From Kofleriaceae bacterium (GTDB taxonomy: Bacteria > Myxococcota_A > Polyangia > Haliangiales > Haliangiaceae): 64,000 nucleotides of DNA. Where the stretch lies: contig CBDCCZ010000004.1 of NCBI GenBank assembly GCA_965215005.1, forward strand, positions 224,001 to 288,000, read 5' to 3'. The notes beneath the pieces were generated by a model. The model ran no database searches, had not been told where the DNA came from, and saw only the letters and a list, made by a program, of their open reading frames with translations. Made by a program: the position numbers and the translations under genes. Shown here one piece after another: positions 1 to 64,000 of this stretch. Position 1 is the first letter of the stretch, and every line of letters begins with the position of its first letter.

Positions 1-81
1 GCCAATGCCGGCTATGACCGCCACGCCAGTGGCGGACACCGTGCCCCGCATACCACCCCATGGTTTTCGTCGTTCGCTCAT
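1..81 (-). CDS. 5' part of a further Tad-operon gene, truncated by window edge
   Basis: ATG at 81-79 overlaps the TGA of the upstream gene (ATGA); frame open to the edge (MSERRKPWGGMRGTVSATGVAVIAGIG). Confidence 0.55.
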   Translation of the reverse strand, partial: MSERRKPWGGMRGTVSATGVAVIAGIG

Positions 82-824
82 CGGTCATCCTTTCTTGCCT
101 TAGAGGCACGTGGTGCTTTCTCTGCTTCTAGCTCAGCGCGAATCTCGGCGGCGATGGTGTCGTAGAGCTCGCGGCCAGGGCCTTCGAGCTCGCCGCGCTG
201 CTCGCCGGCCATGAGCTCACGAACGAGCTCGTCATCGACTTGCTGGTTGATTCGCTCGTCGACCTCGAGGTCTGCGTCACCGTCGAGCTCGTCGTCTTCA
301 TCGAAGCTTCGAGCGGCGACTGCCCCAGGCAGCGACGGGCGGCTCGGCGTCATGCAGCGGGTGATGTCTTGATAGCGCCGCGCCTCATCGAGGCAGCGCA
401 TCAGCGCCTCGGGCATGGCTTGGGCGCGAGCGCAGAATCGCTCGCCGAATCCGTCGAGGACGGTTTCAGTGTCGATGGCGGTCATCGCTTTGGCCTGCTC
501 GAGCGAGGCCGCCAGTGCTGCCCGCTCACGTGCCGGCTGCGCAGCAATCATTCGCTCGAGCTCGCCGATGTCGTCGGTGTCTTCCTCTTGCAGTCGCTTG
601 GCAAGCGTCTGCAGCCGCGCTCGGCAGCGCGCGTTGCGGTCGTCGATTGCCACTGCCGGGGGTGCGCTGGCCACGCGCGGATCATCGACGGCTCGCAGCG
701 CAGGCGTTGGTGCCACGGCAGGCCGCGAAGCCGGCGCGCTCGCCGCCGTCGTCTGCGCCGGCTCCGGCGCCTCGCTCCGGCACGCAGACGGCACCAGCAG
801 AATGCATAGCAGCAGGTGTTTCAT
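78..824 (-). CDS. Hypothetical lipoprotein in Tad operon
   Basis: Signal peptide with lipobox-like PSA-C, Pro/Ala linker, acidic helical C-terminus; ATGA overlap with upstream ATPase gene. Confidence 0.75.
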   Translation of the reverse strand: MKHLLLCILLVPSACRSEAPEPAQTTAASAPASRPAVAPTPALRAVDDPRVASAPPAVAIDDRNARCRARLQTLAKRLQEEDTDDIGELERMIAAQPARERAALAASLEQAKAMTAIDTETVLDGFGERFCARAQAMPEALMRCLDEARRYQDITRCMTPSRPSLPGAVAARSFDEDDELDGDADLEVDERINQQVDDELVRELMAGEQRGELEGPGRELYDTIAAEIRAELEAEKAPRASKARKDDR

Positions 825-1933
825 CGGCTGAGCTCCTCGGGATGCAGGCGATGCGCTGCTTCGATCACCGCCGGCGGTAAGCGCACGCCGCTGGTGAGCA
901 GCGCTTCGGTGCAGCTCGGCAGCAGGCCGGTTGGCTCAAAGACACTGCCGTGATCGGTCCAGCGGCGGCGAAACAAGTCGCGAAACCGATAGCCTTTGCC
1001 TTCGTCGTAGCCGCAGACCTCGGAGATTCCGGTCACGCAGCGAAATCCTTCGCTGGTGCGCCCGCTGTGAACCACGACGTCGATCGCCGAGGCGACCTGC
1101 GAGCGGAGTGCGTACAACGGCAGACGGACGTCGCTCATGAGCGCCATGGTCTCGAGCCGATTGACGGTGTCGAGGGTATGGGTGGCGTGCACCGTAGACA
1201 TGCAGCCGCCATGGCCGGAGGTCATCGCTTGGATGAGGTCGAGCGACTCGCCGCCGCGGATCTCGCCCACGACGATGCGATCGGGCCGCAGCCGCAACGT
1301 TGCGCGGAACAAATCGCGGATGGTGACGATGCCGCGCCCACGCTCATCGCCGGGTTGCGCTTCTAAATGCACCACGTGGGTTTGCTGGAGCTGGAGCTCT
1401 CGCGAGTCTTCGATGACCACGATGCGCTCGCTCGGCGCAGCGAACGATGACAGCGCGTTGAGGAGAGACGTTTTTCCCGAGGCGGTTCCGCCGGCGACGA
1501 TGATGTTTTGCTTGGCGAGCACCAACGCGCGCAGTGTTTCCGCGGCATCGCGGGTGAGCGAGCCGAGCTCAATCAGTCGCTCGATGGTGAGCGTGTTGCG
1601 GAAGAACCGGCGAATCGCGATGTTGGGACCATCGGGGGCGGCCGGTGGAATGATGGCTTCGACGCGGGAGCCATCGGGCAGATGCGCCTCGAGGATCGGC
1701 CGCTGCTCATCGAAGTGCCGGCCGACGTATTGCGCCAGATTCCGCAGCGCCGCGAGCAGCTGCTCACGCCCGGCGAAGCGAACGGGAACCCGCTCGATGC
1801 GTCCGGCGCGCTCGACGTAGACCAAGTCGGGGCCATTGATCATCACCTCGGCAACCGTGTCGTCTTCCAAATACGGCCGGATCGGCCCAAAGAAGCCAAG
1901 CAGCGTTTCCTCGAAGATCTCGCGTGGAATCAT
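821..1933 (-). CDS. cpaF: CpaF/TadA family pilus ATPase (second, short paralog)
   Basis: Walker A GGTASGKT, Asp box IEDSRELQL, RPDRIVVGEIRG, His box GHGGCMSTVHA, EVMING motif. Confidence 0.93.
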   Translation of the reverse strand: MIPREIFEETLLGFFGPIRPYLEDDTVAEVMINGPDLVYVERAGRIERVPVRFAGREQLLAALRNLAQYVGRHFDEQRPILEAHLPDGSRVEAIIPPAAPDGPNIAIRRFFRNTLTIERLIELGSLTRDAAETLRALVLAKQNIIVAGGTASGKTSLLNALSSFAAPSERIVVIEDSRELQLQQTHVVHLEAQPGDERGRGIVTIRDLFRATLRLRPDRIVVGEIRGGESLDLIQAMTSGHGGCMSTVHATHTLDTVNRLETMALMSDVRLPLYALRSQVASAIDVVVHSGRTSEGFRCVTGISEVCGYDEGKGYRFRDLFRRRWTDHGSVFEPTGLLPSCTEALLTSGVRLPPAVIEAAHRLHPEELSR

Positions 1934-2496
1934 GGTTGCCTCCGCTCGTCGCGTTCATCGGCTCGCTGCCGCGCTAAGTAACGACGCGCTTCCTTGGCGC
2001 GTTCGCCTTCGGGTTCGCGCCGCAAATAGGCGCGGAAGTAGCGTTTGGTGCGCTTGGCATCGCCTTCGCCGTCGCGAGCAGCCAGCGCCAATAGGTAGTA
2101 CGGCGCAGCGACGCTCGGTCGCTCTTGGATCAGGATCGAGAGCTGCTCCTCGGCGCGTCGATATTGCTCCAGAGCCAAATGCAGCGTGGCGATCAAATAG
2201 CGCAATCGCCAGTCGTCTGGCGCGTCGAGAAGGCGGGCCCGAGCGTGGAGCAGCGCTGCCTCATAGCGCTCGGCGTCGAGGCACAGGATGATCAGCTGCT
2301 GGAACGTGTGCTCGGGTCGATAGCCGCCGGCGAGCGCCAGCGCCAGATACTGCTCGCCCCGGACCGAGTCGCCGCGTTGAGCGGCGGTGATGCCGCGCTC
2401 ATAGAACTCGGCGCTGGAGGTTTGAGGCGCCGCAGGCGGGGGCGCATGCGCAGCGCATCCTGCGAGTAGCAGCACGGCGATGGAAATAGCCCTCAT
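1930..2496 (-). CDS. TPR lipoprotein (TadD/pilotin-like)
   Basis: Start reassigned to ATG 2496 (ATGA overlap); MRAISIAVLLLAG-C lipobox; TPR-like helices. Confidence 0.75.
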   Translation of the reverse strand: MRAISIAVLLLAGCAAHAPPPAAPQTSSAEFYERGITAAQRGDSVRGEQYLALALAGGYRPEHTFQQLIILCLDAERYEAALLHARARLLDAPDDWRLRYLIATLHLALEQYRRAEEQLSILIQERPSVAAPYYLLALAARDGEGDAKRTKRYFRAYLRREPEGERAKEARRYLARQRADERDERRQP

Positions 2497-3365
2497 AAGG
2501 TGTTTTGCTCCTTCTTCGCGGCTTCTTCGCGCGTCTGCGCGTAGCGCTCGAGCTGCACCAACCAGCTCTGATAGGAGCCGCCGACATGGGCTACGAACCG
2601 CTGCATTTGGCGCGAGGCACTCATTACTCGCTTCCATTGCTTGGTGTCGCGTAGGTGCTCGAGCTCCATTCGCTGCAGCAGATAGTCATCGGCAATGCGT
2701 GCTTCGAGCTCCTCGCGCGCCATTCCGGTGCGCTTGGCTGCGTCACTGTCGTTGGCGGCTAGATAGCAGCGCTCGGCCGCGTGCAGCATCGAAACCGCGC
2801 CAATGCCATCCTCTACGGAAAATAGATAGCGTTCCGCCTTGGCGCGACCACGCTGTTCGAGATCGCGGCCGCGATCGACCGCATGCTCGGGATCGGGACA
2901 TTGCGCCGGCAGCGATTCGAATAGCGCCGGTGGTGGAGCGTCGGTGCTCGGTACCTCATCTTGCTCATCGCCGAGTAGCATCGCGGCCGAGCCCATCACT
3001 AAGAGCACGGTGAAGAGCAGCTGGCGGTTCTTCTTGTTGCCCTTGCGCGAGCGAGCTTCGGCCGCCGGCGCCTGCTCGCGCAGCCGCAGGCAAATCGAGC
3101 CAACGTCGATCTCGCTGCCCCAAGGAATGAGCTCATTGGCCAAGACGCGACCGATCAAGGTCGGCGCGACCGGCGCATCCCGCGCCGGCGACACCCACAC
3201 CCCCGCCCGTCGCGGTGCCAGCAAGAGGTGCATCGGCGCGATCTCAGGAGCCTCTTTGATGACTACGTCGGCGCTCGGCGAGCTGCCCACGACCACGTGT
3301 GCCCCTTCAGGCTCGTAGCTGCGGGTTTGGCCATTTGCGAGGATGAGCTCGATGAACATCGACAT
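2493..3365 (-). CDS. Membrane protein with N-terminal degenerate FHA-like domain and helical C-terminal domain
   Basis: VVVGSSPSADVVI..EIAPMHLLL FHA-like pattern; central TM segment LLFTVLLVMGSAAMLL. Confidence 0.7.
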   Translation of the reverse strand: MSMFIELILANGQTRSYEPEGAHVVVGSSPSADVVIKEAPEIAPMHLLLAPRRAGVWVSPARDAPVAPTLIGRVLANELIPWGSEIDVGSICLRLREQAPAAEARSRKGNKKNRQLLFTVLLVMGSAAMLLGDEQDEVPSTDAPPPALFESLPAQCPDPEHAVDRGRDLEQRGRAKAERYLFSVEDGIGAVSMLHAAERCYLAANDSDAAKRTGMAREELEARIADDYLLQRMELEHLRDTKQWKRVMSASRQMQRFVAHVGGSYQSWLVQLERYAQTREEAAKKEQNTL

Positions 3366-3373
3366 CTCCGTAG

Positions 3374-4267
3374 CTAGAGCCCCATGCTCTGGGTGCGTAG
3401 AATTAGCGGACCGGCGATGATGACGAAGGTGGCCAGCAGCAGCAGCGTGAGCGGAATGAGCATCTTCATCGCCGCCTTCACCGCCGCCTCTTCGGCGTGC
3501 AAGCTGGCGCGCGCGCGCATCATCTCGGCCTGAATCGCCAACACGTCGCGTAGCGGCGTGCCCTTGTCTTCGGACTGCATCACTGCAGCGGAAAAGTCGC
3601 GGACGGCTTCGAGCGGGACGCGCTCGGCCAAAAGGCGCAGCGCTGCAGCACGGCTGTGGCCGAGCTCCATGCGGCGCAGCATCAGCCCCAGCTCTTCGCG
3701 CATTGGCGCCTCACGAGTCGGCCAGCGTGCGATTACATCGGCGACCGCGGCGGTGAAGGTCATGCCGGCGCTCATCGCCAGCGAGATGATGTCGATGGTG
3801 ATCGGCAAGTCGCGCTTGATCTCGCGCCGACGCGTCGCCGTTGCATCGATGATGAGGTTGTAGGGCATGAAGACGCCGACAATGGCGAACACGGCGATCA
3901 CGAACATCGGCACGCTACCGGTTGCGACCAGTGCCATGCCGAAGGCGGCGCCGAAGAACGCGCCTAACAAGCACGAGGCAAACCACTCGTCTGCAGATAG
4001 ACCTAAGTGATCGCCGGCTTGCACCAGACGCTGCTGCGCGCGGCGACGCATGCCTCCGAGCGGCAGGTGGGCAATCCAGCTGGCGATCTTGCGGATGACC
4101 GGCTCGAGGGTGCGAAACATGCCGCGTTCTTGCATCGCGCGATGCCGCTTATAACCGCGCAGCCCGAGGTCGGGCGCCGGCAGCACCACGGACTGTCCCA
4201 GCGCGAGAGCCGTGAAGGCCAGCGAGCTAGCGACGAGCAGGATTCCAGCGTATGCGAGCGCTTCCAT
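3374..4267 (-). CDS. tadC: TadC / type II secretion system F family platform protein
   Basis: TM segments, LPITIDIISLAMSAGMTF, QSEDKGTPLRDVL, KMLIPL; position after tadB. Confidence 0.88.
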   Translation of the reverse strand: MEALAYAGILLVASSLAFTALALGQSVVLPAPDLGLRGYKRHRAMQERGMFRTLEPVIRKIASWIAHLPLGGMRRRAQQRLVQAGDHLGLSADEWFASCLLGAFFGAAFGMALVATGSVPMFVIAVFAIVGVFMPYNLIIDATATRRREIKRDLPITIDIISLAMSAGMTFTAAVADVIARWPTREAPMREELGLMLRRMELGHSRAAALRLLAERVPLEAVRDFSAAVMQSEDKGTPLRDVLAIQAEMMRARASLHAEEAAVKAAMKMLIPLTLLLLATFVIIAGPLILRTQSMGL

Positions 4268-4274
4268 GGGTTCC

Positions 4275-5129
4275 TTAGAAGTCCACGTCGAGAATGTTGC
4301 GCGCCATGATCAGCGACATCACCCAGGCGCAGCCGGCCAGCGCCATGAGACCGTAGCCAACGCTGCCGGACTCGAGCATTGGCTCGAAGTAGGTCGGGTC
4401 CATCTTGTTGAGGAAATAGATCAGCAGCGGCGGTCCCAGCGCCAAGCAGATGAGCTGCATGCGCGCCATGGCCGTTTGCTTGCGCAACACCGCCTGCAGG
4501 CGGAGAATCTCGCGCAGTGACGCAGCCGTCTTCTTGAGCAGAGACGGCAGCTCACCGCCGGTTTCGCGGCCAATCAAAATGATGGTGACCACCGAGCCGA
4601 ATAGATTCGAGCCGATGCGGTTGCCCATCGCCCGCAACGCCTCTTCCATGGGCGCGCCGATGCGCAGCTCTTTCACCAGTCGATCGAGCTCACGGCCGAG
4701 GTGACCGCGGGTGAGGTCGGCGGTGTAGCGGAACGCTTCCGGTAGCGAGCCGGTCACCGCCAGCATGTTGGCCATCATCAACAGCCAGCTGTTTAGCTGC
4801 TCCTCGATGAGCTTGACGCGCCGCTTGCGCTGGAACGCCAGCCACAGGCGTGGGCCGATGATGCCAAGCGGGATGAACACCAGCAGTCGCAGGTCGACGT
4901 AGTAGCCGAGCACCGCACCGCCGACGATGGCCGCCAGCTGCGCCAACGCCATGTCGGTGCCACGGGCATCGAGCGTGAGTGCTTGCGCCGAGTCGTTCAA
5001 GCCGCCGGTGTAGCGTCCCCACAGCCGACCCACGCCGCCGCGCTGGCGGGTCGCCGCGTAGGAGGCGACGCCGAGCCCCGCGGCAAGCACCGCCGCACCC
5101 ACGTACGCCACCAGATCGATCTGGTTCAT
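4275..5129 (-). CDS. tadB: TadB / T2SS-F family platform protein
   Basis: EEQL..LLMMANML..GSLPEA, RETGGELPSLL motif; position after cpaF. Confidence 0.88.
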   Translation of the reverse strand: MNQIDLVAYVGAAVLAAGLGVASYAATRQRGGVGRLWGRYTGGLNDSAQALTLDARGTDMALAQLAAIVGGAVLGYYVDLRLLVFIPLGIIGPRLWLAFQRKRRVKLIEEQLNSWLLMMANMLAVTGSLPEAFRYTADLTRGHLGRELDRLVKELRIGAPMEEALRAMGNRIGSNLFGSVVTIILIGRETGGELPSLLKKTAASLREILRLQAVLRKQTAMARMQLICLALGPPLLIYFLNKMDPTYFEPMLESGSVGYGLMALAGCAWVMSLIMARNILDVDF

Positions 5130-6733
5130 AACGCCGGCTCCCCGGGCCGCACGAGGCCCATCGTGTAGAAATCCCCCAGATAGCTCGGCAGGTGACCAGA
5201 AGCGTAGAATTCGCCTTTCACCTCGCCATTGGGACCGGTTGAGGTTCGGCGAAATCCGAAGATCTCCCGCACCTGAATCTCGCCATCGTCATCGAGAGCG
5301 ATGACCTCAGAGACGCCGGTGATGCGTCGCGAGCCATCCGACATCCGCGATTGCTGCACGATCACGTCGATGGAGCCGGCGATTTGCTCGCGGATGGCGC
5401 GCGCCGGAATATCGACCCCGGCCATGAGGGCGAGCGTCTCGATGCGCTTCATCGCCTCGCGCGGGCTGTTGGCGTGGGTGGTGGTGAGCGAGCCATCGTG
5501 GCCGGTGTTCATCGCCTGGAGCATGTCTAGCGCTTCGGCGCCACGACACTCGCCGACGATGATGCGGTCGGGTCGCATACGCATCGCGTTCTTCACCAAA
5601 TCGCGAATGGTGATCTCACCGCGGCCCTCCATGTTGGGCGGTCGACTCTCGAGCGAGACCACGTGCGCCTGGCGGAGTTGGAGCTCAGCGGCATCTTCGA
5701 TGGTGACGATGCGCTCGCGCTCGGGAATCGCGCTCGAAAGGATGTTCAGCAGCGTCGTCTTGCCGCTGCCGGTGCCGCCCGACACCAAGATGTTCTTCTT
5801 TGCGAGCACCGAGCGCGACAGAAAACGCATGATCGCCGGCGTGACGCTGCCAAAGCGAACCAAGTCCTCGGCGGTGAGGGGGGTGTCGCTGAATTTTCGA
5901 ATCGTGACGCAGGCGCCGCGAATCGCGAGCGGTCGAATCACTGCATTGACGCGCGAGCCATCGGGCAGGCGCGCATCGAGCATTGGCGCCGATTCATCGA
6001 TGCGCCGGCCCAGAGGCGCGACGATTCGCTCGATGATGGCCCGGACCGACTCCTCATCGGTGAAGCGACTGCCCGTGAGCTCGATACGACCGCGGCGCTC
6101 GACGTAGATGGTGTGCGGATCGACCACCATGATCTCACTCACCTCGGGCATCGCGAGCAGATCTTCCAGCGGCCCGAGGCCGATCGCTTCGTGGGTGAGC
6201 TCTTCGACCAAGCGCTCGGCATCGGTGCCGACCGGCAGCTGAACGCGGTAGCGAGCAACGATGTGTTTGAGAGCAACTTCGACTTTGGCGCGCAGCAGGT
6301 GGTCGTTCATGCGGCTGCGCTCGAGGCGCACCAAGTCGAGGTGATCGAGGAGCTCGCGGTGGATCGCTCGGCGTGCGGCAACCCCGACATCGCTGTTCTG
6401 CGACGTGGGAGCTCCAGCGACGAGCTGTAAACGGAGTCGAAACGGGCCGATGACGATGGGCGCGGCGGGATCGAGGGCTACGGTGTCGCCAACGATGGCG
6501 CGTGAGCCAACCACAGTGCCTATGCCAGATAGATCGGTGAGCCGCAGCTGCTCGCCGTGGAGCTCGAGGCGCGCGTGAGTGGCAGCAACCTCGGACGAAT
6601 CGAGGCAGAGCTCGCAGCTCGAGTCGCGGCCGATCGTGATTGCCTGCGAAAACGGCCCCACCTCGCGAACCGGAGTCCCTGGTCCGTGTACGAACAGGCG
6701 AATCGCGAGGTTCTTACGCGCCGGAGCGGTCAT
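5126..6733 (-). CDS. cpaF: CpaF/TadA ATPase with N-terminal FHA-like domain
   Basis: ITIGRDSSCEL..THARL N-terminus; GLGPLE, RRIDESAPMLDARLPDGSRVN, GGTGSGKT, RMRPDRIIVGECRG, GHDGSLTTTHANS. Confidence 0.95.
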   Translation of the reverse strand: MTAPARKNLAIRLFVHGPGTPVREVGPFSQAITIGRDSSCELCLDSSEVAATHARLELHGEQLRLTDLSGIGTVVGSRAIVGDTVALDPAAPIVIGPFRLRLQLVAGAPTSQNSDVGVAARRAIHRELLDHLDLVRLERSRMNDHLLRAKVEVALKHIVARYRVQLPVGTDAERLVEELTHEAIGLGPLEDLLAMPEVSEIMVVDPHTIYVERRGRIELTGSRFTDEESVRAIIERIVAPLGRRIDESAPMLDARLPDGSRVNAVIRPLAIRGACVTIRKFSDTPLTAEDLVRFGSVTPAIMRFLSRSVLAKKNILVSGGTGSGKTTLLNILSSAIPERERIVTIEDAAELQLRQAHVVSLESRPPNMEGRGEITIRDLVKNAMRMRPDRIIVGECRGAEALDMLQAMNTGHDGSLTTTHANSPREAMKRIETLALMAGVDIPARAIREQIAGSIDVIVQQSRMSDGSRRITGVSEVIALDDDGEIQVREIFGFRRTSTGPNGEVKGEFYASGHLPSYLGDFYTMGLVRPGEPAL

Positions 6734-7887
6734 CGCGTCTCCCTGGTTCTGGCGCGGCGCGAGGGCGCCGGCTTGGCGGCGGGCGCCGGCTTGGCGGCGG
6801 CCGGGCGCGCTTCGCGAGCGCTATCGTCGCCGAGCGAGTCGAGGAGCCGAGGACCTCCCGGCTCGTCGTAACCACGATAGACGTTAAAGGCTTCGCGAAC
6901 GCGATCGCGAACCTCGAGCGGCAAGGCGCCGACCATACTCGGCACCACGAAGACAACGTTTTGAATGTTCTCTTCGCGCTTGCTCTTGATGCCGAACAGG
7001 TAGCCGAGTACCGGAATGTCGCTGAGCAGCCAGATTCCGGTTTGGGAGTCGCTGACCTCGTCGGCATAGAGCCCCGCGAGTGCCAGCGACTGGCCGAGCT
7101 CCAGGTTGACGACGGTATTGACGTTGGAGGTCGTACGGCCGGGCAAGCCGTCGGTGCTTGCTGCGGTCAAGCTTGCGACCTCGGCTTTGATGGTGAGCTC
7201 GATGCGGCCGGTGGCGTCGTCGTAGATGGCGCGGGTGGAGATGCTGGTGCCAAACGGGATCTTCTCGATGCCTACCGCCAGGCCGCTGCCGACGCGAAAG
7301 TTGCTCTCGCCGCCGCTCTCGTAGCTGCCTTCGCCGCCGTTGGCGACGACGACCCGCGCGTGCCGCATGATCTTGGCCCAGCCGCGATCACGCGCAAAAT
7401 CGAGGCGCGGCAGGATCTCGCTCTGCACGGTCACGCGGGTGCGATCGGGCGCCGCTGAATCGGTGACGAAGTCAGTGGAGACGCGCGCATCGAGGGAGGT
7501 TGGCAAGCTAAGGCCGAGCTGGCGCCCGTAACCATTCGAGAGCTGCACGAAATAGAAGTCGAGGCGGATGTTGCGGCGGGCGCGAATGCGCGAGACGGTG
7601 ATGCGGTAGGGAATCTTGCGGCCGTCTTGCATGATGATGAGCATCGAGGTCGTGCCCGGCGACAGCCCCAAGATCACCACTTCCCGTTGATCCTCGGTAA
7701 CCCGCACATCGGCGATGCCAGGTGCGCCCATGGAGATGGTGTCGATGCCCTCGCCATTGATGGATTTCTGGCCTCCCGGCTCGAGCTGTATCTCGCGCTC
7801 GTTCTGTGCAGGCGCCGGAGCTGACCACACGAGCGCCAACATCAGTATCCATGCCACCCGCCGCACCGCCCGAAGCGGAGCGCTCAA
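6730..7887 (-). CDS. cpaC: Tad secretin (RcpA/CpaC family)
   Basis: Signal peptide, pilus N-terminal domain (IADV..G.SPGTTS), secretin motifs GQSLALAGL and LSDIPVLGYLF. Confidence 0.88.
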   Translation of the reverse strand: MSAPLRAVRRVAWILMLALVWSAPAPAQNEREIQLEPGGQKSINGEGIDTISMGAPGIADVRVTEDQREVVILGLSPGTTSMLIIMQDGRKIPYRITVSRIRARRNIRLDFYFVQLSNGYGRQLGLSLPTSLDARVSTDFVTDSAAPDRTRVTVQSEILPRLDFARDRGWAKIMRHARVVVANGGEGSYESGGESNFRVGSGLAVGIEKIPFGTSISTRAIYDDATGRIELTIKAEVASLTAASTDGLPGRTTSNVNTVVNLELGQSLALAGLYADEVSDSQTGIWLLSDIPVLGYLFGIKSKREENIQNVVFVVPSMVGALPLEVRDRVREAFNVYRGYDEPGGPRLLDSLGDDSAREARPAAAKPAPAAKPAPSRRARTRETR

Positions 7888-8810
7888 CGAGAGCCTCCGC
7901 GGCGCCTGCGCCGCTCTTTGCGTTCTTTGCGCTCTTTGCGCTCTTCCTCATCACTGCGTGCGCGCTGCTCGTCGTCAGCGGCATCGTCTCCTCGCGTGGC
8001 GCTCTGCTGGTCGGCCGGCTCGTCGCTACCCTTGGCACTCTGCAGCGCCTTGCGCGCGGCTTCTTGCGCCGCCGACTCCTCTGAGCCGGTCATCGCCAGT
8101 CGTGGGAACGCGGTGGTGGTGGTAGCGCCTGGCAGGTCGTCGACCAGCCGAATATCATCGGGATTGCGCAGTGCGAGCGTGATGGCCCCGCGGTCGGATG
8201 CCAGCGTGAGCTCCTGGGCCTGCTGAATGTCCACTGCCAGACTCACCGTGGTCATCGCGCTGCTACCGGACGCGCGTCCCGCCGCGCCGCCGATGTCATC
8301 GCCAACCGCCAAGATCAAGAGGTTCTGCGCGAGCGGGACCGTCATCCGATCGCCGGTGACAGCGCTCGTAGCAGTCAAGAAGGCATCGACGCGGTCACCC
8401 GGGCGAAGCAGCCCGCTAAACGCCGACTGCCGCGTCGCTGGAATCGAGACCGCGCGCATGCCCACTCGCACCAGGCCCGCGAGGTTGCGCGATTCGCTGG
8501 TCGTGGTCGCGAGATCTGACCACAGGAGTGCTTCGCTCGGCTGCAGCGAGCTGCCGAGCCGGACGCCGATGATGCTTCTGGCTTCGGCCGCACGGATGTG
8601 ACGACGCTCTACGAAGGCCTCGGGGATTTCTCGGGTGGCGATGTGCTCGGGCCGAAGCCGCGTTCCGATAGGCAGATCGGCGGTGCTTACCACCACCGGC
8701 ACCCGATTGCCGCCGAGCGCGTTCTCCTCGAAGCGCTGCTTGTAGAGCACCAGCATGGCCGCTCCAACGAGCGACAACATGGCGGCGACGATGAATGCTC
8801 CTTTTTGCAT
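7884..8810 (-). CDS. cpaB: Flp pilus assembly protein CpaB/RcpC
   Basis: N-terminal TM, SAF domain (VVVSTADLPIGT), GMRAVSI, LRPGDRVD, LALRNPDD. Confidence 0.92.
   Translation of the reverse strand: MQKGAFIVAAMLSLVGAAMLVLYKQRFEENALGGNRVPVVVSTADLPIGTRLRPEHIATREIPEAFVERRHIRAAEARSIIGVRLGSSLQPSEALLWSDLATTTSESRNLAGLVRVGMRAVSIPATRQSAFSGLLRPGDRVDAFLTATSAVTGDRMTVPLAQNLLILAVGDDIGGAAGRASGSSAMTTVSLAVDIQQAQELTLASDRGAITLALRNPDDIRLVDDLPGATTTTAFPRLAMTGSEESAAQEAARKALQSAKGSDEPADQQSATRGDDAADDEQRARSDEEERKERKERKERRRRRGGSR
7912..7947. repeat. 9-bp tandem repeat (cgctctttg x~4) encoding ERK repeats in CpaB tail
   Basis: cgctctttg cgttctttg cgctctttg cgctcttcc. Confidence 0.8.
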
Positions 8811-8817
8811 GCGTCTC

Positions 8818-9807
8818 CTACGGCGCGAGCTCGCGGGCCCGCGCGATCATTCGTTCGAAGTGGCCAGCGTCATCGGCGACGATGGCGGTAGCGATGCGGC
8901 CTTGATGCTCGAACAACACCACGAAGGCCATCGCACCATTGCGAGTCACGAGCAGTGAGGTCTCGGTGCTGTTTAGCTTCTCGCTGGCGTTCCAGCTCAC
9001 CTGCCAGCCGTGGGCGACGAGCAGTTTTTCGTAACCCTGGCGCTGCGCGGCAAGAGAGCCGTTGGCGCCGGTGTAGAGCGTCATGCCGTAGGAGGTGCCC
9101 TTCTCGAACACCGACAGCACTCGATTCGAGCCTTGCGGGCGCGGCAGTGCGGTGGCATCGGCGCCTGGCACATCACCGGCGATGGGAAACATTTGATCGA
9201 CGTCCATGTCCGCGGCATAGAGGCCAGCGAAGTGGGTGCGATCGCCGCGGCGCTCGGCGTAGACGTAGCGAAATCCGCCCAAGGCGCCGACGTCGCCATC
9301 GCGCAAGAACTGCTGAATCGCGGCGAGTGACTCACTCGGGCTCGACAGATCCACGCCGGTGAGGACGCAGGTGGCGAAGCCGCGGTCGCCATCTTGCGCG
9401 ATGAGCGAACGACCTGGAGGTGGCTCGCCATCGAACAGCGGCGCCAGCCTTTCATCACTGCCGGCGCCATCGCAGCGCGCCGCAAACGAGCTCAGCAGCG
9501 TCTCCACCGCATCGTCGGTGGTGCCAGTGGACAACAGAATCTCAGCGCCGTTGAATGAAACGGTGCGCGGCAGCTCTTGCGTGATCGCCCCCTGATACGC
9601 CAATAGGCGGGTTCCGAGGGTGAAGCTGCCTTCGTAGGCATGCGCGGCGATGGGCCCGCGAAGGCCGTGGACGGTGAGCGCGGCAGCCGCGAGAATGGTG
9701 AGGGCAAGTGCTGCCTTGCGCAGCGACTGCAAGGCTTGCGCGGCAAGCTGCCGCGGCGGCGGCAATTCTCCGCGTCGCCAGCGAAATAATAGCCGAATCA
9801 AGGACAC
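8818..9807 (-). CDS. Hypothetical membrane-anchored protein in Tad operon
   Basis: Long ORF between pseudopilin and cpaB, overlapping upstream stop; N-terminal hydrophobic segment; start uncertain. Confidence 0.75.
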   Translation of the reverse strand: MSLIRLLFRWRRGELPPPRQLAAQALQSLRKAALALTILAAAALTVHGLRGPIAAHAYEGSFTLGTRLLAYQGAITQELPRTVSFNGAEILLSTGTTDDAVETLLSSFAARCDGAGSDERLAPLFDGEPPPGRSLIAQDGDRGFATCVLTGVDLSSPSESLAAIQQFLRDGDVGALGGFRYVYAERRGDRTHFAGLYAADMDVDQMFPIAGDVPGADATALPRPQGSNRVLSVFEKGTSYGMTLYTGANGSLAAQRQGYEKLLVAHGWQVSWNASEKLNSTETSLLVTRNGAMAFVVLFEHQGRIATAIVADDAGHFERMIARARELAP

Positions 9808-10331
9808 CAGCTACCTCCGTACCAGCGCGACGGCATCAGTGCCTCGCAGATCGGGCGGAACAGGATCGGAAACGTCCAGTCGGCCTTGCGCGCGTTGCAC
9901 ATCATCGCGTGCTGACCGCCGACCTCGACGCTGCCGCCGAACAGCGCGGGGCGCGGAACACGCGCCTTGCGTCGCATTTCGAACGTTTGCCCATGTAGCG
10001 ATGCAAGCTCGGGCGCCAGGATGGGAATCCGCTGCGCGATGGTGTCGAACTTGCCAGCGGCAGCAGCGCGTAGCGCGCCGTCGCTCATCACCGTCGGTCC
10101 TTGCTGCTGAACATCGCACTGCGGCGGCAGCTGCTCGCAACCGCTCGTGGCGTAGAACCACGCGCAGCTGCGGATGCGCTCTTGGTTCTCCAGCTCGACC
10201 ACGTTGAAGCCGGCGACGTACATGCCGAGCAGCCACAGCGACACGAACACCGGAAACACCACCAGCATCTCGATGAACAGCGACCCGCGCTGCTCCGAGA
10301 AGATCGACTTATAAGTCCTGCGCGTGCGCAT
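9798..10331 (-). CDS. TadE-like minor pilin
   Basis: Class III signal QRG|SLFIE with Glu5, hydrophobic helix, several Cys. Confidence 0.8.
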   Translation of the reverse strand: MRTRRTYKSIFSEQRGSLFIEMLVVFPVFVSLWLLGMYVAGFNVVELENQERIRSCAWFYATSGCEQLPPQCDVQQQGPTVMSDGALRAAAAGKFDTIAQRIPILAPELASLHGQTFEMRRKARVPRPALFGGSVEVGGQHAMMCNARKADWTFPILFRPICEALMPSRWYGGSWCP

Positions 10332-10332
10332 A

Positions 10333-11529
10333 TCAGTGAACGATCAGCTCCTCACTGCGCTCGATGGCATCGCGGATGTCGGCGCACGAGACGCCGGTGC
10401 CGCTGTTTGCGCACTCGCGGCTCATCACGTCCGGCGTGGTCTCACGGAACCGCCGGAATCGCGCGCGCCACTGCATTTGCCACAGCATCTGTGCCTGCTC
10501 GGCGTTGCCATCGAAGTAGTACTCGGCCTGCGCAAATCCAACTCGGCTGAGAATCTTGCGCAGCGCCGCGGTGCGGCCGCCGTTCTCGTTGCGCCCCCAC
10601 GCAGCCAGCCGCACCGCGCGATCGAGGTCGTCGCCGATGGTCTCGCCCACCGCGTAGAAGCGCAGTTGATAGGGCTCGCTGCCGAGCGGATCGGTGACGC
10701 GACGGCCGGGCACCTGCGCCAAGCACGCCGGCCAAAACCGCTCGCGCGCGACCTTCCAGGCTTTCTCGCGGGGCCACGGCCCGATCCCGATCGGCGTCCA
10801 AACCTTGAGGTAGGGCGAGTGCCAGACGGTGGGAATCGTGTCGGTTTCCCACGCCTGCTTCTTTAGGATCGGACGGGTGCTGATCCGACCCCACAGCGAC
10901 GCATCGGGCTCGACGCGCGCGCAGAACTCTTCAATCGGCTCGTCCTCGGTTGGCGTCTTGCCTTTCGGCACCAAGAAGCCGCCTTCGATGCCGTCTCGCT
11001 GCGCGGCCAGACCCGCTGCTTGCGCTTCGGCGAGCTGGCCGAGCTGATTCTCAATCGCGCTTTGCGCGCGGTCGGTGGCCTCCATGGTGTCGGTGAGAGC
11101 CGAGCCGTTGGCCAACACCGCGGCTTCGATACCGATCACGGCCAGCGGAAGCCGCATCGGCCCCCACAGGATGCGTCGCAGCTTGCGTTTGATTCGGCAG
11201 ATAAAGTTAAAGCCGCAGACTTTCGCGAGCTTGCGGTTGATGTAGTCGATGGTCTCGACAGCCGCCCATGCCACCGCCGCCATCGATGCCACCAGTGCAA
11301 CCGTGGCGAGCTTGACGATGTTGAGCAGTGCCAGAAGGTTCATGCCGCGGGCATGCATCACCGCGGCGGCGTAGGCTCCGGTGTCAGAGGCATCGCGCAG
11401 TCGGTCACCATGGCGAATCGCTTCGCCGATCCCGGTTAGGTAATAGAGGACGCCAACGAGCAGCAGCGAGACGAAGATCGTCATGATCAACACCGCGCCG
11501 CGCGTATCGCGCGAAAGCTCAGTACGCAT
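10333..11529 (-). CDS. TadG-like large minor pilin / tip protein
   Basis: Start reassigned to ATG 11529; TRG|AVLIM prepilin signal, DASDTGAYAAA motif. Confidence 0.75.
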   Translation of the reverse strand: MRTELSRDTRGAVLIMTIFVSLLLVGVLYYLTGIGEAIRHGDRLRDASDTGAYAAAVMHARGMNLLALLNIVKLATVALVASMAAVAWAAVETIDYINRKLAKVCGFNFICRIKRKLRRILWGPMRLPLAVIGIEAAVLANGSALTDTMEATDRAQSAIENQLGQLAEAQAAGLAAQRDGIEGGFLVPKGKTPTEDEPIEEFCARVEPDASLWGRISTRPILKKQAWETDTIPTVWHSPYLKVWTPIGIGPWPREKAWKVARERFWPACLAQVPGRRVTDPLGSEPYQLRFYAVGETIGDDLDRAVRLAAWGRNENGGRTAALRKILSRVGFAQAEYYFDGNAEQAQMLWQMQWRARFRRFRETTPDVMSRECANSGTGVSCADIRDAIERSEELIVH

Positions 11530-12115
11530 AGCTCGCCCCCTGGTTTGGCAGCGCGGCCTCGTCGGTGAGCAGCAAGTGGCCCGCGCCGCCCCGCCATCTG
11601 CACATGATGCGGCGGGCGATGGGGACGACGCAGCGAAACCGATATTCGACCGCGACCTTGACCGTATCGCCCGGGCCGAAGCGGCCGCTGGCGCCGGGAA
11701 AGGTGATGCGGACGCGATCTTGTAGATCACGCGCCGGCGCGAGCAAGCCAGGCAGCGGCGTATTGGGTTGAGGCGCCGCAACCGCGTTGTAGAGGGTGTA
11801 GAGGCCGGGAACCTGCGCCGGGCTGCAGGTGGCTACGAGGGCAACGGCAGCGGCTTTCTCGATCGCCGCGAAGCGCTGGTTGCCCGAGGAGACATCGCCG
11901 CGCTCGGCACCGCCGTAAAACTGCGGATCGTCGTCGAGCACCACGACAGCGGCGCGCACCGCCGCAGATGCAGCGTGCGCAATCCCGAGCTTGCCGACGT
12001 ACGCGAGTGCCGACTGAGCGACACAGAACGTGAAGATCAGGAACAGCGGAGCGACGATGAGGAGCTCGACGAGCAGCGAGCCCCTCTGGTCGCGATATGC
12101 GGTGCGGCTATTCAC
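11519..12115 (-). CDS. tadE: TadE family minor pilin
   Basis: GTG start at 12115 (GTGA overlap); QRG|SLLVE, HAASAAVRAA, V.V.VEYRF motifs. Confidence 0.85.
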   Translation of the reverse strand: MNSRTAYRDQRGSLLVELLIVAPLFLIFTFCVAQSALAYVGKLGIAHAASAAVRAAVVVLDDDPQFYGGAERGDVSSGNQRFAAIEKAAAVALVATCSPAQVPGLYTLYNAVAAPQPNTPLPGLLAPARDLQDRVRITFPGASGRFGPGDTVKVAVEYRFRCVVPIARRIMCRWRGGAGHLLLTDEAALPNQGASYAY

Positions 12116-12612
12116 ACCATCCACAACGCCAATAGGCTGCCGACCAAGATCGACGGCCCGAGGCGCATTTCGGTCATTTCGGTCCGCGCGACCGGTTTGC
12201 GACGCGAGCGCGGCATGACCAGGTTTAGGGTTACTCGACCCATGTTCGCGAATGCCTGCCCGAGGCGCCGTTCGCGAGCCAGCCAAACGATCGCCCACGC
12301 CGCGCTCACGAGCAGGCTCATCACCAGCATCTCCATGCCCAGCGAGACGCCGTGCAGCGCGCCGAGCGCCGCAAACAGCTTGACGTCCCCGCCGCCCATC
12401 CCATCCATGCGGAACATCAGGTAGGGCACGAGCCCGACTCCGATGATCCCCAAGACGCTGAAGATCAGCCCTTGTGACCCGTGCTGCCACCAAAACAGCA
12501 CCGGTGCCAATGCGATAGCAGGCAAGGTGAGCCAGTTGGGAATCTCACCGCGCCGCCAGTCGGTAAAGGCAGCGACGCTCACGAGGACGATCGTTGTGAC
12601 TAGCACCCACAT
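12112..12612 (-). CDS. cpaA: Prepilin peptidase, A24 family (CpaA/TadV)
   Basis: TDWRRGEIPNWLT and MGGGDVKL catalytic Asp motifs; multiple TMs. Confidence 0.93.
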   Translation of the reverse strand: MWVLVTTIVLVSVAAFTDWRRGEIPNWLTLPAIALAPVLFWWQHGSQGLIFSVLGIIGVGLVPYLMFRMDGMGGGDVKLFAALGALHGVSLGMEMLVMSLLVSAAWAIVWLARERRLGQAFANMGRVTLNLVMPRSRRKPVARTEMTEMRLGPSILVGSLLALWMV

Positions 12613-12623
12613 GAGAATCTTGC

Positions 12624-12866
12624 CTACGGCTCTGACTGCTCGGGGGTCGGCAGCGTGGTCTGCACGCCTTCGATCGCGTTGCCTTCTTCGCCGAACTTGG
12701 CTTTGGTCTTGTCGCCTAGGTACTTGGCGCCAAAGATGACGACGAATACGAAGATGGCGACGATGAGCAGGACCTCGAAGAATTCGATGCCTCGCTGATC
12801 TGCCAGAAGGCTCTTGCGCTTCTGCGCATCGCCGCCGAGAAGAATGTCTTTGATCCGTTGCTTCAT
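12624..12866 (-). CDS. Flp-type pilin (probable major pilin)
   Basis: QRG|IEFFEV signal, hydrophobic helix, short C-terminus, AGGAG RBS. Confidence 0.8.
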   Translation of the reverse strand: MKQRIKDILLGGDAQKRKSLLADQRGIEFFEVLLIVAIFVFVVIFGAKYLGDKTKAKFGEEGNAIEGVQTTLPTPEQSEP

Positions 12867-12936
12867 GACTGAGGGCTCCTAATTGCGTCTCGTGGTTAGC
12901 GGGCCGTTTGCGAGTTCATGGCGATATGTGCAGCTC

Positions 12937-13119
12937 CTAGGGGAACGGCCCAGCGAGAGCAAGCTGCGCATACCGAAACGCGCGCAGGAGCGGAAAGCCG
13001 AGCTGAATCGCAGCGCCGGCGATCGGAAACGCAAAGAACGCCACGATGAGCACGTACTCCACGTAGACCACTCCCCGCGCATCGCGACACGCTGCAGTCC
13101 AATCTTGCTCCTCACGCAC
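12937..13119 (-). CDS. Flp-type pilin
   Basis: ARG|VVYVEY canonical Flp motif followed by hydrophobic helix; first gene of operon. Confidence 0.8.
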   Translation of the reverse strand: MREEQDWTAACRDARGVVYVEYVLIVAFFAFPIAGAAIQLGFPLLRAFRYAQLALAGPFP

Positions 13120-13132
13120 GAGTCACCCCTGG

Positions 13133-13148
13133 TGCAGCACCCGTACCA
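13133..13148 (-). promoter_or_regulatory. Putative sigma54 promoter for Tad operon
   Basis: TGGTACGGGTGCTGCA = GG-N10-GC, resembling TGGCAC-N5-TTGC. Confidence 0.65.
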
Positions 13149-13222
13149 TTGGCTACGCTCGCTGCTAAGCGAGCGGGAACAGTGGAACTGTGTGGCAATC
13201 GGTCCAGTGCGATAAGCGGCTG

Positions 13223-13277
13223 CTTTACACGAACGATCGCTCAGCGGTTTACGTAAAGGTCAGAGTTGATCAATCTG
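13223..13277. promoter_or_regulatory. Putative activator (EBP) binding region
   Basis: AT-rich palindromes TTTACGTAAA (13248-13257) and TTGATCAA (13266-13273), plus CTTTAC half-site, between two divergent sigma54-like promoters. Confidence 0.4.
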
Positions 13278-13333
13278 GTCTAGCCACAAGTCGTGGGAGC
13301 CCCTCATTAAAGGGCTTTGAAGCTTCGCGAAGG

Positions 13334-13349
13334 CGGCACGCGCTTCGCA
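13334..13349 (+). promoter_or_regulatory. Putative sigma54 promoter for divergent FHA gene
   Basis: CGGCACGCGCTTCGCA = GG-N10-GC with GGCACG. Confidence 0.55.
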
Positions 13350-13362
13350 CGGTGAATCGCGC

Positions 13363-14310
13363 GTGAAGCCGCAAAAGGATGAGCTGGCGTGGCCGAGTCA
13401 CTTCGCCGTCGACTCCGATGTCACCGTCGTAGACGGCCTCGGTCCACAGGATCGAGCGTCAACGGCATCCATACTCGCGCTCGAAGCGACGTGCGAGCTG
13501 CAACGTGTCGAGGCGGTGGATGACCGCGGCAATCACTTCTCCGCCGCCCTCGGTCTTCGCGACCGCGCCATCCTCATTGGCTCGTCGGCATCATGTCGTT
13601 GGCGTCTCGAGCAAGATGGTGTCGAAAGTGAGCATTTGGAGCTGGTGTGGGAGCAGGGCGGACTTTGGCTGAACGCGCGAGCGCCGGTTCTGGTCGCTGG
13701 GCGGAGCGTGATCGGCTGGGAGCCGCTGCGCGAGCACGAGGTTGTGCTGGGCTCTGCCAAGCTCACTCTCAATGCTTCGAGTAAGGATGCACTGCCCGAG
13801 GTCCTCGCCGCCGAAGCGCCTAGCACGGCGCCGCAAGCGCCAGGGCTCGATGCCGATCTCGCGGAGCGCTTTGCGTTGCCGCCGGAAGACGAGAACGATG
13901 GCAGCGCCGCGCGGCCACCACTGCTTCGCCGCAAGCTCCTCGGTGCGCCGGTCTCGGCGTGGCTCGTGGTCTCCCTGGCGCTCATCACCGCGGCTTACGC
14001 GCTCACCACTGCCGATTGGCTGGATCGGGTGACTCGACCCCCGCGCGCGGTTCGGGTGCTGCCGACCGAGGTCACCGCCGGCGACGTCGACGCGAAGCCA
14101 ACGACACCGACGCGTGCTGTCGAACGCGCTGAGGTTCGACAAGCGGCCGAGCTGTTGGCGCAGCGCGACTTGGGTGCCGCACTCGCGGCCTATACCGAGC
14201 TCGCCGAAGCCGCCGGCCCGACGAGTCCCTACGCGATCTTTGCAGAGCTGCTCGGCCGTCTCTGCGCACCTGGCACCATGGGAGCTGGACCATGCACCGC
14301 AGCGCCTTGA
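13363..14310 (+). CDS. Membrane protein with degenerate FHA-like domain
   Basis: ILIGSSASCRWRL..GVESEHLEL FHA-like pattern, TM segment, C-terminal TPR-like helix pair. Confidence 0.7.
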   Translation: MKPQKDELAWPSHFAVDSDVTVVDGLGPQDRASTASILALEATCELQRVEAVDDRGNHFSAALGLRDRAILIGSSASCRWRLEQDGVESEHLELVWEQGGLWLNARAPVLVAGRSVIGWEPLREHEVVLGSAKLTLNASSKDALPEVLAAEAPSTAPQAPGLDADLAERFALPPEDENDGSAARPPLLRRKLLGAPVSAWLVVSLALITAAYALTTADWLDRVTRPPRAVRVLPTEVTAGDVDAKPTTPTRAVERAEVRQAAELLAQRDLGAALAAYTELAEAAGPTSPYAIFAELLGRLCAPGTMGAGPCTAAP

Positions 14311-15149
14311 TTCTCCTCGTCCCAACCTTCTTCGCGACCAGCTGCGGCGCGATGAGTCGCGGCGGTACCGAGGCGGTGACCGCAACGTTGGTGGTATCTG
14401 CCGTGCGTGACGACGGCGTTGCCGTCGCGGGGGCCTCAGTATTCGTCGGCGACACGCCGCTCGGCAAGACCAGCGCCGCGGGCGGCTTGGCGCTCGAGCT
14501 CAGCGGCGCCGAGGGCGACCGCTTTGCCATCGGTGCCAGCTGCCCCGATCCGCTGCGACTGGTGGCGCAGTCGCTGCCGGAAATCGTGTTGAGCGAGATC
14601 CGCGGGTATGGCGCCGAGCCAGCGCAGCTCGAGCTAGTGGTGACGTGCCAGCGACCGCGACGCAGCGTGGCGGTGCTGGTGCGTGCGCGCGGTGAGATTC
14701 TCGAGCTCAAGGAGAAGCGCGCCAAACGCCGCGGCAAAGAGCTTCGCACCACCGTCACGGAGGTGGAGGAGCTACCGCTGGTGGATGTATCGGTGTTGCT
14801 CAATGGGCAGCTTTTGGCCAAGACCGACGCCGATGGGCTGGCGCACTTGGCGTTCGAGGTGAGTCCGAGCACGAGCTTCGAGCTCACGCTCGACACCGCC
14901 AGTGCTGGCTACGAGGAGCTCGTTCCGCACAATCCCACGGCAACGTTCGATGTTCGCGAGAGCGACGAGCTGTATGTTTTCGATCAGGTGCTGCGCGATC
15001 GTCGCTATGTTGCCGATCTGCCGCCGGCACCCAAGCCGCGCCGGGTTCGGCGCAGTCGTCCCGACGCAGAGCCGGAGCCGGAGCAGCACCGCATCAAGAT
15101 CCTTCGCGGCGGGATCGATTCCGGCGTGCATACGATGCGGCCGAAATGA
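14292..15149 (+). CDS. Hypothetical lipoprotein with two Ig/PEGA-like beta domains
   Basis: ATS-C lipobox; repeated V.V.G..LGKT motifs (VFVGDTPLGKT, VLLNGQLLAKT). Confidence 0.65.
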   Translation: MHRSALILLVPTFFATSCGAMSRGGTEAVTATLVVSAVRDDGVAVAGASVFVGDTPLGKTSAAGGLALELSGAEGDRFAIGASCPDPLRLVAQSLPEIVLSEIRGYGAEPAQLELVVTCQRPRRSVAVLVRARGEILELKEKRAKRRGKELRTTVTEVEELPLVDVSVLLNGQLLAKTDADGLAHLAFEVSPSTSFELTLDTASAGYEELVPHNPTATFDVRESDELYVFDQVLRDRRYVADLPPAPKPRRVRRSRPDAEPEPEQHRIKILRGGIDSGVHTMRPK

Positions 15150-15160
15150 CCGAAGCGCGG

Positions 15161-16879
15161 CTACTTTCGCGGTCGCGGAATGCCGTAGGCGTCGAGGCGC
15201 TTGGCAAGCGTGACCCGCGAGATGCCGAGCATTCGAGCGGCTTTGGTCTGATTGCCGCCGGTCTCGCGCAGGGCCTCGATGATGCGTTGGCGCGGGTCGT
15301 CGCTGTGCGTCGGGCTATCGGCGATGCCCTCGTAAGGCCGCTGACCGCTGTCGCTGCGGCTGAGACGGTCGAGCGGCAAGTGCTCTTCGCAAATGGGTTG
15401 CTCGCCTGCCAACAGCACCGCGCGCTCGATCGCATTGCGCAGCTCGCGCACATTGCCTGGCCAAGCGTGACTCGCCAGCGCTTGCAGGGCTTCGGGGGTG
15501 AGCGAGGGCTTCGAGGTATGGCCGAGCTCGCGGGCGCACGCGCTCGCGAAGCTGCGCGCCAGCGGCTCGATTTCGCAGACTCGATCGCGCAGCGGCGGGA
15601 CCCAGATAGTGGCCGCTGCGATGCGATAGAACAGATCCTCGCGGAAGGCGCCGCGGGCGACCTCTTCTTCGAGATCGCGATTGGTCGCGGCGACGAAGCG
15701 AACGTCGATCTCCCGCGGCCTCACCGCGCCAACGCGCATGACGGTGCCGTCTTCGAGGCAGCGCAACAGCTTGGCCTGGGCCGACTGCGACAGCTCGCCG
15801 ACCTCGTCGAGGAACACGGTGCCGCCATGCGCCGACTCGAGCAGGCCCGCCTTGGTAGCGTTGGCGCCGGTGAAGGCGCCTTTTTCGTGACCAAACAGCT
15901 CGCTCTCGAGGAGCGTGTGCGAGAACGCGGCGCAGTTGAGGCGCAAGAACGGCTTATCAGCGCGCGGCGACAGCCGGTGAATGGCCTCGGCAACGCTTTC
16001 CTTGCCAACCCCGGTTTCGCCGTGAATGAGCACGCTAATGGTGCCTTTGGCCATCCGACCCGCCAGCCGATACACGTCCTCCATGACGGGATCGGCGACG
16101 ATGACGCCAGTGGAAAGCGAATCAGTGGTGGTAGGCAGCTCGTCGCCAGCGGCCGCATCCATGGCCGGGGAGTGCTCGGCAACGATACGCAACTTTGCAT
16201 CGGCGCGGCTGAAGCGGTCGCGCAGCTCTCGCACCGCCTCGTCCACGGCGGTGAAGGGCGCGCCAACCGACAGTGCCCGAACGTCCCGCGAGCCGAATCG
16301 GGCCACCGCGACGCACGCCGGGATGTGAGGCAGCAGGAGCACGCGGGCGGTATCGAGCTCGAGCGGGCCATCGGTGGCGCGCAGATGAATCACCGTGACG
16401 TCGGCGGCGGCTTCTTCTTCGATGGCAACGCGAGTACGACGCTCGAGCTCGCCGATGGTGACGGTCTCGACGACGTCGGCTTGGCGCGGGCTCAAGCTCA
16501 CTCCGAGCAGCGAGCCGATGCGCAGCAGTTGATCACAGCGCAGAACGCGCGCCTGGCGCGGCTCGAGGCGCTCGCCATCGACCCAGGTGCCGTTGCGGCT
16601 GCCGAGGTCGACGAGGCGAACCTCGTGCTCATCGAAGGTGAGCAAGCAGTGCTGGCGAGACACCGATACATCGGCGAGCGAGACGTCTGCGGCGCTGCCG
16701 CGACCAATGGTGAGCTCGCCGTGCGTCGGCAACGGAATCGTCTGAAGGCCCCAGCGGCGCACGATGGAGAGCGCCGAGGGGCGAACGTCGAACGTCTCGT
16801 CGTTGGCCGCGGCGGCGAGCTCCCCGGGAACGGTGTTGGTGTCCTCGGAGCTACTGAGGCCTTCGCTGGCGCGGCTCAT
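15161..16879 (-). CDS. Sigma54-dependent activator (FHA - degenerate middle domain - AAA+ - Fis HTH)
   Basis: Canonical FHA (GR, SRQH, NGT), GETGVGKE, ESELFGHEKGAFTGA, FLDEVGE, WPGNVRELRN, GNQTKAARMLGISR. Confidence 0.95.
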   Translation of the reverse strand: MSRASEGLSSSEDTNTVPGELAAAANDETFDVRPSALSIVRRWGLQTIPLPTHGELTIGRGSAADVSLADVSVSRQHCLLTFDEHEVRLVDLGSRNGTWVDGERLEPRQARVLRCDQLLRIGSLLGVSLSPRQADVVETVTIGELERRTRVAIEEEAAADVTVIHLRATDGPLELDTARVLLLPHIPACVAVARFGSRDVRALSVGAPFTAVDEAVRELRDRFSRADAKLRIVAEHSPAMDAAAGDELPTTTDSLSTGVIVADPVMEDVYRLAGRMAKGTISVLIHGETGVGKESVAEAIHRLSPRADKPFLRLNCAAFSHTLLESELFGHEKGAFTGANATKAGLLESAHGGTVFLDEVGELSQSAQAKLLRCLEDGTVMRVGAVRPREIDVRFVAATNRDLEEEVARGAFREDLFYRIAAATIWVPPLRDRVCEIEPLARSFASACARELGHTSKPSLTPEALQALASHAWPGNVRELRNAIERAVLLAGEQPICEEHLPLDRLSRSDSGQRPYEGIADSPTHSDDPRQRIIEALRETGGNQTKAARMLGISRVTLAKRLDAYGIPRPRK

Positions 16880-17174
16880 GCGTTGCTGTCCCTCATCACT
16901 TCATGAATCCCGGCAAGGCCTGCGGGTGAATCGAGAACCGCCGCGGAGGGCGGGATCCTTCACCCCGTGAGTTCGAGTATAGACGAGCTCTCCGCGACTC
17001 TTAAACGCAAAGCGACGGGATTGCCGAAGCTGCAGGGAAAGCGCGACGTTATCGCAGAAGCACTGTGAGCGCCGGCGCCCCGACGCTCAGAAGAAGTCTG
17101 GGATGTTGTGTCAAATTGGTGGTTAGCGCATGGCGGCGTGGTGACGACGGGGCGCGTGACGCGGCGCGTTTTGT

Positions 17175-18581
17175 TCAACGCGATGCGTGTGCGGCAAGCG
17201 TTTGCGCAACGCACGAGGTGAGCTTCTTGGCGTAGGGAACATCGAGGAATTCGTTGGGGCCGTGCGCATTCGAGGCCGGTCCGAGCACACCCGTGATGAG
17301 GAACTGCGCGGCTGGGAATTTGGCGCCAAGCATGCCCATGAACGGTATCGAGCCGCCTTCGCCCATGTACACCGCCGGCTTGCCGAAGTAGGTGCTGGAA
17401 GCATCATCGAGGGCACGTTCGAGCCATGGCGCGAGCGCCGGAGCGTTCCATCCCGCTGCGCCTTCGGCATGGGTGAGGCGGACGCGAGCGTTGTATGGAG
17501 GATCCTTCTCGAGGAGCGTTTTGACGGTGGCGATGGCATCGGATGCAGCCACGCCGGGCGGCAGTCGCAAGCTCAGCTTCACCGAGGTGAGCGGGCGCAT
17601 CACGTTGCCGGCATCGCCCAGCGCCGGCATTCCATCGACGCCAGTGATGGCGAGGGCGGGACGCCAGGTGCGGCTCAGGACCAGCTCCGCGAGATCGCGG
17701 CTGACCGGCTGCACGCCCTCGTGAAATGGGAACTGCGTGTAGACCACCTCGCCGAGGACCTCGGCAACGCGCGCGGCTTGCTCAATGCGCTGGCGCGGAA
17801 TCTCGACCGCGAGCTCGTCGGGAACGATGCGGCCGGTCGCGGGGTCTTCGAGGCGGCTCAGGACCTGGCGCAAGACTCGGAAGCTCGAGGCGACGATGCC
17901 GCTCGCATCGCCGGAGTGGACGCCTTCGCGGAGGAGCTCGACGCTCAAATTGGCGGTGACGATGCCGCGCAGGGACGTCGTTGACCATAGTTGATCGTAG
18001 TTGCCGGCACCGGAGTCGAGGCAGACGATGAGGCTCGGAGTGCCGATGCGATCCGCGAGATGATCGATATACGGCGGCAAGTCGTAGCTGCCGCTCTCTT
18101 CACAGGCCTCGATGAGCAGGACGCAGCGGGCATGAGGCAGCCCTTGCTCTGCCAGCGCGGCGATCGCGGTGAGCGAGGCAAACAACGCGTAGCCGTCGTC
18201 GGCGCCGCCGCGACCATAGAGGCGGCCGTTCTCATAGACCGGCGTCCATGGACCTTTGCCGGCAGCCCAGCCGACCATCTCGGGTTGTTTATCGAGATGG
18301 CCGTAGAGAAGCACCGTGTCGTCGACGCTGCCGGGAATCTCGATGTAGATGAGCGGCGTGCGCCCCGCCAGCCGCACGACCTCGAGTTCCATGCCGGGCA
18401 GTGCATGGGCTCGCGCCCACGACACGAACAGCTCCACGGCGCGCTCCATGTGACCGTGCTCGGCCCACGCCGGATCGAACGCCGGCGACTTGTTGGGAAT
18501 GCGGATGTAATCGATGAGCGTCGGGACGATGGTCTCGTCCCACACCCGCTCGACGAAGTTGCGGGTTTTGGCAGCTTCCAT
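17175..18581 (-). CDS. M20 family metallopeptidase/dipeptidase
   Basis: YGHLDKQP, YGRGGADDG, CEESGS, HSG, NAHGPNE. Confidence 0.92.
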   Translation of the reverse strand: MEAAKTRNFVERVWDETIVPTLIDYIRIPNKSPAFDPAWAEHGHMERAVELFVSWARAHALPGMELEVVRLAGRTPLIYIEIPGSVDDTVLLYGHLDKQPEMVGWAAGKGPWTPVYENGRLYGRGGADDGYALFASLTAIAALAEQGLPHARCVLLIEACEESGSYDLPPYIDHLADRIGTPSLIVCLDSGAGNYDQLWSTTSLRGIVTANLSVELLREGVHSGDASGIVASSFRVLRQVLSRLEDPATGRIVPDELAVEIPRQRIEQAARVAEVLGEVVYTQFPFHEGVQPVSRDLAELVLSRTWRPALAITGVDGMPALGDAGNVMRPLTSVKLSLRLPPGVAASDAIATVKTLLEKDPPYNARVRLTHAEGAAGWNAPALAPWLERALDDASSTYFGKPAVYMGEGGSIPFMGMLGAKFPAAQFLITGVLGPASNAHGPNEFLDVPYAKKLTSCVAQTLAAHASR

Positions 18582-18588
18582 GGCAGGG

Positions 18589-18594
18589 AGCCTA
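18589..18594 (-). promoter_or_regulatory. Putative -10 box of leaderless M20 transcript
   Basis: TAGGCT 7 nt before ATG, no SD. Confidence 0.4.
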
Positions 18595-18753
18595 CTTCAG
18601 CGGCGCCCGCCAACCCAGCCTTGCGAGCCCCGTCGAGCAACCTTGTCGGCTACCTCCCGGTCGATCGGGCGGGACCTCGCCGCTTGCCAGATGGTCATGC
18701 GTGACCAACATTTCCTAGCAGCTGCGTATAGTGACCACGTCATGCTGATTCGT

Positions 18754-19089
<336 letters not shown>

Positions 19090-19144
19090 GTCGGCGCAGT
19101 GCGTCGCTCGCGTGGGGGCTCCTGATCACGATCGGTAGGAAACA

Positions 19145-21442
<2,298 letters not shown>

Positions 21443-21492
21443 GCGCGGTGCTCCCGCGGCGCTGCGCCGGGCAACGGGCGGTGCGCGGGAGC

Positions 21493-21517
21493 CGGCACGA
21501 TGGGTGCGATGTTTGCA
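21493..21517 (+). promoter_or_regulatory. Possible sigma54 promoter(s) upstream of DUF2267 gene
   Basis: CGGCACGATGGGTGC and overlapping GGTGCGATGTTTGCA, both GG-N10-GC. Confidence 0.4.
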
Positions 21518-21589
21518 AACTGCTAGCAATTCAGGGGCGCAGGGGCCGGCTAGCGATCGGCTCCTGCGCGAACCTAGGAGGGCCAGCGC

Positions 21590-21997
21590 ATGAACTTCGA
21601 CACCTTCATCGAGCTCGTTCAACGGCGAGCTGGCATCGGCAGTACGGCCGAAGCGTACGAGATCATCGAGGCCACGTTCTTGGCTTTGGGCGGCTGTCTC
21701 AATGATAGCGAGGCCAAAAAACTGGCCTCACAGCTGCCCAAGGAGCTCGCCGACGTGCTGCGTGACGGCGATGAAGGGCTTGAGTATACGAGCCTGAGGG
21801 AGTTGTTCGAGACCATCGCACGGCGTGCCGGTATACAAGCAGGCGCAGCCGAAGCGGGTGCCCGCGCGGTCATGAGCGTGCTCGAAGACGCGATGGCTGG
21901 TGAGCCTATCGAGCAGCTGCGCGCCGCCTTGCCGCACAATTTCTCCGTGCTGTTCCAGGGCGGCAAAGCACCGACTGCGCATCCGCCGGCGGTGTGA
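21590..21997 (+). CDS. DUF2267 family protein
   Basis: F...VQRRAG...A..AT..AL...L...EA.KLASQLP duplicated helical pattern; AGGAGG RBS. Confidence 0.8.
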   Translation: MNFDTFIELVQRRAGIGSTAEAYEIIEATFLALGGCLNDSEAKKLASQLPKELADVLRDGDEGLEYTSLRELFETIARRAGIQAGAAEAGARAVMSVLEDAMAGEPIEQLRAALPHNFSVLFQGGKAPTAHPPAV

Positions 21998-22136
21998 GCT
22001 CCGCGCGCGGTCGCAGCGGGACCCGAACCGAGACAAGCATGGCTGCGCGTGCGGTCGCAGCCAGCGTGCTCGCACAGGCGCAACGTCGCAGCGGGGGCCT
22101 GCTTCGCCGTGGGGTGACCAGCTCTTGAGAGCAGCC

Positions 22137-23101
22137 TCAGGGGATCAGCAACACCTTGCCGCGGCTCTTGCGCGATTCGAGGTGGTAATGCGCGGCTGCC
22201 GCGTCTGTCAGGGCATAACGGCTGTCGATTCGAACGTGCAAGCTGCCGTTCATGACCATGGCGAAGAGCTCGCTTGCGCGGGTGCGGCGCTGGTTTGCAT
22301 CGGTCAGATAGGACCAAAGATCGCCGCCGACCAGCGCCTGTGAAGCGTCCATCAAGCTGCGCGGGTCGACGGCGGCCGGGTTACCGCCTGCCATGCCAAA
22401 GAACACCACGGTGCCGGTTTGCTTGGTTGCCGCAAGGCTTGCCGCTAGCGTGCTTCCAACGCTGTCGTAGGCCACGTCGCATCCACGTCCGCTGGTGGCG
22501 CTCTTCACCCGCTGCACCCAGTCGTCGCTGTACAAAATGACCTCGTCGGCGCCCGCGTCGTAGGCGGCTTTGGCTTTTTCGGCGGCTGAGGTCACGCCGA
22601 TGACGCGCGCCCCCTGCGCGACCGCCAGCTGGATCAACAGCTGGCCCACACCTCCGGCCGCGGCGTGGATGAGGACGCACTCGCCGCTCCTGATGAGGTG
22701 ACTGTCGCGGGCCAGGTACTGGGCGTGAGGCCCTGCAGAAGCAGGGCGGCGGCGGTCTCCAGCGGAACCTCGCTAGGCACCGGGACGAGATGGTCGCTCG
22801 GCGCGACTACGAGCTCTGCGTTGGCGCGTGGGACATCGGCAAATGCGACCCTATCGCCGGGGGCGAATTCTGTGACCGCGGGGCCGACTGCGTGGACGAT
22901 GCCAGCCGCTTCGTATCCCAAGATGAACGGAGGCGCATCGACCAAGTGATAGTCGCCGCGTCGCCGATAGATATCCGCATAGTTCATCCCGATGGCAGCG
23001 GTCTTGACGATCACCTGGTCGCCCGTGGCCACTGGATCGGGCAGCTCGGTGAGCCGTAAGACGTCGGGGCTTCCAAACGCGGAGAAAGCGATAGCGCGCA
23101 T
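22137..23101 (-). pseudogene. qor: Quinone oxidoreductase (zeta-crystallin/MDR family), frameshifted near 22724
   Basis: FGSPDVL, NYAD, LGYEAAG, LLQGLT then AAAGGVG, YDSVG, GKVLL in a second frame; adding one G restores LLQGLTAQYL. Confidence 0.85.
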
Positions 23102-23108
23102 GGGCGCC

Positions 23109-23137
23109 ATAGTTAGCGGCGAGCAAGAAGAGGTCAA
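23109..23137 (-). promoter_or_regulatory. Putative sigma70 promoter of qor
   Basis: TTGACC-N17-AACTAT, 7 nt before ATG 23101. Confidence 0.5.
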
Positions 23138-23241
23138 CCCCGCGCTTCCCCGGCGCAGGGTCGCTTCGCCGCGCACCGCTTAGGCCTCAGGGGCGGTCGC
23201 TAGCGCTGCGAGTGTGGCTTCTGCTAGCGCTAGCGGAAAGC

Positions 23242-24558
23242 TCAGCGGCAGGTGCCGGTGCGTAAAAGCGGTTCTAAGGCATCCGCTGCGCTGGGGCGGC
23301 CGAAGCGGAAGCCCTGCAGCTCGCGGCATCCTTGGCGACAGAGAATGTCTGCCTGCGCAGCGGTCTCGACCCCTTCGGCGATCGTTCGTATCCCTAGGCT
23401 CTGGGCCATCGACAGCATCGCAGCGACGATGGCGCGGTCGCGCTCGCTGCGGGTGAGATCGGCAACGAACGAGCGATCGATCTTGAGAGCGTCGACGGGG
23501 AGCTCGCGCAGGTAACGGAACGTGGCGTAGCCGGTGCCGAAGTCGTCGATCGCAAGACCCACCCCCATGGCCGCGAGAGCGTCAAACGTGGCGCGCGTGC
23601 ACTCGTCGACGGACAAGATGCTGGTTTCTGTGAGCTCGAGCTCGAGCGCGTCGGCTCGTACGTCGGCAGCGGCTAGCGTTCGCGCGACGAACCCCGCAAG
23701 CTCGGGATCGCGAAACTCGCGGGCGTTGACGTTGACGGCCACGCGTACGGGCGGAAGTCCGGCGCGGCGCCACGTTGCGAGCTGCTCGAGAGCGGTGCGC
23801 AGCACCCACTGGCCGAGCGGCAGCACGAGTCCATTGTCTTCGGCGGCTTCGAGAAATTCAGCGGGGCTGGCGAGGTGCTTTGGGGTTTGTTGCCAGCGCA
23901 GCAGCGCCTCCACACCGGTAATGCGGCCGGAGCGGGCGTCGACCTGCGGCTGGTAGTGCAGCCGCAGCTCCTCGTTATCAATGGCGCGGCGCAGTCGATT
24001 GCCGAGCAGCAAGCGCTCTTTTGCGCGGGCGTTCATGTCGTGCGAATAGACGCGAAGGATGCCGCGTCCCGCCTCCTTGGCGGTGTACATGGCGGCGTCG
24101 GCGTTGGCCATCAGAGTATCGGCAGTGCGACCGTGAAGAGGTGCCACCGCCGCGCCGATGCTGGCGCTCAGACTCAGCTCGTGACCGTGCAGACGCAGCG
24201 GTCGCGCCACCGCTAACAGGGCGCTCTGCGCGGTCATCGTCATGACCGCCAGCGCCTGATCGTGATCGTCAAGGCCTTCGAGGAGAATCGCAAAGTCGTC
24301 GCCGCCGAGTCGCGATACGCGAGCGGAACCGCGAAATCGCCGCTCGAGTCGTTGCGAGACCATATCGAGCAGCTCATCTGCGGCCGCGTGACCAAACGAG
24401 TCGTTGATGGTCTTGAAGCGATCGAGATCGAAATACAGCAACCCGACGAGGCGACCAGCGGCAGCAGCACTGGCGAGCGCACAGTCTAGTCGCGTGCGAA
24501 AGCGCTGCCGGCTCGGCAGCGACGGTGCGGCGTCACTGTGGCGCTCCCGCGGTTTCAT
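23242..24558 (-). CDS. GGDEF-EAL c-di-GMP protein without sensor domain
   Basis: DLDRFKTINDSFGH, RLGGDDF, YQPQ, EALLRW, ELTE, DDFGTGY, KIDRSF, EGVET, QG; start could be 24579. Confidence 0.9.
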   Translation of the reverse strand: MKPRERHSDAAPSLPSRQRFRTRLDCALASAAAAGRLVGLLYFDLDRFKTINDSFGHAAADELLDMVSQRLERRFRGSARVSRLGGDDFAILLEGLDDHDQALAVMTMTAQSALLAVARPLRLHGHELSLSASIGAAVAPLHGRTADTLMANADAAMYTAKEAGRGILRVYSHDMNARAKERLLLGNRLRRAIDNEELRLHYQPQVDARSGRITGVEALLRWQQTPKHLASPAEFLEAAEDNGLVLPLGQWVLRTALEQLATWRRAGLPPVRVAVNVNAREFRDPELAGFVARTLAAADVRADALELELTETSILSVDECTRATFDALAAMGVGLAIDDFGTGYATFRYLRELPVDALKIDRSFVADLTRSERDRAIVAAMLSMAQSLGIRTIAEGVETAAQADILCRQGCRELQGFRFGRPSAADALEPLLRTGTCR

Positions 24559-24853
24559 GAGAGGACCGAATACGTGCATCCTGAACGCCGGAAGTCTCTC
24601 GCATCCGTACCATCGTGAGAATCCCCACGTCGGGGTGACGCTCGCCGCGACCCAAACGCCACCCTCCGGTGCCCATGCGCGCGGCGATCTACATGAGCTC
24701 GGCGCCAACGCCGTCGCGAGTTAGCGCGCACCGTTCGCAGCGCCAGCGAAGCGACGGCGCTGCACGAGGACCAGCGAAAGCTCGGCCAAGAAGAGCGCCC
24801 TGCGGGAGCTGCTCCGACGACCATAGGTTTTGCGCCGGCCCTCGCACGGGCGA

Positions 24854-25258
24854 TCAGCTCGGTGCCGAAGCCAGCATGGCGCTGCAGCTCTTTTCGCAGG
24901 TGCGACACGCCTCTGCGCAGAGCTTGCAGTGTTCGTGCTTGCCGGCATGCTGCTCACATTCGCTTGCGCATCGGCGCACGGCGGTGATGCAGGCCTCGAG
25001 CTGCGCCTTTATCAGTGTCCAATCGGGCTGGGTCTGGCGGCTCAGCACTCGACCGGTGGCTTGGCAGATGTCTGCGCAGTCGAGGTCAGTGTTGATGCAG
25101 TAGCGCAGCTCGGCCACCATTTCCTCGGCTAAACAGGCATCAGCGCAGGCCGTACAGGCTGCAGCACAGTCAAAGCAAGCTTGGATGCAGTTTGCCAGCG
25201 CAGAGGAGGCTTGGCCGCCTTTGTTTGGGTGAGTCTTGATCATCGATTCCATTTGCAT
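24854..25258 (-). CDS. Cys-rich four-helix bundle copper storage protein (Csp3/DUF326-like)
   Basis: 17 Cys in CxxC/CxxxC spacing, HEHCKLCAEACRTC, no signal peptide; AAGGA RBS. Confidence 0.88.
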   Translation of the reverse strand: MQMESMIKTHPNKGGQASSALANCIQACFDCAAACTACADACLAEEMVAELRYCINTDLDCADICQATGRVLSRQTQPDWTLIKAQLEACITAVRRCASECEQHAGKHEHCKLCAEACRTCEKSCSAMLASAPS

Positions 25259-25440
25259 TGCTCGGTCCTTTTCGATTTGTTGCAGCGCAACGTGCCCACG
25301 CGGCACGAAACGTCGAGACAGCAGTGGAGCGCGGCGTCACATCGATGCTGCGCAGCGCGGCGGAGGAACATTCCGTAACGTGTGCCGCTGGAGCGGCACC
25401 TTCAATGGTCGCGAGTCCGCGACGCGGCTGTATTCAATTC

Positions 25441-25695
25441 CTAACCGCAACAACATCTGCGCTGGGCTGTCTTGGCGCTGACGGAAGCTGCGTAGCCGGC
25501 CTCGTCGACAGCGGCGATGAGCTGTGCGACCTCGAGCTCGCCGTCGTACGTGACGACCGCGCTGCCTCGCTGCACGTCCATTTGCACCGCGCGAACACCG
25601 GAAATTGCACGCAGTGCGTCACTCACGTGGCGCTCGCACGCGCCGCAGCTCATTCCGCTCACCTCGAGCGCAATCGTAGAAGAAGTCGTCGTCAT
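25441..25695 (-). CDS. copZ: CopZ-like HMA copper chaperone
   Basis: GMSCGAC, C-terminal EAGY; GGAGG RBS; extra CCCG tail. Confidence 0.9.
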
Positions 25696-25737
25696 GGATG
25701 CCTCCGTGCCGGCTCGACTGCCGGCCTTCACTCCCAC

Positions 25738-25763
25738 GACGCAGCACGCGCCAAACGATTACA
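25738..25763 (-). promoter_or_regulatory. ECF sigma promoter for copZ-csp
   Basis: TGTAAT-N14-TGCGTC, mirror image of the copA promoter. Confidence 0.75.
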
Positions 25764-25774
25764 GCTCCGTTTGC

Positions 25775-25800
25775 TGTAATCGCAGAGGGCCCGTTGCGTC
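25775..25800 (+). promoter_or_regulatory. ECF sigma promoter for copA-corE
   Basis: TGTAAT-N14-TGCGTC directly before AGGAG RBS and ATG 25814. Confidence 0.75.
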
Positions 25801-25813
25801 GACAGGAGTACCC

Positions 25814-28162
25814 ATGCCATCTGCCGAAGCCAAGCCCGCCGCCAGCTATCAGACCTACGAGCCCTCGTTGACCGGCATGAGCTGCGCCGTGTGCGTTCGC
25901 CGTATCGAACGTGCGCTCGATGCCGTCCCTGGGGTCGAAGCTGCAAGCGTCAACTTTGCCACCGGCCGCGCGACGGTTCATTATGACGCTACGCGCACCG
26001 CGCCGGCCGAGCTCGCCGCTGCCGTAGAGCGCGCGGGCTATGGGGTGGCACCAGCGCCGCAGGAGTCCGTGACGCCTTCCGTGGCGTCTCCGCATGCGGA
26101 CGCGGAAGAACAACGTGCGCTGCGCCGCGACTTCCTCATTGCCCTCGTCTTCACCGCGCCGCTGCTGGTCCTCGCGATGAGCCATGGCGCGTTGGTGAGC
26201 ACCGACAACCGCGCCATGCGCTTCTTGCAGCTCATTCTGGCGACGGGGGTGGTTTTGGGGCCAGGCCGCCGCTTCTTAGCACCAGGATGGCAGGCGCTGC
26301 GTCGCCTCAGCCCCGACATGAACTCTCTCATTGCGATTGGCGCGCTCGCGGCGTGGGGGTATTCGACGGTCGCGGTCCTTCTTCCCGAGGTGTTTCCGAG
26401 TGGTCAGCACGATCCCCCGCACCTGTACTTCGAAGCCGCCGCCGCCATCCTCACGTTCGTCACCTTGGGCAGGCTTCTCGAGGCCGGCGCCCGCCGTCGT
26501 CTGCGCGATGCAGTAGAGGGACTGGTCGCGTTGGTACCGCCGCGGGCGCGACGAGTCACGTCGCAGGGGGAGGAGGAGGTTCCCGTCGCGGTGCTGGCGG
26601 TGGGGGACCAAATCGTGGTGCGGCCCGGTGAGCGCATCGCCGCCGACGGAGTGGTCGTAGAAGGTGGCTCGACGGTGGATGAAGCGATGTTGACCGGTGA
26701 GAGCATGCCGGTCGCAAAGCGCGCAGGCGATTCCGTGTACGGGGGCACCCTCAATCACGCCGGCGCCCTCACCATCGAGCTCGAGCGCACCGGCAGCGCC
26801 ACCGCGCTCGCTCAAATCATCGACGCAGTGGAGGCCGCACAGGGCTCGCGCCCGCCGATCGCACGACTCGCCGATCAGGTGAGCGCCTACTTCGTGCCGA
26901 TCGTCGTTGCCGTCGCCGCCCTCGCTGCTGCGGCGTGGTTGCTCTTCGATCCCAGTGGCGCTGGTCTGGCGGTTGCGGTGGAGCGCTTCGTCGCGGTCTT
27001 GGTTATCGCTTGCCCGTGCGCCCTCGGATTGGCTACGCCGGCAGCGGTGGCGGTTGGCACCGGGCGCGGCGCTGAGCTCGGCGCGCTTTTCAAGGGCGGC
27101 GCGGTTCTCGAGGCGGCCAGTCGGGTCGACACGGTGTTTCTCGACAAGACCGGCACCATCACCGAAGGAGCGCCGCAGGTCACCGACCTCGTCGCAGTTG
27201 GTAGGCGATCCGAGGCTGAAATTCTGGCTATAGCTGCTGCCGTGGAGCACAAGAGTGAGCATCCGCTCGCGGCTGCAATCACGCGGGCGGCTCGCGAGCG
27301 TGGTGTTCTATGGTCAAGCTCGGCGCACGGGTTTGCTGCCACGGCCGGTGGCGGAGTCGGCGCGGTGATCGACGGCCAGCGTGTGCGCGTCGGCTCGAGC
27401 TCGTGGCTCGGCGAAGCGGGCATCGACACAACCGCCGCCGAAGACCTAGCGGACGCGCTTGCGCGGCAGGGACGAACGCCGGTGTTGGTGGCGGTGGATG
27501 CGGCCGTGGTTGGCATCATCGCTATCGCCGATCGGCCCGCCCGAGGCGCCGCCGCGGTTGTGGCGGCGTTGGCTGCTCTGGGCGTCGAGGTAGCGATGGT
27601 CACCGGCGATCGCCAGGATACCGCTCGGGCCATCGCCGACGAGGTCGGCATCGCCACGGTTTACGCGGAGATGCGCCCCGAAGCCAAGGCGGCGCTCGTC
27701 GCCCAAGCGCAGCGCGGGGGCAAGCGAGTTGCCATGGTAGGCGACGGCATCAACGATGCGCCGGCGCTGGCCACCGCTGACGTCGGCATCGCCATCGGCA
27801 GCGGGACCGACATTGCCGTGGCGGCCGCCGACGTGTCGCTGCTCGGGGGCACCCTCGATGCCCTGCCGCAAGCCCTGCGGCTGGCGCGCCGCTCGATGAG
27901 GATCATCCGCCAGAACTTGTTCTGGGCGTTTGCCTACAACGTCGTCGGCATCCCGCTCGCCGCTGGCGCGCTTTATCCGTGGACCGGCTGGCTGTTGTCG
28001 CCGCTGTTTGCGAGCGCTGCGATGTCGCTCTCGTCGGTCTCGGTGCTGGTGAACTCGCTGCGCCTGCGGCGGTTCGAGCGCAACAAGCCGCCGCATCACT
28101 CGCAAGGCGGGCGGCGCGTTGCCAACGCGCGCGAGTCGTGGAAGGCTACCGCAGGTGAGTGA
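25814..28162 (+). CDS. copA: Cu(I)-translocating P1B-type ATPase
   Basis: [34 protein letters not shown] and MSLSS motifs. Confidence 0.96.
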
Positions 28163-28757
28163 GCACGATCTGGCCTCGAGTTGCCGCTCAGACGCCGCGG
28201 ACGCGGAAGAGCCGAGTATCGCGCTGCACGAGGCGACGTTGCAGCTGCTCGCCCACCGCCGCGAGTTTCTCACCTTCGTCGAGCGGCGCGTCGGCGACCG
28301 CGTTGTCGCCGAGGAGATCTTGCAGGATGCGTTCGTGCGCGGCTTACAGAAGTTGCCGAGCGTGCGCGAGACCGTGATCGGCTGGTTCTATCGTCTCCTA
28401 CGCAATGCACTCATCGATCACCAGCGTCGTGCGGCAGTGGCTGCGCGGCGTCTCGATGCGTTCGCGTCCGAACAGACTCTGCACGACACCGACACCGAGC
28501 TCTACGGTGCCGTGTGCACTTGCGTGTCGGCGCTCGCCGCGGAGCTCAAGCCCGAGTATGCCGAGGCGCTGCAGCGAATCGAGGTCGACGGTGTGTCGGT
28601 CAAGGATTACGCCGCGGAAGCAGGTATCACTGCCGGCAATGCAGGTGTGCGCATCTTCCGCGCCCGCCGCGGGCTCGGCAAGCAGGTGCAGCTCGTCTGC
28701 GGCCGCTGCGCTACTCATGGTTGCAACGACTGCACGTGCCGACCGCCAAGCCGGTGA
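28155..28757 (+). CDS. corE: CorE-like metal-responsive ECF sigma factor
   Basis: sigma2 ([17 protein letters not shown]), CTC between sigma2 and sigma4, C-terminal Cys-rich [17 protein letters not shown] start overlaps copA end. Confidence 0.85.
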
Positions 28758-28804
28758 CATCGCGGCTTCCTCTCGCACGTCCATCCGTTGCAGAAGCGCT
28801 GCGC

Positions 28805-29470
28805 TCAGAGAGAGGCCACCTGCTCGCGCACCCATGCGCGCACCGCAGGGGCGACGCGGCGGTCGCGATAATGCTCGATACATTCCGACTCGCGTCCGCG
28901 CACGACCCGACGACCCACGAGCGGCCCCTCATGCTCGGTTACGATCGTCGCGTGGTCGCTGTCCTCGCCGATCGCGTAGATCACCAGCACCCAATCGCGT
29001 TGCTTGCCGAGCTCGTGGGCGGTCGCCGTATTGGAGAACATCACGGTGAGGTCCCATCGGTCGCACTGGCTGCTCCATACCGGCAGCCACGCATGCTGCT
29101 CGGGATTGAAGCGCCGCGGCGCAACGAGCGGCAGCGCACGCCGTGCGACCAACTCCCGGTAGTTACCATCGAGTTCGAGGAGCTGGCCGACAGACGGCCG
29201 CGCCAGCTGCGCTGCCGATAATCGCGGCGGCGTGAGAGCGGTCTCGAGCTGACGCCTCAGCCTTGCGATGCGGCGCTTGCCAAACCCTGGGAGGCGCGCC
29301 AGCTGCCCGTCACGCCCCTCCATCGCCGCGCACTCCAGCGCCTCTAGAGTCGTGATTCCCAAGCGATCGACGATGCGCCGCGCCAGTGTCGGGCCTAGCC
29401 CCGGAATTGTCGTGAATCGGCGCAGCGCTCGTTCTCGCTGTGGCCTGCGAGACTCGTGCTGAGGATGCAT
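28805..29470 (-). CDS. Helix-hairpin-helix DNA-binding protein
   Basis: Two HhH motifs (IPGLGP, LPGFGK) plus C-terminal domain (RRFNP..AWLP, FSNTATAH, DWV, GRRVVRGRE). Confidence 0.75.
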   Translation of the reverse strand: MHPQHESRRPQRERALRRFTTIPGLGPTLARRIVDRLGITTLEALECAAMEGRDGQLARLPGFGKRRIARLRRQLETALTPPRLSAAQLARPSVGQLLELDGNYRELVARRALPLVAPRRFNPEQHAWLPVWSSQCDRWDLTVMFSNTATAHELGKQRDWVLVIYAIGEDSDHATIVTEHEGPLVGRRVVRGRESECIEHYRDRRVAPAVRAWVREQVASL

Positions 29471-29482
29471 ACGTGAACATTT

Positions 29483-29498
29483 TGCACAATGAATGCCA
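29483..29498 (-). promoter_or_regulatory. Putative sigma54 promoter of HhH gene
   Basis: TGGCATTCATTGTGCA = GG-N10-GC. Confidence 0.6.
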
Positions 29499-29603
29499 AG
29501 GTCACTGCAGCACCCACTGGACCATAGAGCTCGCCGAGCAGGCCCCGCGGCCGGACGCCTGGGGCGGCCACGCGCGGTGACCGCCTCCGGCGTGGCTTTC
29601 AAG

Positions 29604-30362
29604 TCACTGGAATTCGAACTGGAAGTTGCCGAGGTCTACGAGCTCGTTGCCGACGTTCAGGATCGCCTGCCGCGGCATCGACTGCCCGAGCACCTCCTCA
29701 CGGTTGCCGCGATCCTCGAGGACGCTCACCACGACCTCGTAGTCGCCGAGAGGTAGCGGGCTCGTGATTCCCTCGCGAGCCTCGCAGTCGAAGATGTCGT
29801 CAATGCCGGTGCCGCTTGGGCCCACGAGCGTCGCCAGGATGGAGACCGCGTCGGCGCCCGCGTTCGCGCAATCGATCGGTTGCTGGGTGGCAGCGTCGAG
29901 AAGCGTCCACGTCGCAGCGAGATAGGCCTCGCTCGTGAGGATGTCGAAGGGGACCGCCACGACCTCGCCTGGGCTGTTCAGCGAGACCACCTCAGAGAAC
30001 GACTGCGCGTATAGCGTATCGGCGACCTCGGGGGCATCGATGATCTCGACGTACACGGTGTAGTCGCCGAGCGGCAGTGGATCGGTGCGCCCGATGCCGG
30101 CGGAGCAGTCGAACAAGTCCACCGTATCAACGTTCGCGCTGTTCACAGCCACCACTCTAACCGTCGAACCCGGGCAGACGTTGGGCATGAGGTTCCAACT
30201 GACCTCGAGAGCCGCTTCGGATCGACCAGGGTTAGGCGTGGGCGTGGGATTGGGCGTCGGCTCGCGCACCACGTTGTCGTCATCGCTGTCGCTGCTGAAG
30301 AAACAGCCACCGCTCGGCAAGAGCAACAGGGCCAGAGCACCGTAAGCAAACCTTCGAATCAT
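29604..30362 (-). CDS. Lipoprotein with two tandem homologous beta domains
   Basis: SGG-C lipobox, PTPN linker, repeats DLFDC..G.TDPLPLGDY / DIFDC..G.TSPLPLGDY; GGAGG RBS. Confidence 0.8.
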   Translation of the reverse strand: MIRRFAYGALALLLLPSGGCFFSSDSDDDNVVREPTPNPTPTPNPGRSEAALEVSWNLMPNVCPGSTVRVVAVNSANVDTVDLFDCSAGIGRTDPLPLGDYTVYVEIIDAPEVADTLYAQSFSEVVSLNSPGEVVAVPFDILTSEAYLAATWTLLDAATQQPIDCANAGADAVSILATLVGPSGTGIDDIFDCEAREGITSPLPLGDYEVVVSVLEDRGNREEVLGQSMPRQAILNVGNELVDLGNFQFEFQ

Positions 30363-30517
30363 GCGTCATCCTCCGTAAGCAGAAGCTCGTATTGTGGGAG
30401 GGTGACCCGCTGGCGGCAACGATTTGACACCGTCGCTCGTGCGATGAACGTCACGAAGCAGCGGAAACTCTGCGATTGTTGGACACTTTACTGCGACAGC
30501 TTTGGTGGAGCTCGCGG

Positions 30518-34177
<3,660 letters not shown>

Positions 34178-34253
34178 GACTCTTCGTACTTACCACGATT
34201 GGGCAGGCTTGCCGCTCCGCGTCGAGCCCGCCCTATGTTAAGGATTACGGCGT

Positions 34254-35642
<1,389 letters not shown>

Positions 35643-35646
35643 GGCG

Positions 35647-36459
35647 CTATGAACGGATGGGCTCGCGCTGGCTGTCTCCGCCGAGGATGGCCGATAGGAG
35701 CAGGCGCAGCTCCTCGAGACCGGCAGTGATCTCGGCCTGCGCCTCGGGCGTTGCGGGCTCACTGGCTCGTTTCGCCAGGTGCGTCTTGAGGCGCGCAGCA
35801 TACTGCTCGACGTCGTCAAGAGATGGCCGCAGCGGCGAGGCCAAGAGGTCCATGACTTGTTGGCCTTGCTTAGCGAGCGCTCGCAAGCGTTCACGCTCTT
35901 CGGCGAGCGCGAAGGCAAACACCCGCGCCTCACGCGCACGGACTCGCGCGGTGAGCAGCTCCTCGGCTTGCGCGGCAAGCATGCGCAGCCAGTCGGTCTC
36001 TCGGTCGCTGAGGGTGCGCGGCTCGAAGCCGGCGACGCAGAGCGTTGCCACCGGTAGCGAGCGATAGCGTATCGGCATGCCGGCGTAGAAGCGCAAACCG
36101 AGCTCGCCACGAACCAGCGGATTTTCCGCGAAGCGCGGGTCGAGCGTCGCGTTCGGCACCAGCAGCAGCTCGTCGCGGGCGATGGCGTGGGCGCAAAACG
36201 CCACCTCGCGAGAGGTGCCGCAGATGTCGACGCCACGGCGAGCCTTGAACCACTGCCGATCGGCCGCGACCACGCTGAGAAGCGCAATCGGCGCCTGCAG
36301 CATTTCGCTGGTGAGGGTGATGAGATCGTCGAGCGCGCGCTCGGCGGGGGTGTCGAGGATATCGAGCTCATCGAGCACCTGTAGGCGCAGGTGTTCCTCG
36401 GGATGAAGCGGAACAAACTCGAGAGTGGTGGTCTCGCTAGGCAGAGTGACTGCGGTCAT
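35647..36459 (-). CDS. GAF domain protein with coiled-coil C-terminus
   Basis: RL..L..L.ILDT, RQWFK, FCAHAI, DPRFAENPLV, RFYAG; start uncertain (36534 alternative). Confidence 0.85.
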   Translation of the reverse strand: MTAVTLPSETTTLEFVPLHPEEHLRLQVLDELDILDTPAERALDDLITLTSEMLQAPIALLSVVAADRQWFKARRGVDICGTSREVAFCAHAIARDELLLVPNATLDPRFAENPLVRGELGLRFYAGMPIRYRSLPVATLCVAGFEPRTLSDRETDWLRMLAAQAEELLTARVRAREARVFAFALAEERERLRALAKQGQQVMDLLASPLRPSLDDVEQYAARLKTHLAKRASEPATPEAQAEITAGLEELRLLLSAILGGDSQREPIRS

Positions 36460-36560
36460 CGCTGCGAGGATCGGACGTCGCCGGCGGGGCTGAAGAGGAG
36501 AGCGCTTTTTTGCAGAGACAACCCAACGCAGCATCCCGGTGCCGGCGAGGTAGCAGGGGG

Positions 36561-36586
36561 GTGAGCCGCTCCGCGCAACGGCTCAC
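36561..36586. terminator. GC-rich hairpin downstream of lipoprotein gene
   Basis: GTGAGCCG-N10-CGGCTCAC, no clear U-tract. Confidence 0.35.
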
Positions 36587-36616
36587 GAGCGGCGAAGAGC
36601 ACAGCTGCTACGCGCT

Positions 36617-37048
36617 CTAGCGGCAGGTGCCTCTGGCAATGAACGCGTCGTCCCCGGTGAAGATTTCCCAGCTGTGGTTGCTGTAGAGATACAGGTAGTA
36701 GCTATCTCCCGAGCGAAACCAGTGAGTGATTCCTCCTGGTCTAGCCGCCAATCGATACATGGTCTTGCGAAACTCGCCACGCGTGTAAACGGTACCCGCG
36801 CCGACGGTGAAGCTGAAGGCAGTGAAGGGACCACTGCCGGTTCTGCAGTAGTAGCGATGCCCAGAGGCGTAGCCACCGCTGTCGGCTGCATCATCGCGCG
36901 GCTCGATGCTGTTTTCGCTCAGCTCGTCGATGTCGCCTTCGTCTTCGAGGACGCAGCCGCTCGCGCCGACAACGGTGAACAAAGCGGCTGCTATGCCGAT
37001 TCCAAATACGTGTCTTTGCAGTTTCTGTAGGTTCGTCGTTGGTTGCAT
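36617..37048 (-). CDS. Small hypothetical lipoprotein
   Basis: ASG-C lipobox, acidic linker, aromatic-rich beta domain bracketed by two Cys. Confidence 0.7.
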   Translation of the reverse strand: MQPTTNLQKLQRHVFGIGIAAALFTVVGASGCVLEDEGDIDELSENSIEPRDDAADSGGYASGHRYYCRTGSGPFTAFSFTVGAGTVYTRGEFRKTMYRLAARPGGITHWFRSGDSYYLYLYSNHSWEIFTGDDAFIARGTCR

Positions 37049-37060
37049 CGTTTGCTCGTA

Positions 37061-37077
37061 TGGCAACCGGTGTGCCA
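37061..37077 (-). promoter_or_regulatory. Sigma54 promoter, near-consensus and palindromic
   Basis: TGGCACACCGGTTGCC matches TGGCAC-N5-TTGC; the + strand also reads GG-N10-GC. Confidence 0.75.
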
Positions 37078-37416
37078 AAGGCGGAAATTCAGCCCAGCAG
37101 CGGGCAAGCCGGTGTCAGCCTGCGCGGCAGTGGCCATGAAGGACCGCAAATGAGTCCTCGCTGACTTCTCGACATTCCAGTCACTGCGCCACGGCCTCCG
37201 CGAATGCCAGATGCAACCGAGGTGACGTTGGCGCCTGCGTGGTGTTGGCCGGCAGTGCAGCAAGGCTCGCCGTGTCCTTACGTGCGATTGTTCCTCGGAC
37301 CGCCGCGGGACGTGATCGCTGAGGCGCTCAGGCGTTTGATGGCCGCGGGACTTCGTGCGCAAATGGCGGTGCCGTAGCCGCCGAGCAAGCGGAAGAGCAC
37401 AGGACGGCTAAGAGGA

Positions 37417-38658
37417 TCAAACCACTTCGACGGGACGACTGATCGAAGGATGCTGCTTAGCTTGCGCCTGTGGCGGCGCTGCCAATTCCCGAACGCGAAG
37501 CAGGCGGCCGAGGACGACGACGAGGGGCGCGATACCCGCCGAGAGCAGCGCACCCATCTTGGCGGCGTTCGCCAGTGCTGGATCGGCGAAGGCAACCCCT
37601 GCGACGAAGAGCGCAACGGTGAGACCCAACCCCGCAGTCATGCCTGCCAATAGCAGCGAGCGGTGGTTCATGCCGGTTGGCAACGGAAATCCCAGCGCGT
37701 GGGCGAGTGAGCCCATGAGCAGGATGCCGCAGGTCTTGCCGACGAGCAGTGCGCACACCACCGCCCATGTCACCTCGGAGATCGCCGTGAGCGCTACGCC
37801 GGCATTGGCCAACCCAAAGGCAAACAAGCCGAAGTCGACCGGCGCCTTGAAGGCGTGTTCGAAGCGATTGAGCGTGTCGGTGTGCGGCTGATCGTCGGTT
37901 TCAGCGAACAAGCCCTCGTCATGTCCTGCGCTGGGCATGAAGGGAACCACGGCCACCAGCGCCAGAGCTGGATGCAAGTGCGCGGTGAACAATCCCGCCC
38001 AGCTAAGTACTCCCGGTCCGAGAAGGTACGCTGCTACAGAACGCACCCCACGCCGCCGCATCGTCCACGCCAATGCAACCGCTGCGACCACGAGCAGAAG
38101 CAATTGCCGGTTGGACTGGATGCGCCGGATCTGGATAGAAGAGCGCAATGATCACCAAGCCCAAGCCATCGTCGGCAACGGCGAGCAGCAATAGGAAGCT
38201 CACCGCCGGGTGGCCCGCGCCGAAAACCACGCGCGCCAGGAGCCAAGCCAGCGCGATGTCGGTTGCGGTAGGCACGCCCCCAGCCGCCAAGGGCCGCGGT
38301 GTTGCCGGTGGCGGTGAGGAAGGCGAGATAGCAGCCGATAGGACCGATGACGCCGCCGACGGTGGCAAACAGGGGATTGATGGCGCGTCGCGGCGGATTG
38401 AGAGCACCACCGGGCAAACCACGCTTCGGCGATCTCTTTGGCGGCAATACCAAAGAAGAACACCATGAAGAGATCATTGATCAAAAAGTGCAGATTGAGG
38501 TGCGAGCCTGCCCCAAAGGGCGAGGCATGAACGAAGTGTTGATAGCTGCTAGGCGATACGTTTGCCCACACCAGCGCTGCGAGAACCCCGGCGATGAGGG
38601 GGATCGACAGCTCCTGTAGGAGATGAAGGCGTGAGCGGGAAGCGATGGGGGCCGACAT
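37417..38658 (-). pseudogene. nhaA: NhaA family Na+/H+ antiporter with three +1 frameshifts
   Basis: INDLFMVFFF..KEI, GWG-VPTATDIA, LAVADD, FGLANAGV, LLVGK, GLTVALF spread over three frames; extra G near 38420, 38279, 38108. Confidence 0.88.
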
Positions 38659-38712
38659 TTCGCCGGTGGATCGACATTCTGCGGTGAGACTTGAGGGCTC
38701 GCGGTGAAAGCG

Positions 38713-40086
38713 TTACGGAGCTAGCAATTCCTGATAGCCCATCAGCAGGACGGCTTGCGCTTCGCGCGACGGACTCAAGAGGCGTTGGTACTGGTACTCA
38801 TCGTCGTCATATTCGGCCTCCGACATGATGTAGCCGAGCCAGTCTTGCCCCATGCCAACCAGCAGCTGCGCGCTGCTGCCGTTGTCGACGAGCATTGCGC
38901 GCAGGGTCTGGGCGCCGCCGGCAAAGAGCTCGCCCGGGACCGTCACTCCTTGCAGCTGCCCGATGCGAAACCACGCGATAGGGCTCGCCGCGGCGCCATT
39001 CTCGATACGCGTCTCGATCAATCGAAGAGACACGGCGAGCTCGAAAATCCAGTTGCGAATCGGGATCTGGATGAGCTGCTCTCTGACTTCGATGTCGCTG
39101 CCGGTGAGGGGGGTGGCGCTGGTGATAGCCGCACTCACGCGCGCAAACAAGTCGTAGCCGACCGCAGCCATCTTGCCGTAGCCTTCGCCAACGTCTGGAT
39201 CGCGATCGCCTTCGGGAAACGGATCGGAGATTGGCTGCTTGGGTCCTGTCGCGTAGAGATCACCCAAAGCACCATTGAGATACATATGCGAGCCCGGATA
39301 CGTGGTTTCCATATAGCGGCGATAGGCGCCGACGAAGTCAGCACTGAGGGCGTTGTTGTTGGCGCCGAGCTCGGTGGGATGTGCGGCCCACTGCGTGAGC
39401 GTGCCGAGCATCGAGCCGTCGCTTCTGAGCGCAATCAGGGTGAGGAAGGCATCGTCGACCAACGCCGGATCGGGCTCCTCCGATGAGCTGTTGGGTTTGC
39501 TGCCACCAGCGAGTAGCAAGGCTGCCGGCTCGGCGGATACCACCGCCTCGATGATGGCCTCGGCGGCGCGCTCTTCTAGGCGCTGCATATAGCGAGCATC
39601 GCGGCCGGTGAAGAACGGCAGCGCGCCCCAGAGGCCCATGGTATCGGGCGAGTGATGGGTGTGGGTCGCGGCGACCAGGAAGGTGAGGCTTGCCGCGGCA
39701 TCACCGAGCTCGGTGGCTGTTCGCTCGCGAATGCGCGCGATGGTGGGGGCAGCCAGCCCTACAGCATCGATCGACACCAGCACCACGCCGTTGCCCTGGA
39801 CCGTGATGACGGCCATGGCGTCCGCATACAGCGGATCGTGAACGCCCTCGCCGCTCTGCCGCGTCGCCGACGGCAGGCCAACATAGGTCCCGTAGCCGCC
39901 CATCGTCAGTTTACGACGCGTGCTGAGGTCGCGGCGGCCAAAGCCAACCGAGAACGATGTCTCGGCATGCGTTGCGGCAAGGCGTGCGCTCGCGTCGTTC
40001 GTTTGACACGCGATGCTCAGCGCCAATAGCGGGCCGAAGAGAAGCAAAGAGAAGCGTTCGATCGCGGCTACTACGGTTTTACACAT
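38713..40086 (-). CDS. Neutral/alkaline ceramidase-like family lipoprotein
   Basis: MGGYG, HDPLYA, ATHTHHSP, AAHP, SADF, PGE motifs; SIA-C lipobox. Confidence 0.75.
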   Translation of the reverse strand: MCKTVVAAIERFSLLLFGPLLALSIACQTNDASARLAATHAETSFSVGFGRRDLSTRRKLTMGGYGTYVGLPSATRQSGEGVHDPLYADAMAVITVQGNGVVLVSIDAVGLAAPTIARIRERTATELGDAAASLTFLVAATHTHHSPDTMGLWGALPFFTGRDARYMQRLEERAAEAIIEAVVSAEPAALLLAGGSKPNSSSEEPDPALVDDAFLTLIALRSDGSMLGTLTQWAAHPTELGANNNALSADFVGAYRRYMETTYPGSHMYLNGALGDLYATGPKQPISDPFPEGDRDPDVGEGYGKMAAVGYDLFARVSAAITSATPLTGSDIEVREQLIQIPIRNWIFELAVSLRLIETRIENGAAASPIAWFRIGQLQGVTVPGELFAGGAQTLRAMLVDNGSSAQLLVGMGQDWLGYIMSEAEYDDDEYQYQRLLSPSREAQAVLLMGYQELLAP

Positions 40087-40239
40087 GCTGTGCCTCCTGC
40101 CGAACGGTAGCTGATATTTCAGCCTATCTGCGGGAGCGGCCAAGGGCATTCGTCATCACCTGTTGATAGTCACAACCGCGGCTACGACAATCCGCCAACG
40201 CAAGTGCGAAGCGCCGCGCCTTCGGGTCGCGATGCATGA

Positions 40240-41191
40240 TTACTCGCCAACGGGCTCGAGAACGTGGCGAAGGGCTTTGGTAACGGCGGTCGCCACTCGG
40301 CGGACCCGAGTAACCTTTTGCAGGTCGCGATGCATCACCAACCAGACCGGGCGCATGGGAATCTCGTGCAGCGCCCGCAGCTGGACCAGCTCAGGGTGAA
40401 GCTTGGCCATGCTCGTCGGCAGCACGGCCATTCCCAGCGAGTCCGCGGCCGCCGCCGCCAACGTCATCAAGCTGTTGGCAAATAGCTGCGGCACCGCGCG
40501 GGTTGCCCTTGCCGCTAGCCAAGTTCCCTCGGGTCCCAAGGCTAGCTCGCGCGATGGCACCAGGATGCCGTGGCCGTCCAGTTGATTCTGCTCGGCGACT
40601 GCAAGCCAGTCGGTTCCGCCTCGTGCTGATCGCTGCGGCTTGGAAGCGGGTGGTGTCTTGAGGCCGCGTGCCGCGAGATAACCGGTTGATGCAAACAAGC
40701 CAAAGCGTACCGTCCCGAGGCCACGGCGAACGAAGTCCGGCTCCTTCACCGCCAGCAGCCGAACCGCGCAGTCTGCCTCGCCTCTCGTCAAGTCAGCCGC
40801 GGCGTTGCCGACGATGAGCTCGACCGTGAGCTCGGGATGCCTTGCGCGCAAACTCGGCGAGCGCCGTGGGTAGAAGGAGTGCTGCGATGGTTTCGGTTAC
40901 TGCCAGGCGCACCAGTCCACCCGGGCCGGCGGTGACGCTCTTTGCGCGCCGCTCGAGCGCATCGACCGCCGAATCGAGGGCATCGAGCGCGGGAAACAGC
41001 TGCGCCGCCGCTGCGGTTGCAACCACGCCCGCCGACGAACGCAAGAATAAGGTCGCACCGAGCGACTCCTCCGCGGCGCGAAGCCTGCGGCCGATGGTCG
41101 TCTGATGCATCGCGAGCGCTCTGCCGGCGCCGGCGAGCGAGCCGGCACGAGCGACGGCACGAATCACTCGCAGGTCGTTCCAGTCGAGCAT
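40240..41191 (-). pseudogene. LysR family regulator, frameshifted near 40841
   Basis: DWNDLR..GSL..A..L...TIGRR HTH, LF.R; substrate domain HPEL..ADL...EAD.AVR in next frame; removing one G gives EFARKHPEL. Confidence 0.85.
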
Positions 41192-41313
41192 GCATGGATG
41201 CATATCATCTGTGCGCAATCGCGCATAGCCGGTAATGCAGAGCTGCGTCTACCTTGTGTGAAGGCCCAGGCGATACGGCTCTGTGGCCACAACCGTCACG
41301 TTAGGAGCAACCG

Positions 41314-41931
41314 ATGTTTCGCCACCTATTCGCGTTCATATCGATCATTCTGCTGGCCCTTGGCTGCGGCGGCACCAGCGCAACGAGCCCGCGCGACGAT
41401 GGCGGAAGCGGGGAGCCCGCAGCGCCAGATATCACCGGCCGCTGGGCCAGTGAATGCGTTAGCGCAAACGGCCAGAACTTGACGCTCGAGTTCGATATCG
41501 AAGCTGCGCAATGGCAGCTCGACTACGCTACCTTTGCCGACGCGAGCTGCGAGCAGCCGTTCTTCACTGTGAGGATCGCCGGGCCATGGACTCTGCAACA
41601 GCCGTCGCCGGAGGTGAGTGGCGCCTGGGAAGCGGAGTTTGGCTTCGCCGAAAAGTCCGTAACACCACACGTGCAAGCCGCGGCTGAGTTTCTGGCCAGC
41701 GAGCAAGGCTGCGGGCGCGAGGGCTTCGCAGTAGGAGAAGCTAGCGATATCTACGCCAGCGGATGTGCGGGGCTGCTCCAGTATCCACGCGCGCAATGCC
41801 AAGCGGATTACGACCTCGTCGCGCTCGTAGACGGCAACTTGCAGTTTGGTGCGCGTCCAACCGACAATGACATGTGCACGCCGCAGAAGCGGCCGACGAG
41901 GTTGTCGGGTATGCCGCTGATGCGATCGTAG
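41314..41931 (+). CDS. APCDD1-like domain lipoprotein
   Basis: ALG-C lipobox; G.W.S.C, D..C..P, GC, YDLV, FGARPTD, KRPT pattern recalled from the APCDD1 repeat. Confidence 0.65.
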   Translation: MFRHLFAFISIILLALGCGGTSATSPRDDGGSGEPAAPDITGRWASECVSANGQNLTLEFDIEAAQWQLDYATFADASCEQPFFTVRIAGPWTLQQPSPEVSGAWEAEFGFAEKSVTPHVQAAAEFLASEQGCGREGFAVGEASDIYASGCAGLLQYPRAQCQADYDLVALVDGNLQFGARPTDNDMCTPQKRPTRLSGMPLMRS

Positions 41932-41992
41932 GAGCTACGCGCGGTCGAGCTGCGGGGCTGGCGCGGGCCCAGCACGGCCATCAAAGGATCGC

Positions 41993-43438
41993 TCAGCTGC
42001 CGATGCGTTGCAGCAGGCGCTGGGCGGTTGCTAAGCCGGGGTTGGCTGTGAGCGCCTCGGCCAGATGCCAGCGCGCGGCGGCGGGATCCCCATCGGCAAC
42101 ACAAAGCAGCGCGAGCGCGACCAGACCGAGTGGCCAGGGGCGAGCGCCAGCCATGGCGGCTTCAGCGACGGCGCGCTCGCGTGTGGCCAGCTGCTGGCGG
42201 TCTTTGCCGGTCGCGAGCTGGGAACGAAATCGCGCCCACGCGAGCGAGGCTTCGTATTCAGGATGTTCCGGGTGCAGCCGCGCGGCAGCGGCCATGTTCG
42301 CGAGCGCGCGGTGAACGTCGCCTTCACCAAGCGCCTGTTGGCCACGACTAAACGCCTCTGCGGCGGCTTTGGCATCATCGAGCTTCAACGTCCACGGTGA
42401 ACCAGCACCTCGACTTGCGAGCCAATCGTTGTATTGGCCGCGTTCCGGCGGATCGAGGAGCACACGGCGCGCGGTGACGATTTGCTGCCACAGCGGCTCG
42501 ACCAGCGGGACCAACTCGGCGAGGTCGAGCGACTCGAAGCGCTGCGGCGCGAACCGCAGCGCGAGCTCTTGACCGGCTGCGACGATCGCGCGGCGATTGG
42601 CAGCTCGCGTCAGCTCGAGGACGTCGTAATGGGTGGCATGCTCGAGGCGCTGGCGTCGGGCTCGCAAGTGGTGCCGCGCAGCACGCAGAAGACGCCGCGC
42701 AGGAGTAGCGGGGTCTATCGGCTCAGGCGTCATGAGCAGCGCATCTACTGACGCCAGCGCCCACAAAAGACGTGCTGTTCGCCATTTATCACTGTCTGCA
42801 CGCGCGAGGATGGTCTGCACCGTAAAGGTGCCGTCGAGCCAGCGGAGTAGCTCGATCTCGGGGATTTCAAGAGCGCGATGCTCGCGCAACATGGTCACGC
42901 GCTCGGTGGCGGTCGCGTAGTGACTGGCGTGGTGGCGGAGCACCTCACGCACGACCTCTTCGGGAACTTGGTGCTTGTGGCGAAGAATGGCCACCTCGTC
43001 GGCGATTGGCTCACCGGTCGCAGGCCGACGCAAGACGCGCAGCGCGAGGCTTGGAGAGGTGCCACTGGCAAAGCGAAGGCGCTCGGCCCGATGAACGACC
43101 TCGAGCAGAGCCGCCGCGTCGCCGGTGCCGCGCACGAACGCTGTGCGTGCCTCTTGGGCGGCCTGATGGGCGGTCTCGGTGAGACCGACCACGACGATTG
43201 CGGGCGCCGGGTCGAGAGCACGCCATTCCTTGACCAGAACAGGAAGCGTTGCGCCAAGTGCGTCCCCCGACAGCACCACGATATCTGGCGAGGTCGACAG
43301 CACCGGTGTGTCTTCGCCAGCGGTGGGGCCCAAGGCAAACGAGGCGTTCCACGAGACGAGATAGCGCTGCGCCTCCAGCAGCTCTTGCAGCTGAATCGCC
43401 ATTCCAACGTCCGCGAACGCGAGCAGAACCGACGGCAA
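41993..43438 (-). CDS. Receiver-like / degenerate J-domain / TPR protein
   Basis: Receiver-like N-terminus, THYDVLEL J-domain start with APQ in place of HPD, C-terminal TPRs. Confidence 0.7.
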   Translation of the reverse strand: MPSVLLAFADVGMAIQLQELLEAQRYLVSWNASFALGPTAGEDTPVLSTSPDIVVLSGDALGATLPVLVKEWRALDPAPAIVVVGLTETAHQAAQEARTAFVRGTGDAAALLEVVHRAERLRFASGTSPSLALRVLRRPATGEPIADEVAILRHKHQVPEEVVREVLRHHASHYATATERVTMLREHRALEIPEIELLRWLDGTFTVQTILARADSDKWRTARLLWALASVDALLMTPEPIDPATPARRLLRAARHHLRARRQRLEHATHYDVLELTRAANRRAIVAAGQELALRFAPQRFESLDLAELVPLVEPLWQQIVTARRVLLDPPERGQYNDWLASRGAGSPWTLKLDDAKAAAEAFSRGQQALGEGDVHRALANMAAAARLHPEHPEYEASLAWARFRSQLATGKDRQQLATRERAVAEAAMAGARPWPLGLVALALLCVADGDPAAARWHLAEALTANPGLATAQRLLQRIGS

Positions 43439-43504
43439 CGCGCTCCATGGTAGCAGCGATGCGTGTAGGGGCGCTGGGCCGGCGGCAGCGCGCGAGTGCG
43501 CGGT

Positions 43505-44914
43505 TTAGGTTGGTGCAGGTGCGCCGGATCGCCGCTGCTCGCTTCGCGCAGCGAGGGGGAGCGTGTGGCCGCGTCGGCTCGCGCGCCTAGCACCGGCGCG
43601 GCGTTCTTTGGTCAGGGCATAGAGATAGTCGTCATAATCGACCTGCATGGTGTGACGGGCCGACTTGATGTAGCGGCGGAACATGCGCAGCCGGTCGCGG
43701 GCCATCTCGGCGCGCATCTCTGCGCGCGTGGGCAGGCAATAGTCGCCACAGAGGTAATCGGCAACCCACTTCGACTGCGCCTCGGCGAGCGGCATAATGG
43801 CTCCGAGCGGCTGGAGCAGGCCGATGAAGAACAGGTTGTCGAGGCTCGGCTCGAAGACGCGGCGGAACAGCGGCAGGTCGTTATTGGGCGCGGCGAGGAA
43901 GTCGGGGTCGAAAAACGGGAAGGTGACGTTGTAGCCGGTGCAGTAGATAATCGCATCGGCGGCTTCGGCGCTGCCGTCGGTAAAGTGAACCGTTTGGCCG
44001 TCGAGATGCGAAATGTTTGATTTGGCGATGATGTCGCCGCGACCCAGGCGAGGGAGGAATTCGCTCGAGATGGTCGGATGCGCTTGGCCGAGTTTGTGAT
44101 CGGGCGCGGGCAAGCCCCAGCGTCGCATGTCGCCCACAGCGACGCGGTGAATGAGACGCGCGGCGGGTTGCCTCAGCGACTGCGGCAGCCACGGTGGCAA
44201 GGTGAGGAGCTGGTCCATGGGCTTGCCAAAGATGTAGTGCGGGACGATGTGCGCGCTGCGGCGAGCCGCGTGGAAGACGGTTGCAGCGACGCCTCGCTGG
44301 CTGAGCTCGCAAGCGATGTCGACGGCGCTGTTGCCCATGCCCAAGACCACGACTCGAGCATCGACGAGGTCGTGCGGGGTGCGCGGGTCGATGTAGTCGT
44401 GCGAGTGCAGCTCGATGCCGTCGAAGCTGCCGGGAAACGGCGGATCTGGCCACCTCGGGTCCCAGTGGTGGCCGTTGGCAACGGCGAGAGCGTCGTAGCG
44501 GCGGGTCTGGCCGCTGTCGAGCTCGACGAGCCACACCCCATCGGGCTGTCTGCGCGCGGCAACCACTTTGGTCTCGAAGGTGATGGTGTGGCGGAGATTG
44601 AAGTGGTCGACGTAGTCGTCGAAGTACGCAGCGATCAACGAGTGGTGGGGGAAGTCTGGATAGCTCGGCGGCATCGGAAAGTCGCCGTACTCCATGCGGT
44701 CGCGCGAGGTGTTGATGTGCAGCGAGCGATACGCTGACGAGACACCGTTGGCGTTGCCAAACACCCAGTTGCCGCCAACCCGGTCGCTCGCTTCGTAACA
44801 GTCAAAAGGAATACCGCGATCGTGCAGCGCCTTGACCATTGGCAGGCCACTCGAGCCAGCACCGATGATGCATACGCGGGGCAGAGATTGCATACTGAAG
44901 ACCTCCTGCGTCAT
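43505..44914 (-). CDS. Flavin-containing monooxygenase (FMO family)
   Basis: GAGSSG, GGNW, ANGHH, F.G..LHSHDY, GMGNSA.D, CTGY. Confidence 0.93.
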   Translation of the reverse strand: MTQEVFSMQSLPRVCIIGAGSSGLPMVKALHDRGIPFDCYEASDRVGGNWVFGNANGVSSAYRSLHINTSRDRMEYGDFPMPPSYPDFPHHSLIAAYFDDYVDHFNLRHTITFETKVVAARRQPDGVWLVELDSGQTRRYDALAVANGHHWDPRWPDPPFPGSFDGIELHSHDYIDPRTPHDLVDARVVVLGMGNSAVDIACELSQRGVAATVFHAARRSAHIVPHYIFGKPMDQLLTLPPWLPQSLRQPAARLIHRVAVGDMRRWGLPAPDHKLGQAHPTISSEFLPRLGRGDIIAKSNISHLDGQTVHFTDGSAEAADAIIYCTGYNVTFPFFDPDFLAAPNNDLPLFRRVFEPSLDNLFFIGLLQPLGAIMPLAEAQSKWVADYLCGDYCLPTRAEMRAEMARDRLRMFRRYIKSARHTMQVDYDDYLYALTKERRAGARRASRRGHTLPLAARSEQRRSGAPAPT

Positions 44915-45939
44915 TGCGCGGCGAGCGGCGCAGCGAGTAGCCGCGCGGCCTCATCTAGAGCATCGCGAGCGGCATCGACGACGCCGTCGAAGTGGATGAA
45001 AGCGTGGGTGAGGCCGGGGTGGCAGCGATAGTCCACCGCGACGTTGGCGCGCTGTAGCCGTTCTGCAAGCAGGCGGCCTTCGTCTCGAAGCGGGTCGAAT
45101 CCGGCGGTGACGAGGATGGTTGGCGGCATGCCGGCGAGCTCGGCGCTCAGTGGCGAAGCTTCGGGTTGATTGAAGTCCAGGCCTGCGGCGAAGTACTGGC
45201 TGCGAAACCAATGCATCATGTCGCGCGTGAGGATATAGCCGTTGGCGAAGGTCTCGATGGACGGGGATGAAAGGGTGGCATCAACCCACGGATAGAGAAG
45301 CCACGCCAGCGCTGGCTTGGGCACTGCTTCGGTGCACCGCAAGCACACCAAGATCGCCAGGTTGCCGCCGAGGCTGTCGCCGCCCACCGCCACTCGCTCG
45401 GGGCTCGCGCCGAGCGATGCGGCGTGCTTGCGCAGCCAGCAATAGGCGCGGAACGCATCGTCGACCGCGGCTGGAAAGCGATGCTCTGGCGCCAATCGAT
45501 AGTCTACGGAGGCGACGAGACAGCGGCTCTGCAGGGCGATGTGGCTGCACGCCGCATGATGGGTTTGGATGGAGTTGATGACGCCGCCGCCGCCGTGAAA
45601 GAACACCAACAGTCCGGCCTGCGCCGGCGCGGTGGGAGGCCGAAATAGCCGCACCGGAACACCTGCGTCGAGGTCCTGAATTTCGCAGGGAGCTGCTGGG
45701 CGCTCGGCGAGCCCGAGCAGCCGCGCCGCGGCGACGCGCGCACGGTCTAGAGGCATGCGAGTGAAATCGACAGAAAACGCGGATGCTACCGCCAGCACCA
45801 GCTGCATTTGCGGATCGAGCTCATGGCCGTCGCGGCGTGTGACTATGCCGCGGCCAAGGCCACGCAAGACGGGGCGCGGCAGGCGAGCCAATGCCGCAAG
45901 CGCGACACGCGGCACAGCATCAATGCGCGAGCGAATCAT
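44911..45939 (-). CDS. HSL-family alpha/beta hydrolase (esterase/lipase)
   Basis: HGGG, DYRLAPEH.FPA, GDSLGG, DPLRDEG, HAF. Confidence 0.93.
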   Translation of the reverse strand: MIRSRIDAVPRVALAALARLPRPVLRGLGRGIVTRRDGHELDPQMQLVLAVASAFSVDFTRMPLDRARVAAARLLGLAERPAAPCEIQDLDAGVPVRLFRPPTAPAQAGLLVFFHGGGGVINSIQTHHAACSHIALQSRCLVASVDYRLAPEHRFPAAVDDAFRAYCWLRKHAASLGASPERVAVGGDSLGGNLAILVCLRCTEAVPKPALAWLLYPWVDATLSSPSIETFANGYILTRDMMHWFRSQYFAAGLDFNQPEASPLSAELAGMPPTILVTAGFDPLRDEGRLLAERLQRANVAVDYRCHPGLTHAFIHFDGVVDAARDALDEAARLLAAPLAAQ

Positions 45940-46151
45940 TTCTCCTCGGGGTCCCGGCGACGGACCAGACGGTTAGCGGGCACCAGCGCCTCGGGCTTGG
46001 GCGATAGCGCGACCGGATCGAGGTTGGTGGTGCCGCAGTAGAAGCAGGCCCCGTTCAAGATGACCTCGTGCTCACAGTGGCCGCAGCGCTGGCAGAAGCC
46101 TGCCTCGAGCTCAGGAGCGTCGCAGCATGGATGTGGGAGAGGCGTGGTCAA
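45936..46151 (-). CDS. Small Cys/His-rich putative zinc-binding protein
   Basis: HPCC..CQRCGHCEH..CFYC; 4-nt overlaps with both neighbours. Confidence 0.7.
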   Translation of the reverse strand: MTTPLPHPCCDAPELEAGFCQRCGHCEHEVILNGACFYCGTTNLDPVALSPKPEALVPANRLVRRRDPEEK

Positions 46152-48121
46152 CGGCGAAGCTTCTCGGCGAGTCCAGAAAACCGCTCCACGGGTCGCTGCA
46201 CGGCCCGCTCGAGCAGCGAGCGCGAGCCAACGACAACCGCGGAGCGACGCGCGCGGGTGATTGCAGTGTAGAGCATCTCGCGGGTCAGCAAAGGCAAGTC
46301 GGTGGTTGGCAGGAGGATCGTCACCTGGTCGAGCTCGGAGCCTTGGCTCTTGTGCACGGTCATGGCGAAGGCCAGCTCGAGGTGCTGACGCAGGGCATCG
46401 ATTGGGAATGGCACGAGCTCGCCGCCGCGCCCGAACACCGCGCGAAAGCTCTGGCGGCCGTCATCGTCGCGCACCCGTGCGATGACGCCCTGGTCACCAT
46501 TGAACAAGCCGCGCGCATAGTCGTTCTGGCGGATCAACACCGGCTCACCCGGATAGAACTCCGTCTGCAGTGATAACCCGGTCCCCGACAAGAGCTCCTG
46601 ATGCAAGATGCGATTGATCGCCACGGAGCCGGTGGCAAAGCGACGGGTGACGGTGAGAATGCGACTGCGCTGATAGATCGCCAGGAGCCGGCGAAGCGCG
46701 GCTTCGTCGTCAGCCGCCCAGCCGCCGTGGTGATGGCGGTACTCGTGTGCTGCCAGGGATGCCAGGTCGGGGTGCTCGGCGATGCGGGTGCGGTACCAAT
46801 GCTCCACCACTTCCAGCGGTGGCGTGTTCTCAACATATTCGATTCCGCGATATTCGAGATGCTCGAGCCGATCGCGCTGCGCCTCCAGAATGGGTTGCGC
46901 CCGTCCGAGGTTGACGGCGCGCGCGGCGGCGAGGACCGAGCGCCCACTTGGATCGGCCGGATCCATGCGAAAGCTCTTGGTGAGCCGAATCGCGGCGTCT
47001 CCGAGTCCGGCGATGAGCTCGCGCAGCACCGCGCCGGCGTCGACCGACGGCAGCTGCTCGGCATCGCCGAGAAGGATCACGCGCATGGTCGCTGGCACTG
47101 CGCGCAGCAGGCGCTCGGCGAGGCCCAGGTCGATCATCGAGGCTTCGTCGACGATCAGCAGCTCACCGGCGAGCGGGTTGTTGTCATGGTGGAAAAATCG
47201 ATCGCTGCTGGCGGAATAGCCGAGCAGACGGTGCAGGGTCTGCGCAGCAGGCAATTCGAGCAGCTTGGTGTCGCAAGGGTGGGGATCGATGAGCGTCGCG
47301 AGCGGCTCCCGAATGGCCTCACTCAATCGATTGGCGGCTTTGCCGGTGGGCGCTGCCAGGGCAATGGCGGCGGGCTGCAGACCGAGTCGGCACAGCGTGC
47401 GGAGAATCGACACCACCACCGAGGTCTTGCCGGTGCCTGGACCTCCGGAAATCACCGTCAGCGGCGCGGATGCAGCACGTCGCACCGCACTCACTTGCTC
47501 CGGCGAAAGCGCCAAGGGCATGCCGTTGCGATGGGCGGGTCGAGCCACGACTTCCTCTAACGCGCGCTCGACGTCGCCAGCCATCGCCAGCGGCCGAGCC
47601 AACAGCGCACGCAGCCGCCGCGCCAGCTCGTCTTCGCACCACAGCAAGCGATGCTGATACAGATAGTGGCCGTCGCTGATGAGCGGCGCATAGCTGCCAG
47701 GGCTGCCTATGATGCCGCTAAAGGTGGAGCCCTCGCTCAGCAGTCGGCGGATCCGTTTGAGCACTGCTTGACGGTCGAGCTCGAGCCCGCCGGCGCGAGC
47801 GATGGCGGCAATTACGCCGCCGAGATAGCCGGTTGAGGTGGTGGCGGTGGGAATGCGGGTCGAGCCGTTGCTCGCCGCGATCATGCTGGCGAGCACGAGC
47901 AGAGCCTCGGCTTCGCGCTCTTCACCGCTGAGGTGCCAGCTGCGTTGCACCAGCTCGCGCGCCAGGTACAGACTTTCATCGCCCAGGTCGTGCTCGCGAG
48001 CACCGGCAGCAACGCGCAGAAGGAACGTCTCTAGCGGATCCTCGGCTGCCGGCAGACCCCTGCTCTGGAGGTAATGCAGTCGGGCGGTGCCGGTCGCGGA
48101 GAACCCCGCGGGGCGACTCAC
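46148..48121 (-). CDS. recD: Exodeoxyribonuclease V alpha subunit
   Basis: GGPGTGKT, APTGKAA, TLHRLL, VDEASM, GLFNGD, AMTVHKSQGSE, YTAITRA; GTG start overlaps recB stop. Confidence 0.95.
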   Translation of the reverse strand: MSRPAGFSATGTARLHYLQSRGLPAAEDPLETFLLRVAAGAREHDLGDESLYLARELVQRSWHLSGEEREAEALLVLASMIAASNGSTRIPTATTSTGYLGGVIAAIARAGGLELDRQAVLKRIRRLLSEGSTFSGIIGSPGSYAPLISDGHYLYQHRLLWCEDELARRLRALLARPLAMAGDVERALEEVVARPAHRNGMPLALSPEQVSAVRRAASAPLTVISGGPGTGKTSVVVSILRTLCRLGLQPAAIALAAPTGKAANRLSEAIREPLATLIDPHPCDTKLLELPAAQTLHRLLGYSASSDRFFHHDNNPLAGELLIVDEASMIDLGLAERLLRAVPATMRVILLGDAEQLPSVDAGAVLRELIAGLGDAAIRLTKSFRMDPADPSGRSVLAAARAVNLGRAQPILEAQRDRLEHLEYRGIEYVENTPPLEVVEHWYRTRIAEHPDLASLAAHEYRHHHGGWAADDEAALRRLLAIYQRSRILTVTRRFATGSVAINRILHQELLSGTGLSLQTEFYPGEPVLIRQNDYARGLFNGDQGVIARVRDDDGRQSFRAVFGRGGELVPFPIDALRQHLELAFAMTVHKSQGSELDQVTILLPTTDLPLLTREMLYTAITRARRSAVVVGSRSLLERAVQRPVERFSGLAEKLRR

Positions 48122-51100
48122 AGCGTGTCTCCTCGAGCGAGCCGCTCGCTCGCCTCGAGCAAACCTCGCCACGTTGGTCGCTCGATATGACACCGCGGAC
48201 CGCCGCGCAGGAACTGAAAGATCAGCCCGCCACAGCGGCGCTCATAGTCGCTTTCGTCGGTGACATCGAGCGTGCGCACGAGGGCCAGGCTGTACACCAG
48301 CGCCTGCAACGTATAGCTGCTGGCGACGTGCGCCTCAATCGCGCTCGTCTCCCAGGACTCGAGGACGTCGCTCTTATAGTCGAGCAAATAGATGCGTTCG
48401 TCGCTCTCGAACAACACGTCGATGAAGCCTTTGACGTAGCCTTGCTGTCCCGCTGGCGCGATGGCAAATAGGAACTCGGTCTCGCGCAGCAAGCGCTGGT
48501 GGTGGCAGAGTGGCGGAAGCCGCAAGGTGCCGCAGTCGATCGGGCTAGTGAGCGCGTGCCACACCAGCTCCTCGGCGTGGCCGCGGTGTGCAGGCTCTTG
48601 CTGATGGCGCCGCATCGCCTCGGAGACCAGCGCAGCGACGTCGGGGTGGGCGCGAAACGCCTCAAGACTGCTATCGCGGGCGGCAGCCAGCGGGATGTGC
48701 TCGAGGACCTCGTGCAGGAACACGCCGACCGCCGCGCCACCGGGCAGCTCGTGCGCGGAAGCCGCGCCGCCTCCGAGCCGCTCTGCAAATGCGGCAGGCG
48801 CCGTGAGCAGAGCATCGCTTTGACGTTGCTCGTGCTTGAGGCGGGTGTATGAGGTGATGACGAAGCCGGCGCGCTCGCTCCGCATGCGCTCGTAGAATGC
48901 CTTGCTAGGAGCCGGTGCAGGCAGAGTCGACGGTAGCCAGCCGGCAAGGGAGCGATCGGGCGCGTTGCGAGTGCGGCGCGCATCCACGTCGACGCGGCGG
49001 CGCTCGAAGAGCTTCGCAAGTGCGGCATCGGGTGGACTTGCGGCGAGCGCGTCGGCGATGGGCACGACGCGGCGATGGATGCAGGCGTAGGCGCCGCTGC
49101 AAGACGGCGGTACCGGCAGATACAGTCGAGCTTTGGCCCGAGTGAGCGCCACGTACATCAGCCGCTCGTCCTCGCCGCGACTCTCGCTGGCAATGTGCGC
49201 CTTCACCTCATCGCTCGCCTTACCGGCATGCACCATGCGGCGGCCGGCTTCATCGTGAAATACGTTTAGCGAGTCGTTTGACGAATTGATTCCGCCATAA
49301 ATGAAGACGACGGCGGCTTCCAGGCCCTTGGCGCGGTGAACGGTCATGACCTGCACAGCGGCGCGATCACTCTCGAGCCGCTGGATGCCGGTAGTGTCGA
49401 GGGTATCTTGCTCGAGCCCATCGATCCGTCGCTGCAGGCGCATGACCAGCTCACCCAGGTCGCACCGGGTTCGCATCGTCTCCTCGAGAATCAGCTCGAA
49501 GAGATGCAGGATGTTGGTGATGGCTCGCTCGCTGCCGTCGAGCAGCAGGAGTCGCTCGATGATGCGACTATCCGCGAGGATTTGCGCGAGCAGAGACGGA
49601 TACTCCATCGCGTCGGCGAGCGCTCTCCAGTCGTGCAGACGCTGCAGCAGCGGGTGGTCATCTGCGACCTCGGCCACGCGTGGCAACATCGATAGCGGCA
49701 CGTCGAAGAATCGCGTGTTCCACGCTGCCAGCCGGACCGCTGGATCGCCGAGCTCGGCAATGGCCCGCAAGACGTCGCGGACCTCGCGCGCCTCGTTGGT
49801 CTGCCACAGCCCTTCTTGTTTGTAGATGGCGCATGGGATGCCAGCGGCGCGCAGCGCGGCGATCACGTCGTGGGACTCGGCGACCGACCGCGTGAGGACG
49901 AAGATGTCGGAAGGCTGCACTGGCTGCATCGCCCCCGGCGGGCCGACGCAGAGCCCTTCCTCGCCGAGCAGCGCGGCGATCTCGGATGCGATGGCGTTCA
50001 CGAGCGCGGCCTTGAGGCGCGGCGCGGTCGGCTTCTTCTCGGCGCTCTCCAGACACAACAGCACCGCCGGCGTGGCCTCGCCAGTCGCTGCTATGCCGGC
50101 GCCAAGCGGGGCCGCGGCGGTGACCGGATGATCGTAGCGGATGCCGCCGGAAAAGAAGGACTGGGGGTCGTTGGCGAAGATGTGGTTGTAGGCCGCGACG
50201 ACGCCGGCGGTGGAGCGCCAGTTGTCGGTCAAGTGGGTGCGGCGGCCGCCTCGCTCGAGCACCTCGCGAGTTGCTTGTAAATAGGTGAACACGTCGGCGC
50301 CGCGAAATCCGTAGATGGCTTGTTTGGGGTCGCCGATGAGCGTGAGCTGCGCGCCGCGCGCTTCGAGGAATAGCCGGCGGAAGATGGCCCACTGAATGGG
50401 ATCGGTGTCTTGAAATTCGTCGATGAGAGCGCAGCGATAGCGGCTGCGGAGCCGCTGCGCGAGCTCTTGGCCACTGGGACCTTCGAGCGCGCGCCAAACC
50501 AGGGTGAGCATGTCGCCGAAGTCGAACTGGCCGCGAGAGTCTTTGTGCGCGCGGAGGCGGGCGCGAACGACGGGCAGAAACTGCTGCGCGACCGCAGCCT
50601 GCAGCGGCACAGCGGCCGCCGCGAGCCCTTCGCACGCCTGCCGCAGCGCTGCGAGATTGCCGCCGGCCGGTAGCTTCTTGAGGAGGTAGAGGAGCACCTC
50701 GCTCGCGTTGAGTCGCTCGAGCAGCAGGAGCTCGTCGGGCGGCGACGTACTTGAGTATTCATCTAGGAGCGCGCGGAGCTGGCTGAGTCGCTTGAGGAGC
50801 GCGTTGATAGTTCCCGTTGGGACCTTTAGCTCCTTGAGGGCGCGGCGAAACACCGCATCGCCGGCGCTCAAGTCGGGAACTTCGGCGCTTGCTGCGCTTG
50901 CTGCCGCGTGCAGCGTCTCGCTCGAGAACGGCGGCACCAGCTCGGAGGTCTCGCCGAGCTTGGCGGCGCAGCGATATAAGAGCGTCTCGAGGTCGCTGAG
51001 GGATTTGACTTGGAGCCACGCCCGTAGATAGCGCCGGTGAACTGGATCGGTGGCCAGCTCGCTGCGCACGCAGTCGAGGAATGCTCGCTCGAACGCGACC

Positions 51101-51534
51101 GAGTCGGTGACTTGCTGCTGCTCAAAGAGGCGCCTGCTGGCAAAGGCGTTGTCGGTGAGAACGCCCTGGCAGAAGCCGTGAATGGTGTGAATCGCGGCGC
51201 GGTCGAAGCTGGCGATGGCGCCCGCGAGGCGGCTTCTGGCGGCGTCGTCGATGCGCCAATGCGGCTCGTCGGGAGCGGCGCGATGTTCGTTTGATTGCGC
51301 GATAGCGATTAGCAGCGCGCGGACCCGGACCTGCAGCTCGCGGGTCGCTTTTTCCGTGAAAGTGACGACCAAGATTTGCGGCAGCTCGAGGTGACCGCGC
51401 AGCAGCAAATCGACCACGCGGTGCTCGAGGAGGTAGGTCTTGCCGGTGCCCGCCGATGCCTCGATGACGTGGTTCTTGGCGGGATCGAGGCTGGCGAGCA
51501 CCCGCGGCATTGGATAGCGCACCAGCTCAGCCAT
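48118..51534 (-). CDS. recB: Exodeoxyribonuclease V beta subunit
   Basis: ASAGTGKT, VTFTEKA, DEFQDTD, GDPKQAIY.FRGAD, KGLE, YVALTRA, nuclease GFID..LLDYKS. Confidence 0.95.
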   Translation of the reverse strand: MAELVRYPMPRVLASLDPAKNHVIEASAGTGKTYLLEHRVVDLLLRGHLELPQILVVTFTEKATRELQVRVRALLIAIAQSNEHRAAPDEPHWRIDDAARSRLAGAIASFDRAAIHTIHGFCQGVLTDNAFASRRLFEQQQVTDSVAFERAFLDCVRSELATDPVHRRYLRAWLQVKSLSDLETLLYRCAAKLGETSELVPPFSSETLHAAASAASAEVPDLSAGDAVFRRALKELKVPTGTINALLKRLSQLRALLDEYSSTSPPDELLLLERLNASEVLLYLLKKLPAGGNLAALRQACEGLAAAAVPLQAAVAQQFLPVVRARLRAHKDSRGQFDFGDMLTLVWRALEGPSGQELAQRLRSRYRCALIDEFQDTDPIQWAIFRRLFLEARGAQLTLIGDPKQAIYGFRGADVFTYLQATREVLERGGRRTHLTDNWRSTAGVVAAYNHIFANDPQSFFSGGIRYDHPVTAAAPLGAGIAATGEATPAVLLCLESAEKKPTAPRLKAALVNAIASEIAALLGEEGLCVGPPGAMQPVQPSDIFVLTRSVAESHDVIAALRAAGIPCAIYKQEGLWQTNEAREVRDVLRAIAELGDPAVRLAAWNTRFFDVPLSMLPRVAEVADDHPLLQRLHDWRALADAMEYPSLLAQILADSRIIERLLLLDGSERAITNILHLFELILEETMRTRCDLGELVMRLQRRIDGLEQDTLDTTGIQRLESDRAAVQVMTVHRAKGLEAAVVFIYGGINSSNDSLNVFHDEAGRRMVHAGKASDEVKAHIASESRGEDERLMYVALTRAKARLYLPVPPSCSGAYACIHRRVVPIADALAASPPDAALAKLFERRRVDVDARRTRNAPDRSLAGWLPSTLPAPAPSKAFYERMRSERAGFVITSYTRLKHEQRQSDALLTAPAAFAERLGGGAASAHELPGGAAVGVFLHEVLEHIPLAAARDSSLEAFRAHPDVAALVSEAMRRHQQEPAHRGHAEELVWHALTSPIDCGTLRLPPLCHHQRLLRETEFLFAIAPAGQQGYVKGFIDVLFESDERIYLLDYKSDVLESWETSAIEAHVASSYTLQALVYSLALVRTLDVTDESDYERRCGGLIFQFLRGGPRCHIERPTWRGLLEASERLARGDTL

Positions 51535-54500
51535 GACGCTCCTTGCTCCAGCGCTGCAGTATCGGCTCGAGGCGGCGCAGGGCCATTTCCTCGGCATCGC
51601 GCGGCGGCTGTAGCTGGTCCCGCCGCGACACCGGCCCGTAGTCGTCCGAGCAACGCTGTTGCGAGCTCGCGACCGCAGCGATATCGGCGCGCAAGCTGCT
51701 TCCGCGGCCTTTCTCCCACTTTAGGACCACTTCGATGGGCAGCAGATATTCGTGGGTGCTGCCGAGCAGCTCGGTAGCCAGCATCGCGAGATAGTCCCTG
51801 GCCTCCTCTGGTTGCCAACGTTGAAAGCGATGCTGCTCCACGCTCTCGTCGCTCAGCACGGTGACCAGGTGCGGCTCGGGCGCCAGTTGCCCCGCCGCAC
51901 ACAGAACCACGTGATCGAACGCGCCGCGGATGGCGTGCTTGGGCTCAGGCTTGCGCGTTGCCATGACCACGGTTCCGGCGCCTCCGCCGACGACGCTGAC
52001 CCCGCCGGTGAGACTGACCCGCGTCGCGGCACTGGCACCCGCCAGCTGGCAGTTGAGCTCGATGGGCTCGAGCAGCGTTGCCGCCGCGGCGTGCTCGCGA
52101 CCGTGGCCAAAGGTCGGGCGATGAAACTGCAACGAGCTGCTGCCCACCACGCTTTCGAGTTGCTCGTGCCAGGCGTAAAGGCGCGCCAGATGGCGCTGGC
52201 GCTCGACCTCCGCAAACAGGCCCGTTGGGGCGCCGCGGCCGCGTTCGTGCAGCGTAGCGCGTTCGCGATACAGCCGGTCGAGCGCCTCGCGATCGCCGGG
52301 GCTTGCGAGTAGATGCTGGGCGAATAGCTCGCGAAGGAAACTTACCTCGCGCAAGAACTCCGTGGCGAAGGCCTCGTCCTGACGCGACGCTAAATCCTCG
52401 AGATCTCCTTCACGCAGGCGCAACACCCAGCTCGCCCACGCTTGCAGCGGCGACTCGAGAAACTTGCGCAGCGCCGAAAGCGGCAGGGTCAGCGCCGGCG
52501 GCGGCTCCGGCACCGCCAGCTCTTCGACGTCAACGAGCCCGACCAGCTGGCGCACGTCTGCAAAGGCCGGTCGCTGCAGGGCGCTTCGCAGCGCATCGTA
52601 GCTGGGCATCGCCATAGACTGCGTGGTGAGATGATGCTCGAGTTGCTCGCGCAGCGCCGCTGCCAGCCGCTGCCTCGCCGCCGCCTCAGACACGTCACTC
52701 AGTGCCTGTTGCACGGGCTCGTCGTACTGCCGCAGTGGGTGATGAATGATCGCCGACTCGCCTAGCATGGCGAGGAGCTCGGAGATGACCGGCGAGGGCT
52801 CGAGGGCGTCGCCGGTTTGCGAGTCGCGCGCCACATACGACAGGATCAGCGCGTCGCGAGCCGATAGCAGCGTCTCGAGGAATAGATAGCGGTCGCGTTC
52901 GGCGGGGGTGAGGTCGCCGGCTCGGCGCTGGGCGGCGCGGAGATCGAGCGGGCTCTCACGCTCGATCGCGGGGAATACGCCCTCGCCGAGGCCGCATGCA
53001 AAGATGACCCGAAACGGCAGTGGCCGCATGGGCAATAGCGGCGCAACCATAACACCTTCCGCGAGAAGCTCTCCAGCGGCGCTGCGAAGGCCGGCGAGCC
53101 GCTCACGCAGCAACTCACTGGCGATGCGATAGCCAACGGGACGGCCGTCGACGTCGGCAGCGGCGAGACTATCGATGGCCGTGCGACAGCGCGCCAAGCC
53201 TGCGGCTGCTTCGTCGTCATCGGCCGCTAAATAGGTAGTGGCGACGGTGTCGAGCAAGGCGCGCCACTCGGTGAGCGATAGCTTCTGCGCGCGGAGAAAT
53301 CGTGCATCGCTTATGAGCGAGCGCGCCAACACCGCGAATCGCGCGGCGCTCGGCAGCTGCGCGGGCGGTACCTCCTCGGGAAGATAGTGCCGGCCATCGA
53401 GGACGACCGTGCGGGCGAGCCCAGAGCGCTCGGCGGCCATGAATGCGCCGAACGCCAGGCGCAGGATTCCTTGATCCCAGTGAAATTTTTCGCCGGTGTG
53501 ATAGCCGCCGGTGTGATCATCGGCGTCGGCGCCGTAGTAGATATCGAGCCTCTCGCTCCACTGCACCCAGTGGCTGGGATCGACGTCGGCGAACCGGCTG
53601 ATGACGGCGGGATGACAGAGAATCGCCAGCATCTCGGGCCTGCTGAACTGCCCCAGCGGCAGCGCCAGAAGCAGCTCGAGAGCCTCGACCATTCTCCGGC
53701 CACGCTCGAGCGGCAGGTCGACGACGTGGAAGGGGAGCTGGTGAAAGGCACCGAACACGGCCGGCAGGTGCGCCTGGTAGAGATCGTGCTCGCTGCGGCT
53801 CACGTACAGGGCGACATCGCAGAAGCGTAGGGTGGGATCGCGCTGCATCCGCCGCCATATCTCGCTAGCAATGAGCTCGAGCTCACGTTGCACGCCCGAG
53901 CAGGCGTGGACCGTGATGGAGTCGTCGGCGGGAATCGGTTTCTGCGGCTCGCGAAACAGGATGTGGCGTTGCAGGCGAGTGAGCGCGCTATCGCCGCGCT
54001 GCAACGGATCGACGAAGCGCGGCTCGAAGTCGCAGTCGGTGAGCTGGTTGAGCAGGCGCACGGTCTCGCGCCCTGGGCGTCCCCATAGCCGCAGGGCAGG
54101 AGTGTCGACGTCGTCACTGGCGTTGGCTTCGCCGCGACGCGCGAGGCGCCGACGAAGCCGTTCCTCCTCCCACTCGCTGCGCACGTCTTCCCAAAATTCC
54201 ATGCACGGGTTGAGGGCGTAGACGTGGAGCTCGAGCTCTCCTGCAAGCTGCGCCAAGATGCGCTGATAGACCGGCGCCAAGTAGGAGAAGCCGATGACGA
54301 AGGCGCGCCGCGGCAGCGCGAGGTCGGCGGGATCGAGAGCGCCCAGCAGCGAGCTGGCGGCGAGCCAGCGCTCGCCGGTCTCGGCCTGCCGCTGAGCGCT
54401 GAGGCCGCCGGGGCCGAGGATCGCCAGGTACAGGGCCCGTTGCCACACCTCGACTTGGGCGAGCTGGCTGTCGCCGAGCTCGAGACGGCTCGACCAGGCC

Positions 54501-54943
54501 TCGAGCAGCTCGGGCCGAAAATCGAGATAGTCGTGAAATATGCGGGCTAGATTTCTGGCCAGCTGAACCCGCCGCAGCTCACGATCTTCGAGCTCGATGC
54601 CGGCGCTCAAGTACTCACGCACTGGCTTGAGCTCGGGCTGCGCCAGGCGCGCCTCGTCGGCGAGCGCGGCCAGCAGAAGTGCCTCTAGGCGCGCTTCATC
54701 GAGTAGTCGCACCGCTGCCTGGGGCCGCGCCAGGCTCGCGATGAACGCCTCGAGAAAGGTCATGCGTAGGCCGGCAGCCGCGCCGCGGCGGCGAGCCACG
54801 GCGAGCTTGACGTAGGCGGCGACGCTGCGGTTGGGCACGACGACCGGGGGTTGCTCGAACAAGTCGAGCCCACCGGCGCCGAGGTCGGCGCTCAGCGCGG
54901 CGGCCAACTCTTCGAAGGCGTTGCTATAGACCAAGCGCAGCAT
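51527..54943 (-). CDS. recC: Exodeoxyribonuclease V gamma subunit
   Basis: YSN..E.L, NPCMEFW, LLPMRPLPF, DRYLFLETLLSAR, SYVARD; recBD synteny. Confidence 0.93.
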   Translation of the reverse strand: MLRLVYSNAFEELAAALSADLGAGGLDLFEQPPVVVPNRSVAAYVKLAVARRRGAAAGLRMTFLEAFIASLARPQAAVRLLDEARLEALLLAALADEARLAQPELKPVREYLSAGIELEDRELRRVQLARNLARIFHDYLDFRPELLEAWSSRLELGDSQLAQVEVWQRALYLAILGPGGLSAQRQAETGERWLAASSLLGALDPADLALPRRAFVIGFSYLAPVYQRILAQLAGELELHVYALNPCMEFWEDVRSEWEEERLRRRLARRGEANASDDVDTPALRLWGRPGRETVRLLNQLTDCDFEPRFVDPLQRGDSALTRLQRHILFREPQKPIPADDSITVHACSGVQRELELIASEIWRRMQRDPTLRFCDVALYVSRSEHDLYQAHLPAVFGAFHQLPFHVVDLPLERGRRMVEALELLLALPLGQFSRPEMLAILCHPAVISRFADVDPSHWVQWSERLDIYYGADADDHTGGYHTGEKFHWDQGILRLAFGAFMAAERSGLARTVVLDGRHYLPEEVPPAQLPSAARFAVLARSLISDARFLRAQKLSLTEWRALLDTVATTYLAADDDEAAAGLARCRTAIDSLAAADVDGRPVGYRIASELLRERLAGLRSAAGELLAEGVMVAPLLPMRPLPFRVIFACGLGEGVFPAIERESPLDLRAAQRRAGDLTPAERDRYLFLETLLSARDALILSYVARDSQTGDALEPSPVISELLAMLGESAIIHHPLRQYDEPVQQALSDVSEAAARQRLAAALREQLEHHLTTQSMAMPSYDALRSALQRPAFADVRQLVGLVDVEELAVPEPPPALTLPLSALRKFLESPLQAWASWVLRLREGDLEDLASRQDEAFATEFLREVSFLRELFAQHLLASPGDREALDRLYRERATLHERGRGAPTGLFAEVERQRHLARLYAWHEQLESVVGSSSLQFHRPTFGHGREHAAAATLLEPIELNCQLAGASAATRVSLTGGVSVVGGGAGTVVMATRKPEPKHAIRGAFDHVVLCAAGQLAPEPHLVTVLSDESVEQHRFQRWQPEEARDYLAMLATELLGSTHEYLLPIEVVLKWEKGRGSSLRADIAAVASSQQRCSDDYGPVSRRDQLQPPRDAEEMALRRLEPILQRWSKERHG

Positions 54944-55133
54944 CGACAGCTAGCGCAGCATACTAGTACCCGGCCACAGGGAAGATGATCGATTCAGGCA
55001 CCTTCACCGAAGGGTGGGGAGATGCTCGGGTGCTGCCACCGCGCGAGCGGCGGCGATGGCAGGTGAGGCGTGTGGCGTGGTGGACGCGCCGCGCGGGCGA
55101 CGCGAGAGGTGGCAAACGGTGGGGCGAGCCGCT

Positions 55134-57011
55134 CTAGCCGGCTTGCTTTGCCGCAATCCAGCCGTCGACGTTGGCTTCGAGGATGGTGAGCGGCACGGCG
55201 CCAGGGGTGAGCACGACCTCGTGGAACTCGCGGATGTCGAACTTGTCGCCGAGGGCGGCGCGGGCCTTCTCGCGCAGCTCGAGAATCTTGAGCATGCCGA
55301 TTTTGTAGGCCGTGGCTTGCGACGGCATCACGATGTAGCGCTCGATTGCCTTGACCGCCTCGCCGCGCGGATCCGGCGTGTTCTTGACCAGCCACTCAAT
55401 GGCTTGCTCGCGAGTCCAACGCTTGGCATGGAGGCCGGTGTCGACTACCAGCCTCGCCGCGCGCCAGAGCTCCATCGCGAGGCGACCAAAGTCGGAGTAG
55501 GGGTCTTGGTAAAAGCCGATTTCCTTTGGCAGCAGCTCGGAATACAGGCCCCAACCCTCAATGTAGGCGGTGTAGAGGCCGGGTCCGCCCGCGTATATGT
55601 CCGGGTCGTGGAAGCGACGGAACATCGGCAGGTCGTTTTGCTCGGTGGCGATGGCGATCTGCATGTGATGCCCAGGAATGCCCTCGTGGTAAACCAGCGC
55701 TTCGAGCTGATAGGGCGGCATGTCCTTCATCTGGTGCAGGTTGGCGTAGAAGATTCCCGGCCGAGTGCTGTCGGCCGAGGGGCCTTCATAGAAGGCCGTG
55801 CCCGCGGATTTTTCTCGGTACTCCTCGACTCGCTTGACTACCAGCGGCGCCTTGGGTTTGGTGATGAAGAGCTCATCGAGTCGCTCGGTGATGCCGGCGA
55901 TGTACTGCCGTGCCTGATCGAGGTACTCGGCGCGGCCGGCCTCATCGTTGGTGAGATAAAAGCGCGGATTTTCGCGCATGAAGACGAAGAACTTCTGCAG
56001 GTCGCCCTTGAAGCCGACCTTCTTCATGATGCCGCGCATCTCGCCGTGGATGCGTTCAACCTCTTGGAGGCCGAGCGCGTGGATCTCCTCGGCGTTCATG
56101 TCGGTGGTCGTCGTCGCTGCCAGGGCGTAGTCGTAATACGCGGCGCCGTCGGGAAGCTTCCAGGCGCCGTCATCGGTGGTGGCAACGGCTTCTTGCCGCT
56201 TGGCGAGCGCGATGAGCGACTGGTACGCGGGCTTGACCGACTCGATCAATGCCTTACTGGCGCGGGCGATCAACGCCTCCTCTTCGGCGTCGGGCAGCTC
56301 GAGCGCTTGCACCTTCCGGGTAAAGTCGGCGAGGAGATCGCTCGGCGTCTTCGAGTCGTCGAATGGAGCGCCGCGCAGGATGTTGCGCGAGTCGTCGATG
56401 ACCTTGGGAAACACGAACTTGGGCGGCAGGATGCCCTTCTCCTGGCGCTCGACCATGTTCTGCTCGAGCTGCGCGAACAGCGGCTGCACGCCCTCGAGCC
56501 GCGAGATGTAGGCTTCGGCGTCGTCTACACTGTCGATCGAGTGGAAGTTCATCAAGAACGACGGCACCATCGAGTGCAGGCCGTGCATTTGATGCACGGG
56601 ATAGTCATGGAAGCGCCAGCGGAACCCTTCGAGCGCCTGCTGGGTCTCATACTCGAAGAGTTGGTAGCTCAGCCGGTCTTCGGCGCTGAGCGAATCGACA
56701 TCAAAGCGGTGCAGTTGCTCGAGGTCGGCCTTGTCCAGCTCGTGCTCTTCCTGAGCTCTGGCGTCGGAGATGTCGTCCCACTTGCCATAGCTGCCCGGCA
56801 GCTTGATGCCGAGATATGTCTGCGTGATGGGGCTGCGCGCGAGGTCTCGCTCGAAGCTCTCCTTGAAGAACGCTTGAAGGCGCTCCCCTTCGGAGGCCTG
56901 AGGAGCGGGCGCTGGCTCCACAGTGGGAGTGGGCGTAGGGCGGTCGGCTGAGCTGCCACCGCAAGCGCCGGCCGCCAACGCGATTGCGGAAACGAATACC
57001 AAACGGTTCAT
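55134..57011 (-). CDS. DUF885 family lipoprotein (putative metallopeptidase)
   Basis: AGA-C lipobox, HEGIPGHH.Q, EGWGLYSE, RAARLVVDTGLH, QATAYKIG. Confidence 0.9.
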   Translation of the reverse strand: MNRLVFVSAIALAAGACGGSSADRPTPTPTVEPAPAPQASEGERLQAFFKESFERDLARSPITQTYLGIKLPGSYGKWDDISDARAQEEHELDKADLEQLHRFDVDSLSAEDRLSYQLFEYETQQALEGFRWRFHDYPVHQMHGLHSMVPSFLMNFHSIDSVDDAEAYISRLEGVQPLFAQLEQNMVERQEKGILPPKFVFPKVIDDSRNILRGAPFDDSKTPSDLLADFTRKVQALELPDAEEEALIARASKALIESVKPAYQSLIALAKRQEAVATTDDGAWKLPDGAAYYDYALAATTTTDMNAEEIHALGLQEVERIHGEMRGIMKKVGFKGDLQKFFVFMRENPRFYLTNDEAGRAEYLDQARQYIAGITERLDELFITKPKAPLVVKRVEEYREKSAGTAFYEGPSADSTRPGIFYANLHQMKDMPPYQLEALVYHEGIPGHHMQIAIATEQNDLPMFRRFHDPDIYAGGPGLYTAYIEGWGLYSELLPKEIGFYQDPYSDFGRLAMELWRAARLVVDTGLHAKRWTREQAIEWLVKNTPDPRGEAVKAIERYIVMPSQATAYKIGMLKILELREKARAALGDKFDIREFHEVVLTPGAVPLTILEANVDGWIAAKQAG

Positions 57012-57174
57012 GCGGCGGACTATATACGCGAGCAGGCAGCCGCGCTCTTGCATCGCCTGACGATAATGCCGCACGCTGATGCGCTGAGTGGGCGTCCAGG
57101 CACGGAAGGCACTCGCTCACCCTGATACATGATTTCGCGATAGCCGCGGCCAGAAGCGCCCCATCCAAGGCTTC

Positions 57175-57660
57175 TCAGCCGACCGAGCCGAGCCGCCGCC
57201 GCCGGCCACCGCCAAAGATCGGCAGCTCCTGATACGCGTCGAACGACGCGCTCGTCGCGGGCAACTCCTCGACGTGCTCGCCCAGGCTGCGCACCATGCC
57301 TTCGACGATGCCGTGCCCGGGACTTGCTGGGCCATAGTGTTGCAAATACGTGGTGTAGCGACTGAGGTGCTCGAGGAAGAAATATCGCCTCGCCGAGGGC
57401 GGTAACGTCGGTGGCACGACCATCGGCAACCCACTGCGACTGGCAAACAGCTGCACCACGCGCTCACCGAGGCGGCGCAGCGCTCCTTCATCGAAGCGCA
57501 GCGCGATCAGCGCCGTATCCAGAGGCGGCGCATAGTAGCCATCGACACCAGCGAGCTGGCCGTCATCGAGATCCGCGAGGGGGCGGGTGAGAATCGCAAA
57601 CTCGCGCACATTGTCGCGAAACGGATGCATCACCAAGAAGACATCGTAGGTGCTGCCCAT
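57175..57660 (-). CDS. Hypothetical protein
   Basis: ORF with protein-like composition filling the gap; no family recognised. Confidence 0.55.
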   Translation of the reverse strand: MGSTYDVFLVMHPFRDNVREFAILTRPLADLDDGQLAGVDGYYAPPLDTALIALRFDEGALRRLGERVVQLFASRSGLPMVVPPTLPPSARRYFFLEHLSRYTTYLQHYGPASPGHGIVEGMVRSLGEHVEELPATSASFDAYQELPIFGGGRRRRLGSVG

Positions 57661-57892
57661 GCGGGAGCGTCTCGCAGCCCCCATGCCGACCTATAGGCTC
57701 GTGATCGCGGCCACGTCTGTTTCGCGATGGGTTTCCAATGCGCGATCAGCACGCTTCCGCGAGTCCCTCTCGGCTGCCGCGCGCCGTGGGGCCAAGCCCT
57801 CAATCGGGGTCTCTGGGCCACGGGCGGCCGGGCTCGTCCCGCCTCAAAGCTGTGCGTGCCAACGGCGACTACTGCCGCACACTTCCAGGGCC

Positions 57893-58252
57893 ATGAGCGC
57901 GAGCAAGCGGCGGCGCATTCTCGACATCATCGCAACCGATCGCACCTTTGAGCTGCACGAGGCCCGCGGCACCACAATCTGGGTGGGCAAGTGCATTCAT
58001 TGTGGGGTCAGGCTGTTAGTCGAGGCAGACGGCACGCCTATCAGTCGAGCCACCATCGAGCACATCTGGCCGCGCAACCACGGCGGCACAGACTCGCTGG
58101 ACAACCTCGCGCTGGCCTGTGCGGGATGCAATCGTGAAAAAGGCCGCCGCCACGACACCCGCCGCCGCACCGATCCACGGCTCATCGAGATCACTGAGCG
58201 ACTGCGCGAGCGACGTCGTGAGCGCTGGCGGGAACCGGTGCCTCGCTCGTGA
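57893..58252 (+). CDS. HNH endonuclease family protein
   Basis: CIHC..TIEHIWP..GG....NL..AC..CN..KG. Confidence 0.88.
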   Translation: MSASKRRRILDIIATDRTFELHEARGTTIWVGKCIHCGVRLLVEADGTPISRATIEHIWPRNHGGTDSLDNLALACAGCNREKGRRHDTRRRTDPRLIEITERLRERRRERWREPVPRS

Positions 58253-58629
58253 CGGGCACGAGCATCCTGCGCGGATGCCGCGCCGCCGCGGCGGCTCCTT
58301 GGCGGTCGGCAGCTGGCGTGTTAAGGTGCAGCACGAATGACGAACGCGTGAGGTGGTTCCCTGCGGTGGTGAGCCACGCGTCGACGTAATCGTGCGTACG
58401 GCCGACTTCGCGCAGGAGCCAACTGAGATCAATCGCGTAATGCTGCGAGGCGACATAGGCGTTGAGCCGACGAGCTCTAGGCAAGGCTGCTCGTTGCGCC
58501 GCACCTATCGCTTCGCTTGCACGCGATCGGGCTCCGCGCGCCCGCGTTCGTTAGGGTCGAGCCAGTCGCTCGATCGATGCTCGCACCGGCGACGCCATTC
58601 AAGCGCGCCAGTCGATAGGAGGTCCGTTC

Positions 58630-58869
58630 ATGGGAGCGAATCGTCAACCAAAGATCAGCAAGCGCCAGCGCGAGCTTTCCAAGAAACGCAAGCAGCAAGA
58701 GAAGGCTGCGAAGATGGCTCGCAGGCGGCAGTCGCGCGATTACGCCGGAGATGACGCTCCGCCCAACGTCGATCCCGATATCGCGCACATCGTCCCGGGT
58801 CCCCAGCCGCAACCGTGGATGGAAGACGACGACGGCGGTAGCGAAGAAGCGCGCGCCCAACGGATCTGA
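58630..58869 (+). CDS. Small basic hypothetical protein
   Basis: AGGAGG RBS; KRQRE basic helix and DPDIAHIVPGPQP tail. Confidence 0.7.
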   Translation: MGANRQPKISKRQRELSKKRKQQEKAAKMARRRQSRDYAGDDAPPNVDPDIAHIVPGPQPQPWMEDDDGGSEEARAQRI

Positions 58870-58884
58870 CGTACGCTCCGCCGC

Positions 58885-59685
58885 ATGACGCTGCGAGACT
58901 TGTTCGAGCGCATGTGGGCGGGCTACTGCGCGCTCACTCCGCAGGCGACGCGTGTCCACGCGCTCCTGGCCGCGAGAGGTGAGCTGGTCCACAACGACCA
59001 TGTCGCGCTTCGCACGTTCGATCGCGCGCCGGTGGGCCTCGAGGCCCTGGCGCGCGTGTTCGTGGCCGCTGGCTATAAGCCGGGCGGCGAATATCACTTC
59101 CCCGAAAAGAAGCTGCGGGCTCGTCACTACGAGCCACCTCACGTCGACCTGCCCAAGGTGTTCATCAGCGAGCTCTGCGTGGCAGAGTTCTCAGCGGCCG
59201 CGCAAGCGCGAATCGATGCACTGCTAGCCGCGGTGCCCGCCGACCTTCCTTATCGCGATGACTTCGCCATCAGCGGGCGGCCGTGGTCGATTCGTTTTGC
59301 CGAGTATCAGTCGCTCCTGCGCGAGAGCGAGTACGCGGCGTGGGTGAGTGCGTTTGGATTTCGCGCCAATCACTTCACCGTCGACGTCAATCGGCTGCAG
59401 ACGTTTGCTTCGCTCGAGGAGGTGACTGCGTATCTTCAGAGCGAAGGCTTTCGCTTTAACCATCGCGGCGGGTTGATAAAAGGATCGCCGGCGTTGCGGC
59501 TCGAACAGAGCTCGACCATGGCAGACGCGGCGTCCGTGTCGTTCCGCGACGGGGAGCGCCAGGTGCCGTCCTGCTACTACGAGTTCGCGCGTCGCTACCC
59601 ACTGCCGAGCGGCGAGCTGTTCGCGGGTTTCATCGAAGGCTCCGCTGACAAACTGTTCGAGAGCACTGACGCCGCGGCGCGATGA
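58885..59685 (+). CDS. DUF1338 family protein (HglS/YdcJ-like 2-oxoadipate dioxygenase/decarboxylase fold)
   Basis: NDHVALRT, PKVFISEL, ESEYAAW, NHFT, LEQSSTMA, YYEF. Confidence 0.85.
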   Translation: MTLRDLFERMWAGYCALTPQATRVHALLAARGELVHNDHVALRTFDRAPVGLEALARVFVAAGYKPGGEYHFPEKKLRARHYEPPHVDLPKVFISELCVAEFSAAAQARIDALLAAVPADLPYRDDFAISGRPWSIRFAEYQSLLRESEYAAWVSAFGFRANHFTVDVNRLQTFASLEEVTAYLQSEGFRFNHRGGLIKGSPALRLEQSSTMADAASVSFRDGERQVPSCYYEFARRYPLPSGELFAGFIEGSADKLFESTDAAAR

Positions 59686-60794
59686 TGCACGAGGCACCAG
59701 GCGCGCTCATCTACCTCAACAACGCCGGCACCAGCTGGCCCAAGCCCGCCGCCGTCCAGCGCGCCGTGGAGGCGACATTGGTCGCACCGCCGCCAAATTG
59801 GCAGCCGGCGCTCAACGATGCGCAACGGTCAATCGCGGGTTTCTTTGGCATCAGAGACCCCGCGCGACTCCTGTTCACGGGCAGCTGCACCGCCGCGTTG
59901 TCTACGGTGCTGGAACGGCTGCCTTGGCAACCCGGCGAACGGCTCATCACCAGCACGTTTGAGCATCACGCGTTGGGACTGCCGGCGGCGCGGCTGACTG
60001 CAACCCGCGGCGTCGAGCATCTGGTAGCGCCGCCGCAAGGCGAAGCGCCGGTGGACCTGCAATGGGTCGAGGACGCGTTGCGCCGCGGCGGGGTGCGGCT
60101 AGTGGCGATGAGCATGGCCAGCAACGTCACGGGGGCGCTGCTGCCGATTTCCGCGCTCGCGAGCTTGGCGCATCGCCATGGCGCGTTGCTGCTGGTCGAT
60201 GCGGCGCAAGCGGCGGGGGTGGTGCCGGTCGACGTCGAAGCGCTGGCGGCCGATATCATGACGTTCGCCGGCCATAAAGGGCCGCTGGGTCCGCACGGCG
60301 TCGGTGGGCTGTATATCGCGCCGGAGGTGGAGCTGGCGCCGCCTGCGCGAGAGCACTCGTTCGCAGGTACCGCTGCGTTGTCGTACTGCGACCTCGGCTC
60401 CATCAACGCTGCCGGCGTGATGGGAATGGCGGCGGGGATTTCGTGGCTGCGCGAGCGCGGCATGGATGCGATTCGCGAGCGAATTCGCTTGCGCACGGCG
60501 CAGTTGCTCGCGGGGCTCGATGCCCTCGATGGCGTGACGATCTACGGACCCACCAGCGCCGATTCGCGTGCGGCGGCAGTGTCTATCACGGTTGCCGGCA
60601 TCGAGGTAGCGGCGCTCGGAGCAGAGCTCGCGGCGGCTGGCGTGGTGGTCTCGGCTGGCAAGCAGTGCGCGCCGATGTCTCACGCCGCCCTTGGAACATC
60701 TCACGGCACCGTACGGCTGAGCGCCGGCCCGATGACCAGCGCGGCAGACATCGACGGCGTGCTGGAGGTTCTGCGCGCGCTCGTGCGGCGCTGA
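59682..60794 (+). CDS. Class V PLP enzyme (cysteine desulfurase-like)
   Basis: YLNNAGTSWPKP, EHHA, SNVTG, DAAQ, GHKG, G..CAP, GTVRLS. Confidence 0.88.
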   Translation: MMHEAPGALIYLNNAGTSWPKPAAVQRAVEATLVAPPPNWQPALNDAQRSIAGFFGIRDPARLLFTGSCTAALSTVLERLPWQPGERLITSTFEHHALGLPAARLTATRGVEHLVAPPQGEAPVDLQWVEDALRRGGVRLVAMSMASNVTGALLPISALASLAHRHGALLLVDAAQAAGVVPVDVEALAADIMTFAGHKGPLGPHGVGGLYIAPEVELAPPAREHSFAGTAALSYCDLGSINAAGVMGMAAGISWLRERGMDAIRERIRLRTAQLLAGLDALDGVTIYGPTSADSRAAAVSITVAGIEVAALGAELAAAGVVVSAGKQCAPMSHAALGTSHGTVRLSAGPMTSAADIDGVLEVLRALVRR

Positions 60795-60945
60795 GTCTCG
60801 ACGCCGCGGCAGCGGACCCTATCCGCCAGCCGCGCTGTACCGCGAGCAGCCGTCGCGGCTGTACAACCGATATCGCATCGGCTAACCTACATGGGTCGCT
60901 AGCGCTTGCGGTAGCGACGCCGCCGGGAAGAAAGCGTTGCTGTTG

Positions 60946-61755
60946 ATGACCGTTTCCCAGACGGGTTCGCTGGCATTGTTGTGTTCGCTGTCGTTCGCGC
61001 TGTTGGGTTGTGCGAGCGCCGACTCAGACGCGGAAGCCGGTCCCGACGCGGCGCTGCCGTTCGACGTCTCCGGTGACGGTGGCGGCTTACCTACATTGCC
61101 CACCGACCCATCGGATCCCACGGATCCCGTCGATCCAGCTGATCCGGGCGGATTCGCCGATGCGGGCACGCCAACTCCTCCGGGGCCGGGGATGGCTATC
61201 GTGCTCTCGCAAACGACGTCCACGGAAATTGGCGAACCCAACTACATCGCCTGTCTGCGCGCGAACCCGCAGGTTCATGCGCAGAGTAGCTATTATCGCG
61301 TATTCAATCTCGCGCAGTACGGCGTGGGCTCATCCGTCACCATCAACAGCGTGCGCCTCGGAGTTCGAGCGGCTATCGCCGGCGGCCAGAGTCAAACCGT
61401 ACAGGTTCGCCTGCACACCTTGGCCGGTGCGCTAGACGAAGCCAACTTGACGCTGCTCGCCAGCGCTACGGCCACGGTCACCAATCAGGAGTACTCCCTG
61501 CTGGATGTGCCGATGCCCGCGCCGGTGCAGGTGCCTGGCACCGCGAACCTGGTCATCGAGGTGTACGTGCCCGATGGCACCGGGCAGGGCAACGTCTTCG
61601 TGCCCGGTGGCAACGGCGCTGGTGAGACCGCGCCGACCTATTACCGGTCACCAACCTGTCGCTACAATCAAATCGTGTCGATCCCCGCCATCGCTGCCGC
61701 AGGCGATCCGCCGCGTCACCTCGTCATCGAGGCGCACGGCACGGCGGCGCCCTAA
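60946..61755 (+). CDS. Hypothetical lipoprotein with Asp/Pro-rich linker and beta-rich domain
   Basis: LLG-C lipobox, DPSDPTDPVDPADP linker. Confidence 0.75.
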   Translation: MTVSQTGSLALLCSLSFALLGCASADSDAEAGPDAALPFDVSGDGGGLPTLPTDPSDPTDPVDPADPGGFADAGTPTPPGPGMAIVLSQTTSTEIGEPNYIACLRANPQVHAQSSYYRVFNLAQYGVGSSVTINSVRLGVRAAIAGGQSQTVQVRLHTLAGALDEANLTLLASATATVTNQEYSLLDVPMPAPVQVPGTANLVIEVYVPDGTGQGNVFVPGGNGAGETAPTYYRSPTCRYNQIVSIPAIAAAGDPPRHLVIEAHGTAAP

Positions 61756-61756
61756 C

Positions 61757-62782
61757 TCACGAGAGCCCAATGAGCAGCAGTGTTGCGACATAGATTCCGA
61801 GCATCGCAACACCTTCGAAACCAACGCCTCCAGGACCTCGTCGCTGGCGCCGCAGCATTCCGGCAAGAATGACCGTGGTGAGAAGTATCGCGGCGAGGGT
61901 CATCAGGACCTCGTCGTTGCCGGCGACGTGATAAATGGACCCCCCGCGAAAGGCGACGTCACCGACGGCGACGTTGAGAACATCGAAGGCATTGCCGCCG
62001 AGGACGCCGCCCAGGGCCAAAGTCACCGCGCCGCGGCGCACCGCCGCGATGGACGTCACCGCCTCGGGAAGCGCGTTGGTCACTCCCATGACGGCGGCTC
62101 CAGCGAAGCTTTCCTCCAGCCCCTGCTGCGTGACGAGCGAGGCAGTGGCTTGCGCGACCGCCCAGCCGCCAGCCGCCACAGCGGCGCCGTAGGCGACAAA
62201 CTGCACCGCCAAGCTGGCGGTGCTGCCATCCTCTTCGTCGGCCTCGTCGGGCTCGTCGACCACCGTCTCAGACGTGGAGCGCGGCTGCCACTGCGGCAGC
62301 TCGCGCGACTGCCGAACCAGCGCCAGGCCCCCGAGGTAGACGAGCACGAGCACAATCGACCCTGGATGAACGCCAAAGATGGCGTAGTCCGGGCTTTGGC
62401 GGATGAGCAGCACCACGCTCAACAGCGCCAGCACCACCGTCGTGAAGAGCATGTTTGGCAGCGATGCGGCGGCATGCTCGAGGTTGGCGCGTCGATACGC
62501 CAAATCGGCGACGGCGATGACCGCCGTCTGCGCAGCCACACCACCCACCGCGTTGCTGAACGCCATCTTTGGCAGACCATGGGCCGCCGCGGTGGCGGTC
62601 ATGACGATGCCCGATAGCGAGATGACTGCGCCAAAGCAGACGGCGCCAAACAGCGCTTCACCAACTCCGAGTCGGTCGGCCAGTACGTCGCCAAGTGCCG
62701 ACAGCCGCGCACCGCCGACGATGGTCAAAAGCGCCGCACCGGCCAAGACGAGGAGTGCGAGCCACAGCGGCCAGGCGCCCAT
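61757..62782 (-). CDS. Sodium:calcium (CaCA) antiporter family protein
   Basis: Two alpha-repeats (ISLSG..SNAVGG; NALPE..GGNAFD), about 10 TMs with central acidic loop. Confidence 0.85.
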   Translation of the reverse strand: MGAWPLWLALLVLAGAALLTIVGGARLSALGDVLADRLGVGEALFGAVCFGAVISLSGIVMTATAAAHGLPKMAFSNAVGGVAAQTAVIAVADLAYRRANLEHAAASLPNMLFTTVVLALLSVVLLIRQSPDYAIFGVHPGSIVLVLVYLGGLALVRQSRELPQWQPRSTSETVVDEPDEADEEDGSTASLAVQFVAYGAAVAAGGWAVAQATASLVTQQGLEESFAGAAVMGVTNALPEAVTSIAAVRRGAVTLALGGVLGGNAFDVLNVAVGDVAFRGGSIYHVAGNDEVLMTLAAILLTTVILAGMLRRQRRGPGGVGFEGVAMLGIYVATLLLIGLS

Positions 62783-63022
62783 CACCTCGGCAGGTCCCAG
62801 GCTGAGAAACAGAGGTGTTGCATTGCCGCCTAGCCTACGACGGTGAAGCGCTCCCGGGCGAGACGGTGCATGGGGCTCGTCGAGTCATCGGCGACAGCAC
62901 CGGGCATTCCCGCAGGACGCCGAGACTTCGCTAACAGCTCGTTGCAAGTGTCACTTCCCACTATGGCGGTGGTCGACCGAGGCCTACAGTGACGGCAACC
63001 TGGGCCTAGGGAGGGCTACCCG

Positions 63023-64000
63023 ATGAGACAATTGGCTTTTTGCATCTTGATATTGCCGCTAACGCTCGGCGCCACCTGCGGGGGAGATGATCCCGGCGAC
63101 ACCCCTCCGACGCCGGACGCCGGCACCCCCGATCCAGGGGATCCGCCCGAGCCCAGCCCCGACGCCGGCAGCGATCCCGCGCCCGACGCCGGCAGTGGCG
63201 GTGGGGTCGTTGGCTGCGATGGCGTTCCATTGCTGGCTAACCCCGACGATCCGGCCGCCCGCGGCCCGTGGACAGTGGGGGCGCGGACCATGACGATCGG
63301 TCGGCTCAAGACCGAGGTCTGGTATCCGGTCGCGCCGGGCGCCGAGCAGGGCTCCTCAACCATTCGCTATGACATTCGCGAGGCGCTACCGGCCTCCGAG
63401 CGCAGCAAGATTCCCGACGACAAGAACACCTGGCAGGACTGCGATTGCTATCGCGATTTGCCCATCGACGCCGCCCATGGACCGTATCCGGTGATCGTCT
63501 TCGTGCACGGGACCGGCGCGTTCCGCCATCAGTCGCTCACGCAGATGGAGCACTGGGCCTCGCGCGGGTTCGTGGTGGTCGCCGCCGACCATCCAGGTTT
63601 GTTTCTCGGTGACTTGCTGGCGCTTCCATGTCTGCAGTGGCCAAGCGGTCCACAAGACTTAACTGGCGACGTCGACGTGCTGCTGGCCGCCGTGCGCGGC
63701 AACTCCGACGAGCTGGCATTTCTCGCCGGTCGCGTCGATACCCAGCACATCGCGTTGGTTGGCCACAGCGCAGGCGGTAGCGCGGTCGCGAAGTTGGCCA
63801 ACAGGGACGGCGTCCGGGTCGTCATCCCAATGGCGGGCGCCGAAGTCGTGGCAGCCGGAGGCGAGCCGGTCTCGACGTTGACGTTCGCGGGCACCACCGA
63901 CAGCGTCGTCCCCGCCGATCGAACCATCGGTGCCTACGAGCGCTCGCCCGCTCCCAAACGGTTCGTGCTGATCGAAGATGCGGGGCACTTGGCGTTTTCC
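63023..64000 (+). CDS. Secreted/lipoprotein alpha/beta hydrolase, truncated by window edge
   Basis: Not in ORF track (no stop). GGGAGG RBS, MRQLAF..GAT-C, PDAG repeats, EVWYP, PVIVFVHG, HWASRGFVVVAADH, GHSAGG nucleophile. Confidence 0.85.
   Translation, partial: MRQLAFCILILPLTLGATCGGDDPGDTPPTPDAGTPDPGDPPEPSPDAGSDPAPDAGSGGGVVGCDGVPLLANPDDPAARGPWTVGARTMTIGRLKTEVWYPVAPGAEQGSSTIRYDIREALPASERSKIPDDKNTWQDCDCYRDLPIDAAHGPYPVIVFVHGTGAFRHQSLTQMEHWASRGFVVVAADHPGLFLGDLLALPCLQWPSGPQDLTGDVDVLLAAVRGNSDELAFLAGRVDTQHIALVGHSAGGSAVAKLANRDGVRVVIPMAGAEVVAAGGEPVSTLTFAGTTDSVVPADRTIGAYERSPAPKRFVLIEDAGHLAFS

Follow-up and report, generated by a model that had tools for sequence, protein, structure and literature searches.

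Results

The window analysed here, 64,000 nt of a contig from an uncultured myxobacterium of the Kofleriaceae, begins within a run of 17 tightly packed minus-strand genes that extends from position 13119 leftward beyond the window's left edge, with intergenic gaps of −11 to +70 nt and seven 4-nt overlaps. In the direction of transcription, the run encodes a second small Flp pilin of 60 aa, a candidate KilK/KilO-like adapter (12937..13119); the likely major Flp pilin (12624..12866, profile match); the CpaA/TadV prepilin peptidase (peptidase A24; 12112..12612; PF01478, 3e-18); a TadE minor pilin starting with GTG at 12115 (11519..12115; PF07811, 9e-5); a TadG/KilN-like large minor pilin (10333..11529); and a TadE/F-like minor pilin with the leader site RG/SLFIE (9798..10331). 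The last two were assigned from sequence without a Pfam match, and both are conserved, the larger around a variable insert. There follow a conserved, Myxococcota-type 329-aa accessory protein of no named family (8818..9807), whose ESM Atlas matches are unnamed Myxococcota clusters; CpaB/RcpC (7884..8810) and a short CpaC/RcpA secretin (6730..7887), both profile matches; an FHA-CpaF ATPase with intact motor motifs and a degenerate FHA pocket (5126..6733; T2SSE 6e-62, FHA 1e-8); TadB (4275..5129; T2SSF 5e-15); TadC (3374..4267; T2SSF 4e-13); a YscD/FHA-fold membrane protein (2493..3365); a TPR lipoprotein conserved in relatives, a candidate TadD-like pilotin (1930..2496); and a second CpaF ATPase without FHA, in which Walker A/B and the His box are present (821..1933). 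The run closes with a 248-aa orphan lipoprotein-like protein (78..824) and, ATGA-coupled to it, a 630-aa gene (ORF630) whose 5′ end occupies 1..81 and whose full length is G000:C4:222189-224081 (L198:2189-4081).

Of the parts of a Tad (type IVc) pilus, Flp, CpaA, CpaB, the secretin, CpaF, TadB, TadC and TadE-type pilins are present; a simple motif scan found no ParA-like motif (TadZ/CpaE) in the locus. The initial annotation had described a complete, tightly coupled Tad operon with an FHA-fused CpaF, two FHA-like membrane proteins, a TPR lipoprotein and a neighbouring FHA-σ54 activator; every one of these was located, and the second Flp, the second, FHA-less CpaF and ORF630 are additions to its list of parts. 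The gene order recurs in the loci of relatives, to an extent judged beyond chance, and a synteny survey found the accessory genes kept across them. What emerges is a Tad (type IVc) pilus operon with two ATPases that is conserved in Polyangia.

Divergent from the operon, on the plus strand, lie genes for an FHA-fold membrane protein (13363..14310), placed after the second CpaF in some relatives, and for a conserved exported accessory protein of no named family (14292..15149). σ54 −24/−12-type sites, each with two mismatches, were found for the operon (13134..13148, minus strand; 6/300 shuffles) and for the divergent pair (13334..13348, plus strand; 4/300 shuffles), and a site similar to the operon's occurs in 8/11 loci. 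The adjacent FHA-σ54 activator with its GAFTGA motif (15161..16879, minus strand; Sigma54_activat 3e-66, FHA 6e-18, HTH_8) is a candidate regulator. The earlier suggestion that the system has its own regulator finds partial support in the conserved σ54-type sites, but the genome encodes 21 FHA-fused activators, and the window's activator is the best match for one of five neighbouring activators in relatives, plus one in G583, a genome of another family.

The two membrane proteins with FHA/YscD folds both fall below the Pfam cut-off and both lack the G-R arginine, while the FHA of the window's CpaF carries A-x-x-H and G-I-G; the orthologues shown keep S-x-x-H (18/18). Measured against the phosphothreonine-binding motif (S-x-x-H and the G-R arginine), three of the locus's four FHA folds lack motif residues and are doubtful phosphothreonine binders. 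Since FHA-CpaF fusions are also present in 7 of 80 named loci labelled outside Myxococcota, FHA alone does not imply predation, and its use as a mark of predators was rejected.

ATPase trees were built with FastTree and as a 64-row LG+G4 tree (58/173 rows plus 6/24 KilF rows) that omits rows flagged as long-branch. KilF-type rows were drawn from metagenome loci; the phylum sample held no intact ATPase row with the Myxococcus KilF motif. The window's FHA-CpaF groups with Bradymonas-type ATPases and the second CpaF forms its own clade (support 100/100). In the CpaF phylogeny proposed by the initial annotation, then, the core ATPase stands apart from the adhesion-type CpaFs sampled, but it does not join KilF: a clade of the window's FHA-CpaF with KilF alone is rejected (p-AU 0.0002), whereas one uniting the wider window lineage with the wider KilF lineage is not (p-AU 0.32). 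The KilF-lineage gene of the source genome stands as an orphan on a different contig (C18) and encodes a degenerate ATPase, and the FHA of KilF is 49-72% identical to this orphan versus 23-35% to the window's FHA (8 compared). KilD and beta-propeller genes, present in KilF loci L171, L179, L184, L185 and L189, were not found within the window's locus. The needleless T3SS (T3SS*) was not found in the genome, which is 92.8% complete and has a single FHIPEP gene, located within its complete flagellar cluster. A candidate second Tad tip cluster at C11:84890-87312 was discarded, as it looks like type IVa minor pilins. The Kil resemblance noted earlier holds for the anatomy but not for descent: judging from these comparisons, the locus is a lineage separate from KilF, with two ATPases rather than one, and not a Kil orthologue cluster.

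What is new at these loci is a pilin-leader gene after the second CpaF ATPase, present in 7 of the 13 operon-bearing genomes among the 125 of the order. Six of the seven have long tails, and the gene of G024 ends at a contig edge. Pfam toxin-type domains occur in the slot genes of three genomes (HINT-Ntox16, HINT-Ntox21 and phospholipase D), and the HINT-bearing ones are accompanied by immunity-like neighbours. In G015, Flp-HINT-Ntox16 is followed by DUF6714; G262 has, in order, DUF4279, Flp-HINT-Ntox21, CdiI_N, Flp-HINT-X and DUF6334; in G356 a small membrane protein precedes Flp-phospholipase D; and G006 and G019 hold long Flp genes. Outside the slot, G015 also encodes Flp-HINT-HNH, followed by DUF4265, and Flp-TNT. 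With a constant N-module, variable toxin tips and immunity-like neighbours, the relatives' fusions have the pattern of polymorphic toxins. HINT or toxin-type domains above the Pfam cut-off were found in only 6/24 long-pilin proteins from relatives, leaving 18/24 with no recognised toxin domain. The slot lacks a cargo gene in the other six order genomes and in 12 other loci read, counts that leave out L210-L216. None of ten long-frame candidates from the class had a tail of toxin size, and in three class examples the tails consist of a linker and a membrane anchor. Pilin-profile matches were found in 12/12 other operon-bearing and 1/112 operon-lacking order genomes, a co-occurrence that is partly circular, as in 7/12 the match is the operon's short pilin only; strong long matches are limited to one genus.

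In the source genome this position is taken by ORF630, which combines a pilin-like leader (RG/T), a Gly-rich segment, an Ntox16-like Cys/His segment (~170-288) and a C-terminal alpha/beta hydrolase fold, with a triad S478-D529-H558 invariant across 7 rows. Its N-module family is joined to at least five different C-termini, and a paralogue is present on C60. Compared with a Flp profile built without it, the leader family gave an HHalign probability of 72 (E 3.5e-5) and a score of 26.8, where 30 column shuffles gave at most 13.9. By itself, ORF630 fails to score on pilin profiles (ranks 227 and 823 among 5352 proteins), a two-row profile reached a probability of 1.9, and the leader lacks Glu+5. 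Taken together, these results lend moderate support to a divergent pilin-like leader. Searches for the leader in 250 class genomes and in 146 other order genomes found nothing, and one of 400 genomes gave a match; in G583 a gene of the leader family stands at the equivalent position, after a lipoprotein-like gene.

No Pfam match was obtained for ORF630, and a word-index search returned only the protein itself. The top non-self match of its middle-segment profile in 23,698 ORFs was the Ntox16 of G015 (E 0.006); direct BLAST against the G015 toxin gave nothing significant, and Ntox16 was matched in 6/20 homologues, all below the cut-off (14.7-22.9 bits versus 25). Foldseek found no match to the hydrolase at E<=0.001; the T6SS lipase effector 9cys ranked second (TM 0.42), not distinct from ordinary esterases. 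The best ESM Atlas score, 0.82, was to a hydrolase-like protein and serves as a lead only, and a single-sequence fold (pLDDT 36) was discarded. Similar hydrolase and Ntox16-like domains also occur behind ordinary signal or lipoprotein N-termini. ORF630, with its Ntox16-like segment and serine hydrolase, and its C60 paralogue would be the pilus cargo of the source genome. The 248-aa lipoprotein, which has no homologue and was returned alone by a word-index search, is from its position a candidate immunity protein or chaperone for ORF630; at the corresponding place G356, G006, G019 and G583 have a gene of 188-306 aa.

Discussion

The explanation that we favour, held at about even confidence, is a σ54-driven contact pilus that delivers polymorphic toxins fused to pilins, in competition or predation. 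A σ54 activator, possibly the neighbouring one, would turn on both divergent promoters, and CpaA would process the prepilins (Flp, TadE/F/G and cargo) by a cut behind the glycine of RG. FHA-CpaF and the second CpaF would power the pilus via TadBC, CpaB and the secretin, with cargo pilins joining it through their N-terminal helix. On the target, toxins might be freed by HINT self-cleavage while lipases act at the surface, and the producer would be protected by the adjacent small gene or lipoprotein. The pilin-toxin fusions of relatives give a contact-dependent killing role better support; the contact or predation variant suggested in the initial annotation gains from them but not from FHA. More tentatively, and a little short of even confidence, we propose that Tad pili deliver polymorphic toxins by a route not described so far, with toxin tips on Flp pilins, a two-motor pilus and release on contact.

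A possible but distinctly less probable reading is a Kil-like predation pilus acting by tip contact alone, with the TadE/F/G trio as the 'Tip' and the second Flp as adapter; the toxin fusions would then be a lineage-specific competition add-on and ORF630 a passenger secreted enzyme. Cargo is indeed absent from many operons, the ATPase groups with Bradymonas-type rows, and the order TadE-TadG-TadE-(unknown)-CpaB...TadB-TadC-FHA-TPR resembles what kil cluster II would give, by locus tag, if the secretin and ATPase of cluster I were placed within it; Tad genes are also reported for predatory Polyangiales in the available part of PMC10196010. However, T3SS* was not found, the KilF-lineage gene is separate and degenerate, most of the order lacks the operon, and G583 has a member of the ORF630 leader family at the equivalent position.

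It is unlikely that this Tad pilus serves a flagellated myxobacterium for adhesion or surface sensing, the long pilins acting as adhesins or surface enzymes and taking no part in killing in the source genome. The complete flagellar cluster, the FHA-CpaF fusions outside predators, the many long pilins with no recognised toxin domain and the anchored tails of the three class examples would all fit such a role, but adhesins would not be expected to carry HINT-nuclease and RNase tips next to CdiI-type genes within the operon, and the sampled adhesion-type CpaFs do not group with the core ATPase. A Kil system gathered in one cluster, orthologous to MXAN_3102-3108 plus 4648-4661, shares parts and order with the locus and would accommodate the unrejected wider clade, but is largely refuted and very improbable given the rejection of a clade with KilF alone, the closer match of the KilF FHA to the C18 orphan, the two ATPases and the lack of KilD and beta-propeller genes in the locus.

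If toxin delivery by the pilus is correct, Kil-like machines would gain their missing effectors without a T3SS, tips of nuclease, RNase, NAD-glycohydrolase-type and lipase kinds would travel on Flp pilins, and the Tad pilus would be added to the routes by which polymorphic toxins are known to be exported. The Flp-toxin fusions and their immunity-like neighbours in a Kil-like operon are directly testable candidate effector-immunity pairs. No description of Flp-toxin cargo or of a second Tad motor was found in the open full-text literature, figures and subscription papers aside, except one Flp-pilin-ARC fusion mentioned in passing (PMC12605009).

The Kil system of Myxococcus xanthus shares with the window a Tad core, an FHA-fused ATPase, a short secretin, extra FHA/TPR proteins, the TadE/F/G trio and an extra small Flp, and the window's locus is without a ParA-like motif. 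Kil consists of two gene clusters with one ATPase (Seef 2021, PMC8460266), whereas the window has one locus with two, a TPR lipoprotein, another ATPase/FHA lineage, no KilD in the locus and no T3SS* found. Kil has been suggested to kill through T3SS* effectors or a toxic Tip (Herrou 2025, PMC12075869); long Flp-leader cargo genes, found in window-type operons, are not described for Kil in the available portions of PMC8460266 and PMC12075869. The nearest published ATPase lineage is that of a putative Kil-like system in Bradymonadales (DN745_00680-00700; Seef 2021, supplement 2), which has CpaB-CpaC-CpaF-TadB-TadC in one run as in the window. Our Bradymonadales-type locus L143 agrees with the published Bradymonas row in the first block, and no second CpaF was found in the 20 kb read of L143 and L144. 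Polymorphic toxin systems (Zhang 2012, PMC3482391) likewise have a conserved N-module, HINT, variable tips (Ntox16, Ntox21, HNH, TNT, PLD), a small immunity-like gene downstream and tandem arrays, but the trafficking module here consists of a Flp pilin associated with a Tad operon; the words 'Flp' and 'pilin' are absent from the searched portion of that text. With canonical Tad/Cpa systems (Caulobacter CpaF, PDB 9e24/8rjf; CpaF E 2e-115) the core machine is shared. Those systems have a single bifunctional motor and TadZ, according to the available part of bioRxiv 2026.07.08.737194, whereas the window has two CpaF genes, FHA parts and candidate cargo pilins, and its conserved second motor bears on the rule of one bifunctional ATPase per Tad pilus.

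Operon organization and distribution

The window corresponds to G000:C4:224001-288000. The Tad operon comprises 17 minus-strand genes, running from 13119 past base 1 with intergenic gaps of −11 to +70 nt. In 5′ to 3′ order these encode a small Flp, a Flp, CpaA, TadE, TadG-like and TadE/F-like proteins; a 329-aa protein of no named family, CpaB, the secretin, an FHA-fused CpaF, TadB and TadC; and an FHA-fold membrane protein, a TPR lipoprotein, a second CpaF, a 248-aa lipoprotein-like protein and a 630-aa protein (ORF630), whose ATG overlaps the stop of the gene before. Pfam bore out the core families of the Tad operon with FHA components proposed in the initial annotation, which had named the core and omitted the second CpaF, the second pilin and the last gene. 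Upstream lie a divergent pair (an FHA-fold protein and an exported protein of no named family) and an FHA-sigma54 activator. Ordinary neighbours at 17175–21442 and 46148–54943 include, by eye, an M20 peptidase, ClpA and a RecBCD-like gene run.

The gene order was found again in G015 (twice), G006, G019, G001, G017, G025, G004, G035, G262, G356 and G340, and in other families. The second CpaF was present in 13 of 125 genomes and 7 of 22 genera of the order, and in none of the 77 genomes of its largest genus; the excerpted text of PMC10196010 reports having found no Tad genes among the Haliangiales it sampled. The nearest named records bear the labels Polyangiales, Polyangiaceae, Polyangia or Deltaproteobacteria, and the protein cluster that holds a same-family gene bears the label Kofleriaceae, which points to an origin in Polyangia, probably Haliangiales. 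Of 80 named loci, 12 had a flagged FHA-CpaF fusion, and seven of these are labelled outside Myxococcota/Deltaproteobacteria (MAG labels as given). In the record of one locus, L049 (9488–11277), the FHA-CpaF is in two frames, reflecting a frameshift or an assembly error.

Putative pilin-fused toxins behind the second CpaF

The position after the second CpaF (the slot) holds a pilin-leader gene in 7 of 13 operon-bearing genomes of the order. In G015 it encodes a Flp leader with PT-HINT (5e-28) and Ntox16 (8e-6), followed by DUF6714; the G262 series is DUF4279, Flp-HINT-Ntox21 (1e-14), CdiI_N (2e-31), a second Flp-HINT protein and DUF6334. A 188-aa gene precedes a Flp-phospholipase D (3e-16) in G356, two long Flp genes without a Pfam match occur in G006 and G019, and two pilin-leader genes in G024 are interrupted by the contig end. 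Elsewhere, G015 encodes Flp-HINT-HNH with DUF4265, and Flp-TNT. From their position, DUF4279, DUF4265, DUF6714 and DUF6334 are presumably immunity proteins. The cleavage Gly and two Cys are invariant across 13 Flp leaders of this kind, and 6 of the 24 long pilins scanned carry HINT or toxin-type domains. Other Flp leaders (L219, L225, L227, L240, L212) have Gly-rich beta-strand tails that match no Pfam family, and PsbP-like genes (weak matches) follow two of them. Flp pilins of four loci from other families (L286, L289, L292, L213) combine a C-terminal membrane helix with a flexible linker. Elsewhere in the source genome, minor pilins of type IVa-like kind form two clusters (G000:C11:84890-87312 and C58:39758-45469).

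A word-index search found no full-length relative of ORF630, the putative cargo of the window operon, which, judged from 23 matches, consists of three modules. Eight rows represent its N-module, with LFKDRRG and LLKNVAG among their leaders; the module is joined to at least five different C-termini, including that of a stand-alone paralogue (G000:C60:35827-37062, L041). The Cys-rich C-terminus of this paralogue is common to P0021 and P0022, and no small immunity-like gene was called downstream. The N-module family gave a moderate profile match to Flp pilins; the single sequence gave none. In G583, from another family, an ORF630-type N-module comes after a second CpaF and a lipoprotein-like gene of 306 aa, an arrangement shared with the window. 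Transitive evidence suggests that the middle segment may be Ntox16-like. The C-terminal domain keeps S478-D529-H558, and its predicted fold (pLDDT 78) resembles lipases/esterases in general; one of several equally weak matches is a T6SS lipase effector. In T6SS, a lipoprotein encoded upstream can guard against a lipase effector, a pattern into which the 248-aa protein might fit.

Regulation

The first pilin gene has a sigma54-type site within 57 nt in 8 of 11 loci, with two mismatches or fewer and each equalled in 0–11 of 300 shuffles; in the remaining three the best site has 4–6 mismatches. The window has one such site per divergent direction. The source genome encodes 48 activators, 21 of them FHA-fused. 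By one-way best hits, the window activator is the best match for one of five activators beside relatives' operons, and the other four place it 31st–36th. Another best-match activator (one-way), in G583, adjoins a small gene with an ORF630-type leader.

Function

The most likely reading, to which we give about even weight, is a sigma54-controlled contact pilus that would assemble pilin-fused toxins. The pilin profile matched in all 12 other operon-bearing genomes versus 1 of 112 lacking the operon, the latter a weak, not prepilin-like match in the unpublished genome G285; in 7 of the 12 the only profile match is the short pilin. The generality of the cargo is weakened because slot pilin-leader genes were absent from six order genomes (G001, G017, G004, G025, G340 and G341, the G341 locus being incomplete) and from 12 further loci examined, and none of 10 class candidates with long frames supplies such cargo. 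A Kil-like predation pilus acting by tip contact, with the cargo a passenger, is possible, if on the unlikely side. An adhesion pilus is improbable. Herrou 2025 (PMC12075869) gives an account of TadEFG-type Tips without settling how toxins are delivered. What is new and open to testing at this locus is the link between pilin and toxin. The terms Flp and pilin are absent from the portion of Zhang 2012 available (PMC3482391), and extracts of PMC12605009 list a Flp-pilin ARC fusion.

Relation to Kil

KilF rows were gathered with a motif taken from M. xanthus KilF, which gave 27 metagenome loci, with ATPase domains obtained from 24; kil cluster I anatomy was clear in 5 of 6 annotated ones. In the first block of rows of the Figure 7 alignment of Seef 2021 (PMC8460266), no Polyangia name was recognised. 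Across eight KilF-motif rows compared, FHA identity was 23–35% to the window FHA-CpaF and 49–72% to an orphan FHA-ATPase of the source genome (G000:C18:60110-62293, L151), a KilF-lineage protein with altered Asp, Walker B and His motifs. This orphan adjoins a TPR protein, FHA proteins, a PP2C-like gene and a kinase-like gene, and similar orphans occur in most family members searched. In a 64-row IQ-TREE phylogeny of the ATPases, one clade (92/94) held L032, six KilF rows and four orphans, the one on C18 among them, the window FHA-CpaF fell within a 19-row clade alongside Bradymonas-type rows (100/97), and the second CpaFs formed a separate clade (100/100). Sister wider window and wider KilF lineages (p-AU 0.32) and a grouping of both window ATPase lineages (p-AU 0.40) were not rejected. 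L032 (G036:C3), in a genome of class Polyangia, is sister to the dead KilF-lineage orphans and has a Kil cluster I-like run of Flp, peptidase, secretin, intact FHA-ATPase and multi-FHA protein.

No needleless T3SS was found in the source genome (92.8% complete), since its only FHIPEP gene is flagellar; a flagellar cluster that looks complete, with both L and P rings and with four genes for flagellin, lies at G000:C4:93470-128482 (L042) in this myxobacterium.

Plain Kil orthology, for which the Kil-like build speaks, is highly improbable: the window ATPase lies outside the KilF clade, and the window clade with KilF alone, a grouping chosen after the tree was seen, was rejected (p-AU 0.000235). 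The resemblance to Kil noted in the initial annotation holds for the build; the locus does not belong to the Kil system itself, and its type is a variant of Kil-like Tad. Excerpts of a Bdellovibrio preprint (bioRxiv 2026.07.08.737194) state a single-motor rule for Tad pili. Kil, as set out in the accessible part of Seef 2021, has two clusters and a single FHA-fused ATPase, whereas the window locus is one operon with two CpaF genes.
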